IMG/VR virus record: IMGVR_UViG_3300042090_001278
Span: 3,203-67,202 of that record
Reading direction: 5' to 3' (one strand)
Origin: a virus
Length of the DNA: 64,000 nucleotides
Position 1 is the stretch's first letter. Every line of letters begins with the position of its first letter. The notes below the pieces were generated by a model that was not told the DNA's origin, did no database searches, and saw only the letters and a program-made list of their open reading frames with translations. Below are positions 1-64,000 of the stretch, in pieces. A program made the translations under genes and the position numbers.

Positions 1-1885
1 GAGCTCGGGCACAAACTACTTCTATGCCCAGGTCCAAGATGTGACGACGAGCACATCGCTCTACGGATCGACCACGGCGAGCGACTGCAACGATGCATCG
101 TCGGTGCTGGCCAATGGCTGCTCGGCGGTTGGCGCGGGCTACTACCTATCTCAACAGGCGGTAGCGTACTCGGCGTGGCAGCTCGAGTATAACAGCGCGG
201 CATCGGCGGCAATATCGCCAACGTCGGAACCGACAACGACCAACCCGCAGTCGATCGCGGTCACGGGAACGTCGACATCCTACTCGAATGGCACGACCGG
301 CTTTGGCGTGCTGAACTATGCAAGCGTGGCCGGTGCGCCATCGGTGGCATCGACAACGGTGTCGACCACGACGGCGGCGACGGTGTCTGTCGTGCCGGGG
401 GCGACCGGCGGCTGCTGGATATTCGAGGAGACCGGCACGGCGGGAACGAGCGAGTTCCTCCTGAACGAGATATCGCCAACTTTTGCCGCGGCGACGTCGC
501 CAACCACCAGCCCGCTCTATATCACGACGGGCTCGACCGGGAATGTGCTGACGCTGACCGGAACAGGCACGGCCTGGGCGGGGCAGGGGGCGACTCCGTT
601 CGTGCTTGGGAACTCTCAGGGCGCGGCGGGGTCGATCACGGCTCAGTCGGTTACGAACAACACATCGATGACGGTGACGATAACCGCCGGGTCGACGGGG
701 GGCGATATCGCGCTCACGGATCAGTACACGGGCGAGACGCTGAGTCTGTACGACATGGACATGGAGAACGCGGGCACGAGCTCCGCTCTCTACTTCTCGC
801 CGAACTGGGTGCGCGGAGCGACGACGGCTTACTCGGTCTACAGCGGCGCGTATATCAAGGCCAATTTCACCGGCACGGCGCTCTCATTCACGACGGATAC
901 GACCGGAACCGGGCAGACGCAGGCTAACAACCCGCTTCTTTACTGGACGATCGATGGCGCAAACTACACGGCTCTCCAGGTGGCCGCATCGACGAACGTG
1001 ACGGCGTTAGAGTCGACGGGACTTGTCCCTGGAAATCACGTTTTCCAGTGCGTTCTCAACGATTTTCCGCAAAATGCCCCCGATCGGTGGGCGACGCCGA
1101 CCTACAGATGGATTTTCGACAATATCGGCTGTGACGGTACGTTTTCGCAGCCATCGACCGGGTTCTACGCGGTTCAAACGCCTATTCTGTACGTCTATGG
1201 CGACTCGATTTGCGAAGGGAAAGTGATGGGGACCGATACCGGCTCCAGCACTGGCATTTCCTTTATCGATTCGATTGTGCAGGGTCTGGCGGCCGGCCTC
1301 GGGGCCGAGTACGCCAACTTCAGCTTCATTCAGCAGGGATATACGGTCGCCGGCAGCAATGGCGCGCCCCAGCTATCGGCTCCGGGATCGGAGACCACAC
1401 TGGCATCGTCGTCGTGGTCGGGTTATGACGCAAACCACTCGCTGCTGACCAGCGGAACGTACACGACGCAGCCCACTTATGTAGTCTGCCTGATGGGCAC
1501 CAATGACGGGCCAACGTCGGGCTCGACGGAGCAGGCATCGGTGGCCGCGTGGCTGACCGCGGTCAGAGTCGCGGCGCCGTCGGCGTATGTTTTTGTCTGC
1601 TACCCCTTCGCCGGGATACAGGCGACGAACATCCTCGCGGCCTACAACACGTACCAGGTGGCAACGCCGGATTCGCGGGCCTTTCTGATCCAGACAACGG
1701 CGATTCCGTACATGCCGGACGCCGGCGTGTCGGTGACGCTCTCGAGCGCGGACGGCACGCACCCCCGGCAGTGGATCGACGAGCTCGCGCTGGGGAATAT
1801 TTTGGCGGCGATACAGGCGGACGTGACGACCGCGACGGCCTATCATGCCAGCGGTCGCGGTTTGAGCAGAAACGGAAAACGCTGA
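1..1885 (+). CDS. Ser/Thr-rich virion-associated or secreted protein with C-terminal SGNH/GDSL esterase domain (5' truncated by window)
   Basis: Frame is open from the window start; SGNH blocks YGDSICEG, CLMGTND and DGTHP; beta-rich N-terminal part. Confidence 0.75.
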   Translation, partial: SSGTNYFYAQVQDVTTSTSLYGSTTASDCNDASSVLANGCSAVGAGYYLSQQAVAYSAWQLEYNSAASAAISPTSEPTTTNPQSIAVTGTSTSYSNGTTGFGVLNYASVAGAPSVASTTVSTTTAATVSVVPGATGGCWIFEETGTAGTSEFLLNEISPTFAAATSPTTSPLYITTGSTGNVLTLTGTGTAWAGQGATPFVLGNSQGAAGSITAQSVTNNTSMTVTITAGSTGGDIALTDQYTGETLSLYDMDMENAGTSSALYFSPNWVRGATTAYSVYSGAYIKANFTGTALSFTTDTTGTGQTQANNPLLYWTIDGANYTALQVAASTNVTALESTGLVPGNHVFQCVLNDFPQNAPDRWATPTYRWIFDNIGCDGTFSQPSTGFYAVQTPILYVYGDSICEGKVMGTDTGSSTGISFIDSIVQGLAAGLGAEYANFSFIQQGYTVAGSNGAPQLSAPGSETTLASSSWSGYDANHSLLTSGTYTTQPTYVVCLMGTNDGPTSGSTEQASVAAWLTAVRVAAPSAYVFVCYPFAGIQATNILAAYNTYQVATPDSRAFLIQTTAIPYMPDAGVSVTLSSADGTHPRQWIDELALGNILAAIQADVTTATAYHASGRGLSRNGKR

Positions 1886-2868
1886 TGAAAACGATCTCCT
1901 GGGCGAGCGCTCTGGCCGTTGTGGCCGCGGTGCTGGTCGCATCGCCGCTCTTTGCCGCCTCGATCGCGTACCCGTTTCGGATCACGGACAATAGCGGGTC
2001 TCTGGTTGCCGGCGCGACGGTGAAGGTCGGCTCGACAACGCTGACAAGCAATGTCGTGCCTGTGTCGTCGGCGACGACGACCACGGTGGGAACGACGGCC
2101 GGCGAATATGTGCTGGGGACCGGAGCGGTACCGGGCGGCTCGCTGACGGTGACGCTGATCGACTTTGGCACGGGCGACTATGACCTGATTTATGACCCGA
2201 CCAGTCAAGGCGAGATGTACTTCCCGCTCGCCGTGACCAAGTCCGGATCGGTGATCACCGGTACGAACGGCACGCTGGCGCTGATCGCGACGAAGGACAG
2301 TTCTTACATCCAGACGGCTCTTCCGAATGCGGCGCCGGCGGCATCGGGCGGCATTCCTACTGTCGGGACGAGCACGGGGCAGATTACGCCGGACGGTTCC
2401 GGGAACGTCTATGTCAGCAGCGGGACGGGAACTGGCCAGGTCAGCTTGTCGAGCGGAAAAGTGCTTCTGCAGGCGACACAGACCGGGGTCACGATACCGA
2501 CCGTGACCGCGGTCGGCTCGGTCAGCGGCGCGGTTGGCTCGGTCACGGGCGCGGTCGGTTCGGTGACCGGCGGTGTCACGGTGGCATCCGGGTCGATAAC
2601 CTCTATCTCGACCGCGGACGCGACGGCTGTCGGGCAGCGGACGGCGGACGGCTTGGTGACTTTCGACGGCGCGCTTGCGATGCTGATCTCCTACCTCGAG
2701 GGGGTTGGCGCGAACTCGTATAACGCCGGCACTCTGACCCTGACATCGACCTACAAGCGTCAGGACGGGTCGACGACGGCCTACACGCACACGACGGTCC
2801 TCAACAGCGGCTCATCGGCGCCGACGCCGGCGAGCGCGGCTGGCTCGCTCGGAACGCTTCCGAACTAA
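1885..2868 (+). CDS. Gly/Ser/Thr-rich hypothetical, likely virion-associated, with signal-peptide-like N-terminus
   Basis: ATG overlaps upstream TGA (TGATG); MKTISWASALAVVAAVLVASPLFA; GAVGSVT repeats typical of phage fibre-like proteins. Confidence 0.6.
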   Translation: MKTISWASALAVVAAVLVASPLFAASIAYPFRITDNSGSLVAGATVKVGSTTLTSNVVPVSSATTTTVGTTAGEYVLGTGAVPGGSLTVTLIDFGTGDYDLIYDPTSQGEMYFPLAVTKSGSVITGTNGTLALIATKDSSYIQTALPNAAPAASGGIPTVGTSTGQITPDGSGNVYVSSGTGTGQVSLSSGKVLLQATQTGVTIPTVTAVGSVSGAVGSVTGAVGSVTGGVTVASGSITSISTADATAVGQRTADGLVTFDGALAMLISYLEGVGANSYNAGTLTLTSTYKRQDGSTTAYTHTTVLNSGSSAPTPASAAGSLGTLPN

Positions 2869-2900
2869 CGTGCACGAGGGTGCAACGCCCGACTGCCGTT
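2867..2900. repeat. Family J palindrome (AACGTGCACGAGGGTGCA); reverse-complement copy at 38999-39022
   Basis: 38999 GAACGTGCACCCTCGTGCACGTTC is a hairpin whose reverse complement matches 2867-2884; both follow a stop codon. Confidence 0.6.
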
Positions 2901-2946
2901 TGAAGCCTCTCCCTAGGAACGCCGTCCGTCCAAAGCAGGTGCCAAC

Positions 2947-4218
2947 GTGGGTCTTGATGATGGACTGGGCGACGGGCTTGGCGACGGGCTCGGCGGTGGA
3001 CTCACGCCTGGCGCCGGTCCCACGGGTCCGCCAAATGTCGCGGCAAATGTCGCTTACCTGGGCGTGACCCAGCAGTCGACGTCGACGCCCTACCCGCCGC
3101 CGGGATCGCTTGCGTTATTTGCGACCGGGAACCTGCTGTCCGACTTCCTGGTCGGCGACACGACGACCGGTTACACATCGACAAATGCGGCCGGCAACAC
3201 GCTCGGCGATCTCAATCAGGTCTACGCACTGATCGATTTCGGCTTCACGGCCATCGCGATTTCGGCATGGGAGGTGGCGCTCGCGGTGTCGACGCTGCAC
3301 GGGAGCGTGACCGAGACGGGGCACGTGCGGCTGTGGTACTCGGACGACGGCGTTACCTGGACTCAGTACGATGACCACGGCGGCCTTGCGGCGACCTACG
3401 CCGGTTCGTGGTCTCTGACGCCGGCGACGCATCGGTACTGGTGCGTGCTGGCGTCGATGGAGCTGTTCACGACCGGTGACCAGACCACGACCTACCTTTC
3501 CGATCTTCGCCTTTACGACGGCTCGGGCAACCTGATCCTCTGGCCGTCGGCTCCCAATGTGACGCTCTCGGCATCCCTGATCGTGCTTCTGCAGGGCCAA
3601 TCCACAACGCTGACCTATACGGTCCAGGGCGCTCAGTCGGCGTCAATCAGTAATGGTGTCGGCGCGATCACCGGGTCAGGCTCGATCGTGGTGACGCCCG
3701 GTGTCGGGATCACCTACTACGTTCTTTCGGCGACGAACCAGGACGGGACGTCGACCACGGCGGTTGCGATATTCACGCTTCCGATCACCTCGTTTGGAGA
3801 TTACACGATGTCAAATGTACAGGCTCCGAGCTATCCGCTCGCGCAAGAATATTATCCGTATCAGGCCGACAACGGATCGGACTTTTGGGGAAAGAATGGG
3901 CAAACCACGATCGCGCACAAGGTGATTCTGGCGACCACCGGGGCATCCCCAGTCAATGTCGTTCCGTCGAGCCCCGGCAAGCAGATCCGGCTGATCTCGT
4001 TCACGCTTGCGACATCGGTGGCCGGGTCGGTGCAGTTCCAGGACGAGGCGCCAACGCCAAATGTCATCGTCGGGGCCATCCCGATCGCGGCGAATACCGT
4101 CGTCTCGGTCGGCGGCAAGTACGGATGCGGCACGACGCTGATCAATGGTGCGCTCGATATCGTGGTGACGGGCGTGGCCGCGGCGGTCGGCGGGTTCCTC
4201 GTGTACTGCTACGAATAG
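2947..4218 (+). CDS. Hypothetical virion protein (discoidin-like and Ig-like segments)
   Basis: 423-aa ORF; YSDDGVTW and GQSTTLTYTV motifs; possible internal start ATG 3808 preceded by GGAG. Confidence 0.55.
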   Translation: MGLDDGLGDGLGDGLGGGLTPGAGPTGPPNVAANVAYLGVTQQSTSTPYPPPGSLALFATGNLLSDFLVGDTTTGYTSTNAAGNTLGDLNQVYALIDFGFTAIAISAWEVALAVSTLHGSVTETGHVRLWYSDDGVTWTQYDDHGGLAATYAGSWSLTPATHRYWCVLASMELFTTGDQTTTYLSDLRLYDGSGNLILWPSAPNVTLSASLIVLLQGQSTTLTYTVQGAQSASISNGVGAITGSGSIVVTPGVGITYYVLSATNQDGTSTTAVAIFTLPITSFGDYTMSNVQAPSYPLAQEYYPYQADNGSDFWGKNGQTTIAHKVILATTGASPVNVVPSSPGKQIRLISFTLATSVAGSVQFQDEAPTPNVIVGAIPIAANTVVSVGGKYGCGTTLINGALDIVVTGVAAAVGGFLVYCYE

Positions 4219-4265
4219 GGTAGGTAGGACTCAGGAATGGGTCTTATGGGACGTAGGGGACGTAT

Positions 4266-4314
4266 GGCAAGCGTAACGCTTGACCCGTGATGGGGAGAAT
4301 TTTGAGTATGGCCG
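4266..4314 (+). repeat. Family I element: 7-bp palindromic stem followed by A(C/T)CCGTGATGG; copies at 4266, 5352, 15185, 26460
   Basis: Stems CAAGCGT/ACGCTTG, CAAACGT/ACGTTTG and TGAACGT/ACGTTCA co-vary; 4280-4314 and 5366-5400 are nearly identical through the downstream ATG. Confidence 0.75.
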
Positions 4315-5369
4315 CACGCAAGGAAAAATCGCCGACCGACACGGCAGCGCTTTTGCCCGTGTCCCCGGTGCCGATGAAGATGCAGCTACCTATCTCGCCG
4401 GCGACTTTAGCGGAGACCTCCCCCCAGCCCCCTCCTCCAGAGGGGGAGCAGGAGCCGTTGGGCGTGCCGCACCCGACAGCCGTTCTGGCGCCGTTGGGCG
4501 TGCCGCACCCGACAGCCGTTCTGCCGCCGGCGCCTCTTCCCGAGACGATCTTCGCCTGGGACGTGCCGTGCGAGCGGTTCGGGTACACGCTGCGGATCGA
4601 GGCTCCGGCTCCGAATGTGCATGCGGCGCGCGAGATGGCGATGGCCTACCGCGTGCCCGACGATTCGCAGTCGGTCGCCGGCGCGCCGCATCATGTCGAC
4701 CCTCTGCGGTCGACCGAGGAGATCGCAAAGGGCCGGCCGCTGACTCAGCTCGAGGCGAACTGGGTCGGAACGACCCCGCCGGTGGTGGTCCGGCGGACGG
4801 CGGACGTGACGCTCTCACATGAGGCGGCGCTATTGCATAACACCCGGCTGAACGCCGAGAATGTCGGGTATTTGTCGACGAAGGATCTGTTCGCGGAACA
4901 CGAGATCGACGTTTTTCACCCGCAAGTGTTTATCGACCGGGTCATGGCCGAGGCCTCGGCGGTGGTCAAGGCGGCGACGGACAAGAGAGAGGCGGAGGAA
5001 CGGGCGCTGTGGCTCGTTCTGACGCGGCTTGAGAGAGAGTTTGCAGCCGCGATCGGGTCGAGCCGCTACGCGCCTCCGAAGGCAGCGGCGCTGGTCGAGC
5101 CGGACTATGCTGATTTGACGATCGTGGTGCATGGCGATATCGAGGAGAGCCGGAACAAGTTCCGCCGGCTGGCGTCGGCCAATTGGACCGTGGTTGAGCC
5201 GGGCGAGCCGTTGACCGAGGATGAGCAGACGGCGATGGAAATGCTGACAGCCGACGAGACCGGCTTCTTCGACACGTCGATTCGCGGGTTCATCACCGAG
5301 GACCAGGAGCGAGGCCTGCGGGCGCTGCGGGCGCGGTTTGCCGCGCTGTTCGGCAAACGTCACGTTTGA
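4308..5369 (+). CDS. Hypothetical protein carrying in-frame family H and 2x family C elements
   Basis: ATG 4308 after GGAG; PLGVPHPTAVLA twice. Confidence 0.65.
   Translation: MAARKEKSPTDTAALLPVSPVPMKMQLPISPATLAETSPQPPPPEGEQEPLGVPHPTAVLAPLGVPHPTAVLPPAPLPETIFAWDVPCERFGYTLRIEAPAPNVHAAREMAMAYRVPDDSQSVAGAPHHVDPLRSTEEIAKGRPLTQLEANWVGTTPPVVVRRTADVTLSHEAALLHNTRLNAENVGYLSTKDLFAEHEIDVFHPQVFIDRVMAEASAVVKAATDKREAEERALWLVLTRLEREFAAAIGSSRYAPPKAAALVEPDYADLTIVVHGDIEESRNKFRRLASANWTVVEPGEPLTEDEQTAMEMLTADETGFFDTSIRGFITEDQERGLRALRARFAALFGKRHV
4416..4450 (+). repeat. Family H C-rich/G-rich hairpin element; second copy 48157-48195
   Basis: ACCTCCCCC..CCCCCTCCT..AGGGGGAG in both copies, both within ORFs. Confidence 0.55.
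4454..4525 (+). repeat. Family C 36-bp element x2 (GCCGTTGGGCGTGCCGCACCCGACAGCCGTTCTGGC)
   Basis: Other copies: 10217-10252, 27804-27831, reverse x4 at 30064-30207, 35672-35699, degenerate 21030-21060 and 60478-60508. Confidence 0.9.
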
Positions 5370-5393
5370 TCCGTGATGGAGAGAATTTTGAGT

Positions 5394-5576
5394 ATGGCCG
5401 AGCCGCAGTTCATCATCCTGCTTGTCCTCCTGGCGCTGATCGCGATCGGGTCATGCGTCTCGGCGGTGTGCTGGGTGCTGTTTTATCTGCGGCTGGGCGG
5501 CGTGCCGCTGCCGGTGCTCGACTTTGAGATACGCGCCTTCAAGCGGCGTAGACAGAAGCGGTATTTGGGAATGTAG
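5394..5576 (+). CDS. Small membrane protein
   Basis: Hydrophobic helix and basic tail; same leader as the 4308 gene. Confidence 0.5.
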   Translation: MAEPQFIILLVLLALIAIGSCVSAVCWVLFYLRLGGVPLPVLDFEIRAFKRRRQKRYLGM

Positions 5577-5814
5577 GAGTGGCTAAGCATAAGTTCTGGT
5601 CATCCGTATACGGGCGTTTCAAGGTGTATTGTCCGCGCGCCACTTGCGGTTCTATCCGTTGCCGCTGGAGCTCGGAAACGCGGCGGCCATGAAGCAATAT
5701 CAGACCGCTTGCGCCAAGGACGAGCCAAAAGAGGAAGGCAATTATATACTTGACTAAGCTTAGCCAAGTATATAATTACCAAGAGGAAATTGTGTATCTC
5801 GGCCGCGAGGACGT

Positions 5815-6279
5815 TTGACAGTGGTTTTCGACAGCGACGCGCAGGCGCTGGCGTGCTGCCGTTGGTGGCAGCGCGTCTTGCGGCTTCAGGACTGGGATGT
5901 CAGCGTGCGCATCGTGAGCAGCGCCGCGATGAAGACTCTTGACCGTGTCGGGCAGATCACGGAGTTCGCGGCTAAGAAGCTGGCGTGTATCGACCTGCTG
6001 AACGCGGCCGACTACGCATCGGGCGCTGACTTCTGCTCTCCGGAGCAGGACCACGAAAAAACGCTCGTGCATGAGCTTCTGCATCTGCACACGCTTGACT
6101 GGCCGGGTAAGGATGATACCGGCGGCGCCACGAACGCCGAAGAGGTTTGTGTCGACACGCTCGCGAGGGCGCTGGTCGAGATGAAAAGGAAAAACGATGG
6201 CCTACAACGAGAAAACCAAGCAGATGAAGCCGAGTCCGACAGCGCCGGCGGGCGCGAAAACGGCCGGTCCGAACGGTAG
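5815..6279 (+). CDS. HExxH zinc metallopeptidase-like phage protein
   Basis: W-Q-x-x-LRLQDWD and EKTLVHELLHL motifs; GAGG before TTG start. Confidence 0.65.
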   Translation: MTVVFDSDAQALACCRWWQRVLRLQDWDVSVRIVSSAAMKTLDRVGQITEFAAKKLACIDLLNAADYASGADFCSPEQDHEKTLVHELLHLHTLDWPGKDDTGGATNAEEVCVDTLARALVEMKRKNDGLQRENQADEAESDSAGGRENGRSER

Positions 6280-6421
6280 CTTTAGGATCGACGACAAGGA
6301 GCATGCGCGGCTTGCGATCTCCGGCGCGACGCGAAGCGAGCGCGCGGGGCATATCACGCCGGCGGTCGAGGCGACGGTCAAGGAAAAGGCTCGCGGCGTG
6401 CTTCACAAGGGCAAGAAGTAG
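6197..6421 (+). CDS. Small basic protein upstream of portal
   Basis: AGGA RBS; FRIDDKEHARLAIS motif of a kind seen near phage head genes. Confidence 0.55.
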   Translation: MAYNEKTKQMKPSPTAPAGAKTAGPNGSFRIDDKEHARLAISGATRSERAGHITPAVEATVKEKARGVLHKGKK

Positions 6422-6425
6422 CGGT

Positions 6426-6962
6426 CTATCCCCACCGGCCTGAGCCCGAGATAACGTCCGGAGACGGCTTGTCGGTGATGTGGATTCCGGGCCAGTCCTT
6501 TGAGACTGGCGTCCGGTAGTCGGCGTCGCCGAAGCAAAGTGCGATTTCGGACATGTGGCGCAGAGTGCGCTCGAAGAAACCGGCGGCGTTGCCTTTGTCG
6601 TCTACGCCGTTTGGCCACATTTCGGCGTGAATGTCGATCATGCTGAAGCCGTCGCGCCTGGCGGTGCAAGCCGGGCATGAGGAATTAAAAGGCGGTTCTC
6701 TTCTCCGAACCGCGTCGAGCATGTTCGGACCCCATTCTACAAAGGTCACCTTGACAGCGGTGCTGGTTTCGACATAATCGGACAGCGAGGACACGGGTGA
6801 TGGCGGCGGACTGACGGGTTCCGGTACCGCGCGGGCGAGCGCCCGACCTAGCACCCTGTGGACTTTGTCGCGGATTTCGCGCGTCCGGGATAGGCTGAAC
6901 GGTTGTGGACTGAAGCGGTCGTCGGACCTATTTTGCCTGAGTGCCATTCTCCTATTATGCAC
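6426..6962 (-). CDS. Hypothetical protein (start uncertain)
   Basis: Only sizeable ORF in this gap; CPAC motif. Confidence 0.4.
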   Translation of the reverse strand: MHNRRMALRQNRSDDRFSPQPFSLSRTREIRDKVHRVLGRALARAVPEPVSPPPSPVSSLSDYVETSTAVKVTFVEWGPNMLDAVRRREPPFNSSCPACTARRDGFSMIDIHAEMWPNGVDDKGNAAGFFERTLRHMSEIALCFGDADYRTPVSKDWPGIHITDKPSPDVISGSGRWG

Positions 6963-7239
6963 GGATTCGGCGCAGGCCCGTTAGTAGACAAAATCCAGGC
7001 GACCCCAAAACACAAGATGTAGTGGCCAAGGATTCTCGCGTGGCGAGATTCGATGACCGTTTATGTGGCAAACGTCTCCTTTTCAGCCGCGAACGCGGTG
7101 CGATTCGATACCGGTTTTGCCCTCTGTTCGCCCATGCAACAGAACGAAAGTTATCGGTAGCAAACACTCACTGACACAGCGTCATTACAAAGTTATTCCA
7201 CTCGACGACAAATTGTAATTGTCGTCGGCTCCCCTCACC

Positions 7240-9561
7240 ATGCCCGACATCATTGACAAAATCTCTGACGGCTTCAAAGCGGCCGTGCGCGCCATCACGA
7301 CTCCGGCTGTCCCGCTCTCCGACCCGGAGAATATCGACAGCCAGGTCGACCGATCGGACCTGAAGAAACCGGACTCTCAGCCGGCGGCCGGCGAGGCGCG
7401 CAAGCTGGTTGAGCTTGGCGAGGAGCGGTACGAGGAGTCGCGGCTTGGCCGGTGGCGCAGGAACGCCGACATCTTCACCGGGATTGCGCTGTTTCAGGGC
7501 AAGGCGTGGCTCGACTATGACGACGCGAGCGGCAGCAATATGCCGGTCAAGGGCGCGAACACGAACCCGGACTTCGATGAGAAGTTTGTCAGGAAGTCCG
7601 AGAATATCGTTCGCGTGATGGTCGAGCGGGCCGTGGCCAGGATCACGGCCGCCTATCCGGACGCATGGGCGGCGCCGCTGACGGACAGCGACAAGGACAA
7701 GGCGGCGGCTCAGATCGCGCGGTCTGTCACGGCGCACTGTACGCGGCATACACACCGGCAAAGGCTGCTGCGTGACGCGATCCTCGCGATGCTGATCTCG
7801 ACGACGGTCTTTATCGAGGTTGGCTGGGATCCGAAGGCGATGGCGGACACCGGAGTCCCGCAGCCGGACGGGTCGATCGAGTACCACGAGGCGCGGATCG
7901 GCGATGTGGTCAACAACCTGATGCTCGCGATCGACGCCTATCCGGACCCGAACGCGGTGCTGACCGGAAACGGGATCCACGACGGGGCGTACTTTATCAA
8001 GCGCTGCATTCGGTCGGTGGACTTTGTCAAGCAAAAGTGGGGCAAGACGGTCAAGGCGACAACGACGAGCGGTACGTACGGCTCGCTCGAGCAGCGGCTC
8101 GAATGGCTGGCCGATGACCACGGCCGCGCGAACACGCGCAACAAGAACTGCACGGAAGTGACCGAGGTCTGGGAGAAGCCGCAAGACGACCTGTACCCGG
8201 AGGGCCGGTTCTGGGCCTACAGCGGCGACAAAACGCTGCTCTGGGCCGGGCCGTGGCCTTACGAGAAGAAGGACCGCTACCCGTTTGTCGCGATGCAGTA
8301 TCAGACTAACCAAGCATCGATTTGGGGTCTGAACATGACGCGCGACCTGCGCGACGTGCAGATCAGCATCAACAAGCTGGCGACGTATCTCGCCGGCAGG
8401 CTCGAATGGGACCGACCGGTTCTGTTCAACCCGGACAATTCGCAGATCGCGCCGGATGATTTGATCAGCCCGCAGTACGCGCAGATAATCGGCTACAAGG
8501 GTGAGCAGGTGGGCGGGGCAAAGCCGACCTGGGTCTACCCGCCGCCGCCAGGCGACTTCTACTTCGCGCTGCGCAAGCAGCTCATGGACACGGCGGAGTT
8601 TATCGCCGGCGTGCACGATTTCAACTCGGATGCCGCGACGCCGCCGTCGAGCGGCTTCGAGTTCGAGCTGCGCCAGGAAGAGGACAAGAGCCGCCTGCGG
8701 CCGGTGATCGACCATATCAGCGAGTGCGTGGTTGAGCTGTACGAGTGGGATATTGCGCTCTACCGGCAGTATGGATCGTCGTTCCCGCGGCTGATGGGGA
8801 TCGACGACAAGGCCGTGCCGACCAAATCGCTCGCGGGTCAGGGCGCCGCGGCATCGGCGATGGTCGATTTGCAAGCTCTGAAAGACGGACACTGCCGCGT
8901 TGTGCTTCAGCCGGGCAGCGGCGAGGCGAAACTGCCGGCCGCGCAGCAAGAGGAGCTGAACAAGTTTGTCGGTCTGATGGCGAAGGGGATTCCATCGCCG
9001 GTCCTTGAGTTCTACCTCGACGGCTGCACGTGGATACGCTCCGATGCCAATGTCGACCGGCTGATTGCGAACTACAAGTTGTATGAAGCCGCTCAGGCCC
9101 AGCAGCAGATGGCCATGCAGTCCATGAAGGGCGACCAGGCCCAGCAGCAGCTTCAAGCCAAGAACCAGGCCGCGCAGTCTCAGGCGAACATCCAGGTGCA
9201 GGCCGAGCAGGCCAAGGCCGCGATCGACGTTCACGCGCAGTCCCTCGAGCAGACCTGGCGGATGCAGGCGGACCAGGCGACCGAGAACGACCGGTTCGCG
9301 CACTCAATGGCGCTGCTACAGGCCAAGCAGAATACAGTCGTGCCGACCGTCTCGATCGCGGTGAAGGCCGACCCGACAGCGACCGCGAGCGCCGAGGAGA
9401 AGGCCGGACTCGAATCCTCCGACCCGGCGACGGTCAAGGCGATGCTGATGCCGCCGAAGCCGACGCTAGGGGCGTCGAGCGGTGCGTCGGACGGTGGGTC
9501 GAGCGGGTCGAGTAAGCCGGGACTGAAACCTGCGGCGAAGAGGAAACCTGATGCGAAGTAA
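7240..9561 (+). CDS. Portal protein, P22-like
   Basis: ~770 aa; D-x-x-AA-I-A motif, YPF..YQ..WG..RDLRDVQ..IN segment, Q/A-rich C-terminal coiled coil; lies before scaffold and capsid. Confidence 0.85.
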   Translation: MPDIIDKISDGFKAAVRAITTPAVPLSDPENIDSQVDRSDLKKPDSQPAAGEARKLVELGEERYEESRLGRWRRNADIFTGIALFQGKAWLDYDDASGSNMPVKGANTNPDFDEKFVRKSENIVRVMVERAVARITAAYPDAWAAPLTDSDKDKAAAQIARSVTAHCTRHTHRQRLLRDAILAMLISTTVFIEVGWDPKAMADTGVPQPDGSIEYHEARIGDVVNNLMLAIDAYPDPNAVLTGNGIHDGAYFIKRCIRSVDFVKQKWGKTVKATTTSGTYGSLEQRLEWLADDHGRANTRNKNCTEVTEVWEKPQDDLYPEGRFWAYSGDKTLLWAGPWPYEKKDRYPFVAMQYQTNQASIWGLNMTRDLRDVQISINKLATYLAGRLEWDRPVLFNPDNSQIAPDDLISPQYAQIIGYKGEQVGGAKPTWVYPPPPGDFYFALRKQLMDTAEFIAGVHDFNSDAATPPSSGFEFELRQEEDKSRLRPVIDHISECVVELYEWDIALYRQYGSSFPRLMGIDDKAVPTKSLAGQGAAASAMVDLQALKDGHCRVVLQPGSGEAKLPAAQQEELNKFVGLMAKGIPSPVLEFYLDGCTWIRSDANVDRLIANYKLYEAAQAQQQMAMQSMKGDQAQQQLQAKNQAAQSQANIQVQAEQAKAAIDVHAQSLEQTWRMQADQATENDRFAHSMALLQAKQNTVVPTVSIAVKADPTATASAEEKAGLESSDPATVKAMLMPPKPTLGASSGASDGGSSGSSKPGLKPAAKRKPDAK

Positions 9562-9571
9562 CACTGACGCC

Positions 9572-9988
9572 ATGCCGGACCTTTCGGCCCTCCAGCCAAC
9601 TCGTCCGCCGAAGATGCACGCGATACGCGCGCCTCACCCGATGTCGCTTGAGGCGCGGCCGGAGCGGATCGCGCATCCGTCCGAGAAGGGCCGCGACATG
9701 CTGGGTCGCCTGATGCCGGGCATGCGGCTGCCGGGGTCGGCGCCGCTGTTTCGGGCCGGAGGGCAAGGGCAGGGATTCAGGAATGGGACGAATAGCGAAG
9801 CCGGCGCGTCGAGCGCTACGCATCCGCTTAGGACGAATGGGACCAATACGACAATGCCGCGGACAGGACAATCGCGCGTCATGCCGCCGATCGCGGCAAG
9901 GTCGGCCAGGGTGGTCCCGCCGGCGGCGCCGACGATGGCTGCTCCGATGCCGCTGATGCCGGCGGGTCCGAGGAATCAGCCGTTTTGA
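9572..9988 (+). CDS. Pro/Met-rich hypothetical with in-frame family A element and nested family D element
   Basis: ORF encodes NGTN-SEAGASSATHPL-RTNGTNTTMP. Confidence 0.5.
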   Translation: MPDLSALQPTRPPKMHAIRAPHPMSLEARPERIAHPSEKGRDMLGRLMPGMRLPGSAPLFRAGGQGQGFRNGTNSEAGASSATHPLRTNGTNTTMPRTGQSRVMPPIAARSARVVPPAAPTMAAPMPLMPAGPRNQPF

Positions 9989-10109
9989 GACCCATTGTCT
10001 GAACTGTGATTACGCTGATTGATTGATGGACTGTGATTTTTCGGAGACGGCCTAGGGCATTTGCCCCTGGCTCTGAGTTGCGGACTGACGATTTGGGAGA
10101 TTTTAGACC

Positions 10110-11282
10110 ATGCCGACGATAGAACGACCCGATTTCAAGCTGGGTGTCGACACCCCGACCATGGACCAAGTGCCGCCCGAAGTTCGCGCACGCTTTGAAG
10201 GCAAGGAGTATGCGGCGCCGTTGGCCGTGCCGCACCCGACAGCGGTTCTGGCGCCGGCAGCTACCGCCGCGTCCGGCGAGGTAGCTCCACCGATCGACGA
10301 GACCCCCGTGGTCGACCCGGAGATTGAGGCGCTCGCGCAGGCAGCCAAGTCTCAGGATCAGGAGCGGAATGGGACGGATACGACGGTTGCCAGGACAGAG
10401 CCGTCGACTGGCGCCAAGCCGGCCGATGTCGCGCCGGGGGCACAGCCGGCAGAGGGCGAGAAGCCCGCCGAAGCCGCGCTCACGGCGACCGACGAGAGAC
10501 TGAACCTGGCGCTGCGCGCGGCGGCGGATGCGATCGGTGTCACCGAGACCGATCCGGCCAAGCTCCCGGAGGCGATTATCGCGCGTCGGGCCGAGCTTGC
10601 TACTCAGCAGGTAGCGCTGGAAAAGCAGATTCAGGATCAGGCGGACACGGCCGCGCTTCAGCGGATCACGACGAATGCCGATCAGCACCTGCGCGAGCTG
10701 CTCGACCCGGTGGTGCGAGCAGACCTCGCCAAGGAGTTCGGTATCGAGGCATGGCCGGACAACTGGTGGGAAGCGGATGCCTGGAACGACCCTACGGCCG
10801 CGGACATGCTGGTGCGGCGCTACAACCAGATTGAGGGCGGCTACAAGATGCTGCCTCAGTACGAGAATGCGTACAATTCGTCGATCGCCCAGGGCCGCGC
10901 TCAGTACGAGGCCGACAGCGCGAAGGTTGGGGCTCTCGATACCAAGTACCCGCTGGCATCGAAGGACGTTGTCAACCACCTGCGGCGTCTCGGGATGTCC
11001 GCCGAGGGTCTCGACACGATCGCGCAGATCACGCATGCGAGCGCGCTGCGGGCGAGCGGATCGAGCGCTTCCGAGGTCGAAAGTCTACGGTCGCAGGTCG
11101 CCGGCCACGAGGCGGCGCTGCAGAAGGCGCGTGCTGAAGGCAAAACCGAGGGCTTGAAGGGTTCGATCGATATCGCGAACGGGAAGGCGATCCCGGCGAC
11201 GACGGGCCTCGGGGCATCGTCCGAGACGGCTCCGGGCAACCTCGACCGAGTCAACTGGTCGATGAAGCTGTTCGGGCATTAA
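10110..11282 (+). CDS. Putative capsid scaffolding protein
   Basis: Acidic/Ala-rich helical protein between portal and capsid; GGAG RBS; contains family C and A inserts. Confidence 0.65.
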   Translation: MPTIERPDFKLGVDTPTMDQVPPEVRARFEGKEYAAPLAVPHPTAVLAPAATAASGEVAPPIDETPVVDPEIEALAQAAKSQDQERNGTDTTVARTEPSTGAKPADVAPGAQPAEGEKPAEAALTATDERLNLALRAAADAIGVTETDPAKLPEAIIARRAELATQQVALEKQIQDQADTAALQRITTNADQHLRELLDPVVRADLAKEFGIEAWPDNWWEADAWNDPTAADMLVRRYNQIEGGYKMLPQYENAYNSSIAQGRAQYEADSAKVGALDTKYPLASKDVVNHLRRLGMSAEGLDTIAQITHASALRASGSSASEVESLRSQVAGHEAALQKARAEGKTEGLKGSIDIANGKAIPATTGLGASSETAPGNLDRVNWSMKLFGH

Positions 11283-11516
11283 GATTCAGGAGTGGGTCCA
11301 ATAAGACGGGTGGGACCGATGGGGCAGAGCGCCGACCCGGCCCTCTCCCACACTTTTCTCGCTTGACGCACAATTCCAAGCAGCCTAGCAAGTCCGGCGC
11401 GCCACCGTGCGCGTCCGGCACACTCGAACGCCGCCCAGGTGTGAACCACCATCGGCCGGCGTTCCCCCGCTTGATGCCAAATTCCAAGCGCCGCAGAACA
11501 AGAAAGGTCTACCGAT

Positions 11517-12602
11517 ATGGCAGCGCCAACCGGTCCCTTCCTGTTTGAGGCGTATCTCCAACAGGTTAAGGACGCAGTTCCAAAAGCGATCTGGTGGTCG
11601 CTCATCGATGCGAACAGCATCTTCACGCATCTTCCGATGGTGACCGAGGGCACGTTGCTCAAGGTCGGCAAGCGCGTGATCGACAATCTTCCGAGCGTGC
11701 AGTACGTCTCGATCGGCCAGGAGCCGACAAACGAGGACTGGCAGCCTCTGGTGGACTTCCAGGAAGGCGTCGCACTGACGCGAAAGAACTTCCAGCTCGA
11801 CCGCCTGTTCCTGACCGACAAGCGCTATCTCGGCAAGCCGACGGAGCTCCTGGTCAAGGCGTACATGAAGGCGCTCGCGTTCTCGACCGACAACTACTTC
11901 TACAACAACAACACCGTGAGCGGCCCGATCGGGGACGCGAACGGGTTTGTCGGTATCCGCTACCGGCTCCTCGACACGAGCGGGCCGCAGGGCTACTCGA
12001 AGTGGGGCTGTAACCCGGCCTGTATTTTCCCGTCGACGACCAACCTCTCGACGGCGGGACTGTCTGGCCCGGGCGCGATCAAGCTGACCGGCGATTGGGA
12101 CAAGATGATCGACCACATGGACGGCGGCGAGGGTGACGGCATCCTTTGCACGATGTCGGCGCAGGCCTTGCGTCAGGTGGACAAGATCATCAAGACGGCG
12201 GGCACGGCGGGTGGTTTCACGATCACCAAGGACGGCTTCGACCGGACGATCCGCAAGTACCGCGGCATGGAAATCCAGCGCTGCGGCTACCAGGCTCCGC
12301 TTCCGGGCGGCCTCCAGATCGCTCCGATTATCTCGTCGAGCCAGGACCCGTACGGGTACCAGTCGGGCGACTTCCAGTACGCTCCGAACGGCAACTTCTA
12401 CACGAGCATGTTCTACATGAAGCGTGGCGAGGACTACTTCACGGCGTGGCAAGCGGGCGATCCGTGGCAGATTGAGGAGCGCGTGCCCGGCACGCGGCAG
12501 ACCTACCTCCTCCACGACCAGTCCTTCGGGATTTTCCAGCAGGACACCCGTGCTCTGGGAGTGACGTTCGGCGTGCAGTGCGACGGCACGACCGGCGACT
12601 AG
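11517..12602 (+). CDS. Major capsid protein
   Basis: 361 aa; F-x-G..GF-x-G-I-x-x-R segment; strong codon bias; follows scaffold and precedes a terminator. Confidence 0.8.
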   Translation: MAAPTGPFLFEAYLQQVKDAVPKAIWWSLIDANSIFTHLPMVTEGTLLKVGKRVIDNLPSVQYVSIGQEPTNEDWQPLVDFQEGVALTRKNFQLDRLFLTDKRYLGKPTELLVKAYMKALAFSTDNYFYNNNTVSGPIGDANGFVGIRYRLLDTSGPQGYSKWGCNPACIFPSTTNLSTAGLSGPGAIKLTGDWDKMIDHMDGGEGDGILCTMSAQALRQVDKIIKTAGTAGGFTITKDGFDRTIRKYRGMEIQRCGYQAPLPGGLQIAPIISSSQDPYGYQSGDFQYAPNGNFYTSMFYMKRGEDYFTAWQAGDPWQIEERVPGTRQTYLLHDQSFGIFQQDTRALGVTFGVQCDGTTGD

Positions 12603-12644
12603 ACGGCGTTCCGACAACGCGCTGAGTAAGACGGCTAGAGATGG

Positions 12645-12682
12645 GCGGCCTGGGGCGGATTTGCTCCGGGCCGCTTTTGTTT
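12645..12682 (+). terminator. Rho-independent terminator after capsid gene
   Basis: Stem GCGGCCTGGGGC / GCTCCGGGCCGC followed by TTTTGTTT. Confidence 0.75.
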
Positions 12683-12709
12683 CGGTCGCGGAAAATAAGG
12701 TGAAATCAA

Positions 12710-13132
12710 GTGTTTGACACAACGGTAATCGCCAGCGCCACCTATATCGGGAGCGGCGTGGGCGCATGGCAGGACTCGGGCGACAGCCCGCCTGTCCTTG
12801 GCCTTTGGTGCCTCTTCAACGTGACGAATGTCCAGGGCATTCCGAACGTGCTTCTGGCTATCCAGTCGTCTCAGGACCAGGTGACGATCACGGACCTGGC
12901 CAAGAACGATGTCCAGGGCGGCCTGGTCAACGCGCCGGGGCAGTACCCGGTGCGCTTCTCGACCAGGAAGCGCTACTGGCGTCCGATCTGGACGTTCTAC
13001 GCGAACGATCCGGGCGGAACGAGCGGAAATAGCTCGAGCTCGTCCGCTCAGTCGGCGTTCTCCTCGAGCTCTTCGGGCGGCACGGCGGCGATCACCATGT
13101 CGATCGGCGTCGCGCCGTCGATTAATGGCTGA
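12710..13132 (+). CDS. Putative capsid decoration/cement protein with poly-Ser insert
   Basis: Small beta-rich protein after capsid (IQSS.D...W/D, KRY-x-R); AAGGTG RBS. Confidence 0.55.
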   Translation: MFDTTVIASATYIGSGVGAWQDSGDSPPVLGLWCLFNVTNVQGIPNVLLAIQSSQDQVTITDLAKNDVQGGLVNAPGQYPVRFSTRKRYWRPIWTFYANDPGGTSGNSSSSSAQSAFSSSSSGGTAAITMSIGVAPSING

Positions 13133-13233
13133 TCTTTTCGGATAAAGCTAAATGCGCGGGCCGTTTCTCCCGGCCCGCGCGATTTTCCGGGGAACCCATG
13201 GATTAGGATGATTTTTCGGAGGGAACTGGGACG

Positions 13234-13854
13234 ATGACCTGGCAGCCGCGACTTACCTTGGCTCCCGATGCAACGATCGGCGAGTTTTTCGACATGGCGT
13301 CGGAGCCGGATATCTACGGCGACAGCGGCATCTGCCGTCATTTGCCGTATTTGAAGTCGCTGGTGGGGCTCGACGGGGACAAGATCGTCGAGCTTGGTTG
13401 TGGCGGGATGGATCAGTCGACGGTTGCGTGGCTTGCGGGGCTCAGTTCGGGGTACCAGTGTCGCGGGTCACTCACCTGTTACGACCTCTTGGAATACCCG
13501 GCGCTTCCCACCATTCGACAGTTTGCCAAGAGTTACAATATCGGCTTCGATTTCGTGCAGGGCTCCACGGCGACGTCGGAGCCGCGTAAGTCCGACATCC
13601 TTTTTATCGACACTCTCCACGACGCGGACACGGTCCAGATTGAGCTGCGGCGTTTCGCGCCGCTGTGCTCTCGGCTGATCGTCTTTCACGATGTTGTGAC
13701 GTTCGGGCGGTCGGGCCAATTCGCCGGCGCGGATCGGCCGAACCAGGGGATCAACCTGGCGATTGCCGAGTTTCTATTCCTGAATCCGGAGTGGCGGGTC
13801 GAGAGATTTGTCGCGTTCGACAACGGGCTGCTGACGCTCAGAAAAGCGGATTAG
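13234..13854 (+). CDS. Class I SAM-dependent methyltransferase (Methyltransf_24-like)
   Basis: IVELGC, DILFIDTLH, IVFHD and NGLL motifs. Confidence 0.8.
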   Translation: MTWQPRLTLAPDATIGEFFDMASEPDIYGDSGICRHLPYLKSLVGLDGDKIVELGCGGMDQSTVAWLAGLSSGYQCRGSLTCYDLLEYPALPTIRQFAKSYNIGFDFVQGSTATSEPRKSDILFIDTLHDADTVQIELRRFAPLCSRLIVFHDVVTFGRSGQFAGADRPNQGINLAIAEFLFLNPEWRVERFVAFDNGLLTLRKAD

Positions 13855-14303
13855 CCGACGGCGCTGCGGCTTTTGGTTCTGCCGACAGCTTTCCCTTCCC
13901 TGCGATAGCCAGCCATGGCGAACTGAGCATCGGGAAGGTTGACGAGAGGTGGCACGCGGTCGAAATCGGCGGGAGAGTTGATGCGGTTCTCGTAGAGCCA
14001 GTCGAGGAAAGGGCCGAACATCGGACAAACCCAGACCTTGTGCTTGTCGAGATCGTATTTAGCTCGGCCTGGCGGCGTGAATCGTGCGCCCTCACCGGTT
14101 TGTAGGTCCAGCACCCAATAACTGTTCGGATCGACCCCGCACGCCCACAACAGCGGCTTGCCGATTAGGAGAGCACTTTTGTAGACCTGCTCGGACGGAT
14201 CGGACCCGCAGAGCATGAACTTGCCCCAGTTAGACATGCCGTTAATGTCGCCCGGAACGGCGTCGCCCGGAACGTTGGTCACCTCAACGATTTTTGTTAT
14301 CAT
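13851..14303 (-). CDS. Hypothetical protein inserted in reverse orientation
   Basis: 150-aa ORF exactly filling the gap between methyltransferase and glycosyltransferase. Confidence 0.6.
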   Translation of the reverse strand: MITKIVEVTNVPGDAVPGDINGMSNWGKFMLCGSDPSEQVYKSALLIGKPLLWACGVDPNSYWVLDLQTGEGARFTPPGRAKYDLDKHKVWVCPMFGPFLDWLYENRINSPADFDRVPPLVNLPDAQFAMAGYRREGKAVGRTKSRSAVG

Positions 14304-14323
14304 CTCGGCTTGGATTTTACCTC

Positions 14324-15202
14324 ATGAAACCCTCCCCAACTCCCGCCGATGCAAAAGTAGGCATTTGTATCGCGACATATGGCAGCGTGCCATATGTCCA
14401 CCTCGGCCTCGAGGCGCTTCATCGTCACGAAAACATGCTCATCCAGGGCTATGAGCATGGCACCCTCAGGCTTCTTGTCCATGACGACAGCAGCCCGGAC
14501 CAGGAAGCTCTGAAACGCCTTTGCGCGGACTACCTGGTCGCGCCCGACTTTGTGAGCACGGTCAGCCGGCGCGTGCCGACGATCGGGGACACGTCGGCCT
14601 TTGTGGAGGCGCTGAAGTGGGCCGAGCGCGAAGGCCTGGACGTCGTGGTCAAGTGCTCGCGGCGGATGATCCTGAACAAGCCGTGGGTAGCGGGCCTGGT
14701 CGAGCTGATGCACAACACCGGTTACGCGACGGCATCGGGCGCGTGCGCCTGGTACCGCTTCGGCTTCCGATCGGAGCTGGTGGCGATGCACGTGCGGTCG
14801 TGGATCGACAGCGGGGCGTGCGCGGAGATGGAGGCGTGCGTTCGCGAGAATCGTCAGCCCGATCCGCTGCCCGAGGCCTGGCTGCATCACCGGGCGCGCG
14901 ATGTCCACCGGTTCGTGCATCCCACGGTCGAGTCGGCGAGCCACATGCAGGACGTGAATCATCCGGACTGCGATATGCTGGTTCGGTACGAGCAGGCCTA
15001 TGTGCGATCGGACCACAAGGAGGCGTTCGCGGACTGGGCGCTGATGGGCCTTAGCCGGCGCGACCGCGTTCCGGGCGTGCTGTGGCACGATATCGACACG
15101 CCGGCGGAGTATGCGGCGCTGTCGGCGGAGTTTGGCCTGCCGTACACGGCGGATCAGTTTGAGATTCGCGCCGACCACAACTGCGGCAAGCGTGACGCTT
15201 GA
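14324..15202 (+). CDS. GT-A (family 2-like) glycosyltransferase
   Basis: VGICIATY and LLVHDDSS motifs; in-frame family E insert MLIQGYEHGT. Confidence 0.7.
   Translation: MKPSPTPADAKVGICIATYGSVPYVHLGLEALHRHENMLIQGYEHGTLRLLVHDDSSPDQEALKRLCADYLVAPDFVSTVSRRVPTIGDTSAFVEALKWAEREGLDVVVKCSRRMILNKPWVAGLVELMHNTGYATASGACAWYRFGFRSELVAMHVRSWIDSGACAEMEACVRENRQPDPLPEAWLHHRARDVHRFVHPTVESASHMQDVNHPDCDMLVRYEQAYVRSDHKEAFADWALMGLSRRDRVPGVLWHDIDTPAEYAALSAEFGLPYTADQFEIRADHNCGKRDA
14433..14465 (+). repeat. Family E 33-bp hairpin element; identical copy 50327-50359
   Basis: ACATGCTCATCCAGGGCTATGAGCATGGCACCC, stem CATGCTCAT/ATGAGCATG. Confidence 0.9.
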
Positions 15203-15221
15203 CCCGTGATGGGGAAGTTCC

Positions 15222-16298
15222 TTGCACCCTCGCCGAATAGTCCTCGATCAGCGTCAGAGCGCGGGCGATGTCCTCGTGCTTACCGCCGCTGTCAAGGCAC
15301 TGCACGAATCGCAGCCGGGGATGTTCATCACCGATTATGTCGGGCATCACGGGCGCCTTTCGGACGGCAACAACCTCTTCGAGCATAACCCCTACATAAC
15401 GCCATTCTATGAAGGGCCGCCGCACGATGTGCGCAAGCACGTGGCGGCCGCTCAGTACGTGATGTGCGATTACGGCTACGGGTGCAACGGGGCCGGACGC
15501 TCTTTCCACTTCCTGTACGGGTTCACGGAGTTCCTCTCGCGCAAGCTGGGCGTGCATATCGAGATGAAGGATTTCAAGGGCGATCTGTACCTCGAGGGCG
15601 AGGACCTGGAGCCGTGGCCGGGACTGCCGGCGACTTACGCGATTATCGACGCCGGCCACAAGGCGGACGTGACCGCAAAGCTCTGGAGTGTCTACCGCTA
15701 TCAGGAAGTCGTGAACGCGACGAAGGATCGTATCGCCTGGGTGCAAGTCGGCAGCGCGGCCGACACGCACGCGCACCTAACGGGTGTCCACGATCTGATC
15801 GGTCAGACGAACCTGCGGCAGCTCATTCGCGTGTTCCGCGGGGCATCGCTGGTGCTGACTCCGATCAGCCTGCCGATGCACCTGGCGGCGGCCGTGCCGA
15901 TGATAGGCGATGGCAATAAGCCTGCGCCGGCCGATGTCGAGAAGATGCACGAGCGGTATGGTCAGAAGCGGGGCGCGGCGAAGGGCGAGCGCGGCAGCCC
16001 TGGCGACGATCCGCCCGCTTGCCGGAAGATTCGGCCGTGCGTGGTGCTGGCCGGACAGCGCGAGCAGCGGCAATGGGAGCTGTATCCGGGGCATGTGATG
16101 CTCGGAACGGACGGCAAGCTCTCGCAGTGCCCGGTAGGTGTCGGCGATGCCTGCTGGCGCAACAAGACGGTGAAGATCGACAAAGACCAGTCGCTGTGCA
16201 TGTCGGCGATGCTCGACGAGCAGGGCAAGCCGATGCCCGAATGCCTCCACCGTGTGAGCGTGGCCGAAGTGGTGCGCGCGATCGAGAGATTCCTGTAG
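15222..16298 (+). CDS. GT9 (heptosyltransferase-like) glycosyltransferase
   Basis: GDVLVLTAAVKAL, K-x-W, DLIGQTNLRQL and S.PMHLAAAV..PCVVL motifs. Confidence 0.85.
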   Translation: MHPRRIVLDQRQSAGDVLVLTAAVKALHESQPGMFITDYVGHHGRLSDGNNLFEHNPYITPFYEGPPHDVRKHVAAAQYVMCDYGYGCNGAGRSFHFLYGFTEFLSRKLGVHIEMKDFKGDLYLEGEDLEPWPGLPATYAIIDAGHKADVTAKLWSVYRYQEVVNATKDRIAWVQVGSAADTHAHLTGVHDLIGQTNLRQLIRVFRGASLVLTPISLPMHLAAAVPMIGDGNKPAPADVEKMHERYGQKRGAAKGERGSPGDDPPACRKIRPCVVLAGQREQRQWELYPGHVMLGTDGKLSQCPVGVGDACWRNKTVKIDKDQSLCMSAMLDEQGKPMPECLHRVSVAEVVRAIERFL

Positions 16299-16386
16299 GA
16301 TTTAGGATTCAGGAATGGGACTTATTGGACGAATGGGACCGATGGGACCATGCCGCCGAATAGATATCTGACGAGGCGATTCCCCC

Positions 16387-17142
16387 ATGACCGGTAATGA
16401 CATCATTCAGTCGGGCCTCGTCAGACTTGGCGAGAGCCTTTCGACGGGTGCGCAGCAGCAGTCGATGCTATGGCCCGACCACGTGCGCTGGGCGGCGAAC
16501 CGGCTGGCGCGGGACACGTGGTGCCTGTACCGGCTGGCATCGACGGACATCCTGATGGGTCAGGGTGTCTACAAGATGCCGAAGCGCCCGTTCCGCGCGA
16601 TGGCGGTGCTAGTCAAGGATGACAACGGCAATATCTGGCCGATCTCCGGGATCACGGCCGAGCAGGCGGACAGCCTCTACTACAACTGGCGGGCATCGCC
16701 GGGGTCGTCGCCGCCGGCGGGCCTGCCGTCAACAAGCGTGCCTCAGATTTACCAGGGCGTGCCGGTGCAGTATATCGACGATACCCTGGACACCCTCTGC
16801 CTCATTCCCATCCCGAACTACGGTGCCCAGGACGGCTTGATGGTGGCCGGCTACTACGGTGTCGACAAGTGGTGGGATATGAACGATGAATGCCCGCTCC
16901 CGGACGGCCATCAGCAGGCGGTGATCACCGGGGCTTGCTGGCAGCGGTGCGAGGAGATGCTGATGATCGACCCGCGCTACGCCGCTGTCCTTCCCAGGTA
17001 TCAGTCCCGCTTTGAATCGGAGAAGCGTGACCTGTACCGCGAGTGCGTGGGGGCGATCGAGGCGCGGCGCGGCCAGGTGCCGTCGATGGGCAAGCGGATG
17101 GGCGCGTACGGCCTCGGCTGGGGATTCTGGGGGGTGGCGTAA
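16387..17142 (+). CDS. Putative head-tail adaptor protein
   Basis: GQGVY-x-M-P, G-x-P..Y, L-x-P-x-P and P..H..I motifs; position after head genes. Confidence 0.65.
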   Translation: MTGNDIIQSGLVRLGESLSTGAQQQSMLWPDHVRWAANRLARDTWCLYRLASTDILMGQGVYKMPKRPFRAMAVLVKDDNGNIWPISGITAEQADSLYYNWRASPGSSPPAGLPSTSVPQIYQGVPVQYIDDTLDTLCLIPIPNYGAQDGLMVAGYYGVDKWWDMNDECPLPDGHQQAVITGACWQRCEEMLMIDPRYAAVLPRYQSRFESEKRDLYRECVGAIEARRGQVPSMGKRMGAYGLGWGFWGVA

Positions 17143-17888
17143 TGTCTACGTCGACGGACATTATCAACGCGGTCGAGACGTATCTCGCGCAGACAACGGC
17201 AATGATCGTGGCAGGTCTGCCCTCGGGCGGCGGCGAAAACGATGTCTACACGATCACGAGCAACAATCAGCTCCTCTTGTGGGCGACGGAGGGTCAGAAC
17301 CGGCTCGCAAGGCTTTGCCTGCCGGTCCCGGACACTGCGACGTTCACGCCGGCGACGTCGGGCCAATCCAGCGTGCCGTTCACGCAGATCGTGAGCGGGT
17401 CGGGGCGGGTGCTGATATCGCCGTCGCAGGTGTCGATCGGCAGCCGCAACCTCGTGACGGCCAACATGGGCTTTTTGATGGGGAACAACAACTGGTACCC
17501 GACGCTTCCCGATGGAACGCCGACCGGTTGGGCGGATAACAATAGCGGGATCACGCTGTCGACCTACACGGGTCAGCCGACGTTCACGGCGACCGGCTAC
17601 TTTCTGCCGGCTCCGCTGACGATCCTGGGCCAGACGCTTGACAGTTATATCGACGACTACGCGATGCGGACGATCGCCTTCTATGTGGCGTGGATGGTCT
17701 GCGGCAAAAACCTGAACAACACGGTGCTGGCCGAGCGGCTGGTGCCGATGGGGAACGAGTGGGTCGGCGGTGTCAAGGAGATGTACGCGCGTCTGATCCA
17801 GGAGGATCCGACGATGGCGGCGTTCTACCCGCTGGAGCCGATCAACAGCCTGGTGCAGGTGACAGGTCAGGTCAAGGCCAGGACGTAG
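17142..17888 (+). CDS. Second adaptor-like virion protein
   Basis: TAATG coupling; EGQNRLAR and GTP..W motifs resemble the preceding gene. Confidence 0.6.
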   Translation: MSTSTDIINAVETYLAQTTAMIVAGLPSGGGENDVYTITSNNQLLLWATEGQNRLARLCLPVPDTATFTPATSGQSSVPFTQIVSGSGRVLISPSQVSIGSRNLVTANMGFLMGNNNWYPTLPDGTPTGWADNNSGITLSTYTGQPTFTATGYFLPAPLTILGQTLDSYIDDYAMRTIAFYVAWMVCGKNLNNTVLAERLVPMGNEWVGGVKEMYARLIQEDPTMAAFYPLEPINSLVQVTGQVKART

Positions 17889-17957
17889 GGATTAGGATTC
17901 AGGATTCAGGAATGGGACGAATAGGACGTAGGGGACGGATACGACAATGCCGCGGAA
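17889..17957 (+). repeat. Family A element (GGATTCA-like heptamers, GGACGAATR-like nonamers, ATACGACAATGCCG); about 21 copies
   Basis: Copies at about 4227, 9773, 10352, 11283, 16296, 17889, 18499, 20382, 20964, 21906, 31657, 43477, 45565, 47203, 50866, 51910, 60428, 62096, 62546, 62821, 63654, all on + strand. Confidence 0.9.
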
Positions 17958-17976
17958 GTAGGAATAGGCGCACGCC

Positions 17977-18495
17977 ATGAGCAGTTCATCGTCATCGTCG
18001 GCAAGTGGTTCGAGCAGCTCGGGGGGCGTGCGGTCGCCGCTTTACTGCCGGCAGGGCGTGCGCCTGATTGAGCCGTCGCCAAAGACGATCGAGCAGTCGG
18101 TCGCCGGCGGCAACCTGTATGTGACGGTGACGATGCCGTTCGGCATTCTCAACAAGTGGCTGCCGCTGATGCCCTCGAGCGGGCCGGATGTGCTGGTGAT
18201 CAACTACGCAGACACGCTTGGCCAGGTCGGGATCGTGTCGCGAAACGTGACCTTCTGGATGTCCGACAGCGGGTATGTGTTCGTGAGCAGCGATGGGAGC
18301 ACGCAGTTTTTGATCGGCGGGGTCGATGGGCCGTTCTTTGATGCGAACGCGCTGGCGGTCAACGCAAGGAATGTTACGGCTTTGGCCGCGGCGCTTTTGC
18401 CCTGCTGCAATCCGGCGCGGTACGACGCGGCGGTCCTGGTGACCGGGCAGGTGCGGCCGGTGACGTGGATTCATGACGGCGTGCTGCTGTCGTGA
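17977..18495 (+). CDS. Hypothetical virion protein with N-terminal poly-Ser
   Basis: MSSSSSSSASGSSSSGG start; in structural operon. Confidence 0.6.
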   Translation: MSSSSSSSASGSSSSGGVRSPLYCRQGVRLIEPSPKTIEQSVAGGNLYVTVTMPFGILNKWLPLMPSSGPDVLVINYADTLGQVGIVSRNVTFWMSDSGYVFVSSDGSTQFLIGGVDGPFFDANALAVNARNVTALAAALLPCCNPARYDAAVLVTGQVRPVTWIHDGVLLS

Positions 18496-18548
18496 GGCTA
18501 GGACTTAGGAATGGGTCGAATGGGACTTAGGGGACGGATGGGACAGGA

Positions 18549-18845
18549 TTAGTCGGCGGTGGGGTCGATTTGAGGATAGTGCTGCCTGAACTCGGCCTCC
18601 GAGACTTGTTTGAAGCCGCTTGCCTTGGCGAACTTCGCGTAAGCGCCGACGAGCACGCCTACTTCAAACGTAAGCTCCTGCGGCATGTCGCCGAGGTATT
18701 GAACTTCCGCTTTATCACAAAGCACTTTGACCGCGGAGATCAGTTCGTCGAGGCCAACGGCGGGGCCGTCTGTTTCGAGGTCGAGATAGCGGCTCATGAT
18801 TTGGCTCTCCTCTTCAGTCACGATGCGCAGGTTCTTTGCTCTCAC
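18549..18845 (-). CDS. Hypothetical protein
   Basis: ORF in minus-strand cluster. Confidence 0.5.
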   Translation of the reverse strand: MRAKNLRIVTEEESQIMSRYLDLETDGPAVGLDELISAVKVLCDKAEVQYLGDMPQELTFEVGVLVGAYAKFAKASGFKQVSEAEFRQHYPQIDPTAD

Positions 18846-18935
18846 GATTTGCCCCCGTGCCCGCGCTTGCGCCGCTTGAGACGCTTCGCGACGACGATGG
18901 TCTGGTGGTGCTAGTCATTCGGGCGTGGCCTCTGC

Positions 18936-19235
18936 TCATCGCGCGGATACCTCGCCTTCGTCCTCGACCGGGCTGTACTTGCGCTCGAAAACGGCCTTTG
19001 GATTGACGTAGGCGTAGCCATCCTCCTGAACGACGTAGTAGTCGCCAGGCACGGGCATATAGCGGGCGACCATCGCTTCATCGATCTTCACGTTTTCGTG
19101 GCCGTCTAGGACGAGAGGCAGGTCGAACCAGTGCGCTACCACGGGATCTGTACGTCCTGGCGGATGGTAGACGGCATCGCCCACGGTCAGGATCAGGTAG
19201 GCGTCGACGATCTCCGGGTTAGCTCGATAGCGCAT
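18936..19235 (-). CDS. Conserved small phage protein (PGDY motif)
   Basis: P-x-PGDYYV..DGY..NPK.VFE..Y. Confidence 0.7.
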   Translation of the reverse strand: MRYRANPEIVDAYLILTVGDAVYHPPGRTDPVVAHWFDLPLVLDGHENVKIDEAMVARYMPVPGDYYVVQEDGYAYVNPKAVFERKYSPVEDEGEVSAR

Positions 19236-19521
19236 GGATACCTGCCTTTCCCGGACGCAATCGGAATACGTGGATCATCTCGCCACCCTCGCGGACTGAC
19301 CCGATGAACTTGTAGTCCTCCGGGCGCTCGATCTTCGTGCCTGTCGTGATGGCCAGGAAGATTTCGTCGCAAAAATCGTACGAGTCGTCGACAAGCATGT
19401 TGACGTAGATATCTCCCTGATAAACGTCAACGCTCAGAGTATCGCCGAACGCGGGAACTCCGACCGCCGTATGCAACGCACCGCTGGCGTGGGCGATCTT
19501 GTAGCTTTCGACCTTAATCAT
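19219..19521 (-). CDS. Conserved small phage protein
   Basis: LSV..Q, TG, FIGSV..HVF pattern; coupled with neighbours. Confidence 0.6.
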   Translation of the reverse strand: MIKVESYKIAHASGALHTAVGVPAFGDTLSVDVYQGDIYVNMLVDDSYDFCDEIFLAITTGTKIERPEDYKFIGSVREGGEMIHVFRLRPGKAGIHALSS

Positions 19522-19891
19522 CCCTCATACCCTCCGGGATTGCTTCGGCCGCTTGCCGCAGCTCGCGGAACACGCGGAACTCTTGCACGATCATGGCGAT
19601 GGCGCGGTCGTCGGTGAGGTTGAGGCGCTCGCGCAGGAAGTCGACGACGAAGCCATCGGCCAGGGCGCTGACGCTGGCGTTGACCAGATACTCGGCCTGG
19701 CGGATTGCCTCCTCGGGCGACATCTGAATCTCGACGGTGGCCGTGCGATCGGGAGATTGAGGTTCCTCCTCACCGTCGCGTGAGATGGGCTTGCCGGTGA
19801 CGACGAGCCGGACCCACGGCAGGCCGGTTTTCACCCCTTGCATGCTGCCGACGAATATCCCGTGGTTGGCGTCGCTGCTTGGTTCTTCCAT
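19514..19891 (-). CDS. Hypothetical protein
   Basis: ORF overlapping next gene start. Confidence 0.55.
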   Translation of the reverse strand: MEEPSSDANHGIFVGSMQGVKTGLPWVRLVVTGKPISRDGEEEPQSPDRTATVEIQMSPEEAIRQAEYLVNASVSALADGFVVDFLRERLNLTDDRAIAMIVQEFRVFRELRQAAEAIPEGMRDD

Positions 19892-19949
19892 GAGCGCCTG
19901 TTAGCCAAATGAGAAGGGAAATCCTTCTTGGACAAGGAGTCCTTTCCCC

Positions 19950-20966
19950 ATGCGAAGATTCGCTTTTTCCAAAGCGGCAATTGCTCTGCTCGCTATTTCA
20001 GTTTTTGCCATTTTCGGCAAAAGCCCGGTCCTCGCGCAGCCGGTCTTTCCGCCGCAAGACGCGTGGAACGTGCCGATCGCGTCGGCGCCGGTCGACCCGA
20101 TGTCGGCCACGTATATCGCGTATGCGGCCGCTCACGCGACAAGCTACGCCGGCGTGGTCACCGGGCCGAACCTTCACATCTGGAACGCGACGTGGTGCTT
20201 CATGGTGCCAAAGATCGGGCAGCCCACGATTGCGATTAGCCAGAAGGTTTCGTGGCACAGCTTCCCGACGCCCTGGCCGGTACCGCTGCCGCCCAGGATA
20301 CAGGCCGACGACGACGCGCACATGATTGTACTCGACCTCTGGAACCAGAAGCTGTACGAGAGTTACGACACGAGCTGGATTCCAGGAGATGGGACGAATA
20401 AGACAAATGGGACGGATACGACAATTCCGCAGACTCTGATGGGGACGATTTCGGCGTATGGCGGGTGGGTTTTCGATCTGAGGCAGGCGAACGCGTGGCT
20501 GCCGGCGGGAACCGCGAGCGCGACGGCGAGCGGTTTGCCGGCGTATCCGGGGCTGATTCGATACCGCGAAGTCAACGACGGGCGGATCAGCCATGCGCTG
20601 TTCTTCTCGGTTCCGGCCGGCGTCGTTCAGCGATACGGCTTCGTGCGGCCGGCATCGGACACGGACCAGGCCGGCGACCCGCAGTCGGTCGACACGGTGG
20701 ACGCGCTGCCGTATGGCGCACACCTGCGGCTCAAGGCGAGCTTTGACACGTCGAAGTGGCGCGGCAAGGAAGCCGTGACGGTTGCGAACGCGCTGAAGGA
20801 GTTCGGCTGCTACGTCGGTGACACGGGCGGCTATTTCGCGCTCCAGCAGTCGGTTGGGGCTTGGAACTATTACGACTTGCGGCAGCTAGGCGACCTGGCG
20901 ATCACGGACTTTGACGTGGTGTCGCCGCCGGATGGAACGTCGCTGATGCGCGTTCCGGGGCATTAG
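19950..20966 (+). CDS. Secreted protein of unknown function with in-frame family A insert
   Basis: Signal peptide; D-x-H...LYE, SA-x-ASGLP, G-I-x-HAL, P-x-G..LRLK motifs; AGGAG RBS. Confidence 0.7.
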   Translation: MRRFAFSKAAIALLAISVFAIFGKSPVLAQPVFPPQDAWNVPIASAPVDPMSATYIAYAAAHATSYAGVVTGPNLHIWNATWCFMVPKIGQPTIAISQKVSWHSFPTPWPVPLPPRIQADDDAHMIVLDLWNQKLYESYDTSWIPGDGTNKTNGTDTTIPQTLMGTISAYGGWVFDLRQANAWLPAGTASATASGLPAYPGLIRYREVNDGRISHALFFSVPAGVVQRYGFVRPASDTDQAGDPQSVDTVDALPYGAHLRLKASFDTSKWRGKEAVTVANALKEFGCYVGDTGGYFALQQSVGAWNYYDLRQLGDLAITDFDVVSPPDGTSLMRVPGH

Positions 20967-21186
20967 GACACAGGATTCAGGAATGGGACCAATAGGACGA
21001 ATTGGACGAATTGGACCATGCCGCGGAAACGGCAGCCCGAGGGTGCTGCACGCCCTGCGCCGCGGAAACTAATCAGAAGGCCCGACCGCTTAGACTCCCG
21101 ATGGGCCGAGCCTTCCTAACTTTACCGGTTCACACTGGCGTAACCCCTCCTTTTTCGATGTCGTTGACGGAAAGATACCCAATTCC

Positions 21187-21627
21187 ATGCCTGATATACT
21201 GACGCCCGATACTCAGTACGCGATCCTCGAGGAGCGACTGACCGGCTACAAGCTGCTGATGGATCAGGGCTTTTTGGCGTCGAAGGAGGCGGTCGCCGCC
21301 GCTCTCTCCGCGCAGGACAAGGCTGTTTCGGCTGCATTCATGGCACAGGAGAAGGCTTCTGGGAAGGCTGAGGTAAGCCAGACGCGCGTGAACGAGAGCC
21401 TGAACGAGTTTAGAGGGGCGATGAAGGACCAGCAGTCGACTCTGATGCCTCGCGCCGAGACGGAGCTGCTGATTAAGGAAGCGCGGACGCAGATCGATTC
21501 GCTGAAAACGCAGATGGTCGAGTCCGAGGGTCGACGGCATGGCCTCTCGGTCGGCTGGGGCTACCTGGTGGGCTCGATCGGTACGATTATGGCGGTTGTC
21601 ATGGCGATCCACGCTTTGTTCAAATAG
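21187..21627 (+). CDS. Coiled-coil protein with C-terminal transmembrane helix (holin/lysis-associated candidate)
   Basis: NEFR..L..Q motif and C-terminal hydrophobic helix. Confidence 0.55.
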   Translation: MPDILTPDTQYAILEERLTGYKLLMDQGFLASKEAVAAALSAQDKAVSAAFMAQEKASGKAEVSQTRVNESLNEFRGAMKDQQSTLMPRAETELLIKEARTQIDSLKTQMVESEGRRHGLSVGWGYLVGSIGTIMAVVMAIHALFK

Positions 21628-21641
21628 TCTGTAGTCTCCCC

Positions 21642-22295
21642 TTGCTCTCCTTTCGCGATCGGGTTCGTTTTGACGCTGGCGCACCGTGGGTGCGATCGGC
21701 GGCGTTTCGGTATGCGCGGCCGGGCGGCCTTTCGCGGGCGGATTTGGTCGGCGCCGGCAATTTGGGGCTGGCCAGGGCAGTCGCGCGGTTCGACGCGGCC
21801 CGCGGAGTGGCGTTTCGGTCGTTTGCGATCGGACAGATTCGCGGCGCGGTGCTCGAGGAGATTCGCGGGTGGTCGAGGATTCCCAGATGGGCGGAAAAGG
21901 AAGATCGGAAGAATGGGTCGGATGGGACGCCAGGAGATGGGTCCAATAAGACGAATGGGACAAATACGACAATGTCGCCGAGGGGACAGGACCGGGGCAG
22001 TTTGCTGGCGGATGTGATGTCGGTGTGCGGTCCCAAGAGTATTGACGATGACGAGGATGGGCAGTCGGGCGACCTGACGGCCGCGCTGGCGCTGTCGAGG
22101 ATCGAGAATGCCCAGCTTTGGGCGTGTGTCGACAGGCTGCTGCCTTCCGAGGCGCGGGTCGTGAGGATGCACTACCGAGACGGGATGACGTTCGCGCAGG
22201 TGGCCGAGGCGCGCGGTGTCTGCGAGGGCGCTGAGTACAAGATACACGCGCGGGCGATGAAGAAGCTGAGGCGGATGATCTCGGAGTCTGTCTGA
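21642..22295 (+). CDS. RNA polymerase sigma factor, FliA/WhiG (sigma-28)-like, with in-frame family A insert
   Basis: Region 2 DL...G..GL..AV.RFD..RG..F.SFA...IRGA; region 4 L...E..V...Y..GMT..VA...KIH.RA..KLR. Confidence 0.85.
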   Translation: MLSFRDRVRFDAGAPWVRSAAFRYARPGGLSRADLVGAGNLGLARAVARFDAARGVAFRSFAIGQIRGAVLEEIRGWSRIPRWAEKEDRKNGSDGTPGDGSNKTNGTNTTMSPRGQDRGSLLADVMSVCGPKSIDDDEDGQSGDLTAALALSRIENAQLWACVDRLLPSEARVVRMHYRDGMTFAQVAEARGVCEGAEYKIHARAMKKLRRMISESV

Positions 22296-22343
22296 ACTCG
22301 GATTACGCTGATTGATGTGATTAGGATGATTTTCCGGAGACGG
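22289..22343 (+). repeat. Family B element TGTCTGAACTCGGATTACGCTGATT..GATTAGGATGATTTT(C/T)CGGA
   Basis: Copies at 9995, 13200 (right half), 22289, 25941, 48373, 49255, 52786, all + strand at gene junctions. Confidence 0.9.
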
Positions 22344-22468
22344 ACAGAAGCGGGCGTCAGACAGGAGCGGGCGTCCGTCGCCTCGTTCCTCGGCTTTGGA
22401 AGCCCCTACACGGATTAGACCCCCCTTGCCGCTTTTCCCCTTAAGGATTGAACTTCAAGTTCACCCAC

Positions 22469-25400
22469 ATGGCGCAAACACCACAAAACTCGGATAATCC
22501 CTATAAAGGTCCGGGGCCGGTCTTTAACGAGTCGCGGGGCTTTACCGGGCTCGACTTGTGGACGAATCCGCAGGACCAGACGGGCAACTTTTTGCTCGGC
22601 GCGGACAATGTCCTGAACCGGGCGGGGATGCTGCAAGTCCGTCCGGGCATGTACGGGATGTTCGGCGGGATAGCGCCGTCGTCGTCCTCCTCGTCATCGC
22701 CAAGCGGGGCGAGCTCGTCATCGTCGGCCTACTACGATGTAGGCGCGACGTCGTACGGCATCCTGGGCGGCTCGACGTACGACCTGTGCGACTTCGTGGA
22801 CGATACGGGCGCGACGTGGATACTCCAGACGGCGCTCGGCAAGGTCTACAAGACGCCGCAGGCCGGCGGGTTCCATGTGGAGCTGGTGGACGTGGGCGGG
22901 GCGTCGTACACCTTCAACTCCGGCGCGGCCCAGGCGGTGAAGTTCCAGGACTTCGTCTACATTGTCGATGGCGCGCACCCGTGGGTGAGGATCGACCTGA
23001 CCGGCGGATTCCCGGCCTATGCGATGATCGCGCCGACGGGCTCGCCGTCGGCGGCACTGACAAACAGCCTGCTGTTCCAGGCCAACAACGCGGCGAACTG
23101 GAGCTTTGACGGACAGGCGACGGCGCTCGGCAATATCGCGCCGAATGCCGGACAGGATACGTCGGGCAATTCTCAGATCATCAACGGCAGTAACTTGCGC
23201 GGGAACGGATGGGTGATCACCGGCGAGCAGGGGCCGACGCGCGGCGGCTACCCGGACGAAGTGAACGTGATCGCAGGCGGTGTCAACATCTGTGTCGCCG
23301 GCACGCCGCCGTCCGGCGCCTCGCCCGGCCAGGGCGGCCTTATCACGGTGAATCACTTCGCGGGGGCGAATGCTAATGCGTCGCTGTATCCTAGCCGGTT
23401 CCACGTGCTGCTCTACTGTGTCAAGAACGACTTCAACAGCAACCCGAATACCTATTCCGCCAACTGCCTGATCACTCCGTACAGCAGCGCCGGCGTGCAG
23501 CTTGGCGTGGCGCAGATCATTGCAATCAACCCGGCCGGCAACACGGCGCAAGTCATTGACACGATCATCGACTTTAGCGGCCTTGGACCGCAGGTGGCCG
23601 GTCTCACGGTTCAGATTGTCAACCATAATTCGTCAAGCCAGGGCAATCTCTATGTGGGACCGATCTCGATTACGCCGATCACGGTGCAGACCATGTTCGG
23701 ATCGGCCGCTAAAAACGCCCTGGTTTATCCAAGCCTCACCGGCGGACAGATAGTCGCCAGCAGTTCATCGTCGTCAAGCAGCAGCGGCGGGTCGTCCTCG
23801 TCATCTCTTTCAGGCGCTCTGGTTATCTCTAGCCCCCCCACCGACCTGGGAAGCGTGCTTGACTACGAGGGAACGTCGCTGATCTACACGTTTCCAGTGT
23901 CGTCCTCATCGAGCAGTTCTTCGCCCGGCAGCGCTTCCTCGAGCAGCTCGGGACAACCGGAAGGCGGGGTCAACCTTTCCACGACGAATCGGTTCGTGAT
24001 CGGGGTGGGTAGCGGCCAGATCGCGGCATGGTCCGGATTCCAGGTCTCGCTCTCGCTGATCCAGAATATCGGCGGAACGAGCACGCAGTCGATCCTCGCC
24101 GACAACGGCGTGACGATCTCGGCCGATTTGACCGGTCTCGACTGCGACATCTCGACACTCGACGCGGCGCAGCTTGTCAACATTGTCGGTATCAAGCTGA
24201 CGTTCCTTGCGAACGTGACCTGGGTCTCTCCGTTCTACGCGCTGCCGCTCGGGCCGATCACGGCGCCTGGCAACCTCTCGATAGCATCGGGGCAGAATGG
24301 GATCAACGGGGCGCTGCTCGCGGGCTACTCCTGGTACGTGACCGAGAGCGCGGTGATCGATTCCGAAAACGTGATCGAGTCGAACCCGTCACTGGCGTCG
24401 AGCGTCCTGCTTCCGACGTTCGCGCAAGCGGAAGCTCTGATCGGACTGCCGGCGGAATGCCCGCGGAATGCCGAGACGACCGAGTACACCTTCTACCGGC
24501 TTGGCGGTGCGTGGCCGGATGTGCGGCTGATTGCGACGGTGAGCCGCACTGTGTCCGTGGCCTACGGGAGCGACCCGAACAACCCTTACTATTCGTGGAA
24601 CGCGGCCACGGGAGTGCTCCTGGACAACACGCCGGACCTGTTCCTCGCGGTGGCGACGCTGATGTCGTTCAGCAAGGACCCGATGCCGGCCAATGCGCAG
24701 GCAATCGCGGTCTGGCAGGGGCGGGTGTGCGCGGGTGTCGGGAACCAGCTCTATCTGTCGTGGCTCTACAACAGCGATAACAGCGCGCCTCTTCTGACGA
24801 CGCTGATCAGCAACCTCGACGACCCGAACTATCCGATCGACGGGGCGACATTCCCGGTCAGTCCGGACTCGTCGGATGTGATCGTGGCGATGTGCCCGTT
24901 CGGCACTCCGGTCCTGGCCGGCAACGAGTTCGGCGGGGGTCTGCTCATCTTCTGCACGCGGTCGGTGTGGATGCTCGAGGGGACGGATGTGTCAAACTTC
25001 GACCTCAAGGAGTATCCGTACTCGAAGGGGGTCGGGCTGATCGCGGCGCGCGGATGGGAGCGGATATCACCCAATCAGGTGATATTCATGGGGCCGGATA
25101 GGCTGCACGTGTTCCCGCCGCAGGGGGATTCGCCGCACCACGACCTGGGCCGTCCGATTCAGCCGCTCCTCTATCCGGCGGCGCCGCAGACCTTGCAGAA
25201 CTCCAGCGCGTTCGCGCTCTCCTGGATGCGTTTCCACGACAGCAAGCTGTTCCTGGGATGCCCGCAGCCCGGCGGTAGCTCGAACAGTGTCGTGTTCGTG
25301 TATGACTTCCTGGTGGGCGGATGGACCAGGCTTACCGGCCCGCTTTCGCCGCTGACAAGCTCGAGCAGCTCGAGCAGCAGCAGCAACTCATCGTCGTCGT

Positions 25401-25936
25401 CCGGAGGGCCTTCCTTCGACATCTCGGGCATGGCGATGACGAGTGCAATCAGCCTGCCTCCGACCGGTGGCGGCGCCGATTACGATCTTTACATGTTCGG
25501 CCTCGACGGGCAGATGTACCGGATGACAGGCACGGTCGACCAGTTCAGCCCGATCTCGATGGCGCAGCCGATCCCGTTCTCGATCACGGTGCATGCGCTG
25601 AGGCCCGGCTTCTTCTATCGCTACAAGCTGCATCCCCTCTTCTACATGTGGGCTCGGCTCGAGTTTGTGTGGATCGAGATGATGATGACGGGCCTGCTAC
25701 AGATACAGGCTCAGGCGTTCACGGCGGGAACGGACAATCCGCTGCCGATCGCGGGCGCTCAGTCGGTGCAGTACTACCAGCTTGCCGGCGGCGGGCGTCC
25801 GTTCGAGATGAACATGCCGTCGGGCCTCATCGAGGGGCAGTTTATCGAGGTGACGGTGAGCGGCAGCGTGACGGACGTGGCGTACTGCCGCGGCATCCGA
25901 GGGTTTGTCAGCGGTACGACTTACGAGCAGGCTTAG
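22469..25936 (+). CDS. Tail nozzle/DNA stabilisation protein (P22 gp10 or T7 gp12-like) with inserted domain and four poly-Ser tracts
   Basis: N-terminal F-x-GL..NV..G.L..RPG; beta-propeller-type repeats (G-x-I-A..., V.VYD..W); precedes ejection genes. Confidence 0.7.
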   Translation: MAQTPQNSDNPYKGPGPVFNESRGFTGLDLWTNPQDQTGNFLLGADNVLNRAGMLQVRPGMYGMFGGIAPSSSSSSSPSGASSSSSAYYDVGATSYGILGGSTYDLCDFVDDTGATWILQTALGKVYKTPQAGGFHVELVDVGGASYTFNSGAAQAVKFQDFVYIVDGAHPWVRIDLTGGFPAYAMIAPTGSPSAALTNSLLFQANNAANWSFDGQATALGNIAPNAGQDTSGNSQIINGSNLRGNGWVITGEQGPTRGGYPDEVNVIAGGVNICVAGTPPSGASPGQGGLITVNHFAGANANASLYPSRFHVLLYCVKNDFNSNPNTYSANCLITPYSSAGVQLGVAQIIAINPAGNTAQVIDTIIDFSGLGPQVAGLTVQIVNHNSSSQGNLYVGPISITPITVQTMFGSAAKNALVYPSLTGGQIVASSSSSSSSSGGSSSSSLSGALVISSPPTDLGSVLDYEGTSLIYTFPVSSSSSSSSPGSASSSSSGQPEGGVNLSTTNRFVIGVGSGQIAAWSGFQVSLSLIQNIGGTSTQSILADNGVTISADLTGLDCDISTLDAAQLVNIVGIKLTFLANVTWVSPFYALPLGPITAPGNLSIASGQNGINGALLAGYSWYVTESAVIDSENVIESNPSLASSVLLPTFAQAEALIGLPAECPRNAETTEYTFYRLGGAWPDVRLIATVSRTVSVAYGSDPNNPYYSWNAATGVLLDNTPDLFLAVATLMSFSKDPMPANAQAIAVWQGRVCAGVGNQLYLSWLYNSDNSAPLLTTLISNLDDPNYPIDGATFPVSPDSSDVIVAMCPFGTPVLAGNEFGGGLLIFCTRSVWMLEGTDVSNFDLKEYPYSKGVGLIAARGWERISPNQVIFMGPDRLHVFPPQGDSPHHDLGRPIQPLLYPAAPQTLQNSSAFALSWMRFHDSKLFLGCPQPGGSSNSVVFVYDFLVGGWTRLTGPLSPLTSSSSSSSSSNSSSSSGGPSFDISGMAMTSAISLPPTGGGADYDLYMFGLDGQMYRMTGTVDQFSPISMAQPIPFSITVHALRPGFFYRYKLHPLFYMWARLEFVWIEMMMTGLLQIQAQAFTAGTDNPLPIAGAQSVQYYQLAGGGRPFEMNMPSGLIEGQFIEVTVSGSVTDVAYCRGIRGFVSGTTYEQA

Positions 25937-26018
25937 GAATTTGTCTGAACTCGGATTACGCTGATTGATCGGATTAGGATGATTTTTCGGAACAGGATTT
26001 AGGACAAGGACAACTACC

Positions 26019-26462
26019 ATGAGCGATTTTGGAACAATACTCGCGCCATCGCAGGGATCGACCGGGCAGATGCAGATCGTCGCGGCGGCGCAACCGATCC
26101 CGTTTCCCTCGAATGTCGGCATAGCGCCCGATTCCAACCCGGGCCCGATCGCGAGCACGGCACTCGACGGCGCTCTGCGCAAGATTCGGGCGACGGACGA
26201 TATCTACTACGGCTACAGCTCCGCGGTGACGGTGGCGACCGGCTACTACGTGCCGGCGGGCACCGAGGAGACGATCGACGCGCGGGCGAAGGTCTGGTTT
26301 GTCGGGATAGCAAAGACGGGCGAATCGTCGTCGTCGTCGCTGTCCAACGTGCCGCAGTTCTCGTCGTCGTCGAGCGGGGCGTCGCAGTATCCGACATCGT
26401 CCTCGAGCGGTGTCCCGGTCGCGACGTACGGCACGCTGTTCTGGGTAGAGGCGTCGAACTGA
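26019..26462 (+). CDS. Hypothetical virion protein with Ser tracts
   Basis: AGGA RBS; IYYG..VT.ATGY motif. Confidence 0.55.
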   Translation: MSDFGTILAPSQGSTGQMQIVAAAQPIPFPSNVGIAPDSNPGPIASTALDGALRKIRATDDIYYGYSSAVTVATGYYVPAGTEETIDARAKVWFVGIAKTGESSSSSLSNVPQFSSSSSGASQYPTSSSSGVPVATYGTLFWVEASN

Positions 26463-26520
26463 ACGTGACGTTCAATCCGTGATGGGGATTCAAGATGTTC
26501 CCCAATCCTCTCTGCTGATA

Positions 26521-26550
26521 GCCCCTCCGCCCCAATAATGGGGAACCCGG
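26521..26550 (+). repeat. Family G 30-bp element GCCCCTCCGCCCCAATAATGGGGAACCCGG; identical at 47834-47863, interrupted copy at 27673-27735
   Basis: Direct sequence identity. Confidence 0.85.
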
Positions 26551-26637
26551 ATAAGCACCTTCCGACATCTTTTCGCAGGCGAGTCCTCGCATTCTCGGAA
26601 TGCTGTAACTGGCATCTATCTTTAAGGAAGTTCCACC

Positions 26638-27309
26638 ATGGGCGGTTTTCTAGGCGGTCTTTTCGGCGGTTCGCCGTCGCTGAACACGGGTCCGGCCAGT
26701 ACGTATATGTCGACGCTAAACGGCATCGGCAACGGGCTGGCCAGTCAGGCGAATCAGTCCGGGCAGCAGCTCGGCACGTTCAACGCCAACGACCTCAGCG
26801 CGCTGAACGCGTACTCGAACTACTTGACGTCGAACCCGGCCACGCAGCAGTACAACGCGCAGCAGACGGCCAATGCCGAGCAGGGGGCTTCCGAGGGTGC
26901 GCAGAAGGCGACGGCGGGTTTCGAGCAGTCGCTGGCCGAGCGCGGGATCTCCCCGAACAGCAGTGTTGGGGTCGGCGGACTGGCGAGTATCGACGAGGGG
27001 CTCGCGGCAAACAACGCCAACGTGCAGGCACAGGTCGGCGAGCAGAATCAGCAGCAGCACGCGGCAAACCTCGGTCAGAACGCGGCTTTGTGGAGCGGCG
27101 CGCAGGGGACGGCGTTCGGTCAGAACGCGCAAACGACCGGTCAAGAGGCGAATCTGTATAGCGGCCTTGTCAGCGACGCCGACCAGATGGCGATGCAGCA
27201 GTATCAGCAGCAGGTGGCGCAGCAGAACGGCCAGCTCGGGTTCCTGGGGCAGCTTGGATCGACGGCGGCCACCACGCTCGCCCCGTGGCTAAAGACGCAA
27301 GGAATCTAG
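26638..27309 (+). CDS. Ejection/DNA-transfer protein (P22 gp7-like)
   Basis: MGGFLGGLFGG start; Q/A/N-rich; position. Confidence 0.7.
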   Translation: MGGFLGGLFGGSPSLNTGPASTYMSTLNGIGNGLASQANQSGQQLGTFNANDLSALNAYSNYLTSNPATQQYNAQQTANAEQGASEGAQKATAGFEQSLAERGISPNSSVGVGGLASIDEGLAANNANVQAQVGEQNQQQHAANLGQNAALWSGAQGTAFGQNAQTTGQEANLYSGLVSDADQMAMQQYQQQVAQQNGQLGFLGQLGSTAATTLAPWLKTQGI

Positions 27310-27317
27310 GCGCAATT

Positions 27318-29453
27318 ATGGCACTTTCACCGTTTTACAACTCGTCGGCGGCTACCTTACCGCTGGGAATGATAGGGCCGACCGGGCCGGGGCCGGGGTC
27401 TGGCGGTCCCACGGGGGCGGCGAGCGTTCCGCCACTGCCGACCGTTCAGGCTCAGGGCGCGCCGGTGTCGCCGGTGCATGACGCGGCGAGGGCGATGCCG
27501 AATCCGAACGCGGGCGCTCTGATGCAGCAGTTCAAGGGCTTGACGGCGGGTCAGGCGAGCCAGGTGGTCAGCGATGTGATCGGCGAGCGTCAGCGGGCGC
27601 AAGTTCAGGGACCTCCATCGCTTTCGTATCCGCAAGGGCAAGGACCACCGTCACTCGTTCCTCCGCTTGGACGCCCCTCCGCCCCAACGGGTGCGTCGAG
27701 CCCGACGGCATCCGTTCACCCAATAATGGGGAACCAGAGCCAGACCCCGCCGCTGACGGTGGGTCAGCCGGCCGCCGGGCCGACCGGGTACGTTCAGCCG
27801 GCTCCGCAGGGCGTGCCGCACGCGACTGGCGTTCCGACGAGTACTCCGTCGCTCGCGCCGCCGATGAACCTGGTTACGGGTCAGAACGGGCAGCCGAGTC
27901 CGATCACGGCGGCAGTCAATCGCATGATTCCGCCGGCGACGGTTGGACAGCCGGCACAACCCATTGGTATCAACGCGCCTACACCGATCACGGTGGGCAA
28001 TAACGTGCCGGCAAGTCCCATCGACGCAGCGGCGAATCGGATGATCCCGCCAAGCAATCTCGGTGAGGGGCGCGGGACGCCGACGGGACCGACGGCGACG
28101 GCGCCGGGCGCGCAACCTAAGGGCCATGGGTCGCCGGCGTGGCTGTCGACTATCGGGAAGCTGTTGCCGCTGGCGTTGGTCGCGGCGGCGGGTCGTGGCA
28201 ACCCGGCGGCGGCGGGCGCGGCCCTCGAGGGATGGAACGCGGGCCAGGCGCGCAATGAGGCCGAAGCCCAGCAGCAGGCGGCTGTCCAGCGCGAGGGCGC
28301 GCAGCAGGGCCTTGAAAACTCGCAGCGAGAGCGACAGCTTACCGACACGGAGACGGAACATGCCGATCTACTGAAGAAAGACGCGGCCGACAACACGACG
28401 AAACTGCAAATCGCCGGGCTAAGAAAAGCCGGCGCGTCCGCATATGACCGGCTTGTGATGTCGACACCGGATGCGGCGTCTGCATCCGCCGCAATTTTAG
28501 CCGATGACAAGTCCGATCCCACGGGCGAGGCCGCGTATATCACGCAGTACGGCAAGGATCACGATGGCGCGAACCCCTACTACGCAAAGCAGGAAACTCC
28601 GCACCAGGCTGAGGCGGATGCCACGTCCGCAACGGCCGCTGAGGCGAGGAATCGCCACGTATTCTCTACCTATGCACCCCAGGATCAGCAGACCACGCTC
28701 AATAATTACAAGGGTGCGCCGGATCATTTCAAGCATGACTTCGGGTTCACGATGCCAACGGCTCCGATCAATGACCAGTCGAACGTTTTGGCTGCCGGCC
28801 GGCTCAAGGACGAGGACCTTAATACCGCGACAACCACGAAAGGCGTTATGGCTCGAATCGCCCAATATCGGGCCGCTAATGGCCTGCGTCAGCAGGAGAT
28901 CGACGTGCACCGGGCAGCCCAGGTCGATGCCGCGAACCTCAACGCGTGGAAAGAGAACGGCGGAGTCGGCAGCGTATCGAAGATGGGCAGCCCGTGGGGA
29001 AAGACATTCGACGGCGCGGTTGCCGACAGAACAGCCGAGAGTAAGACGCTCGACGGGCTTTCAAAGCAGCTCCGAGATTGGCGCGAAAAAACCGTTACCG
29101 ACACGGCGACCGGCGACAAGATTCAAGTCAACAAGGGCAAGCCGGACCCGCCCGATCTCGTGCAGGGCATCACGGCATCGGAGAACCGCCTTAACGATAT
29201 CGACGGGTCGCTATCGCGCATGGCTACGACTTCGCCTCCGCTCCCAAAGAATGGGAAGGGCGTGCAGACGCAGCGATCACAAGCGTACAAAACGCAGCAA
29301 CAGGCCCAAATCGAGGCTCAGAACAGATCAACAGCGGCGAGGTCTCTTGGTTTCCAGCCGCCGTCATCACAGCAGGAACTTGACGCGCTCCCGCCTGCTC
29401 AGAAGTCGGCCTACATTGCATACGCCCGCTCGCTGAAGCGCGGAGGCACCTAA
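27318..29453 (+). CDS. Internal virion/ejection protein, Pro-rich N-terminus
   Basis: Central hydrophobic segment and Q/A-rich helices; lies between ejection genes. Confidence 0.6.
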   Translation: MALSPFYNSSAATLPLGMIGPTGPGPGSGGPTGAASVPPLPTVQAQGAPVSPVHDAARAMPNPNAGALMQQFKGLTAGQASQVVSDVIGERQRAQVQGPPSLSYPQGQGPPSLVPPLGRPSAPTGASSPTASVHPIMGNQSQTPPLTVGQPAAGPTGYVQPAPQGVPHATGVPTSTPSLAPPMNLVTGQNGQPSPITAAVNRMIPPATVGQPAQPIGINAPTPITVGNNVPASPIDAAANRMIPPSNLGEGRGTPTGPTATAPGAQPKGHGSPAWLSTIGKLLPLALVAAAGRGNPAAAGAALEGWNAGQARNEAEAQQQAAVQREGAQQGLENSQRERQLTDTETEHADLLKKDAADNTTKLQIAGLRKAGASAYDRLVMSTPDAASASAAILADDKSDPTGEAAYITQYGKDHDGANPYYAKQETPHQAEADATSATAAEARNRHVFSTYAPQDQQTTLNNYKGAPDHFKHDFGFTMPTAPINDQSNVLAAGRLKDEDLNTATTTKGVMARIAQYRAANGLRQQEIDVHRAAQVDAANLNAWKENGGVGSVSKMGSPWGKTFDGAVADRTAESKTLDGLSKQLRDWREKTVTDTATGDKIQVNKGKPDPPDLVQGITASENRLNDIDGSLSRMATTSPPLPKNGKGVQTQRSQAYKTQQQAQIEAQNRSTAARSLGFQPPSSQQELDALPPAQKSAYIAYARSLKRGGT

Positions 29454-32400
29454 TGCCGCTTCCCGCCGGTCTTTTCGACCCGGACGCGCCTACGTCCACA
29501 GACACGCCACCCACGAGCCCGGCCATTGGCACGACTCGCGCGAGCGGCCTACCTCAAGGTCTTTACGATCCGTCGCCCACGCCTCTCAACGTCCTCCCCC
29601 CCGTCGCCCAGGCCATGTATAACCGTGTCGGCAAGGATGCCACCGGCGTGCAGTGCGGGCAGTATATCAGCAACCAGATCGCCTCTCACGGCGGCGGTGG
29701 CACGGTGTCGAGTTACCTTTCCGACCCATCAAACCGCGTGCTGCCGGGACCGAAGGGCCAGTTGCCGGACGGCACGGGTGTCTTTTTCCCGTCCGCCGAT
29801 GGCAACCCGGCGCATCAGCACTTCGTCCTGTCCTACACGGACTCCGGCGGCACTCCTAGAGCGCTTGAGGATACCCAGGACGGCGGCGGCGGCGGTGGAC
29901 AGCGGTCGATCCGCGCGGATCGCAGCTTGCAGCAGATAGCCCGCGAGCACGGCACGCAGCCGGTGTATTTCAAGGTACCCGCGGGGTCCGTGCCATCGGC
30001 GCCGTCTGGCGTCACGGCGACGGCCGACGATATCGCTAGCGCATTCTCGGCTCCTTCTCCAGCGCCAGAACGGCTGTCGGGTGCGGCACGCCCAGCGGCG
30101 CCAGAACGGCAGTCGGGTGCGGCACGCCCAGCGGCGCCAGAACGGCTGTCGGGTGCGGCACGCCCAGCGGCGCCAGAACGGCTGTCGGGTGCGGCACGCC
30201 CAGCGGCGCCGCGCGCTTCAGCGCGCCTAATGGCCGATCAGTTCGTCAATCAGGCATTCGCGGAACCTACGCCCTCCGTTCCCCAGTTCATCACGCGCCC
30301 AATACCGCCCGTTCCCGGCCGTATGGCAAACGACGGCTACCCGACCACGCAGCAGGTTCTCAACCCCGCGTACAAACCTCAAGCACCCGCGCCCGATCCG
30401 GCGTCGATCGTCCCGCAGGGCACGAAGATAATCCCTGTTACCGGCTCGCCCGGCTACTCCCGCGCCCAATTCCCTGACGGCTCACATGTCATCTTTGGTC
30501 CGAAGGGTCAGGGCAACCACACGACCGTCTACCGCTCGATGCTCGACGCCGACAACGGTATCACGGCACAGGCTCGCCACTTCGCGGCAGGGCCGCAAGG
30601 GGGCTTGATAGCAAGCGCGACTGGCCGAGGCGTCGGGCTGCCTACGGCTCCAAACGATACGCCGCGTCCAACGACTGCCGATCAGTGGTCACAGATGACC
30701 TACCCTCAGTTCCTCGCTCATTCGGCGGCATCGGGCTTAAATGATCTCAACCAAGGTGTGCAGAACGCGGCATCCGGCGCGGTGCGCAAACTCGGCGCGT
30801 CGAAGGCGGTCGCTGAGGATGTCGGCGGCGCGGCTTCTGCTCCGATTGGTATCGCGACATTTCTCCCGTCGCTTGCCGCGAACGCGCTAGACGCGGGCAT
30901 GTCGAGCGGCGATGCTACTCCGGGAGAGCGAGCGAGCAGCGCGGTCAACGCTACCGTGAACTCGTTCACGGGTGGTCCGATCATCGGCAGCGCGGTTAAG
31001 GCTCTCGGATACCTCGCGAGCGGGGATGCGCGGCAGTACGGCGACTTCAACAGCGCGCTCAATCAGGCGATAGGGCAGTTTGGAACCGATGTTGTCACGC
31101 ACCCGTTGACGGCCGCGACCCTCGTTGCTCTTGGCAGCGTGCATGGGAAAGCTATCGACGCCGTAAACGACGCGCCAATTAAGGTTGTTTCGACGCTTGA
31201 GGACGGTTGGCGCACGGCCGCGCGCGGTGCCCAGCTCGCCGGCGACAAGGAAGCAGCGGCGACGGCAACGGCCAAAGCCAGCGACATGGCGACGGCTCGC
31301 CAGTGGCTACAGTACAAGGCCGATCAGACCGCGGCCGGCGCGCTGACACTTAGCCCCAAGACATGGCTTGCGCAGGCGCGCGCGCTTCCCGGTGATGTGC
31401 GCCTGGCCGCCGAGAACGCTCGGATTGCGGCTCGCTCAACCGTGGAGGCGCTTACTCCCGCATCGCTTGCCGATGCAGCCGCGCGGGGCCGTGCGCTAAC
31501 GCCATCAACATCGAGCGTGTCCGCACCTGACGTACGTCCATCAACGGAACAACCGTCATTCCTCGGGAAACCTGTCGGCGCGCCCTTGACGGACATAACA
31601 CGGCCGCGGCCGCCTTCCGGTCTGCCGGCCGGCCTGTACGATCCGGACGCCACAGAGACGAATGGGACCGATAGGACAGATGGGACGAATAACGAAGGCG
31701 CGTCGAGCGCTACGCATCCGCTTAGCGAAGCCGGCGCGTCGAGCGCTACGCATCCGCTTAGCGAAGCCGGCGTGACGAGCGCTACGCATCCGCTTAGCGA
31801 AGCCGGTCCGCTTAGCGAAGCCGCATCTTCTTCCGTCGCCACAGCCAGACGGGGCGCGGTCGTCAAGCTCGCCACCACGCGGGATGTCGCCGAGGCTGTC
31901 GCAGCCGCGCACCCCGACTTCACCCAGGATCATATCGACTCAACCAAGGCGCTCTTCGACATTCAGGCGAGGCAATGGTCAGAGCGAACGGGCAGGCCTG
32001 AGTCCGAGTTTGTGCCAAGCGTGTTTCGCGAGGTTGTCAAGGGCGAGGAGCCTGTTGAGCGGCATCCGGCTGCCCCTGGCTCGACGCCGGTTGAGAGTCC
32101 GATCGCGACTGTTCCGCCGGCTGACTACAACCGCGCGAATCCGAACACGACGATCCCGACCTCGGACATTCATGCTGACCCTGCCAGATTCCAGTACAAG
32201 ATGGGTTCCGGCCAGGGCGGAGTGGCATCGTCGAGCGATGTCGCCGGCGCGAAGGTGTACAATCCGAACCTCGCGGGCGTGCTGGACGTTTGGAAGGACC
32301 CGGCCGATAATCAGACCTATGTGGTCAACGGGCACAACCGGTTAGCGAAGGCCGTGAAGTCCGGCGCGCCGTCGATGGATGTCCGGTACATGGACGCGGA

Positions 32401-35400
32401 CAACGCCGATGACGCGCGCACGGTCGGCGCGCTGAAGAATATTGCCGAGGGGCAGGGCACGCCGTTCGACGCGGCGAAGCTAATCCGCGACGGCAAGATC
32501 ACTCCGCGGGAGATGGCCGACTACGGGATCAATCTCAAGGGGCAGATGGCCAGCCAGGGCGCGGCTCTGGCGAACCTTTCGCCATCGCTGTTTAAGAGCG
32601 CGCTGACCGATCCGGACAATATGCCTCTTCAGCGGGCCGTCCTGATTGGGTCGAAGCTGCCGGACCATGTCGACCAGGCGTCGCTTATCAAGATGATCGG
32701 CAACCGAAAGGTCACGAACAGCCAGCTTTCGGAGATGATCGACAGCGTGGCCGGAGCGCCTCGGCACACGACATCGGAAAACACGCTTTTCGGCGACAGC
32801 GAGACGACGCAGAACCTCGCTTGGGAGCGTGCATCGGTCGCGAGCCACATTTCCGAGACGCTGACAAAGGACGCATCGGCTCTTTCGGGCGCGGCATCGA
32901 ACGCGGACCGGATCGAGCAGGTTCACGGAAACGCGATCGACGCGGACTCGACACGGGCGCTCGCGGACGAGAATCGATCGTCGGTTGGGATATTTAACCG
33001 CCTGAAGAACAGTTCAGGCGAGGTTTCAGATATACTGAATACGGCAGCTCGCCGTCTAGCGAATAAGGAGAATGCGGCCCGTGTCAAATCAGACGCCCTC
33101 AAGCAATATCGCGCAGTCGCCGAATCATACACCCGTTCGACTTCAGGACGGCAGCCTGACACAGCGCCCGATGACGCCTCACGAGAACGAGTCGCTGATG
33201 CAGGCGCTGGAGAAGTTCGTGAGGGGTCGACGGCTGAGGCGGGAGCGGGAAGCGCAGGCACCCTCTTCCAGCGAGCCGACCGCCGCTCCCCTGCCCCACT
33301 AGTCCCGGTTGACATCCCGGCGCTTGACCTCACGGCCCGGCGCGCCGCCGCTAAGGCGACGGGGTCGATGTTCGACGAGATGCCGGGTAAGACGACCTTC
33401 ACCCCACGCAATAAGGCAGTCGCTCCGCCGCGTCAGCTCGGGTTCGACCTCAGCGAGGAAGGCCCGACGCGCGAGGCTCGCGAAGGCACGGGCGAGACGG
33501 GGACGCTATTCCAGCGTCGCGAAGGCTTGCCGCAGGTGGACGATCTCGGCTTTTATTCGCATGCCGAGCGCGTGGTCGAGCAGAAGATGGGCAACCGGAT
33601 GCCTGTCGCCGATCTTCGCAAGATGCTGACGGCAAACGGTGTCAAGCCCGACGAGATGCACTGGAGCGGACTGAACGACTTCCTCGACGCGGCGGGCGAT
33701 AAGCCGGTTGCGAAGGCCGACGTGCTCGATCGCCTGCGGCAGAACAACGTGCAGCTTTCGGAGGTGACGAAGGGCGGCGATACATCCGAAATAGATGCTC
33801 AAATTGAAGAATTGAGAGCAAGGCAAGATGCCGTTGATGACGATCTTAAGCCGCAATACGACGAGTTAGAGGATAACTATCACGCAGCCAGACGATCCGC
33901 GAGAAATAACGAAGATGAGGAAGAGGGCTACCATCAGTCACACGAGGCCGAACAAGATTATTTCGACGCGAAGTTGGCTCTCGACGAAGAAGCCGGAGAA
34001 AGATCGTACGAACACGAAATTGAAGGTCTGGAATCAGAAAAGCGGAAACTCGAAGAAACCAAGTACGGCCAGTACCAGCTTCCCGGCGGCACGAACTATC
34101 GTGAACACCTGCTAACGCTGCCGCCAAACCTTCGGAGGACTGGGCCAAAGCTATCTGACGCCGAATCCGCCGAGATGCGCCAACTTACGGATGTCCCATG
34201 GCGTTCGCGAACCAACGAGCAGCAGTCGCGACTTGGCGATCTTACAAAGCGATGGCAGTTGTCGCAAGCGCCCGACCCGTACAAAAATGGCGCTTACCGT
34301 TCCGCTCACTGGGACGAGCCGAACGTGCTCGCTCACATCCGCACGTCCGACCGCACGGGGCCAAATGGCGAGAAGATTCTCCATGTCGAGGAAGTGCAGA
34401 GCGACTGGCATCAGGCGGGGCGGAAGGAAGGGTACCAAGGTAATTCTGATGAAATCCGTAAGACTCAGACCGAGAGAGATAATGCAGAGAAGGCTCGACT
34501 TGCGCATGTAGAACATCAACCACCGCTCAATATTAGATATGGGCATCCACGAGAGGCCGATGACAAAGCCGCCTACAACGGCGTTATGGATCAGTGGCGC
34601 GAACAGCATAGCGTCATTCTTGACAGGTTTTATGCAGCCGAAAGAAGTCTTAGTAACCTAAAAGCGGGCGTCCCCTCATCTCCCTTCTCGAAAACTTGGC
34701 ACGAGCTAGCCGCTAAGCGCATCCTCAAGATGGCCGCTGACGGCGGTTACGACAAGGTCGCCTGGACGCCGGGCGAGGCGCAGGCGGATAGATATAGCCT
34801 TCACCATCAGGTAGACGAGGTTACCTACCACGAGGGCGAACAGACAGTCAAGGCTTACAAAAGCGGACGGCTGGAACCTGTCATTGAGAAGAGTGGGGTA
34901 AGGCCGACTGATCTTCCAGGCGTTATCGGCAAAGAAGCGGCTGATCGCTTGATGTCACAATCGGCACATGGTAACGGATTACGGTCTCTAGAGGGCGAGC
35001 AGCTCAAAGTCGGCGGCGAGGGCATGAAGGGCTTCTATGATAAGATGCTGCCCGACACCTTCAATAAGCTGGGCAAACGGTTCGGCGCGAAGGTCGGAGA
35101 GACAACGGTTTCCGCCGGCATGCAGGGAGATGTGCCGCTGCATTCGATCGACATCACGCCTGAGATGCGCAAGTCGCTGACGACCGAAGGTCAGCCGCTA
35201 TTCCAGAAACAAGCCCCCCTTATTCCGCAGGGCTCTGTGTCCTTTGCGGACGACGGCCGCGCGATCGTGCGGCTCTTCAAGGCGGCCGACATCTCGACCG
35301 TGGTGCACGAAGGCGCCCACATTTGGCGTCGCAACCTTGGCGCGACTGACCCGGACCTGCTTCGCCAGTTTGAGGATCACTACGGCGTCAAGGGCGGCAA

Positions 35401-38400
35401 GTGGGAAACGGAGCACGAAGAGAGCTTCGCGCGCGACTTCGAGCACTACGTCGCCGAGGGTCGCGCTCCGACGCGCGCCTTGCAGCCGGTGTTCGACAAT
35501 TTCCGCAAGTGGCTGACTTCGCTCTACAAGGGCGTCAAGGACTCTCCACTCGCTCGCAACATGACGCCCGAGCTTCGCGGACTGTTCGACAAGATGGTCG
35601 GCAAGGAAGATTGGGAGGGCGAAGGGCAGCCCAATGGCGCGCCTGGCTCAATGCCGAGCGAAGATTCAGGACGCCAGTCGGGTGCGGCACGCCCTGCGGA
35701 TTCAGACCCGCTGAACCAGAGTCCGGGCGAAAAGTCGGATCGCCCTGCGGCGCAGGGCGTGCAGCAGTCGGATGCCCCTGGCTCAACGCCTGTCTACGGC
35801 GGCTCGATCAACCTCAGTCGTACCGGGCTATCGCCCGAGGCGAACGAACGTGTCAGTCAGGTTGCGAAGGAACTCGGGCTTGACAAGAAACCGGTCGCAA
35901 CGGATGCCGACGCGCAGCGTGTCGCCACAGCCCTCAATCTCTCCTACGACGATGTGAAAAGCTGGACAAGGATGCAGAAGCGGCCGGGAGTGCGGCCGGC
36001 GTCTCCGGCCGATATGGAGATCGGCGCGTGGCATAAGGCGTGGGATTTGGCCGTGCGGAATCTCCACCACGCATCGGTCGAGGGCGTGATCAGCGCCGAG
36101 CGCGACATGAAGGACGCGGCCGAGGAAGCAAACGAGAACCCGTCGCCCGCAAACGAGAAGGACAGGACGGCAGCCAATGTCGGCTACGCGAGAGCCCTGG
36201 AAACACAAAAGGCGATGACCGAGGAGAACTCGGCGCTTGCGCGGATCAGCGGACAAGCCATACAGGGATACAATCAGATCGCGACGAATGTCCGCGGCGA
36301 GGGCTATCGGGCGGCGCTGGCATCGACCCCGACGATCGAAGAGGCGCTTGGGAAGCCTGCACAGACCGGCGTAAAGCCAGTGCCAAGCGGTCCAGTGCGT
36401 CCCGACGTTCCCAGGCCCGCGCGTGTCCGCACGGTCAGCGATGCCGACCTTGCGGCAAGTGTCGAGCAGTTCAAGCGCGCCGGCGGCGCGAGAGCGTTTG
36501 CCAATGTATCAGCCTCATCCGCCGAAACCCCTCCCCCGGACACTCTCTACCAGAGCAAGCGGCCGTCCGAGGACGCGGCGACCGAGGCGCTGGTCAATAT
36601 CGGCAAGTACCATATCGAGGGCGGGTCCGGGAAGAACTTCGATACCTGGCGCGCCGCGGTCGAAAAGACGATCGGCGAGAAGCTGCCGGACACACAGGCG
36701 CAGTTTGCCTACGGCCTCGCAAAGCATGATCTTGTCAAGGATGTGCGGGAGAAGCAAGCGTCGGCTCTTACGCCGATATTCGTCGACCATCTCGGAGACG
36801 AGCTCGGCAACAAGGGCGCGGGACGGTTCTTGCAGGACGTCGGCCCGGACATCCGCAATAAGCTGATCGCCGGCGTTACTAAGTTCACCCAGGCCGAGAA
36901 GGATGCCATCGGCGAGGCGTACGACAGGAATCAGCCGACTCGCAAGAAGCAGCCAAGCGCGACGGCTCAGACGATCGCTAAGCAGATCGCCGGCGATGTC
37001 AACGCGCCGAAGCTCGCGGCGCGTCGCAGCGCGGCGGCTCAGAAGTCAGCCGACGCGCGGCGGGCGTCGACAGACCTCGAAACGATCATCGGCGCGCGCG
37101 TGAAGGGCGGTAAGGTCGCGGCTAAGGCCGTGCTTGATGACCTTAGCAGCGATTCGCTCGGCAGATCGGCGATCGAGCAGTTGCAGAAGCCAGGCGAGGA
37201 TTTGACGGACGCGGAAGGCCGCAGGCTTGCCGGCGCGATCGACACCTACCGGCGCACGACGCCCACCAAATCCGACCCCAACGTCATCGCGGCTCGCCTG
37301 ACGCAGATCGTCACCGACGCCCGTCGCGGACGGCTCGGATACGACAGCCCGAAGGCCGCGGCCAAGACTCAGATGCTCTCCGATGTGAGCCGGCCGCTCG
37401 ACGCCCTACCTAAAAGCGCGACTCAGGCAACGCGGGACGCCTTGCAGTCCAAGGTCGACGTGAAGGCAGCCGAGATCGGGCGCGACCTGGACGCTGTCGA
37501 CGACCACGACTACCGTGGTATCGCCCGCGTGATGATGAAGCACGACTCGCTTGGCAGCCAGTACCAGCAGTATCTGCTTGGCAACATCCTGTCCGGATGG
37601 GACACGGGCGAGAAGATACTCGTGGCTCACCCGGCGACAGTCGCGGCCGAGGAGATGCGGCGGTGGCTGTTCGGAGACCGCGCGGAAGTCGGCGCCGGCA
37701 TTCGGGCGGGAATTGCGGGGGCCAAGGCTCGCGGGGTTCCAGAGGCGCGCATGATCCTTCGGGAAGGACCGACCGCGGCGACGCTGGCTGGTAAGTCCTG
37801 GTATCACGCAGCGGACGGGCGAATTCGCGTGGAGTCGAGGCTGGCCGCTCACCAGGCCGTACTACGGTTGCACTCGGCCTACTACCAGGTCATGCAGACA
37901 TACAACGTCGAGCGCGGCTTGCATTTGTATGCCGTCGAGGATGGCAAAGCGAGGAGTCTGTCCGGGCAGGACCTGGCCGATCATGTCGCCGATGTCACTC
38001 TCCATCCCGAAAGGCATCGGGCGATATCCGAGAAGGCGATCAAGTTCGGAGAAGAAGAGACGCAGACGAATGTCAACGCGGCGGCCAGAGCAGCATCTGA
38101 GTTGCGCAGCCCGGTGCTGAAGTTTGCAAAGAGGGTTCTGCTTCCGGTCGCTAACCTGCCTCTTAACGCTCTTGGCCGAACTATCGAGATGGGAACCGGC
38201 ATCCTGACGAACCGCGCGCTTGCGCGTATGTATGCGCATTTGCATCCGGACGCGACGGCCGAGGATGTTGAAACATATCGACAGAAGGTTCTGCACCGAG
38301 GCGTCATTGGGACCGGGATCGCGGCTGCCGGCGCGCTGGGAACAGCGGCCGGCGTGATCACGCCGCCCGATACTCGCCACGGCCGGTACACATCACGCAT

Positions 38401-38986
38401 CAAGCTGCCGTTTGGAAAGTCGGTGGATGTTCCGGCCGGCAATGTCGGCGCGATGCTCGACACAGGGAGCGTGCTCGAACAAGCCGTGAAAACGCATGAT
38501 TATGCGGGACTGCCCGGCAAGCTGGCTGCTCCCTACGCCGAGGAAAATCCGTACGGGCGAGCGCTCGAAACCGTATCCGGCCTGTACGACGCCGCGACCG
38601 GTAAGGGCGGAACCGAGGGCGCGAAGGCGTCCAACACGGCGCTCGGCGGTCTCGCGGTCGAGCACCTGCCTCTGTCCGGGCTGACGGGCAATATCGGGTC
38701 AGCGATCGACGCGGCAACCGGCGGGGGCGTGCGCGGCGGCTCGATAAGGGCCAAGTCCGGACGCGTGCAGTCAAAGGGCGCGGGCACTTTCCCGCTTGGC
38801 GCGCGTGACTTCGTGTACAACGCCGAACCTGGCCTGAGACAGAAGATGCTCCCTCTCTCGCAGGATAAGCTCAATCACGGCAAGCCGTACCCGCAGTCGG
38901 TGCTGCACACGAACCAGACGATCTCCGCCGCGCAGCTCGACAAGGAACTGCGCGATACGCGGCGCAAGGAAAAGGCCGGTCGCTAG
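29453..38986 (+). CDS. Giant polyvalent internal virion protein (ParB-like domain, EEVQSDWHQ domain, zincin-like HExxH domain)
   Basis: DPARFQYK..VVNGHNR (ParB-like); YQLPGG.NYRE..HW.EPNVLAH.R..EEVQSDWHQ; AD.STVVHEGAH..E.FAR.FE.Y..EG.AP. Confidence 0.75.
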   Translation: MPLPAGLFDPDAPTSTDTPPTSPAIGTTRASGLPQGLYDPSPTPLNVLPPVAQAMYNRVGKDATGVQCGQYISNQIASHGGGGTVSSYLSDPSNRVLPGPKGQLPDGTGVFFPSADGNPAHQHFVLSYTDSGGTPRALEDTQDGGGGGGQRSIRADRSLQQIAREHGTQPVYFKVPAGSVPSAPSGVTATADDIASAFSAPSPAPERLSGAARPAAPERQSGAARPAAPERLSGAARPAAPERLSGAARPAAPRASARLMADQFVNQAFAEPTPSVPQFITRPIPPVPGRMANDGYPTTQQVLNPAYKPQAPAPDPASIVPQGTKIIPVTGSPGYSRAQFPDGSHVIFGPKGQGNHTTVYRSMLDADNGITAQARHFAAGPQGGLIASATGRGVGLPTAPNDTPRPTTADQWSQMTYPQFLAHSAASGLNDLNQGVQNAASGAVRKLGASKAVAEDVGGAASAPIGIATFLPSLAANALDAGMSSGDATPGERASSAVNATVNSFTGGPIIGSAVKALGYLASGDARQYGDFNSALNQAIGQFGTDVVTHPLTAATLVALGSVHGKAIDAVNDAPIKVVSTLEDGWRTAARGAQLAGDKEAAATATAKASDMATARQWLQYKADQTAAGALTLSPKTWLAQARALPGDVRLAAENARIAARSTVEALTPASLADAAARGRALTPSTSSVSAPDVRPSTEQPSFLGKPVGAPLTDITRPRPPSGLPAGLYDPDATETNGTDRTDGTNNEGASSATHPLSEAGASSATHPLSEAGVTSATHPLSEAGPLSEAASSSVATARRGAVVKLATTRDVAEAVAAAHPDFTQDHIDSTKALFDIQARQWSERTGRPESEFVPSVFREVVKGEEPVERHPAAPGSTPVESPIATVPPADYNRANPNTTIPTSDIHADPARFQYKMGSGQGGVASSSDVAGAKVYNPNLAGVLDVWKDPADNQTYVVNGHNRLAKAVKSGAPSMDVRYMDADNADDARTVGALKNIAEGQGTPFDAAKLIRDGKITPREMADYGINLKGQMASQGAALANLSPSLFKSALTDPDNMPLQRAVLIGSKLPDHVDQASLIKMIGNRKVTNSQLSEMIDSVAGAPRHTTSENTLFGDSETTQNLAWERASVASHISETLTKDASALSGAASNADRIEQVHGNAIDADSTRALADENRSSVGIFNRLKNSSGEVSDILNTAARRLANKENAARVKSDALKQYRAVAESYTRSTSGRQPDTAPDDASRERVADAGAGEVREGSTAEAGAGSAGTLFQRADRRSPAPLVPVDIPALDLTARRAAAKATGSMFDEMPGKTTFTPRNKAVAPPRQLGFDLSEEGPTREAREGTGETGTLFQRREGLPQVDDLGFYSHAERVVEQKMGNRMPVADLRKMLTANGVKPDEMHWSGLNDFLDAAGDKPVAKADVLDRLRQNNVQLSEVTKGGDTSEIDAQIEELRARQDAVDDDLKPQYDELEDNYHAARRSARNNEDEEEGYHQSHEAEQDYFDAKLALDEEAGERSYEHEIEGLESEKRKLEETKYGQYQLPGGTNYREHLLTLPPNLRRTGPKLSDAESAEMRQLTDVPWRSRTNEQQSRLGDLTKRWQLSQAPDPYKNGAYRSAHWDEPNVLAHIRTSDRTGPNGEKILHVEEVQSDWHQAGRKEGYQGNSDEIRKTQTERDNAEKARLAHVEHQPPLNIRYGHPREADDKAAYNGVMDQWREQHSVILDRFYAAERSLSNLKAGVPSSPFSKTWHELAAKRILKMAADGGYDKVAWTPGEAQADRYSLHHQVDEVTYHEGEQTVKAYKSGRLEPVIEKSGVRPTDLPGVIGKEAADRLMSQSAHGNGLRSLEGEQLKVGGEGMKGFYDKMLPDTFNKLGKRFGAKVGETTVSAGMQGDVPLHSIDITPEMRKSLTTEGQPLFQKQAPLIPQGSVSFADDGRAIVRLFKAADISTVVHEGAHIWRRNLGATDPDLLRQFEDHYGVKGGKWETEHEESFARDFEHYVAEGRAPTRALQPVFDNFRKWLTSLYKGVKDSPLARNMTPELRGLFDKMVGKEDWEGEGQPNGAPGSMPSEDSGRQSGAARPADSDPLNQSPGEKSDRPAAQGVQQSDAPGSTPVYGGSINLSRTGLSPEANERVSQVAKELGLDKKPVATDADAQRVATALNLSYDDVKSWTRMQKRPGVRPASPADMEIGAWHKAWDLAVRNLHHASVEGVISAERDMKDAAEEANENPSPANEKDRTAANVGYARALETQKAMTEENSALARISGQAIQGYNQIATNVRGEGYRAALASTPTIEEALGKPAQTGVKPVPSGPVRPDVPRPARVRTVSDADLAASVEQFKRAGGARAFANVSASSAETPPPDTLYQSKRPSEDAATEALVNIGKYHIEGGSGKNFDTWRAAVEKTIGEKLPDTQAQFAYGLAKHDLVKDVREKQASALTPIFVDHLGDELGNKGAGRFLQDVGPDIRNKLIAGVTKFTQAEKDAIGEAYDRNQPTRKKQPSATAQTIAKQIAGDVNAPKLAARRSAAAQKSADARRASTDLETIIGARVKGGKVAAKAVLDDLSSDSLGRSAIEQLQKPGEDLTDAEGRRLAGAIDTYRRTTPTKSDPNVIAARLTQIVTDARRGRLGYDSPKAAAKTQMLSDVSRPLDALPKSATQATRDALQSKVDVKAAEIGRDLDAVDDHDYRGIARVMMKHDSLGSQYQQYLLGNILSGWDTGEKILVAHPATVAAEEMRRWLFGDRAEVGAGIRAGIAGAKARGVPEARMILREGPTAATLAGKSWYHAADGRIRVESRLAAHQAVLRLHSAYYQVMQTYNVERGLHLYAVEDGKARSLSGQDLADHVADVTLHPERHRAISEKAIKFGEEETQTNVNAAARAASELRSPVLKFAKRVLLPVANLPLNALGRTIEMGTGILTNRALARMYAHLHPDATAEDVETYRQKVLHRGVIGTGIAAAGALGTAAGVITPPDTRHGRYTSRIKLPFGKSVDVPAGNVGAMLDTGSVLEQAVKTHDYAGLPGKLAAPYAEENPYGRALETVSGLYDAATGKGGTEGAKASNTALGGLAVEHLPLSGLTGNIGSAIDAATGGGVRGGSIRAKSGRVQSKGAGTFPLGARDFVYNAEPGLRQKMLPLSQDKLNHGKPYPQSVLHTNQTISAAQLDKELRDTRRKEKAGR
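30064..30207 (-). repeat. Family C 36-bp element, 4 tandem copies, in-frame (PERLSGAARPAA)x4
   Basis: Reverse complement of the unit at 4454. Confidence 0.9.
31692..31823 (+). repeat. Family D 36-bp element tandem array (SEAGASSATHPL); single copies at 9795-9830 and 44239-44274, variant at 27688-27723
   Basis: TAGCGAAGCCGGCGCGTCGAGCGCTACGCATCCGCT with 36-bp period. Confidence 0.9.
35764..35793 (+). repeat. Family F 30-bp element GCAGTCGGATGCCCCTGGCTCAACGCCTGT; identical at 48054-48083, variant at 32059-32092
   Basis: Direct identity; QSDAPGSTPV appears in two unrelated proteins. Confidence 0.85.
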
Positions 38987-39040
38987 ACAGCCCGCAGCGA
39001 ACGTGCACCCTCGTGCACGTTCACCCCCACCCATCCCATC

Positions 39041-41698
39041 ATGGCAAGTATCCAACAATCGCGGCATTACCTACCGTCGCCAACGTATGCGCCGGCGCCA
39101 TCGGGCACGGCGAGCGTTCCGGCGCCGGCGGCGGCTGTCTCCCCCACCCCATCCGGCGGCTCGCCATCGTCCGGGATCACGGTCTCGGACACGAACGGCA
39201 ACTCGCTGTCGGCGGCGATCCTTCAGTTCATGGCCGGGTCGGTGGTCAGCCCGACCGGCGGGACGGTTCAGTACACGCTGCCAGTCGCCTCGACGGCGGC
39301 ACCGGGGATCGTGGCGCTTTCGGGATCGACGCCGGCGGCTGAGACGTTCGGCGCGGCGGGAACTGCTGGCACGACGGGCGAGGCGGCGGACGCCGGCCAC
39401 GTCCACCCGATGCCGCAGATCCCGAACTACGCCCAGACGACCCCGGTCAATCACTCGATGTCCCCGTACACGGTTCTCTCGACGGACTCGGTTCTGCTTA
39501 TAGACACGTCGGCCGGCGCGGTGACGATCAACATGCCGGCGGCGTCGGCACAGGTAGGGCGAATCATCGGCGGGGTCGTTCTGAGCGTGGCGAACGCGAT
39601 CACGTGGCAGCCGGCGGGCGCAGATACCATCCTTGGCCTCTCGTCGGTCACCGGCACCACTTTGTACGGGTTCAAGGCGTTTATCAGCGACGGCGTGTCG
39701 AACTGGGACTGGAACAATTACGCGAGCGGGCAGCAGTCGGCGGGCAACTTCTTCAGCGGGCCGGCGACGGGCGCCGCGGCGCAGCCCTCGTGGCGCGCTC
39801 CGGTCAACACCGATCTCGCGAGCGCCACGTTCGCCGCGGCGGGAGTGGGTCACGAGCCTGGCGCCGTGCCCGATCCGGGAGCGGCGGCTCACGGGACGCC
39901 CTACTACCTGGGCGACGACGCGGCGTTCCATGCGATTCCGTCAACGGGTGTAACCTCGGTCGCGACGACGGCGCCGATCACGGGCGGCCCGATCACGGGG
40001 ACAGGCACGATCGGGGTTTCCGACTTCGTGGCAAGCGGTGCATCGCATGCCAGGGGCACGGTTCCCGACCCTGGGGCGTCGGCCGGGTCGACCCGGTTCC
40101 TGTGCGAGAATGCAACGTTTGCGGTACCTCCGACCGCGGCGGCAACTTACGGCTTCACGGCGTGGTCGAGCGCGGTAACTTACACGTACGCGCTCGGGAC
40201 GGTTCAGATAGTTACCGGCAGCGACGGTAACTTGTACGTTTGCCAGTCGACGAGCAGCAATGTCAATCCGACGACGGACGCCGGGGTTTACTGGAAGTTG
40301 TGGGCCTGTGTCGCAAGTTTGACGCTGGCCTGCGGCGGCAGCGCCACGCAGTTCCCGGACACGTTCGCGGCGAGCGGCTCGCCTGGCGGCGCGATGACGC
40401 CGGGGATGCAGAACGCGGTCGCGTTCCTCCAGGCGGCGGGCGGTCCGGTGTCGGCGCCGATCGTGATTCAGCAGTCGCTCAACACGGCGTACACGTTCAG
40501 CGCGAACGCCAACGGCAGCACCACGACGATCAAGACAGCGACGAATATCCCCGTGGGTGCGTCGATCCTAGGCACCGGCGGGCACAACGTCGGCACCTTG
40601 AACACGGTTACGGTCAACACGTACTCGGCGGGAACTTACACGCTGACGGTTACGGCGATGACGTCGACGGTCAGCGGGGACACGTTCCAGTTCGCGCCCT
40701 ACTATGGCACGTCGACGATCTCGATCAGCGGCCTCGACCCGGCGGTGAGCCAGCAGCTTACGATATTGGGGTCGACGAGTAACCCGGTGTGTCCGACGTT
40801 CTATCCGAGTCTCGCAACTGCCTCAAGTTCGTCTGGGTTGACAACTGGCAACTATTACAATATCGGCCTGACTTACACGTTCACGGATGCAAGCGGAACG
40901 TCGAGAGAGACGATGGTCGGGCCAGTATCGCAGCTTCAGATTACGAGCGGAACAAATCGGTATCTGACTGTCGCCGGTTTTACGTTGCCGACCGGTGTTA
41001 CCGGCGTCAATGTGTACAGCTACACGAATAGCAGCGCCACGACCTACGCAGGGATGTTTAAGCAGGGTTCCATGAGCGTGTCTGGCGGGGTCGCGTCCAC
41101 CTTCACGATGACCACCTACGCATCGAGCACGGCCGCTCCTACGACGGACGCGCCGGCTGCCACTTATCCATGCGCTATGATGTGGGGCGCGTCTACTGGC
41201 GTATCGATCGTTGGAATCCAGTATCTGAACATCAAGGGATTATATCTGCATGGGCCTGGTTCCAATAGCGGGTTGTTATTTAGCAATTGTGCGTTTTGTA
41301 CCACGACCAACTGCGTATTGTCCAATTGGACGGAAAACTACGTCGCTACGAGCAGTCAGAAAATGACGGTGACCGGTTGCCAGTCCGACACGGCTGTTAA
41401 TCGTGGTTATTATGCCGTCCAGTCATCCGATCTCACAATAGGTAGCTCAGTTGCTCTCACAACTGGGTATGGGGTCTACGGAAATACACTCTGCCAGGTG
41501 TCGTGCGCCGGTTTATGCGTGTCGAACTCCACCAATTACGGCTACGTTGCACTCAACGGATCACGACTTTTCGTCACTCCAACAAATCCTTCAGGAGGGG
41601 TCGCCATCCCCACATATGGCGCGGCTCAGGTGTCCAATTTTGCCGTCAATACAGGGCCGTCAAGCTCCACTTCTGGTGGAAGCTACATCCAGGATTAG
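39041..41698 (+). CDS. Tail fibre/tailspike with C-terminal beta-helix-like region
   Basis: DAGHVHP, DTSAGAVTINMPA and VTSV...PITGGPITGTGTI fibre motifs; C-terminal Cys/Asn ladder. Confidence 0.75.
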   Translation: MASIQQSRHYLPSPTYAPAPSGTASVPAPAAAVSPTPSGGSPSSGITVSDTNGNSLSAAILQFMAGSVVSPTGGTVQYTLPVASTAAPGIVALSGSTPAAETFGAAGTAGTTGEAADAGHVHPMPQIPNYAQTTPVNHSMSPYTVLSTDSVLLIDTSAGAVTINMPAASAQVGRIIGGVVLSVANAITWQPAGADTILGLSSVTGTTLYGFKAFISDGVSNWDWNNYASGQQSAGNFFSGPATGAAAQPSWRAPVNTDLASATFAAAGVGHEPGAVPDPGAAAHGTPYYLGDDAAFHAIPSTGVTSVATTAPITGGPITGTGTIGVSDFVASGASHARGTVPDPGASAGSTRFLCENATFAVPPTAAATYGFTAWSSAVTYTYALGTVQIVTGSDGNLYVCQSTSSNVNPTTDAGVYWKLWACVASLTLACGGSATQFPDTFAASGSPGGAMTPGMQNAVAFLQAAGGPVSAPIVIQQSLNTAYTFSANANGSTTTIKTATNIPVGASILGTGGHNVGTLNTVTVNTYSAGTYTLTVTAMTSTVSGDTFQFAPYYGTSTISISGLDPAVSQQLTILGSTSNPVCPTFYPSLATASSSSGLTTGNYYNIGLTYTFTDASGTSRETMVGPVSQLQITSGTNRYLTVAGFTLPTGVTGVNVYSYTNSSATTYAGMFKQGSMSVSGGVASTFTMTTYASSTAAPTTDAPAATYPCAMMWGASTGVSIVGIQYLNIKGLYLHGPGSNSGLLFSNCAFCTTTNCVLSNWTENYVATSSQKMTVTGCQSDTAVNRGYYAVQSSDLTIGSSVALTTGYGVYGNTLCQVSCAGLCVSNSTNYGYVALNGSRLFVTPTNPSGGVAIPTYGAAQVSNFAVNTGPSSSTSGGSYIQD

Positions 41699-42979
41699 CG
41701 GCTTTGATGCTACCCAATCACGCAAGCGGCGGGTCGGTAGATCGATCAGGTGGTAAATTGCCACGGCCACAGCTAGGGATGCGATGATCGATAATGACCC
41801 GTCGAGCGCGTATCCAAACATGGTCCGAAAGCCAAAAATGACGGCGAAATGCGATACGTAAAGCGGAAAGCTGATGTCACCTAGATAGGTGCAGAGCTTA
41901 CGGAGCTTCGGTATATCTTGCATTTCGAGCAGGTGGACTGTGGCTATGGCCGCAAGGGCTAGGACGAAAAGCGGAACGCCACCGGCGAGGACTCCGATCG
42001 TCAGGCCGATCAACAGCCCGCTCGCTTGCTGCTTCGTGATAGGCAGCTTATGACGCCAGAGCAGGAAACCTAGCAGCCATGGCCACCATGTCCCGAGTAC
42101 GCAGATCGGGCCATTGTGTGGGAATGTCGCGCCACTATTCAGCAGCGAATACGACCCCTGCGCGACCGCGCTTACGACCGCGAGGACTGCCAGCAGCCGG
42201 GTCGTCAGTTTCTTGAGGATCGGCGCGACGAAGTAGTAACACTCCTCGCAAGCAAGTGTCCAACCGGGGGCTATGGCTCCCGGAACAGCATGCGCAGCGA
42301 AGATGCCGATGAATAGTGCTGCTCCTAGATAATCCACTGGCGAGGAAGCGGGCGCGTGGAAATGGGCGCATATGGCGATAGAGATAGCCATCGACGCCCA
42401 CCAGACAGGCAGGATGCGCCACCGGCGTCGTCGGTTAAAGCCCTCCGGTTCTCGGTCTATTGAGGCCGCGATACTGAAGCCGGAAATGACCAGGAAAATG
42501 TTGATTGCGCCGAGCGAATTGACCCAGTTTAACAGGGTCATATTCGCGAATGTAACGCCGCCCTGCATGATGTGAGCAGCAACTACGTTGAGTGCAGCGA
42601 CGAATCGGATCAATGAGGAACTTAACGCCCATCCCATCGGGCTTACCTTCGGCGCGAGCTTGCGATCTTCGGCCGCATTCAACCAACCCCACGCCTTGAC
42701 CGCGTACGGCTTGCCGATCCGCCACGCGGCCGGCCACATCGTCGGCCAGACGGCGGAAGCGAGCGCGACGGCGAACAGGGCGGCGAAACGTCCGATCCAG
42801 TCGAAGGCGTCAAGGCTCGACCCGGCGTGCTGAAACATGAGGTAGGCGGCTAGGGCCGACGCGAGGGCGAGTGTCAGCCATGCGAGGCGTGCCCATCGCC
42901 ACGCGGCGGCGAACGCGGGCGTCAGGTCCGTCTTGAGGATACTTGCCGCGCTCTTTTTCGTTGTGCTAAAATGTGTCAT
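41660..42979 (-). CDS. Acyltransferase family 3 (OafA-like O-acetyltransferase) with extra N-terminal membrane segment
   Basis: RF.AA..VV..H, FLVISGF, RR.WRILP, WTL..E..YY, YLGDISFPLY..H. Confidence 0.85.
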   Translation of the reverse strand: MTHFSTTKKSAASILKTDLTPAFAAAWRWARLAWLTLALASALAAYLMFQHAGSSLDAFDWIGRFAALFAVALASAVWPTMWPAAWRIGKPYAVKAWGWLNAAEDRKLAPKVSPMGWALSSSLIRFVAALNVVAAHIMQGGVTFANMTLLNWVNSLGAINIFLVISGFSIAASIDREPEGFNRRRRWRILPVWWASMAISIAICAHFHAPASSPVDYLGAALFIGIFAAHAVPGAIAPGWTLACEECYYFVAPILKKLTTRLLAVLAVVSAVAQGSYSLLNSGATFPHNGPICVLGTWWPWLLGFLLWRHKLPITKQQASGLLIGLTIGVLAGGVPLFVLALAAIATVHLLEMQDIPKLRKLCTYLGDISFPLYVSHFAVIFGFRTMFGYALDGSLSIIASLAVAVAIYHLIDLPTRRLRDWVASKPLILDVASTRSGA

Positions 42980-43037
42980 CGGTGAAAGGTCCTTCATCGG
43001 TCGTGACCCCGGACTGTTTCCGCAGTCGCGGGGTCGA

Positions 43038-43262
43038 TTATTGTGCGGCCTCTTCGGCGGCGATCTCGTCGGCGTCAGCCCAAATCCTGCTGATTCGCCT
43101 AAATCCTAGCTTCTCCGCGATGCTTGGCCAGAGCTTGCCGTCACGCAAACAGTGCGAGACCATGGACGGAGAAACGTCATGCCGCGCGGCCCACCTTCTA
43201 AGGGAGCCGGCGGCTTCGATCTCGCCCCGGAGCTTCTCGATTATCTCAGCGTCGTTTAGCAT
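43038..43262 (-). CDS. Small Cro-like HTH regulator
   Basis: GSLRRWAARHDVSPSMVS helix-turn-helix. Confidence 0.65.
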   Translation of the reverse strand: MLNDAEIIEKLRGEIEAAGSLRRWAARHDVSPSMVSHCLRDGKLWPSIAEKLGFRRISRIWADADEIAAEEAAQ

Positions 43263-43268
43263 GTATAC

Positions 43269-43297
43269 AGTGTACCACACACTGCACACTGTGTCAA
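43269..43297 (-). promoter_or_regulatory. Sigma-70 promoter for the HTH/acyltransferase operon, likely leaderless
   Basis: TTGACA-17 bp-TACACT with extended TG, ATG 6 nt downstream of -10. Confidence 0.7.
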
Positions 43298-43326
43298 ACG
43301 GTTCTTTTCCGAAAGTTGGGTATCTG

Positions 43327-44196
43327 ATGCTTAGGATCGACGCGCAGACGGCGCAGTCTATCACGGCGCTGCTGGTGGCCGTGGCGACGGCGGTGGCTCA
43401 GGTTGTGTCGCGCCGGCTGTCGAAGGGCGAGCATGCGGAGTCGATGGACAATATCCGGCGGATCGACGAGGCAGGCCAGGACCGGAATGGGTCCAATAGG
43501 ACGGATGGGACGGATACGACAATGCCGCCGATGGGACAGGATATGCAACCGCTGCCGGGCGCGGCACGCCTGGTGAATATAGAGCAAGGAAATGTCATGA
43601 ACCTCTTTCAGCAGCTCACGCAGGACCTCTTCGGCACGGCGCGCGGGCAGGCAATCGAAAAGGCCGCGCAGCCGATTATAACGACCATCATCAACCCCAT
43701 CGCCGGGGCCTGGCTCAATCTTCAAGCGTCGAAATCCCCGACGCTGGCGACAATACTGGCCGACCTCGAATTGTCCGGTGGCCCGCTGTCGTCCATCGCC
43801 ACCACGGATACGCTCTCGCAGGCGACCGGCAACGCCGCGAATGCCGCCGTGTCCGCTCTCACCAACCTGGTCACTTTGGAGCTTACGGGCAAGCCCGCCG
43901 CGCCGATCGGCACGCCGACCTTTGCGACATCGCCGACGGTGGCTCAGTTTTTGGCAATCGTGAACACGGCGCTGACGGCCACCGGCGCGACCGCGGCCGA
44001 CGAGTCGGTGATCGACGCGGCCCTGACATCGGCGGCGTCGGCAATGGCGAATGTCAGCGAGGCCCAGGGCCTGGCCTATCTCAACCAGGAGCTGACGTCG
44101 ATCGGGCTGCCGGCGGCGGATGATCCGACATTCGACGCGGCGCTGACGACGGCGTGGACCGAGGCCGGATACCCGGTTCCCGCGACCGTGTCGTAG
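43327..44196 (+). CDS. Hypothetical (N-terminal TM holin-like part, family A insert, Ala-rich part; possible second start at 43597)
   Basis: TM segment ITALLVAVATAVAQVV; AAGGA before in-frame ATG 43597. Confidence 0.5.
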   Translation: MLRIDAQTAQSITALLVAVATAVAQVVSRRLSKGEHAESMDNIRRIDEAGQDRNGSNRTDGTDTTMPPMGQDMQPLPGAARLVNIEQGNVMNLFQQLTQDLFGTARGQAIEKAAQPIITTIINPIAGAWLNLQASKSPTLATILADLELSGGPLSSIATTDTLSQATGNAANAAVSALTNLVTLELTGKPAAPIGTPTFATSPTVAQFLAIVNTALTATGATAADESVIDAALTSAASAMANVSEAQGLAYLNQELTSIGLPAADDPTFDAALTTAWTEAGYPVPATVS

Positions 44197-44309
44197 TTGG
44201 GTATCCTGAGACCGCTTACCTGTCGATGCTGCTCATTGGCGATGCCGGCGCGTAGAGCGCTACGCATCCGCCTTGGGTACACTATGCCCGTGATCAGTTC
44301 TCGAATGTC

Positions 44310-44345
44310 CCGCCGTTGCCCTTAACCGGGCGACGGCGGTTTTTT
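44310..44345 (+). terminator. Rho-independent terminator
   Basis: CCGCCGTTGCCC / GGGCGACGGCGG followed by TTTTTT, between convergent genes. Confidence 0.75.
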
Positions 44346-44356
44346 GTCGTTTGGGG

Positions 44357-44632
44357 TCAGTCGATCTTCTCCGCCGGTGTCCACGAGAGCGATGCGCCGG
44401 CGCGCACGAGGTTGCCGCGCTTGTCGATGGCGGCGATGAGCACGCGCTGGCCGTTGTCCGGATTGCGGTCCCAAACCTTGCCGCGCTCGATGTCGATGAT
44501 GTGGATGCAGTCGCCGAGGAAGGCGCACGAGGCTCCGTAGGCCATGACGCGCGCGATCGTGTCGGCGTTGGGCGCGTAGGCGCGGCTGCCGAAGAACGAG
44601 CGAAGCCAGTTCCAGCTATGATCGAGGGGCAT
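44357..44632 (-). CDS. Hypothetical protein
   Basis: ORF in minus-strand operon. Confidence 0.45.
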   Translation of the reverse strand: MPLDHSWNWLRSFFGSRAYAPNADTIARVMAYGASCAFLGDCIHIIDIERGKVWDRNPDNGQRVLIAAIDKRGNLVRAGASLSWTPAEKID

Positions 44633-44837
44633 TGTCGATCCTCTGTGCCGACAGGAGCTTGGCGGTCCAGGTTCGGCCGTCGAAGGAGAGCACATTGAAC
44701 TTCGCGCCGCAATTGGCGCACATGATGTTCAGCGCATCCCCTCCGCGTGGTCCCGCGAGGAACTGACCTGTTTGCCCGCAGTCCGGGCACTCCCCTCTTT
44801 CGAGCGCGGCTTGGTCGTCAGGCGTGCAGTCGGTCAT
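44616..44837 (-). CDS. Small zinc-ribbon protein
   Basis: CPDC..GPRGG..N..CANC. Confidence 0.6.
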   Translation of the reverse strand: MTDCTPDDQAALERGECPDCGQTGQFLAGPRGGDALNIMCANCGAKFNVLSFDGRTWTAKLLSAQRIDNAPRS

Positions 44838-44886
44838 TTGAACAGGTGCCTTATCGCTATGACGATCAAGGCTAGAATCAGCTTAC

Positions 44887-45540
44887 TCACCCCAGCACCA
44901 TCCTCTCCCTAAACTGCTCCACCGTCCCGAAGAACACATCGGCGTCCATGACGCCCGGCTCGTGCTCGACGCGCTCGGACTGCGAAAACTGCCAGATGTC
45001 GCACGGGGTGTCGGGCTTTTGGTCGCGGTAGCGGGCGAGCCAGAGGCGCGTGTGGCCGGCCTCGACGCTGGCGCGGAAGCTCGATTCCAGGTTGGCGAGG
45101 TAGAAGTCCTCTCCGCTGTAGAGCATCGGATACCGGCCGATGGCGGTGGCCATGTTCGTGGCGAAGCCCCAACTGTGCGGGCCGACGAGCGTGCCGCCGC
45201 TTTCGTTGTCGAGGGTCGGGACGATCATGCCGGGACCGGGCTTCATGATTTGGCGCGAGAAGCCGGCCTGGATGATGCTGTCGGCCCAGGGGTCGAAGTA
45301 GTGGAAGCCGCCGAAGAAGAAGTCGTCATGCTCGGCGCTGATGACGGCGGCTTTTGCCTTGAAGATGTCCCACTTCGAGTCGATCTGCGTGGCGCCGCCG
45401 GTGCACTTGGTGATGACCCAGCGGATGCCGGCGTCGTAGAGTTCGCCGAAGTCGACGTCGGCGGACCAGTGGCTAAGGTCGACGCCGGGGACAACGCTGG
45501 CCGGGTCGATGCCCGGCGGGAGGTTTAGGGTTAGGGACAT
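44887..45540 (-). CDS. GH25 muramidase (endolysin)
   Basis: GVDLSHW, K-x-T-x-G, G.YHY-like, LD.E, LW.ARY, WQFS and D.D.F motifs; AGGAG RBS. Confidence 0.85.
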   Translation of the reverse strand: MSLTLNLPPGIDPASVVPGVDLSHWSADVDFGELYDAGIRWVITKCTGGATQIDSKWDIFKAKAAVISAEHDDFFFGGFHYFDPWADSIIQAGFSRQIMKPGPGMIVPTLDNESGGTLVGPHSWGFATNMATAIGRYPMLYSGEDFYLANLESSFRASVEAGHTRLWLARYRDQKPDTPCDIWQFSQSERVEHEPGVMDADVFFGTVEQFRERMVLG

Positions 45541-45601
45541 CGGAGAGGACTCCTTTCGGTGGCGTCAGGAATGGGAATGGGTCCAATAGGACGGATGGGA
45601 C

Positions 45602-45808
45602 CTATGGCCGTCTAAGGGCCTCTCTTCTGTGATACTCCGCCCACCCCGCGGCGGTCAAGCGGTACCGGTCGAAAGCGCCGAGCGGCTCGATCAGTCCGCG
45701 GCGCTCCAGCGCGGGGACCGACTTCGCCGGGATGTTGGCTGTTATCCCTCGAGCCGCCAATATGCGCAGGCAGATGGCCTGCATTTCGGAGAGGCGCGGG
45801 TTAGTCAT
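45602..45808 (-). CDS. Small winged-helix-like protein
   Basis: LERRGLI...LTAAG motif. Confidence 0.5.
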   Translation of the reverse strand: MTNPRLSEMQAICLRILAARGITANIPAKSVPALERRGLIEPLGAFDRYRLTAAGWAEYHRREALRRP

Positions 45809-46428
45809 TTGGCGGTTCCTCCGGTCAGCATGCGGACGGCGTCGTTCAGGGCGTCGAGTTCGTCGACGGACACGTTGCCGTTGCCATGGATGCGCTTGAG
45901 AGCAACGGTGCGCAGAACCCCGACGTCCATATGCTCGTTGTCTTTGTAAGACACCCCGGCCATGGCACACAGCGCACGCCGCGCGGCCTCGGTGTTCGCT
46001 GCCGGTGACGGGAGCGCCTCGAAACCGGTGTACTGCTGGTCCGCCTCAGTGCATCCGTAGCGATCGACGGCGCGCAGCGCCTTCAGCGTCAGCGTGATCG
46101 CTCGGAGATTGGACTTCCAGAGAACGTACCGATCGCACGCATACTGGAGCGGGACGCGGTGATTCTCCTGCCCTTTGACGGGATGCGAAAAGGAAAGAAT
46201 GACGCCGTTCGTGCCGCTTGGCTTTGCGGCCGAGATGGGCCATCCATCCGATCGCGCGTGAGTTTTGGGCCATGTCCCCTCGATCACGATGTCGGTCGCC
46301 TTGAGACAGTGTAGCTCGAACTCGAGCATCTCGATCGTGGCGGCGTACTCGGCTCTGAAGTCGTCGCGTGCATAGCGCGTGGTCGGCTTCCTGGGCCATA
46401 TGTCGAGCGGGCGATACTGGACTTTCAC
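45805..46428 (-). CDS. Conserved phage protein (often DnaJ-associated)
   Basis: ACDRY..W..NLRAI..TL.ALR..DRYG..GF.ALP. Confidence 0.65.
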   Translation of the reverse strand: MKVQYRPLDIWPRKPTTRYARDDFRAEYAATIEMLEFELHCLKATDIVIEGTWPKTHARSDGWPISAAKPSGTNGVILSFSHPVKGQENHRVPLQYACDRYVLWKSNLRAITLTLKALRAVDRYGCTEADQQYTGFEALPSPAANTEAARRALCAMAGVSYKDNEHMDVGVLRTVALKRIHGNGNVSVDELDALNDAVRMLTGGTAK

Positions 46429-46489
46429 GATGCCTCCCCTACCCTCTCGCGCGGCTGATTGCTACGATTCTGTCCAGGGGCGCCGAGAC

Positions 46490-46690
46490 TCATTGTTCTC
46501 TCGGGAAGCGCTTTTCCGCTTCGCGTACATGCCGCTCGTGTCTCAGCAGCTTGCGCAGAAGAGCGCTCAGTCCCTCTGGCTCGCCCTTGCCCCATTCTCC
46601 ATCGTCAGGATCGAGCTCGACGGTGAACGTGCGTGTCACGATGCCGCTGGGCTTGGGACCAGGTCGGCGGCGTAGTGTTTCTTGTATCAT
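46490..46690 (-). CDS. Small ribbon-helix-helix-like regulator
   Basis: RPGPKP basic arm, V-x-L strand, LS.L+R.LL helix; at divergent promoter. Confidence 0.55.
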   Translation of the reverse strand: MIQETLRRRPGPKPSGIVTRTFTVELDPDDGEWGKGEPEGLSALLRKLLRHERHVREAEKRFPREQ

Positions 46691-46696
46691 GGATAG

Positions 46697-46773
46697 ATGA
46701 TACCGTGATTTTTACAGAATTGTCAATATTAGTCAAAATAAGATTGACTAATACGTAATTATCACGGTATAAT
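46697..46773. promoter_or_regulatory. Divergent promoters with operator-like inverted repeats
   Basis: Minus: TTGACA-18-TATCAT; plus: TTGACT-18-TATAAT; inverted repeats ATACCGTGAT/ATCACGGTAT and TATTAGTCAA/TTGACTAATA. Confidence 0.75.
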
Positions 46774-46858
46774 TAGGTGTCAGTGAAAATTAATCGACCG
46801 CCGCGCAAGCCTGGATAGCAACGCGGCGGTCGGCCGATGCAAAGGAGTTTAAGCACCG

Positions 46859-47362
46859 ATGTCACATCTTAGCACGTTAGAGCCTATCACGCAAGAGGGC
46901 ATTCACTCCCTCTACTCGGGCGGGGAATGCCGGACCTACCGGCTGCGGTCGCTGGTGGACTATGTCCACGAGCTTGACCGGTTGCAGTGCGCGGGCACTG
47001 GTTTTGAGATTGACGACAGCCCGGTCGAGGTTCGGTTGTCCGAGAAGTCGGCGCGGCTGCTCGACCTGGCGCGGGTCGAATGCGAGCATCGAGCCGAGGC
47101 GCTGCGCTGGTTGTATGCGCCGAAGAGCCCGACAGCCCCGGAACTGCCCCCGCTCGATCGCACGAACTGGCTGACGCCGTTCCTCGCGCCGGTCGATGTC
47201 TCGGAGATAGGACGAATAGGACGAATTGGACCTATCGGACAGGATTCGGACGATGACCCGTGGGCGGGTGATATCGGCTGCGGTCATGGAGTTCGCGACG
47301 AGTTCGGCGGCTGTCCTCGGTGCGACGAGACGAACTTTCAGAATCAGCAGGTGATGTCATGA
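46859..47362 (+). CDS. Hypothetical early protein with in-frame family A insert (IGRIGRIGPIGQD)
   Basis: AGGAG RBS; first gene after promoter. Confidence 0.6.
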   Translation: MSHLSTLEPITQEGIHSLYSGGECRTYRLRSLVDYVHELDRLQCAGTGFEIDDSPVEVRLSEKSARLLDLARVECEHRAEALRWLYAPKSPTAPELPPLDRTNWLTPFLAPVDVSEIGRIGRIGPIGQDSDDDPWAGDIGCGHGVRDEFGGCPRCDETNFQNQQVMS

Positions 47363-48144
47363 CCTTCGTAATGGTTCCGGGCATCCCTGCCCGCGAGGAG
47401 ATCAACCGTATATTGATGGCGCCGTTCGGTCGCGGCGACGTTCGCTTCAAGAAGGGCGATGGGTCGAAGTTCTACCCGTATTTCGATATCGAGAGCCTGA
47501 CCGACCGGCTGATTGAGGCGACGAACAACTTCTACAACTTCGAGATCCAAAACTGGGAGTGGCGGGAACACTCCCTGGTGGCGTACGGCCATTTGGAACT
47601 GCCCTGGCTCGGGAAGCGGGCCGGGATCGGTCAGCAAGAGCACACGAGCAAGCAGGGCAATGAGATGGGCGCGGACCTGGTCAAGGGAGTGCGGAGCGAC
47701 CTGCTGAAGAACTGCGCGCTGCTGTTTGGCCTGGGTCGTCAGGTGCGGCGTATGGACGCGATCAGCTTCGACCCGGCCGATCCGCGGTACGAGGGCAGGC
47801 TTGCGCAGTATCTCGAGTACTTCTTCCCGGAATGCCCCTCCGCCCCAATAATGGGGAACCCGGAACGGAATGATGGACCTGGCGATCGGTATGCACTACC
47901 TCCCTACGTGGCCGACGAGGTCGGCGAGGCGGTTCGGGGCCGCGTGGCTCAGTCGGATGTCGCGGGGTCGGAGTACTGCCCGGCGTGCCATTCGCCGTTT
48001 GACTGGGACGGGAAGGCCTGCGGCGAGTGCGGGTTCGGGAAGCCTGTGCAACGGCAGTCGGATGCCCCTGGCTCAACGCCTGTGCCTACCGTGCTCAACG
48101 GGCATCGCGTGGCGGCGGGGTCGAACGGGAGGGCGGCGGCATGA
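47359..48144 (+). CDS. Rad52/Rad22-family single-strand annealing protein (Sak-like)
   Basis: L.APF...V, Y.D...DRL, R.G.G, K.VRSD.LK.CA..FG.G motifs; C-terminal zinc ribbon; family G and F inserts. Confidence 0.7.
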   Translation: MTFVMVPGIPAREEINRILMAPFGRGDVRFKKGDGSKFYPYFDIESLTDRLIEATNNFYNFEIQNWEWREHSLVAYGHLELPWLGKRAGIGQQEHTSKQGNEMGADLVKGVRSDLLKNCALLFGLGRQVRRMDAISFDPADPRYEGRLAQYLEYFFPECPSAPIMGNPERNDGPGDRYALPPYVADEVGEAVRGRVAQSDVAGSEYCPACHSPFDWDGKACGECGFGKPVQRQSDAPGSTPVPTVLNGHRVAAGSNGRAAA

Positions 48145-48380
48145 TCTCAGAGAGGAACCTCCCCCCTACCCCCTCCTTCGCAAGGAGGGGGAGCCGGATT
48201 CGGAGAAGCGCCGGCGGACGTCGAGTGTACGTCGTGACTGTCGTCTGCCTGTGCGTGACGCTCGCGGTGCTGCTGTGGGCCGTGTTCACGATGGGCGGGG
48301 CCGTTGCGAGGCAGACGGATGCGCGGGCTGTCGAGAGCGCGTATGACCTGGGGTCGACGGGTGCCGATAGGATTGTCTGA
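48141..48380 (+). CDS. Small membrane protein with family H insert
   Basis: TM helix; stop codon supplied by family B element. Confidence 0.5.
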   Translation: MISERNLPPTPSFARRGSRIRRSAGGRRVYVVTVVCLCVTLAVLLWAVFTMGGAVARQTDARAVESAYDLGSTGADRIV

Positions 48381-48429
48381 ACTCTGATTACGCTGATTAA
48401 TTGATGAGGATGATTTTCAGGAAGGAAAC

Positions 48430-48732
48430 ATGAAGATGGAAACGATCACGACGCGAGCGGCCACTTTTGAGGAACTGACGGGCCGAATGTTCGACATGTG
48501 CAAGACGATACTCGATGTCAAGGCTGCTCCAGATTACTGCCCTGAGTGCGGTTACGAGCCTGGCACGGAAGATGCTCATGGTTGCTGGAAGTGCGACTCG
48601 GAGGGGTACGCCGACCGGATGGCGAATTACGATGGGCCGTCCGACGAGGAGCAATGGAGCCACACCGAGGAGGCTTACGGCCTTATCCACGCTTCTCGCG
48701 AGCGAGAGAAAATCGCGCGAGGGCTGAAATGA
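48430..48732 (+). CDS. Small zinc-finger protein
   Basis: CPECG..CWKC; RBS in family B tail. Confidence 0.55.
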   Translation: MKMETITTRAATFEELTGRMFDMCKTILDVKAAPDYCPECGYEPGTEDAHGCWKCDSEGYADRMANYDGPSDEEQWSHTEEAYGLIHASREREKIARGLK

Positions 48733-49253
48733 ACCACCAAATTCTGATCTACCAGTCCGAGCGGGGCGTCGAAAGTGTCGGCATTCCGGGCTCGTGGCTG
48801 TCGACGGCTGTCGACGGTCGATGTGGTGCTGGTCAGCGGCAGCGCCGAGCGCGAGACGCATGGCGACCAGGGCCACTACGTTGTCAGCCGGCCGCTGGTC
48901 GACGCGGAGGAGGAGGTCAAGCGGGCGGCGAGCGCGCCGGCGTGCTGGACGGAAGCGGTCGGGCTGGACGCACCCCGTACCTTGAGGCCCGCGTGCTGTC
49001 GATCCGGTTCCAACCGGACCAGAAGCTGCCGTTTCGATTTGTCCTGCAGAACGGTCCCGGCGAGACGATCGGCCGGGGCGCGGTGAAGCAAGCGCCGGGG
49101 ACAACCTGGGCCACGGACCTGATGATCGCCCTGTCGCGTTGGGATATGCTGACGCTGATGGGCGACTGCCTCGACTACGTGCGTGACTGGGAACTGCGCC
49201 ATTTCAAGGAGCGCCAGGCGGCACGGTCGATTACAAGGGTGCCGTCTGTTTGA
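48729..49253 (+). pseudogene. Frameshifted paralog of 49559 gene fused to a different C-terminal ORF
   Basis: 48729-48930 matches 49559-49750 but has an extra 10-bp GGCTGTCGAC. Confidence 0.55.
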
Positions 49254-49319
49254 GTTGTCTGAACTCGGATTACGCTGATTGATGGGATTGGGATGATTTT
49301 CAGGAAGGAAACGAGCGCC

Positions 49320-49562
49320 ATGAACGTGTACGACAAGGCCGAAGCCATTCTCTACGCTTGGGGTGAAGAGCGTTATGACATGATTGGTCTGCGCGGTGAC
49401 GGATCGGTGTACCCTTGCCGTGAGGATGACATTCCTCGCGGCGCGGTCGACGCATACCTCTCGATTGCCACTGAGGACGCCGTGATATTACTGGCGACTT
49501 CAATTGAGCGCGGCTTCAAATACGGTCCAGACGATCCGTGGGCCGAGGAGCATCCGACATGA
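49320..49562 (+). CDS. Hypothetical protein
   Basis: RBS from family B tail; ATGA overlap with next gene. Confidence 0.5.
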   Translation: MNVYDKAEAILYAWGEERYDMIGLRGDGSVYPCREDDIPRGAVDAYLSIATEDAVILLATSIERGFKYGPDDPWAEEHPT

Positions 49563-49921
49563 ACCACCAAATCGTGATCTACCAGTCCGAGCTGGGCGTC
49601 GAGAGTGTCGGCATTCCGGGCTCGTGGCTGTCGACGGTCGATGTCGTGCTGGTCAGCGGCGACGCCGAGCGCGAGAAGCACGGCGACCAGAGTCACTACG
49701 TTGTCAGCCGGCCATATGTCGACGCGGAGGAGGAGGTCAAGCGGGCGGCGGACATCTACGCGAAGATCGCGGCGCTGCCGCCGCTGCCGCGATTGACGCA
49801 CCATGCGCCGGGGGCGGTCCTGCGGCCGGACTGCTGCGCGGCGCACGGGAAGGAGTGGGACCGGAGGAACAAGGGAGAGTTCGCGGGGAATCGGATGATT
49901 CAGGGAATCGTGAATCTATGA
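49559..49921 (+). CDS. Hypothetical protein (MNHQIVIYQSE)
   Basis: GAGGAG RBS; intact copy of duplicated segment. Confidence 0.55.
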   Translation: MNHQIVIYQSELGVESVGIPGSWLSTVDVVLVSGDAEREKHGDQSHYVVSRPYVDAEEEVKRAADIYAKIAALPPLPRLTHHAPGAVLRPDCCAAHGKEWDRRNKGEFAGNRMIQGIVNL

Positions 49922-49943
49922 CCCACCGAGCGGCGGAAGGTAG

Positions 49944-50013
49944 TCAGGGATTTGTGATTCCCTGAATTATTATCGATTCAGGGATTTACAAATCCCTGAC
50001 TACGTGTTAGAAT
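49944..50013 (+). promoter_or_regulatory. Promoter overlapped by TCAGGGATTT..AATCCCTGA inverted repeats
   Basis: TTTACA-17-TAGAAT with extended TG; inverted repeats at 49944-49965 and 49978-49999. Confidence 0.65.
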
Positions 50014-50019
50014 GGCGTC

Positions 50020-50622
50020 ATGGATAAACGAATGCTCACACTCTTACAGTTGCATGCCGAGGTCGCGGAGAAGGTCGGGCCCGATGTGCCGATGATCCCG
50101 AGGTCGACTCTCTCCACGCTGATCGCCGGGAATGCGGCGTTTGCCAAGCTGCTCGGCCGTGATGGTAATCTGTACCCCGAGGCCGCTGTCGATCTGCTTG
50201 CGGCTGCGATCCCCCATGTCAAGGCGGGTGGTTTCAAGTGGTCACAGCTTCCGATGATTGTGGAAAGCATGGTCGGCAAGCCGGCGGTCGCCGGTGGGGG
50301 TCTGATGCGAAGGCAGCCGAAGCCGGACATGCTCATCCAGGGCTATGAGCATGGCACCCCGGCGCTCGCGGACAAGGAGACGATGATCGAGGTTGCCCAG
50401 GCTCAGTCGCTCTACGCGCGGCCGGCGGGCGAGATCGTCTTTGACGCCGAGGAAGCGGCCAGGTTCCTGCGCACGACGCCGCGGAAGGTCCATGCGCGTT
50501 TCAAGCCGTCGATCATACTTGGGCGCGGCTCGGCAAATCGCCGGTGGCTGCTCTCCGATCTGCTGCCTCGCGACATATTTCCCAAGGAATCCGAGATTCA
50601 TGAATCCCTGACGGTAGGTTAA
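50020..50622 (+). CDS. DNA-binding protein with C-terminal excisionase-like HTH; family E insert
   Basis: VFDAEEAARFLRTTPRKV..G..RW. Confidence 0.6.
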   Translation: MDKRMLTLLQLHAEVAEKVGPDVPMIPRSTLSTLIAGNAAFAKLLGRDGNLYPEAAVDLLAAAIPHVKAGGFKWSQLPMIVESMVGKPAVAGGGLMRRQPKPDMLIQGYEHGTPALADKETMIEVAQAQSLYARPAGEIVFDAEEAARFLRTTPRKVHARFKPSIILGRGSANRRWLLSDLLPRDIFPKESEIHESLTVG

Positions 50623-50874
50623 ATGAGCGCTCGCTTCATCGTTCGGAATGACGGTTTCGGCTGGCCGCGCGTGTTCGACACGGAGCGATGCCGGTTCGTT
50701 GCGGTGCGTACGGCGGCATCGCTGTTGCGTGCGGGCTCGTCGAGGGCCGGTGAGGCAACGCGGCTGGCCGATGAGGCCAAGCGACTGGCCGCTGTCCTGA
50801 ACGGTCGCGGCGGGGCTGCGCCGGTTCGGGATATGTCGATGCCGGAGCAGCTCGTGTTGGGCGAACAGGATTAG
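50623..50874 (+). CDS. Hypothetical protein
   Basis: ORF adjacent to upstream stop. Confidence 0.5.
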   Translation: MSARFIVRNDGFGWPRVFDTERCRFVAVRTAASLLRAGSSRAGEATRLADEAKRLAAVLNGRGGAAPVRDMSMPEQLVLGEQD

Positions 50875-50929
50875 GAATGGGTCATAGGGGACTTACGGGG
50901 CGGATGGGACAGGAGGAGGAGGGTCGACT

Positions 50930-51199
50930 TTGGCTACCTTGACGGCCAGGCCGTGTCCGATTTGCGAAGAGGCTATCACGGACGCGGACGTCGACGGCTT
51001 TCGACCGATGGCCCCCGGCCGGACCGCGCATGCGGCATGCCTGTTGCGGCTGACGGTCGGGTCGGTGGCGCATCAGGAAAAGCGGTGCTCGTGCTATGGC
51101 GGGCCGTCGCCGGAACGTCCGGACGACTTCTCGTTTCGCGAGGATGCGCTGGCCGCGTGGCGGCACTTTGTCGAGCACCATGTGGAGGAGGAGGTGTGA
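50930..51199 (+). CDS. Small Cys/His-rich protein
   Basis: CPIC..H..C..R..GS..H...CSC; GGAGG RBS. Confidence 0.6.
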   Translation: MATLTARPCPICEEAITDADVDGFRPMAPGRTAHAACLLRLTVGSVAHQEKRCSCYGGPSPERPDDFSFREDALAAWRHFVEHHVEEEV

Positions 51200-51477
51200 T
51201 GGCCGTCATCATCCTGTGCGCCGGCGGGCCGCGCGGTCCATTTCCGCGATTTGACTCCGGGCGGTCGCTGCCGGCGTCGCTCAACCGATATCAGCGCGAG
51301 GCGCTCGTTCGGCTGGGCCTCGCGGTCGACATGATCCAGGAGGAGTTGGCGGATCGTGGTGCGTGCCCGGCCTGCCGTAAGCGCTACAGCCACAAGGAGG
51401 ATTGCGCGCTGGTCGAGCTTGAGGCGGCGATGGACCATCTTGAGCTTGAGCTTGGGAGGCCGGACATTGTCCCATGA
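51199..51477 (+). CDS. Small zinc-binding protein
   Basis: CPAC..H..DC; coupled start. Confidence 0.5.
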   Translation: MAVIILCAGGPRGPFPRFDSGRSLPASLNRYQREALVRLGLAVDMIQEELADRGACPACRKRYSHKEDCALVELEAAMDHLELELGRPDIVP

Positions 51478-51904
51478 CCCTGCCCGCTATCCGCCCGATT
51501 GGCCGGCGATCAGCGCTCGCATCAAGGAGCGCGACGGCTTCCGGTGCGCGTTCTGCGGGGCGCCGGATCGCGGGGTGGGGTACTTCGACGACAGCGGCGC
51601 GTTTGTCGAGGTCGCGCCGGCGGGCGACGCGGACATTCGGCGCGCGATCGTGGAGGAGCGATCACGCAAGGTGATCACGATTGTCCTGAGCTGCGTGCAT
51701 GTCCACGATAAGAATCCGATGAGCTGCGAGGATTCGAACCTGGCCGCGTGCTGCCAGCGGTGTCATTTGCGGCTCGACCAGGGCGACCACCTGGTCGCGG
51801 CGAGCCGTACTCGAGCGGCGAAGGCCGGCGCCGGGACTCTGGCGTTGTTCGGCGAGGATGAGGTCGGCGGCGCGGTCGCCGATCGGAAGTGGGGTGGGAA
51901 GTGA
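51467..51904 (+). CDS. HNH-like zinc-binding phage protein
   Basis: YP.DW..IS..I..R....C..CG and H....C...NL...CQRCH...D. Confidence 0.75.
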   Translation: MSHDPARYPPDWPAISARIKERDGFRCAFCGAPDRGVGYFDDSGAFVEVAPAGDADIRRAIVEERSRKVITIVLSCVHVHDKNPMSCEDSNLAACCQRCHLRLDQGDHLVAASRTRAAKAGAGTLALFGEDEVGGAVADRKWGGK

Positions 51905-52119
51905 GCGTTCGGAATGGGTCGAATAAGACGAATAAGACGGATATGACGGACATTGACCCCGCGTTGTGCTCAGGGCACACGGGGGTTTGTGATGGCCGAG
52001 CCCCTGTTCCTGTTCAGATTGGATCGGGCATACCTCACGCGAAGGTCTTTGACAAGCCTGTCCTGATGTGCGCGAAATGCCGGCATGTCATGCACGGGTC
52101 GTGGAGGTATCCCCGATGA
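51901..52119 (+). CDS. Small Cys-containing protein with family A insert at N-terminus
   Basis: GTGA overlap; C..C motif. Confidence 0.5.
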   Translation: MSVRNGSNKTNKTDMTDIDPALCSGHTGVCDGRAPVPVQIGSGIPHAKVFDKPVLMCAKCRHVMHGSWRYPR

Positions 52120-52781
52120 TCGACGAGCCTTTCATTATCTGTCCGCGCTGCGCGCGGAAAAGCCATCACCCCAAGGACATCGAGCAGCGCTACTGCGGGT
52201 TCTGCCACATGTTCCACGAGCAGATGGACGTGGTGGCCGGTCCCGAGGCGCGGATGCCGCGGCGGGCTCAGTTCTGCCAGCCGCCGGAGCGGGTGCGGGA
52301 GATCCACGACCTGTTCAGCGCGATCATCAACGGCGATGTCCATGGGCCGACGATGTACCCCGAGGATGTAGGCAAGAGGATTATGCGCGACATGAGGATT
52401 ATGCGCGACATTTGCGCGTGGCTGCTTGGATACAACGAGGGAGTTGTGGTCGAGGACGCGCTGAAAGAGATGGCGGCGCTGGTTCGGAAGTCCGGCTTTG
52501 TGCCGAACATGGGCGGCATCCTCAGCGCTGTCGACCAGGGCCGCTTCGACGCCGGCGAGCCGATTCCGACTGGGGCGGCGGCGGTGGTCGACAGCGCGAT
52601 CGGGATGCTGCTGTCGGATGATGGGACCAGCAGGGCGGCCGGCCTCGCGCAATATGTGCCGGGTCTGAAAGCCGTGCGCAACGCCTTGATGGTGGTTTAC
52701 GGCATGGAAGTCGAGACGGCCGTGCCCCTGGGCGCGGCGCCGATTGGGCGCGGCGCTGCTGGTCCGGACACGGTGGAGTGA
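52116..52781 (+). CDS. Hypothetical with N-terminal zinc finger
   Basis: CPRC...S.HP.D....YC..CH.F; GGAGG RBS. Confidence 0.6.
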   Translation: MIDEPFIICPRCARKSHHPKDIEQRYCGFCHMFHEQMDVVAGPEARMPRRAQFCQPPERVREIHDLFSAIINGDVHGPTMYPEDVGKRIMRDMRIMRDICAWLLGYNEGVVVEDALKEMAALVRKSGFVPNMGGILSAVDQGRFDAGEPIPTGAAAVVDSAIGMLLSDDGTSRAAGLAQYVPGLKAVRNALMVVYGMEVETAVPLGAAPIGRGAAGPDTVE

Positions 52782-52843
52782 GGAGTTGTCTGAACTCGGA
52801 TTACGCTGATTTACGAGATTAGGATGATTTTCAGGAGTCAGAA

Positions 52844-53134
52844 ATGAGACTACGGATTACGCCGACTGAGGCTGTGCGCCGCGCGTTGATGTTGACTCGG
52901 TGGTGGTCGATGCCGGCGGCGGATGTGGCGATGGGCGCGCCTCGGTGCGTCGTCTGCGGCTGCACGTGGCACAATGCCTGCGTGGTGGCCTATGGCATTC
53001 TCGAGGAGGGCGGCTGCTACTGGCCGGCGGGGTCGGACACGTGCAGCGCTTGCCTGGGCCTGACGCCGCGCGTGCGGCCGTGCATGCCCGTGCCGAGATC
53101 GGTATCACACACGGCGACGGCGGGTGCATCGTGA
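52844..53134 (+). CDS. Small zinc-finger protein
   Basis: C..CGCT...AC...GC.W.....CS.C. Confidence 0.65.
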   Translation: MRLRITPTEAVRRALMLTRWWSMPAADVAMGAPRCVVCGCTWHNACVVAYGILEEGGCYWPAGSDTCSACLGLTPRVRPCMPVPRSVSHTATAGAS

Positions 53135-53329
53135 GTGACCCGCCGTCGCTTTTTGTATTTTTGCCGAACGCCGTCGAGGGACCGCGCGTGCAGGCACACG
53201 CACGGGCCAGTGTCATTATACCCAAATAAGGATTCTGATTTGAAGCCGCCGAAGAATCAAACATTTGTGTGCCGCTAAGTGCGTGCGATTTGGGGTATTG
53301 TAGTTTTCAACACCCCTGGCTGGAGACTC

Positions 53330-54847
53330 ATGCCCGACGACGACCTTGCAGGCACAAGGCGTGCTAACCCCACACCTGACGATAGTAATAGAGCAGCCGA
53401 ATCGATTTCCCTCGAGGCGGTGATAGCTGTTTGGCCGACAGCGGTGGCGTCGACCTGCGGTAAGAAAAAACGGTCGGAGAGCTGGCTGAGGGACGCTAGG
53501 CCGGTGGGTGTCGATGGCAGCCAGATTGTGATCGGTCTGTTGACGGAGGGCGCGAAGGTCCATGTCGACAAGTTCCTCAAGCCGGCGCTAATTGCCGCTC
53601 TCGCGGAGCTGCTGCCGGAGGTTGGATCTGTCCGCGTGGTGGTGCGGGAGCCGGAGGTGCCTGGGATCGCGGTGGTCGGGCAGGCAATCCCTCCCGTGGC
53701 GCGCGGGCAAACGATCGAGGAGCAGAGCCAGGTCGTGGAGCGCGTGGCCCGCCGCCTGGTCGACGAGTCGGAGCGTTTCAAGCGCAGGGACGGCGGGTGT
53801 CCTGAGTTCTTCGTCTATCCGGTTTCGCTGATGTTTCCGTGGCGGGTGATTCGTGTCGCCAAGGACAAAGACGGGAACCCGATACCGCTGCAAAACCTCT
53901 GGTTCGGGCGGTCAGGCAGGTTTGTGCATGCAATCCACGGAGGCCTGGACAAGGACGGGAATCCGATGGGGATTCCGGGTCATTCGTTCCCGCTGCTCGT
54001 CGGGATTTGCCTGACGACGGAGTATAAGTATCCCCTGGACAAGGGCACGGTTGGGCCGCGCATCTGTCTGGGCGATACGCTGGCGGACTTTGCTAGGGCG
54101 TGCGGATACAAGGGCGCGTTTCGAGGCGAGAAGGCAAAACGGTTCCTGGAGCGGTTGTATCAGTATTTCGCTTGCACGCACAGGATTATCGAGTTCGCCA
54201 CGGACGACGACGCGCTTGCGTTCTACAAGGAGATCACGGCGGCCGGTTTCGTCCCGAGCCGAGAGGAGCTTGCACAGAGCGGCAGACTGGCGAAGAGCGA
54301 CGATCCGACGAAGGTTCACGATCCAGACTACACGATGATGGTTGTCGGTAGTCGCCGGCTGGCCGATTACAACATCTGGACGCAGGCGGACATTGCGCGA
54401 GACTGGAATGAGCGCGGGCCGTTCGGGTGGGTGGTGCTGACGGATGAGTATGTCACCAAGTTCGCGACGCACGGCGTGCCTCTCTCGACTCATGTGCTTG
54501 CCGCACTGCTCAAGAATGCGCAGGATGTCGCGCTGTACACGTACCTGACGCAGCGCGTGTTCCAGTTACGCAAAGAGGGCCACAAGTCCGTGACGATCCG
54601 CCTGAGCTCCTTCCAGGACCACCTGGGCATCAACCGGACGAAGGAGAATCGGCGGCCGTCCGGGATGATTAAGGCGATTCGCGAGCGCGTGGCTCCGGCC
54701 TGGGACGCGGCCGCGATGGCGATGGGCAAGCCGGAGTGCTGTTTCCGGTACACACTGGAGGAAGGGCACAGCCGTTTTGCGGCGCGAATCACGCTGTTCC
54801 CGACCCCTCCCCTGATCGACCGACCCGGTGGCCAGCCTCAAGATTGA
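53330..54847 (+). CDS. Replication initiator: DnaA N-terminal-like domain fused to plasmid RepA_C-like domain
   Basis: W...SWL...V......I.AL (DnaA_N-like); G.P....P.L....L.TE...I.LG..L..F....G...R..E.L...F.C and D..LY.YL..R (RepA_C-like); GGAG RBS. Confidence 0.7.
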   Translation: MPDDDLAGTRRANPTPDDSNRAAESISLEAVIAVWPTAVASTCGKKKRSESWLRDARPVGVDGSQIVIGLLTEGAKVHVDKFLKPALIAALAELLPEVGSVRVVVREPEVPGIAVVGQAIPPVARGQTIEEQSQVVERVARRLVDESERFKRRDGGCPEFFVYPVSLMFPWRVIRVAKDKDGNPIPLQNLWFGRSGRFVHAIHGGLDKDGNPMGIPGHSFPLLVGICLTTEYKYPLDKGTVGPRICLGDTLADFARACGYKGAFRGEKAKRFLERLYQYFACTHRIIEFATDDDALAFYKEITAAGFVPSREELAQSGRLAKSDDPTKVHDPDYTMMVVGSRRLADYNIWTQADIARDWNERGPFGWVVLTDEYVTKFATHGVPLSTHVLAALLKNAQDVALYTYLTQRVFQLRKEGHKSVTIRLSSFQDHLGINRTKENRRPSGMIKAIRERVAPAWDAAAMAMGKPECCFRYTLEEGHSRFAARITLFPTPPLIDRPGGQPQD

Positions 54848-54883
54848 TGCGCGGTCGTATGTTCGGAAATCTATCTTACAAAT

Positions 54884-55190
54884 GTACCTGCGACTCCCGG
54901 TAACGTGATGAACACGTGCGGACACTTCGGATCATGTGTTCGTAAAAACCAGTAGAATGTATAACGGTCTTTCAGCGTAACAGCCCCGGAAACGGGGCTG
55001 TTTCCACGACTCCCCTTTGCGTACCTCCGTCTCTCGCTAACGCCCTGCGTCTCTCGCTAACGTCCTCGGACTCCCGGTAACTCGGGCAAAAGCGTACCTC
55101 GGACTCCCGGCATGCGTACCCGCGAGTCCCGAAAAGGTGTACCCGCGAGTCTCGGTAACTCGGGCAAAAGCGTACCTGCGACTCCCAGGC
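54884..55190. repeat. Iteron-like repeats, putative replication origin
   Basis: About eight GTACC(T/C)(G/C)(C/G)GA(C/G)TC(C/T)CG-like units, two GGTAACTCGGGCAAAAGCGTACC, with an AT-richer spacer, directly downstream of the rep gene. Confidence 0.75.
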
Positions 55191-55439
55191 TCTTATAATC
55201 CGTAAATTCAGTAAGCTCTTCTTATAAGCGAGAGGCTCCGGAGAGGCGGGGCGGCGCGGACGCCGCGATCTTTTGCGGCGACTAACGTCGCGGAACCGGA
55301 TTGGCTCTTTATGATTGCGGTTCGGGCCTGGATTCGCTTGCCGGTCGCCAGGACGGCTGCCGTTGGCGTCAGGAGAGGCGCTGCGCGGTCGCGACGGCGT
55401 GATCGACGCGATTATCAAGGTGGGCGTTTGCTCGCTCTC

Positions 55440-55469
55440 TTGACATCGTGGCGGGTCAGGGTGTAGAAT
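55440..55469 (+). promoter_or_regulatory. Sigma-70 promoter
   Basis: TTGACA-18-TAGAAT. Confidence 0.65.
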
Positions 55470-55509
55470 GATTTGGGGATTTGGGGATTTGGGGATTTGG
55501 GGATTTGGG
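55470..55509 (+). repeat. (GATTTGGG)x5 tandem repeat
   Basis: Five perfect 8-mers between promoter and ATG 55514. Confidence 0.95.
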
Positions 55510-55513
55510 ATAG

Positions 55514-55714
55514 ATGGCTAAAGAAGAGCATCCAACAGATTTGCCGATCGTCAAGACCGATCGATATGGCCGGCCGACGCTGGGCGAGGTAGTCTCGAAT
55601 CGCTACTACAGCTTCGAGCTCCGCGCTGACGGCGTGATAATACTAAGGCCGCTTAGTATTACCGTGACCAGTAACGCTCCGGTGAACGGGGAGAAGTCGG
55701 GGGAATCGACGTGA
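55514..55714 (+). CDS. AbrB/SpoVT-like small DNA-binding protein
   Basis: D..GR..L......Y......DG.I.L.P. Confidence 0.6.
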   Translation: MAKEEHPTDLPIVKTDRYGRPTLGEVVSNRYYSFELRADGVIILRPLSITVTSNAPVNGEKSGEST

Positions 55715-56163
55715 GTCCGGAAGAATTGTTTGGTCACATTACTCATCTGGCTGAAAGCACGGCGGATATAAGCCCCTGTCATTCCTTGGTGTTTCGCGCG
55801 CTGATTGAGGTAATGAAGCCTGATGGCGATGAGGAATGCAGCCGGTTGGCTACTTGCGACCTGTACAACGCAGTGATTGCGCATTCAAAGCGTGCCTCGG
55901 CGATGCGTGCTCTCATGGCGGATGCGCGGAGTAATTCCCACGCGATGCACGAGGAGATGTCGCGGCTGATGTCGATGGGCGTTGAGTCGGGCGGATACCT
56001 GCCGGCACGCGTTAAGGATGGTAGAGCCCTGTTGCATGTGACCTGGCTAGAGAAGGACGGAACTCCAATGGTTTCTCCTCCTGGGCGTCACGCTCCTTCG
56101 GTTACAGAATCAAGCGGCAATCGCGCCGATCGGCGGCGCGATCTTCGACGCTCGCGGAGGTAA
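55711..56163 (+). CDS. Hypothetical protein
   Basis: GTGA overlap with upstream gene. Confidence 0.5.
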   Translation: MSPEELFGHITHLAESTADISPCHSLVFRALIEVMKPDGDEECSRLATCDLYNAVIAHSKRASAMRALMADARSNSHAMHEEMSRLMSMGVESGGYLPARVKDGRALLHVTWLEKDGTPMVSPPGRHAPSVTESSGNRADRRRDLRRSRR

Positions 56164-56169
56164 CTGACC

Positions 56170-56367
56170 ATGACCGCGCACCTGTCGATGATGCAGCGGA
56201 TCGACATGGCGAGGCGGCGAGCTCGGGAGGGCTGTAGCCGGCGTCGGCGGCGGCAGGTGTACTTGGATCGCAAGAAGCGCCGCGCGGTCATTCTGAGTAC
56301 GAGGGTTGAGTGGGTGTACAATCGCGAGACGGGACGGTATCGGCGCGTGGTATTGAAACGAACCTGA
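56170..56367 (+). CDS. Small Arg-rich protein
   Basis: GGAGG RBS. Confidence 0.4.
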   Translation: MTAHLSMMQRIDMARRRAREGCSRRRRRQVYLDRKKRRAVILSTRVEWVYNRETGRYRRVVLKRT

Positions 56368-56487
56368 TCTCTAATCGAACCAGCCGATCCGCTTCTAATC
56401 GAACCAGAGCCCGCCGGCGTCGCCGGCGGGCTCGATGGATTCTTGGTGGTGGCGGATGATCGAGAGTGACATCGTTGTGTCACTGGC

Positions 56488-56709
56488 TCAGATGATGCGC
56501 GAGGCGATCTCGGCTTGGCGGATGATGTGGCGGATGGTGGCGCCATTCTTGAGGCCCAGGCGCTTTCCCTCTGCCTCGACGAATTCGCGGAGGTCCTGCT
56601 CGAGACGCAGGCCAGCTTGCGCTTTGGTGGCCGGCTTGCGTTTGCGGCCGGCTCCAGGGCGCGCGCCGCCGCGCCCTGGTTTGGTCGTGCTTGTCGATGG
56701 CTGGCTCAT
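56488..56709 (-). CDS. Small RHH-like DNA-binding protein
   Basis: RGGARPGAGRK arm followed by strand-helix-helix pattern. Confidence 0.6.
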   Translation of the reverse strand: MSQPSTSTTKPGRGGARPGAGRKRKPATKAQAGLRLEQDLREFVEAEGKRLGLKNGATIRHIIRQAEIASRII

Positions 56710-58652
56710 GTGAGTTTGATCCCCTTGTACGCCGATCGCGCGGCGCTCTCGTCGTCGTAGGTCGTTGTGCGATCGTCAGCGTCGCCGTCCTCGCCCATTG
56801 ACCACCATCCCTCATTGACGAGCCAGAGCGTTTGGATCTCACCGTCTGTCGTGACCACTTCGAGCCTGTTGATCCGCTTGGTTGTGCCGCTGTTGCCTCT
56901 CGATTTCTCGGCTTCGTCGATCTTGGTATCCGATGTGACGGCCGCGATTTCGGGGCGCTTGGTCGTTTTCCTGATGGCCTCGAGTTTCCGGTCAGTTGCC
57001 GCAGCCGTCGCGCGGTTTCGGTAGGACTGCGCGGCGATCTCGATGTCGTCCTCGGTGAGGGTGCTGATGTCAATGAGTTTGCTGTAGCTGGTGTATCCGA
57101 TCGACATCGAGGCAAATAGCCGGCCGTCGGGATGTCGATAGAAATGGGGGTAGGTGGTCGTGTTGTGCAGGTGCATGACGGCATCGGTGAGGTTGGGGTC
57201 GATGTCGGCACGTCCCAGGTGAGTGAGAATCGCGGGTTCGACGCCGGCGACCTCGGCGGCGGGCAGTTCGTAGCGCGCGTATTCGTCCCGGATCAGCCAC
57301 TCGGTTGATGTCGCGATGTCGATATATCGCTGCTGACCGTCGCGGTCGATCAGGTGCAGCCATGGATAATCATCAACTGGGATGTTACCGGCCGGGGCTC
57401 GCCTGCCGATTGCGCGCAGTACCTCGCGTGCTGCGTCGACCTCGCCGCGCAGCTCGGCCATGTGTCGATAGTGCTCGTTGGCCCAGGAGTCGATGACGCT
57501 CGCGGGTGCGTAGCGCGTCCCGGTTTGACGATCGAGAAAAACGGCCGTTCCGTCCGCGAGTTCGGCGCGCGCCGTTTCGGCGTCGGCCGTGGGCCAGTTG
57601 GTCCAGGCGTTCCATGTCATGAGGCTCGACGGTGGATGCATTTTGGTTGCGGTGAGGCGCGAGGTCGCGGATTCGAACGAGATTGTCGATACGCGGTAGG
57701 CGTCGAGGTCCGCGCGCCAGGTCGGAGCGACGCGGTCCATGAATGCCTGCCGCGCGTCGTCGAAGGGGAATCGGTAGCCGAGCCCGTGGCTGGTGTTGGT
57801 GTCGGCCCAACAGTCGCCGTCTGCGCTGTTGTTGTGGCAGTACCAGATGTAGCCGCCGGCGCCGTCGATGACCCATCGCGCAAATCCCTTGCCGTCCGGG
57901 TCCTCGATAACGATGCCCTGGAGTTTGTGGGCGTTGCCGTCGTCCGCGAATGAGTATTCCGCGCCCGATTCTTTCGTGTGTGCAAAAAGTTGATGCTGCT
58001 CGTCCCGGAGCGCTCTACGCTCGGCTTGCGCGGCTTCGCTGGCCAGGAGCGGGGCGGATTCTTCGTCCGTCGCGAGCCGAGCGGCGTAGGAATAGAGATA
58101 GCCCTCCTCGTCGCCAACGCCAAACGACATGCCGTCCTCTCTGATGTACTGTGATGTGCAGTCGAGGATGACGACGATCTGACTTTCGTCGCGAGGATTC
58201 CGCATGACCGTGCCGGCGGCGATGTAGTCGCCGCCGTAGTGCTCGCCGCGTGAGAACCGGATGGCGTCGGCCGGGACAGCGGCGGTCTGTGCGGCTGCCT
58301 CGCGGCGGATATCGTCCTTGGTGACGATCTTGCCCTTGCGTCCGCAGTTGGGGCAGAGTAGGTCGTTACCGGTGCGCACAAACACGCACTGGGAATAGGT
58401 CTCTGGCTTGTCCTTGTCAAAACCGGGGAGCTTTTTGCAGCAAACGCAGACGATGGGCTGGTTGGTGTAGCCACCGGTTTGCACTGGCTCTCCGCCAGGC
58501 TCGGCGGCGTCGAGGCGGATGGTTACATATTCACCGTAGGCCGAGGATGCCGATCCGGCCAGCTCCCAGCCGCTCGCCCCCTTGATGATCTCAGCGCCGG
58601 CTTTGTAGTTGCGACCTGTCCTTGCGCACGTTCCGCCAAATCTTGCTCTCAT
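56706..58652 (-). CDS. Large hypothetical early protein
   Basis: M.ARF.G.C..TG start, zinc ribbon, GGAG RBS. Confidence 0.65.
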   Translation of the reverse strand: MRARFGGTCARTGRNYKAGAEIIKGASGWELAGSASSAYGEYVTIRLDAAEPGGEPVQTGGYTNQPIVCVCCKKLPGFDKDKPETYSQCVFVRTGNDLLCPNCGRKGKIVTKDDIRREAAAQTAAVPADAIRFSRGEHYGGDYIAAGTVMRNPRDESQIVVILDCTSQYIREDGMSFGVGDEEGYLYSYAARLATDEESAPLLASEAAQAERRALRDEQHQLFAHTKESGAEYSFADDGNAHKLQGIVIEDPDGKGFARWVIDGAGGYIWYCHNNSADGDCWADTNTSHGLGYRFPFDDARQAFMDRVAPTWRADLDAYRVSTISFESATSRLTATKMHPPSSLMTWNAWTNWPTADAETARAELADGTAVFLDRQTGTRYAPASVIDSWANEHYRHMAELRGEVDAAREVLRAIGRRAPAGNIPVDDYPWLHLIDRDGQQRYIDIATSTEWLIRDEYARYELPAAEVAGVEPAILTHLGRADIDPNLTDAVMHLHNTTTYPHFYRHPDGRLFASMSIGYTSYSKLIDISTLTEDDIEIAAQSYRNRATAAATDRKLEAIRKTTKRPEIAAVTSDTKIDEAEKSRGNSGTTKRINRLEVVTTDGEIQTLWLVNEGWWSMGEDGDADDRTTTYDDESAARSAYKGIKLT

Positions 58653-59012
58653 GGTTGTCTCCTGTTGGTGTATGATCTAGATGTCCCTGTTGGGACCGCC
58701 GGGCTTGGCTTCTAAACTTGCCCGGCGTTTTCTCTTATGATTCATGTTACCACATTTCAAACGATATATCAATGATTTTTGTTAACATTATCAGCTCGTG
58801 ATAATGCCCCTTTCCACGAGTGCGTATGCGCGCATGCGCATCGTTTCGCACAGGGTCAAGCATACTGATAATTTGATGCTCGGTTTTGGGCTGGTCTAAG
58901 ATGGGATATGGACTGCTTGCGCGGATTTTCTGGGCGCGCCGGCGGCTGCAATTCCGGCGTTCGCGTGGCATCGAAACGCACAATGTGCGTTTCGATGCGT
59001 TTCGCACAGGGC

Positions 59013-59246
59013 CTAATCGTTTCGCACATTGAGTGCCGGGGACAGGTCCCTGATGGCTCGCTCGATCTGCTCGCCGTCCGTGGAGCCATAGGTCGCGAGG
59101 ATGTCGGCGACCTCTTGCGAGACGCGCCCGGACTTGAGCACGCGGCAGGGAGCAGATCCCGCGGCCTTGCGTCCGCTGCCTGGCGTTTTCGGATCTCCGC
59201 GCTTCACTCCTCGCGGCTTGACGTCCTGACTGTTTACTCGTGGCAT
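59013..59246 (-). CDS. Small DNA-binding-like protein
   Basis: KTPGSGRK arm; AAGG RBS region. Confidence 0.45.
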   Translation of the reverse strand: MPRVNSQDVKPRGVKRGDPKTPGSGRKAAGSAPCRVLKSGRVSQEVADILATYGSTDGEQIERAIRDLSPALNVRND

Positions 59247-59277
59247 TGTGTTACCTTTCGCTAGTCATTCTACCGCG

Positions 59278-59309
59278 AAAAGAAAAGCCCGGTCAATGGG
59301 ACCGGGCTT
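59278..59309 (-). terminator. Rho-independent terminator after DUF932
   Basis: AAGCCCGGTC / GACCGGGCTT with U-tract on minus strand. Confidence 0.65.
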
Positions 59310-59321
59310 GAAGTCGACTGC

Positions 59322-60137
59322 TTAGGCGGTTTTGAGCTGCGCCATTTTCTCGGCGAGGGTCCAGAGTGCGCGGTTGAGCCGTACGTCCTGGTCGATGCCC
59401 TTGACCGGCCGGGTGGTGACGCGGCGGTAGTCGTGCTCTCGGCCGGCATGCGCGCTGAGCCCGCCCCGAATCGCGTTCTCTTGCACGCGGTTGAAGGTGT
59501 GCCAGAGATCATCCGCGCGGTCCTCGTTGCGGCGCGCACGGAGCATCTGGGCGGCCTGGATGGGGGTGTCTATCTTGCCGTCGCTGTCCGCGAAGCGCAG
59601 CTCGTGCGCGGCCTCGGCGAATACCTGCTGCTCGGGAGCCGAGAGCCGCAGGGCTTGCCAGTCCTGGGACACGTCGAGCGCCCGCGTCACGCCCTGCATG
59701 ACGCTGAAACTGCCCTCGATGACATCGTCGACCACGTTGCCGGTGTGCCGCACGCTGATCGATCCGCACATCGAGTCGGCGACGACCATACCGTTGAGGC
59801 ACACGAGCCGAAATATCCCACCCATCAGCTTGTAGGCCGAGGTCCCGTCGTGGCTGTTGATGACAACGAGCTCGGGGACGCTGTCGCCGACGGCGACGTC
59901 CTGGGCGGATGCGTGGCGGAAGCGGAGCATGTGCTTTGTGAACTCCGACTTGCCTTCGATGCGCGAGCTGCTCTGTGTGGCGCGGACCGGCAGGAAGTCG
60001 TTTGCCATCAGGCCTTCGACGACGGTCGAGGTTGGAATGTAGGTGTAGCGGCTTGACCGGCTCTCGTGCGGCTGATCGGCGAATACGGATGGGGCGATTG
60101 ATCGAATGCTGTCCATGGTTAGCGTCTGCGTTCTCAT
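59322..60137 (-). CDS. DUF932 domain protein
   Basis: APS.FA...H.SRS.RY..IPT, KHMLRFR, INSHDG.S, G.FRLVC.NG, DLW..FNR.QEN, LN.ALW. Confidence 0.92.
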   Translation of the reverse strand: MRTQTLTMDSIRSIAPSVFADQPHESRSSRYTYIPTSTVVEGLMANDFLPVRATQSSSRIEGKSEFTKHMLRFRHASAQDVAVGDSVPELVVINSHDGTSAYKLMGGIFRLVCLNGMVVADSMCGSISVRHTGNVVDDVIEGSFSVMQGVTRALDVSQDWQALRLSAPEQQVFAEAAHELRFADSDGKIDTPIQAAQMLRARRNEDRADDLWHTFNRVQENAIRGGLSAHAGREHDYRRVTTRPVKGIDQDVRLNRALWTLAEKMAQLKTA

Positions 60138-60266
60138 TGTCGTTGTCTCCTCGGTTTGGTAAAGTTTGGTTACGTAATGTAACCTTACGATACCAGTATA
60201 GCACCGATGAGTCGGGATGTCAATAGCGTAACGTGACATTTCGCAAAATTACTGAAAATAGTTTCG

Positions 60267-60324
60267 TAATTGCGTCTGACCGCAATAATTGCGTCTGACC
60301 GCAATAATTGCGTCTGACCGCAAT
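60267..60324. repeat. 3x19-bp tandem, each with palindrome ATTGCG-N6-CGCAAT
   Basis: TAATTGCGTCTGACCGCAA x3 in a divergent intergenic region. Confidence 0.9.
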
Positions 60325-60810
60325 CCGGGTACACTCTGGTTGCATCATAGGGCGCCAGTTACGCGGCGTCCAATAGGACGCGCGCCGGTACGGGGTCTCC
60401 ATCTCAGCTCAGCCCGGCGCGCGATCCTCAGAATCGGAATCGGAATGGGACGAATAGGACGTAGGGGACCGATACGACGCCAGTCGGGTGGTCACACCCT
60501 AACGGCGTTCCGACCATTCCGCCGACAGCCCGCACTCACAGGAGCCGCCTTGCCCGATTACGAGCAACCTGAGTTCGTCGACCATGGGCCGGCAGGCCGG
60601 TGCGACAACACGCCCTACGTCGACCGCGGCCGCTGGTCCGGGCCGAACAGCGCGATCGGGACCGCCGAATCCGATGACGAGCCCCCGTCGTCGACATATC
60701 GCGATCGGCGCGGCGGCGACGGTCTGACGGAGTCCGGCCGGAGCGCGGCGACGACGCTCATCAACCTACTACGCGGTATCGAGCAACGTCTCGAGAAAAT
60801 AAAAAACACC

Positions 60811-61302
60811 ATGGCAACACAAGCACAACTCGCGGCGGTCGAGGCTACGCTGACAAGCGACTTTGCGTCCCTCAGCACTGGCGTACAGATTATAATTTCC
60901 GACCTTGTGGCTGCTCAGGCCGGGGGTGGGACTGTACCGCAGTCGTCGATCGACGGCTTGACGGCGCTCGATACCGGCATCAAAGCGTTGGCGGCGAGCG
61001 TTTCGGCCGCGACGGGCGGATCGAGCAGCTCGCCGGCGCCAGGGCCGGCGGCGTCGGTGCTGATCACGCCGTCGACGGCAACGCTGGTGCCCGGCGAGCT
61101 GCAGGCGTTCGTCGGCTCGGTGGTCGACTCGGTTGGCCTCTCGGTCGTTCCCCAGCCGACTCTGTCCTGGTCGGTGTCGGCCGGCGCGGTGTCGACGGTC
61201 GACCAGAGCGGCAATTTGACGGCCGGCGCCACGGCGGAGTCGGTAACGGTGTCGGCGACGGATGGCGCGCTGGTCGGATCGGCCAGCGTGAGCGTGAGCT
61301 GA
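60811..61302 (+). CDS. Protein with C-terminal Ig-like (Big_2-type) domain
   Basis: SVLITPSTATL..G....F..W.....V.TVD..G...A; start could be upstream (TTG 60550). Confidence 0.6.
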   Translation: MATQAQLAAVEATLTSDFASLSTGVQIIISDLVAAQAGGGTVPQSSIDGLTALDTGIKALAASVSAATGGSSSSPAPGPAASVLITPSTATLVPGELQAFVGSVVDSVGLSVVPQPTLSWSVSAGAVSTVDQSGNLTAGATAESVTVSATDGALVGSASVSVS

Positions 61303-61414
61303 CAGGGGGATACCCCGCGTCGTCTGGCGCAAAATCTGATCGAGGCCGCAGCCGCCATATCGGGAGCCGAGTCGGTGCATCGGCTCCTCGGTCGGCACGG
61401 ATTGTGAGGCAACT

Positions 61415-61570
61415 ATGTCGCTGCTATATCTGGTCTGCGTGATTCTGGTGGTGCTGTGGCTGCTGGGGTTCGCGCTGCATTTCGGCGGTGGACTGATTCA
61501 TCTGCTGCTCGTGGTGGCTGTGCTGGTTTTTCTGTACGAGATCATCAGCGGCCGGAGGCAGCGGTTGTGA
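61415..61570 (+). CDS. lmo0937-like small membrane protein
   Basis: Translated by hand: VILVVLWLLGF...GGLIHLLLVVAV....IISGRR. Confidence 0.8.
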   Translation: MSLLYLVCVILVVLWLLGFALHFGGGLIHLLLVVAVLVFLYEIISGRRQRL

Positions 61571-61830
61571 GCGCCTGCTACTGGATCATGGGGACCAGCT
61601 CCAGCAGCTCGCAGACCGTCGCCGCGCAGCCGCCGCGGGTCCGCTACGGCGTCGACGTGCGCCTCTCCTATCTGTGCTGGTACTGGGAGGTCGTCGACCA
61701 CCTAGGCTATGTGCTGCAAACCGGATCGGCGATCACGGACACGGAGGCGACCACGTCGGCGGAAGAGTGGATCGAGTCGGTGCGGAGCGCAGCTTTGGTC
61801 GACAGCCGGCCTGTGTACGACGGCAGCTGA
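61567..61830 (+). CDS. Hypothetical protein
   Basis: GTGA overlap, GGAGG RBS. Confidence 0.5.
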   Translation: MSACYWIMGTSSSSSQTVAAQPPRVRYGVDVRLSYLCWYWEVVDHLGYVLQTGSAITDTEATTSAEEWIESVRSAALVDSRPVYDGS

Positions 61831-62064
61831 TGACGCGCGGATAAGACCGGTATTTGCGCCGGCGCTTATGACTCTGCATTTCGTGGTACAGTAGAGATAA
61901 CAATGCGCCTCAGTTATGTTGCGAGTTGCGACCTCACGGATGGGAGCCGGCCACCGACTACCGCGCCGTCGCGCTAAGAGCGCCGCAATTTCGCGCCGAA
62001 GGTGCGACAAGAATTCTTAGAATCCAAGCACACAGACCGTCACTCGCCACCACGCCATGAAGAG

Positions 62065-62096
62065 ACAGCCATCCGGGAAACCGGATGGCTGTTTTG
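62065..62096 (+). terminator. Terminator-like hairpin
   Basis: ACAGCCATCCGG-GAAA-CCGGATGGCTGT-TTT. Confidence 0.7.
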
Positions 62097-62207
62097 ATTC
62101 GGGATTAGGACAGGATTCAGGATTTAGGAATGGGTCGAATAGGACTTATGGGTCTTATGTGACAATTCCGCCGACCGGACGACCTCTCGCTGATTTTCCT
62201 CACCAAG

Positions 62208-62540
62208 ATGAATCCCACGCAAGCAAAAATCAACAGGGCAAAGCAGTCGACGCAGGCTCGGTCGTCATGGGATGGCATGCCAGAGCACCACATGGCATCG
62301 ACGCGGACGACGCGGATCGACATGCCGCTCGCCGGCGACTTCACCCGCGAGGATTACGAGCAGATTGCGGAGCAGCTCAAGATGGATTTGCGGAGTGTGG
62401 CGGATGGTCCTCAGTACGACAAGTCCGGTCAGTTGCTCGCGAACGAGCGACGGCCCGGCGGCAGGAACTTTGAGCCGCGCGGTTATGAGCGCAACACGAA
62501 GCGCGACTACTACAGCGAGCCGGTCAATTGGATGCAGTAA
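62208..62540 (+). CDS. Hypothetical protein
   Basis: 110-aa ORF with typical codon usage. Confidence 0.5.
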   Translation: MNPTQAKINRAKQSTQARSSWDGMPEHHMASTRTTRIDMPLAGDFTREDYEQIAEQLKMDLRSVADGPQYDKSGQLLANERRPGGRNFEPRGYERNTKRDYYSEPVNWMQ

Positions 62541-63649
62541 CCGACCGGAATGTGACGAATGGGACATATACGACAGGAGTCCAGACGACACAGCAAGACC
62601 TTATTGCCATCCATCCCTTGACTGTCGCGCAAGCGGTCCTCGACCGGATGGCGGGTTCGCGCTCGGAGGCCACGCGGCGGGCCTACGCGGCCGATCTCCG
62701 GCTCTTCTTCGCGTTTCGCGGCGTGGATGTCTCGCCGGCCGCTGTGGGCGCTCTGTGCGAGCTGTCGACGGCCGAGATGGCGATGGCGCTGAGCGCGTAC
62801 GCGGAAAGTCTCAGAGGTCCTCAGAATGGGACTGATGGGTCGAATGGGACGGATACGACAATTCCGCGGACTGGAAAAGGTCTGTCGCCGGCGACGATCA
62901 ACCGGCGATTGGCGGCGATCCGGTCGCTGCTGCGGATCGCGCGGCGGTTTGGCCTGACGAGTGTCGACGTTGGCGGCCTGGTCGACAGCGAAAAGGCGCG
63001 CAAGTACAAGGACACGCGCGGCCCGACCCTGGTCGAGGTTGCGGCGGTGATGGCGGCGGTCGATCGGTCGACGCTGGCCGGCAAGCGGGACTATGCGGTT
63101 TTGCGGCTGATGTGGGAGAACGCGCTGCGGCGGGGGTCGATCAGCGCGGCCAATATCGAGGACTATGATTCGAAGGCTCGCAAGCTGTCGATTATCACCA
63201 AGGGGCACGCGCGGGATCCTCGAACGATCACGCTGACAAAGTCGTGCACGGTGTCGATCGACGCTTACCTCGAGGCCAGGACCGGCGGGGGAGTGCTGCT
63301 GGCGGACGGAACGCGGTCGGCGGGACGGCGGCTTGCGAACGGCGAACCGCTGTTCGCGAACCTCAAGAATGGCACCGGCGAGGCACAAGATGTTGAGGCG
63401 CGGCGGCTGCGCGGCGACGGTCTGTACTACACCTTGAGACGATATGGAGCGCAGGCACTGGAGCGCAAGTTGTCGCCGCACATGATGCGGCACTCGTCGG
63501 CGACGGCCTACCTCGACGCGTCGGGCGGCGACACGCGGGGCGCGCAGGCTCTGACCGGGCATGTCGACCCGAGGACGCTACAGATTTACGACGACAATCG
63601 CAAGGACTTGCAGGGCGCGGCGAGCGAGGCGATTAGCAAGCTGGCTTAA
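62528..63649 (+). CDS. Tyrosine recombinase (XerC-like integrase/resolvase) with in-frame family A insert; start uncertain
   Basis: T.RAY..DL, GLSPATINRRL, RDYA.L...LRR, K in TKG, H.MRH, GH and Y in IYDD. Confidence 0.9.
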   Translation: MDAVTDRNVTNGTYTTGVQTTQQDLIAIHPLTVAQAVLDRMAGSRSEATRRAYAADLRLFFAFRGVDVSPAAVGALCELSTAEMAMALSAYAESLRGPQNGTDGSNGTDTTIPRTGKGLSPATINRRLAAIRSLLRIARRFGLTSVDVGGLVDSEKARKYKDTRGPTLVEVAAVMAAVDRSTLAGKRDYAVLRLMWENALRRGSISAANIEDYDSKARKLSIITKGHARDPRTITLTKSCTVSIDAYLEARTGGGVLLADGTRSAGRRLANGEPLFANLKNGTGEAQDVEARRLRGDGLYYTLRRYGAQALERKLSPHMMRHSSATAYLDASGGDTRGAQALTGHVDPRTLQIYDDNRKDLQGAASEAISKLA

Positions 63650-63825
63650 TGCAGATTAGGAATGGGCCGAATGGGCCTTAGGGGACATATCGCTGTGGCG
63701 CGGGTCGAGACTGCGCTGGCAGTCGGCCTGACTCCGAGGAGCGGTTATGCGCGTCCGCGAGGCGATGGCTGCCGCAAAGTCGCGACCTTGAGTGATATTG
63801 CGCAATTGCGCAATAGGACAACATC

Positions 63826-64000
63826 ATGATGATAACTCTTTTGATCGAAGTGCTGATTGCGGCGTGCGTGTTCGCCCTGTTCTACTACGTCCTGGGGCTG
63901 ATTCCGGGGCTGCCGGCCTGGGCGAGGCCTGTGTTTGTGCTGGTGGCGCTGATTATCGTTTTGCTCTGCTTCCTGCAGGGTGGTTGCGCGGGCTTGGGGA
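63826..64000 (+). CDS. Small two-TM membrane protein (3' truncated)
   Basis: MMITLLIEVLIAAC..YYVLGLIP.LP; AGGA RBS. Confidence 0.6.
   Translation, partial: MMITLLIEVLIAACVFALFYYVLGLIPGLPAWARPVFVLVALIIVLLCFLQGGCAGLG

Follow-up and report, generated by a model that had tools for sequence, protein, structure and literature searches.

How does a phage genome come to carry the same short stretches of DNA both between its genes and, in frame, inside genes for unrelated proteins? The question is raised by IMG/VR record IMGVR_UViG_3300042090_001278 (67.2 kb; 67,202 bases), of which positions 3,203 to 67,202 form the window analysed here (64,000 nucleotides), whose numbering is used throughout. The record represents a novel podovirus-like phage of soil and wetland that is probably temperate. 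Its gene set includes a portal, a capsid, an SU10-type adaptor, a giant internal protein of 3177 aa, a tyrosine integrase, a RepA-like gene, and an ECF sigma factor; most early genes and many ORFs match no family. For three proteins that carry repeats, labels had been proposed earlier: the predicted fold of o14294 points to a GT-A-like glycosyltransferase, this being the one support for that label, and neither Pfam nor PHROGs confirms o47320 as Rad52 or o50020 as an HTH protein.

Repeat load and families

Self-BLAST of the whole record returned 189 HSPs other than self-matches, which together cover 2,876 of its 67,202 bases, compared with 0–1 HSP in each of five codon-block shuffles. The original prediction of dense short in-frame elements, roughly 50 copies in about ten families, is thus borne out in density and copy number, the count being about 55 units spread over about 47 loci, and is corrected to eight clear families (A–H; Table 1). 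A and D together form 23 linked regions; B forms seven, C five (about 10 units), F three, and H three plus a fourth copy at 26464. E is present twice, and G as two intact copies and an interrupted one. The dispersed repeats are 31–67 bp in size, tandem amplification of units is seen, and the portal and capsid genes are free of repeat regions, as had been claimed.

Table 1. Repeat copies and selected genes, with positions in the window
Feature	Positions	Strand	Context
A	4225..4267	+	Intergenic, tail-less, H directly after
A	9773..9870	+	Within o9551, interrupted by a single 36-bp D unit (9795-9830), TAG either side
A	10351..10393	+	Scaffold protein, variable N-terminal part
A	11279..11325	+	Intergenic, overlapping scaffold stop codon
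A	16296..16360	+	Intergenic, filled and empty alleles known
A, type copy	17891..17957	+	Full-length, intergenic, 3 nt past o17043 stop
A	18499..18548	+	Between convergent genes
A	20382..20435	+	In frame in o19950 (tail-protein-like), between N- and C-terminal parts
A	20962..21028	+	Intergenic, overlapping o19950 stop
A (two adjacent arrays)	21902..21991	+	In frame, ECF sigma factor linker
A, then ~3.4 tandem D units	31657..31823	+	In frame, giant protein
A	43476..43541	+	In frame in o43327
A	45565..45607	+	In minus-strand operon (antisense to it)
A	47204..47250	+	Context uncertain: in doubtful ORF o46859, upstream of o47320
A	50866..50914	+	Intergenic, overlapping upstream stop
A	51910..51950	+	Intergenic, 6 nt past HNH endonuclease stop
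A, then C-like unit	60427..60508	+	Probably upstream of true o60289 start
A	62096..62175	+	Intergenic, about five heptamers
A, short	62546..62575	+	Between o62163 and integrase gene
A	62813..62872	+	Tyrosine recombinase N-terminal domain, discrete 57-bp (19-aa) in-frame insertion
A	63651..63690	+	Intergenic, 2 nt past integrase stop
B, type copy	22289..22339	+	Intergenic, ends just 5′ of start codon
B, other copies	9994-10028, 13200-13220, 25941-25991, 48372-48429, 49252-49312, 52783-52837		
C	4454..4531	+	Two tandem 36-bp units, in frame, 4308 ORF (PLGVPHPTAVLA)
C	10212..10258	+	One unit, scaffold N-terminal region
C	27799..27834	+	One unit, diverged, in o27285
C	30062..30212	-	Four tandem units, opposite orientation, in frame, giant protein (APERLSGAARPA)
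C	35667..35700	-	One unit, opposite orientation, giant protein linker
D, solo	44239..44271	+	Between convergent genes
E	14433..14465	+	33-bp hairpin, 9-bp stem, in-frame insertion in o14294
E	50327..50359	+	Identical second copy, in o50020
F	32049..32088	+	Giant protein linker
F	35747..35793	+	Giant protein
F	48041..48083	+	Near o47320 C-terminus
G, intact	26521..26551	+	Intergenic
G, interrupted	27673..27735	+	In o27285, with 36-bp D-like hairpin (27688-27723)
G, intact	47834..47864	+	In frame in o47320
H, type copy	4266..4314	+	Small hairpin, GGAG, start codon
H, other copies	5352-5400, 15185-15215, 26464-26488		
Portal gene	7219-9561		
Capsid gene	11517-12602		
ECF sigma factor gene	21642-22295		
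HNH endonuclease gene	51356..51904	+	phrog_1571, E 3.2e-15; sole nuclease recognised
Integrase gene	62648-63649		

The four phage relatives, G001–G004, which as "empty" references are distant (portal ~50% identical), carry only terminal arrays, local tandem arrays or repeats, and gene duplications. Likewise, exact-pattern scans found the A, D, and E units in none of 2.9 million viral contigs and the A unit in none of the genomes of 185,579 species. The repeat colonisation is confined to the phage's own lineage.

Repeats do disturb assemblies, since contigs break at their borders: the JGI contig L021 (99.7% identical), which includes the A type copy, terminates exactly at 16367. The chance that the families reflect misassembly or chance low-complexity similarity is nonetheless close to nil, given the near-absence of HSPs in the shuffles, the intact reading frames of all intragenic copies, and independent contigs from two studies that span A copies with 0–1 differences (X1 record 7, for instance, covers 20258-21302 without any). 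The repeats are real, and the reservation about artefacts that accompanied the original prediction can be set aside.

Repeats of two kinds

B and H are always intergenic and immediately 5′ of start codons, with no copy within verified genes, and they look like ordinary regulatory leaders that combine a ribosome-binding site with a hairpin or spacer. The other families (A and C–G) are found both between genes and in frame within genes (all but A mostly within), and we regard them as tiny non-autonomous copy-and-paste sequences. The earlier claim that intergenic sites share their DNA with frame-preserving insertions in unrelated proteins therefore holds for these six families and fails for B and H.

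Family A consists of AGGATTC-like heptamers followed by nonamers and a 3′ tail; the type copy has four nonamers (NNATNGGAC) and the tail ATACGACAATGCCGCGGAA. Because the numbers of heptamers and of nonamers (2–4) vary and the tail is often missing, the ends of the family are undefined. Its strand count is 24 on the plus strand and 0 on the minus strand. Among the intergenic copies, 10 of 12 begin between −8 and +7 nt from the upstream stop codon. In well-supported genes, all eight arrays are in the NGT frame and none contains the xTAGGGGAC unit, which is present in 6 of the 14 remaining arrays. The copies at 60427 and 47204 may be non-coding, because the stretches of o60289 and o46859 in which they lie lack coding signal.

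Compared with shuffled sequence, better folding was seen in just four elements, E, G, H, and the D-like copy (z of about −2 to −2.5 for the E, G, and D-like hairpins; −2.54 for the last). A, B, C, D, and F are not palindromic, so "hairpin" is no apt name for these five families; Rfam returned no family match. This bears directly on the mechanism first proposed, in which a host HUH transposase (Y1, RAYT, IS200/IS605-type) would move single-stranded hairpins during replication and selection would keep in-frame loops. The four well-folded elements suit such an enzyme, as does the strand bias of A, which single-strand transposition would produce, and the CGTC and CTAC motifs of D resemble tags carried by REP superfamilies (PMC3733652). 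Furthermore, the exact 32-nt C unit is present in a Chthonomonadales MAG, the sole candidate host genome, which has 11 Y1_Tnp matches, and Armatimonadota MAGs contain integrase homologs. Set against this, the main family and four others are not palindromic, the ends of A are ragged, junction duplications vary (2, 3, and 5 bp), and the species and viral scans described above yielded no A. The C unit is single-copy in that MAG and, among 401 genomes of the phylum, was found in one; the MAG's lone A-like array (3 mismatches) is within chance. A six-frame search of the record for Y1_Tnp or reverse transcriptase was negative, in agreement with the earlier remark that no transposase is seen, to which the HNH endonuclease and the tyrosine recombinase form a footnote. 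Mobilisation by a host enzyme of this type seems to us quite improbable.

Insertions within proteins

Comparison with homologs supports the view that the peptides are discrete insertions. The A insertion of the integrase is present in 0 of 17 homologs; the 9-aa E insertion of o14294 is found in 0 of 144 homolog representatives covering the site and in 0 of 5 homologs from phage relatives. In the giant protein, C and F lie within 31 aa that have no counterpart in the G003 homolog. The integrase insertion is modelled as coil (pLDDT below 50–58) flanked by two helices, and that of o14294 as low-confidence coil between secondary-structure elements; both thus sit in predicted loops. The sigma factor arrays occupy the linker joining sigma-70 regions 2 and 4, and with the linker copies of the giant protein this accords with the loop placement originally proposed. 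Frames stay open across every intragenic copy.

The peptide sharing noted earlier also holds. NGT..TNGTDTT-type peptides are found in the scaffold, the ECF sigma factor, the giant protein, the integrase, o9551, o19950, and o43327; MLIQGYEHGT is common to o14294 and o50020, QSDAPGSTPV to o47320 and the giant protein, and PL(G/A)VPHPTAVLA to the scaffold and the 4308 ORF.

Several copies bear the marks of recent copying: the two E copies are identical at 33/33 nt, the two intact G copies at 31/31, and 28/28 nt agree between the A core at 43484 and the intergenic one at 45574. The o43327 copy itself is kept in all four strain variants of that protein. Copies are also nested, with D units within A and G, and intact copies thereby act as "empty sites"; the D-like unit in o27285 has CCCAA on either side.

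Polymorphism among strains

As had been anticipated, copies vary among near-identical strains. The intergenic gap at 16298-16387 is 88 nt long here, whereas three relatives have 2, 4, and 28 nt at this point, and a contig of run X2, from an independent soil study, skips 16309-16366 with 2 bases of microhomology (shorter side 127 letters). In an X2 contig, 15197 is joined to an A copy resembling that at 20972 (side 62), which replaces H; in X1 and X4 contigs, 22285 is joined to an A copy resembling that at 16305 (sides 55 and 46), which replaces B. Hence A may be present, absent, or exchanged for B or H at one gene junction in strains ~97–98% identical. These cases are among five A-related joints in metagenome contigs, of which two others are weak (13838 to 21938, side 28; 12601 to 18508) and for which other organisms are a possible source, and an empty site is known for only three junctions. 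Because some copies differ between close strains, tiny pieces of DNA appear still to be copied in this genome.

The same exchanges invite a functional reading, in which A, B, and H would be regulatory or protein-binding cassettes (arrays of 7-bp and 9-bp sites, or RNA signals) moved by homologous recombination; selection would hold them at junctions, strains would swap them, and intragenic copies would be by-products. Their module-like substitution, the invariable position of B and H, the abutment of A on stop codons, and its single orientation all fit, and repeated promoters are to be expected in a phage with its own ECF sigma factor. The PeSL cassettes of T4-type phages offer a precedent to which A, B, and H can be likened (PMC2839356, PMC4122927). 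However, homologous exchange cannot insert the 57-bp A unit into the integrase or E into o14294, where the flanks are unrelated. The nonamers vary in number and spacing, unlike a promoter; the copy at 45565 runs antisense to the operon around it; A has no structure and none of the families an Rfam match; and C to G are mostly intragenic. We consider this reading a minor but real possibility.

Possible mechanisms of spread

It is also worth considering that the phage encodes its own mobiliser (the HNH endonuclease, the tyrosine recombinase, or an ORF without a match) acting by cut-and-repair or site-specific insertion. An A copy closely follows the HNH gene, most early genes match no family and could hide such an enzyme, and the restriction of the families to one lineage is to be expected of an enzyme travelling with the phage. 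We know of no enzyme that inserts 33–67-bp units with variable ends; moreover, the integrase itself bears an A insertion, several unrelated families would each require recognition, and no gene was tied to the repeats in the present analysis. A dedicated phage enzyme is, in our judgement, unlikely.

We prefer microhomology-primed copy-and-paste during phage replication, and give about an even chance to the full account, in which a colonisation limited to this lineage comprises leaders (B and H) and families copied through microhomology without a transposase and then sifted by selection. Copying would take place during replication or break repair: the end of a nascent strand would pair with another copy through 2–6 bases of microhomology, copy a short stretch, and then switch back. 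The numbers of heptamers, nonamers, and 36-bp units would afterwards change by slippage. Selection would purge copies that break the frame, bear a stop, or strike a folded core, so that the survivors would be multiple-of-three loop insertions and copies fitted in after a stop codon, ahead of the following ribosome-binding site. The uniform NGT frame of A arrays in well-supported genes, and the lack of xTAGGGGAC there, fit such selection.

Some observations sit less easily with microhomology copying. It should spread arbitrary sequence, yet the same few families recur, as with a sequence-specific enzyme, and the good hairpins formed by E, G, and the D-like unit resemble the substrates of HUH enzymes. 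The exact C unit in a MAG with Y1_Tnp matches keeps a host enzyme in play, the HNH endonuclease or a family-less ORF could be a dedicated mobiliser, and A, which follows stops in a single orientation and changes places with B and H, could also be taken for a functional rather than a selfish cassette. Pairing with existing copies, as proposed in the microhomology account, would explain why non-palindromic A is found in one orientation and C in both.

Dispersed short repeats in a phage genome

The phage record is a single sequence of 67,202 bp, of which the window spans bases 3203-67202; according to IMG/VR it is linear and roughly 90% complete, and its GC content is 62%. No near relative, by DNA or by portal protein, was found among 50,697 phage records (INPHARED). 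A single-protein scan of IMG/VR with the portal likewise returned no relative; an alignment-based portal scan of the same database returned five, and metagenomes yielded 17 portal homologs with identities of 36-55%. Four IMG/VR contigs with such portals were used for comparison: G001, 74.9 kb, and G002, 70.9 kb (complete), together with the partial G003 and G004. The structural module is collinear with these relatives, and the early genes have no counterpart in the relatives compared. Searches of PHROGs and Pfam left most ORFs of the genome unnamed, no Rfam family matched, a tRNA scan found zero tRNAs, and a sigma-70 promoter scan gave 5 sites where 4.5 were expected, which is the level of chance.

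Self-BLAST of the record gives 189 non-self HSPs (2,876 bases), compared with 0-1 HSP in each of five shuffles. This bears out the original prediction of a genome laden with dispersed repeats, and the presence of the copies in independent metagenome contigs shows that they are not assembly artefacts. Each of the relatives has 1-53 HSPs, accounted for by tandem arrays at the termini, local tandem repeats and gene duplicates, with no dispersed short families. One of them, G002 (L012), has a 37-bp repeat of different sequence in three copies at 5264, 5521 and 8793, possibly a small family of its own. Families were delimited by clustering of self-matches together with a repeat search (Table).

Table. 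Recognisable genes and short-repeat families of the phage (window coordinates)
Feature	Position	Unit	Copies	Remarks
Portal	7219-9561
Major capsid protein	11517-12602
SU10-type adaptor
ECF sigma factor	21642-22295
GT9-like protein
Giant protein	29453-38986			3177-aa ORF
GH25 lysozyme
Acyltransferase
HNH endonuclease	51356-51904
RepA_C-like protein	53279-54847
Tyrosine recombinase (integrase)	called start 62648
Family A		heptamers, then 2-4 nonamers NNATNGGAC, often tail ATACGACAAT(G/T)CCGCGGA	22 arrays in window + one upstream
Family B		~50 bp	7
Family C		36 bp	~10 units at 5 loci + one C-like unit	both orientations
Family D		36 bp	~5 units at 3 loci + one D-like unit
Family E		33 bp	2	identical
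Family F		~30-43 bp	3
Family G		31 bp	3
Family H		49 bp	4

The units are 31-67 bp long and mostly non-palindromic. A loose nonamer-array scan placed 24 A arrays on the plus strand and 0 on the minus strand, one of the 24 (14188) being a weak 2-unit match that we regard as chance. Of 32 two-kilobase segments that cover the window, 30 have positive GC skew, minus-strand operons included, and cumulative skew climbs almost monotonically, a polarity that matches that of family A. It had been proposed that host REP/RAYT machinery moves the repeats, and their form argues against this. Specifically, E (z=-2.35), G (z=-1.98), H (z=-2.06) and the D-like unit (z=-2.54) fold better than shuffles, whereas A, B, C, D and F show no gain over them (z +0.2 to +1.1), so that the imperfect palindrome of 20-40 bp expected of a REP is not what is found. 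The ends of A are ragged, with varying numbers of heptamers and nonamers and the full tail in only about 9 of 22 arrays (as read from printed flanks), and duplications at the junctions vary between 2, 3 and 5 bp. Terminal inverted repeats are absent from A, C, D and F. CGTC is present in D and the D-like unit and CTAC in D, neither heading a clear stem, and a GTAG/CGTC-type tag is absent from E, G and A.

Evidence that copies inside genes are insertions

Well-supported genes contain eight A arrays at seven loci: ORF o9551 (such ORFs are named by their start), the scaffold, o19950, the sigma factor (two arrays), the giant protein, o43327 and the integrase. All eight share one reading frame, giving NGT-rich peptides, and the unit xTAGGGGAC, which holds a stop in that frame, occurs in none of them, compared with 6 of the 14 other arrays. 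A role of the peptides as N-glycosylation sequons was rejected because the integrase and the sigma factor carry them too. Two further A copies, at 47204 and 60427, lie inside ORF stretches without coding signal, so their coding context is doubtful.

The peptides had been predicted to be discrete insertions, and alignment with homologs confirms this for two proteins. In the integrase, the A copy at 62813-62872 encodes 19 extra residues (GPQNGTDGSNGTDTTIPRT and neighbours) that are unique to this protein, being carried by 0 of 17 homologs of 40-64% identity. A conserved helix, LSxATINRRL, follows directly on their C-terminal side. AlphaFold (model with mean pLDDT 83.5) predicts them as a coil of low confidence, pLDDT below 50-58, that lies after helix 41-56 and before helix 81-100; a PDB sequence search of the integrase aligned the catalytic domain only and so has no bearing on this N-terminal insertion. 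A second insertion in the same protein, at about 63293-63328, adds 12 residues (36 bp) that are absent from 17 of 17 homologs, are modelled as coil and match no repeat family of this genome. The other protein is o14294, whose model (pLDDT 92.6) resembles GT-A glycosyltransferases (Foldseek E 2.5e-6, TM ~0.4) and in which an E hairpin contributes 9 residues to the stretch that leads from helix 32-45 to strand 59-64. None of the five homologs in phage relatives has this insertion, nor does any of the 144 representatives that cover the site among the best 150 of 404 matches aligned, in which the ten site columns hold 2 residues in 138, none in three, and 1, 4 and 6 in one each.

Elsewhere the pattern is similar but less decisive. 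Alignments of the 4308 ORF, the scaffold and o9551 are compatible with insertion and stop short of proof, their segments being poorly conserved in all relatives. In the sigma factor, the double A array (residues 87-117) sits between region 2 (14-76) and region 4 (158-210). In the giant protein, C and F occupy a 31-residue stretch that is missing from the G003 homolog, directly before a conserved YGGSIN block, and a variable linker holds another F copy. In o43327 the A copy is fixed, being present in each of the four variants sampled for this protein; for o42973 distant homologs are lacking, and its sole matches are strain variants 96-100% identical, all with A. The 4308 ORF also has, at about 4640-4700, some 12 extra residues (around APHHVDPLRSTE; ~36 bp) relative to four homologs, with no family assignment.

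Nested copies and turnover between strains

Some copies interrupt others. A D unit (36 bp) splits an A nonamer at 9795-9830 with TAG flanking it on both sides, and a D-like hairpin (36 bp) splits a G copy at 27688-27723 between two CCCAA flanks; the intact G copies at 26521 and 47834 provide an empty-site reference for the interrupted one.

For the comparison of strains, contigs of four metagenome runs (X1-X4) from two studies were mapped over 4000-23999, and the parts of X3 and X4 lacking contig cover were counted neither for nor against. One X2 contig, whose left piece is 97.5% identical, lacks 16309-16366 and with it the body of an A copy; the joint has 127 letters on its shorter side and 2 bases of microhomology. 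Also in X2, 15197 is joined via GAT to an A copy like that at 20972 (62 letters on the shorter side), which supplies a TAG stop as well; in that strain A thus takes the place of the window's H. Contigs of X1 and X4 connect 22285 via TTC to an A copy resembling the one at 16305, and from there to 22511, which places A where the window has B. Two weaker joints put A after 13838 (28 letters on the shorter side) and, in table 5c alone, after 12601, where the capsid gene stops. The joints 10028-22290, 14042-14207, 15538-15873, 15899-16025 and 16072-23307 and several rows of table 5c were left out because of short sides or unread letters between, and may belong to other organisms. A copies are present, absent or swapped between strains, and therefore turn over faster than about 2-3% point divergence accumulates.

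Copies between genes

Families A, C, D, E, F and G occur both between and inside genes. Among the 22 A loci, 12 lie between genes, and 10 of these begin at -8 to +7 nt relative to the stop of the preceding plus-strand gene. With its A copy, the gap at 16298-16387 measures 88 nt, as against 2, 4 and 28 nt at the corresponding junction of three relatives. The 3′ end of B stands immediately ahead of start codons, and H consists of a small hairpin with GGAG and a start codon behind it, so that B and H read as repeated leaders and not as in-frame elements. Two paralogous gene starts (48729-48930 and 49559-49750), 91-94% identical over ~200 bp and each preceded by a B element, look like a duplicated gene cassette bounded by B.

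It is worth considering that A, B and H may be functional cassettes, which is a live alternative to mobile elements. For strain-swapped intergenic cassettes the closest match appears to be the PeSL of T4-type phages, described in the relevant passages as repeated intergenic cassettes that mark gain, loss and replacement between close relatives (PMC2839356, PMC4122927). B, H and intergenic A are likewise gained, lost and swapped between strains, junction replacement is seen here, and H is a stem-loop; as to promoters, the sigma-70 scan stayed at the level of chance. PeSL, however, are units of promoter plus stem-loop that shuffle whole genes, and the intragenic copies are a misfit. We know of no report of in-frame PeSL insertions in proteins. 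An ECF promoter within A was rejected on account of inconsistent spacing. As with integron attC sites, A copies stand 3′ of stop codons, all pointing the same way, in a genome that encodes a tyrosine recombinase; the attC assignment nevertheless fails, since A shows no fold.

The search for a host and a mobiliser

A REP/RAYT system would have its cognate Y1_Tnp in the same genome, and a six-frame search of the phage record (E up to 1) gave none. The record also lacks a reverse transcriptase, on which ground DGR or retro-copying was rejected. A phage-encoded mobiliser, be it the HNH endonuclease, the integrase or one of the unnamed ORFs, is a live alternative. The further expectation, that the repeat consensus would turn up as a family in bacterial genomes, failed: the A 22-mer has no match in genomes of 185,579 species or in IMG/VR, its only match in metagenomes is the same phage, the D, E and C patterns have no match in IMG/VR, and no high-copy host family was found, a provisional result that concerns a candidate host.

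That candidate is a Chthonomonadales metagenome-assembled genome (MAG), in which a contig (L020, G005:C327, 2689-2737) carries an exact C unit, 32/32 (44 nt at 95%). The contig, of 8.4 kb, is otherwise bacterial, and C lies between an Mrr-type restriction gene and a ydjM-like gene. Although this copy and the 11 Y1_Tnp matches in the MAG speak for host machinery, the C unit is single-copy there and was found in 1 of 401 genomes sampled from that phylum. The Mrr/YdjM junction has no counterpart in 20 relatives searched, and C is at most a putative insertion at this point. Three further C-core matches in the MAG (2 mismatches) were put down to chance, their flanks being unshared, and a single A-like match (3 mismatches) is within chance by a rough estimate. 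Two other identities considered for C were also rejected: CRISPR repeats or spacers, because tandem C units lack spacers and the MAG copy is outside any array, and an attP/attB core, because there are ten copies, in both orientations and within genes. Together with integrase homologs named from Armatimonadota MAGs (Abitibacteriaceae, Chthonomonadaceae), the exact C unit hints, from sequence matches, that the phage may infect an Armatimonadota bacterium of soil or wetland. The original prediction holds as regards in-frame insertion; its host REP/RAYT part is not supported, since palindromy, cognate transposase and host copy number all fail.

Relation to known repeats and possible mechanism

Very short dispersed in-frame repeats are a known kind; what is unusual here is the setting in a phage, a dominant family that is strand-polar and not palindromic, and turnover seen directly between strains. 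Literature searches brought up no phage precedent. In size and nesting, the closest match would seem to be the SDR of Nostocaceae, which Elhai and colleagues reportedly described in 2008 as very small repeats with no known mobiliser, and which are said to insert in each other, in tandem heptamer arrays and in genes. The phage repeats do the same, with D nested in the heptamer/nonamer arrays of A, a D-like unit in G, and copies inside genes. As far as can be told from description, SDR seem to share no sequence with families A-H. SDR are cyanobacterial, and a passage citing the SDR work records none outside Nostocaceae; here, in contrast, the repeats are in a phage, probably of Armatimonadota. 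Short mobile sequences that can sit in coding regions are also found in another small compact genome, that of fungal mitochondria (GC clusters or double-hairpin elements), but these are GC-rich palindromes of organelles.

In outcome, the closest match would be the Rickettsia palindromic elements (RPE), of which the relevant passage records ten families and 44 insertions in R. conorii, in-frame, translated and seemingly compatible with protein folding (PMC10969869). In both cases several short-repeat families lie in frame in unrelated genes and are absent from orthologs. However, RPE are palindromes of ~150 bp in a bacterial chromosome, whereas the phage repeats are shorter and mostly non-palindromic, with no palindrome of ~100-150 bp, and their main family is on one strand only. 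REP are described, in the passage concerned, as short multi-copy sequences that lie mainly 3′ of genes and in some cases within them (PMC3733652), and E, G, H and the D-like unit resemble them as small hairpins; the ragged ends, the lack of a RAYT in the phage and the lack of a high-copy host family set the two apart. MITEs, with terminal inverted repeats and fixed-length duplication, do not fit.

We favour microhomology-primed template switching, in replication or repair, as the step by which copies would arise, to be followed by slippage and then by purifying selection. It would explain why ends are ragged and junction repeats vary, why units are amplified in tandem and why no mobiliser turned up, and it would also account for the kept orientation of the non-palindromic A and for the occurrence of C in both orientations. 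Its weakness is that, taken alone, it leaves unexplained why the same few sequences are copied. A bolder reading, which we put forward tentatively and at somewhat less than even chance, is that A with the nested D, E and G is an undescribed ultra-short (33-67 bp), non-palindromic, strand-polar copy-and-paste element, phage-native and still active, that reshapes junctions between genes and linkers of proteins as fast as strains diverge, without a known type of transposase, and perhaps trades units with its Armatimonadota host; it would then rank with the poorly understood SDR-like very small repeats.

If units of 30-70 bp do spread without a recognisable transposase, they would form a class of mobile DNA below the size limit of annotation, and phage genomes, which are small and fast-evolving and of which metagenomes supply many strains, would be the best place to catch such movement. 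Filled and empty alleles in two separate studies (one 2017 run, three of 2020) make the movement of very small repeats (SDR, intragenic REP, RPE) testable. The repeats may also offer a route to new protein linkers, with the same peptides of 10-20 residues in integrase, sigma factor, glycosyltransferase-like protein and virion proteins. In practical terms, they break metagenomic assemblies at gene junctions, and could serve as strain markers and as a link to a host, here to Armatimonadota.

Additional features of the genome

Directly 3′ of the RepA_C-like gene, non-coding positions 54850-55600 hold direct repeats of 20, 23 and 34 bp and five perfect GATTTGGG octamers, which by their sequence probably mark a replication origin with iterons; the dispersed families were rejected as DnaA boxes or iterons because the iterons, at 55.0-55.5 kb, differ from them. 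Three perfect tandem copies of a 19-bp unit at 60267-60324, between the divergent genes DUF932 (minus strand) and o60289 (plus strand), look like an operator. Near-perfect palindromes lie at 49940-50003 (64 bp) and 5740-5777 (38 bp), the latter scoring as a minus-strand terminator. Near the virion module is a cluster of sugar-modifying genes (2-1885, 13234-16298 and 41660-42997), with an SGNH/CE2-like esterase, a methyltransferase-like protein, the GT-A-like o14294, a GT9-like protein and an acyltransferase-3; in the relative G001, the homolog of o14294 is present in two copies.
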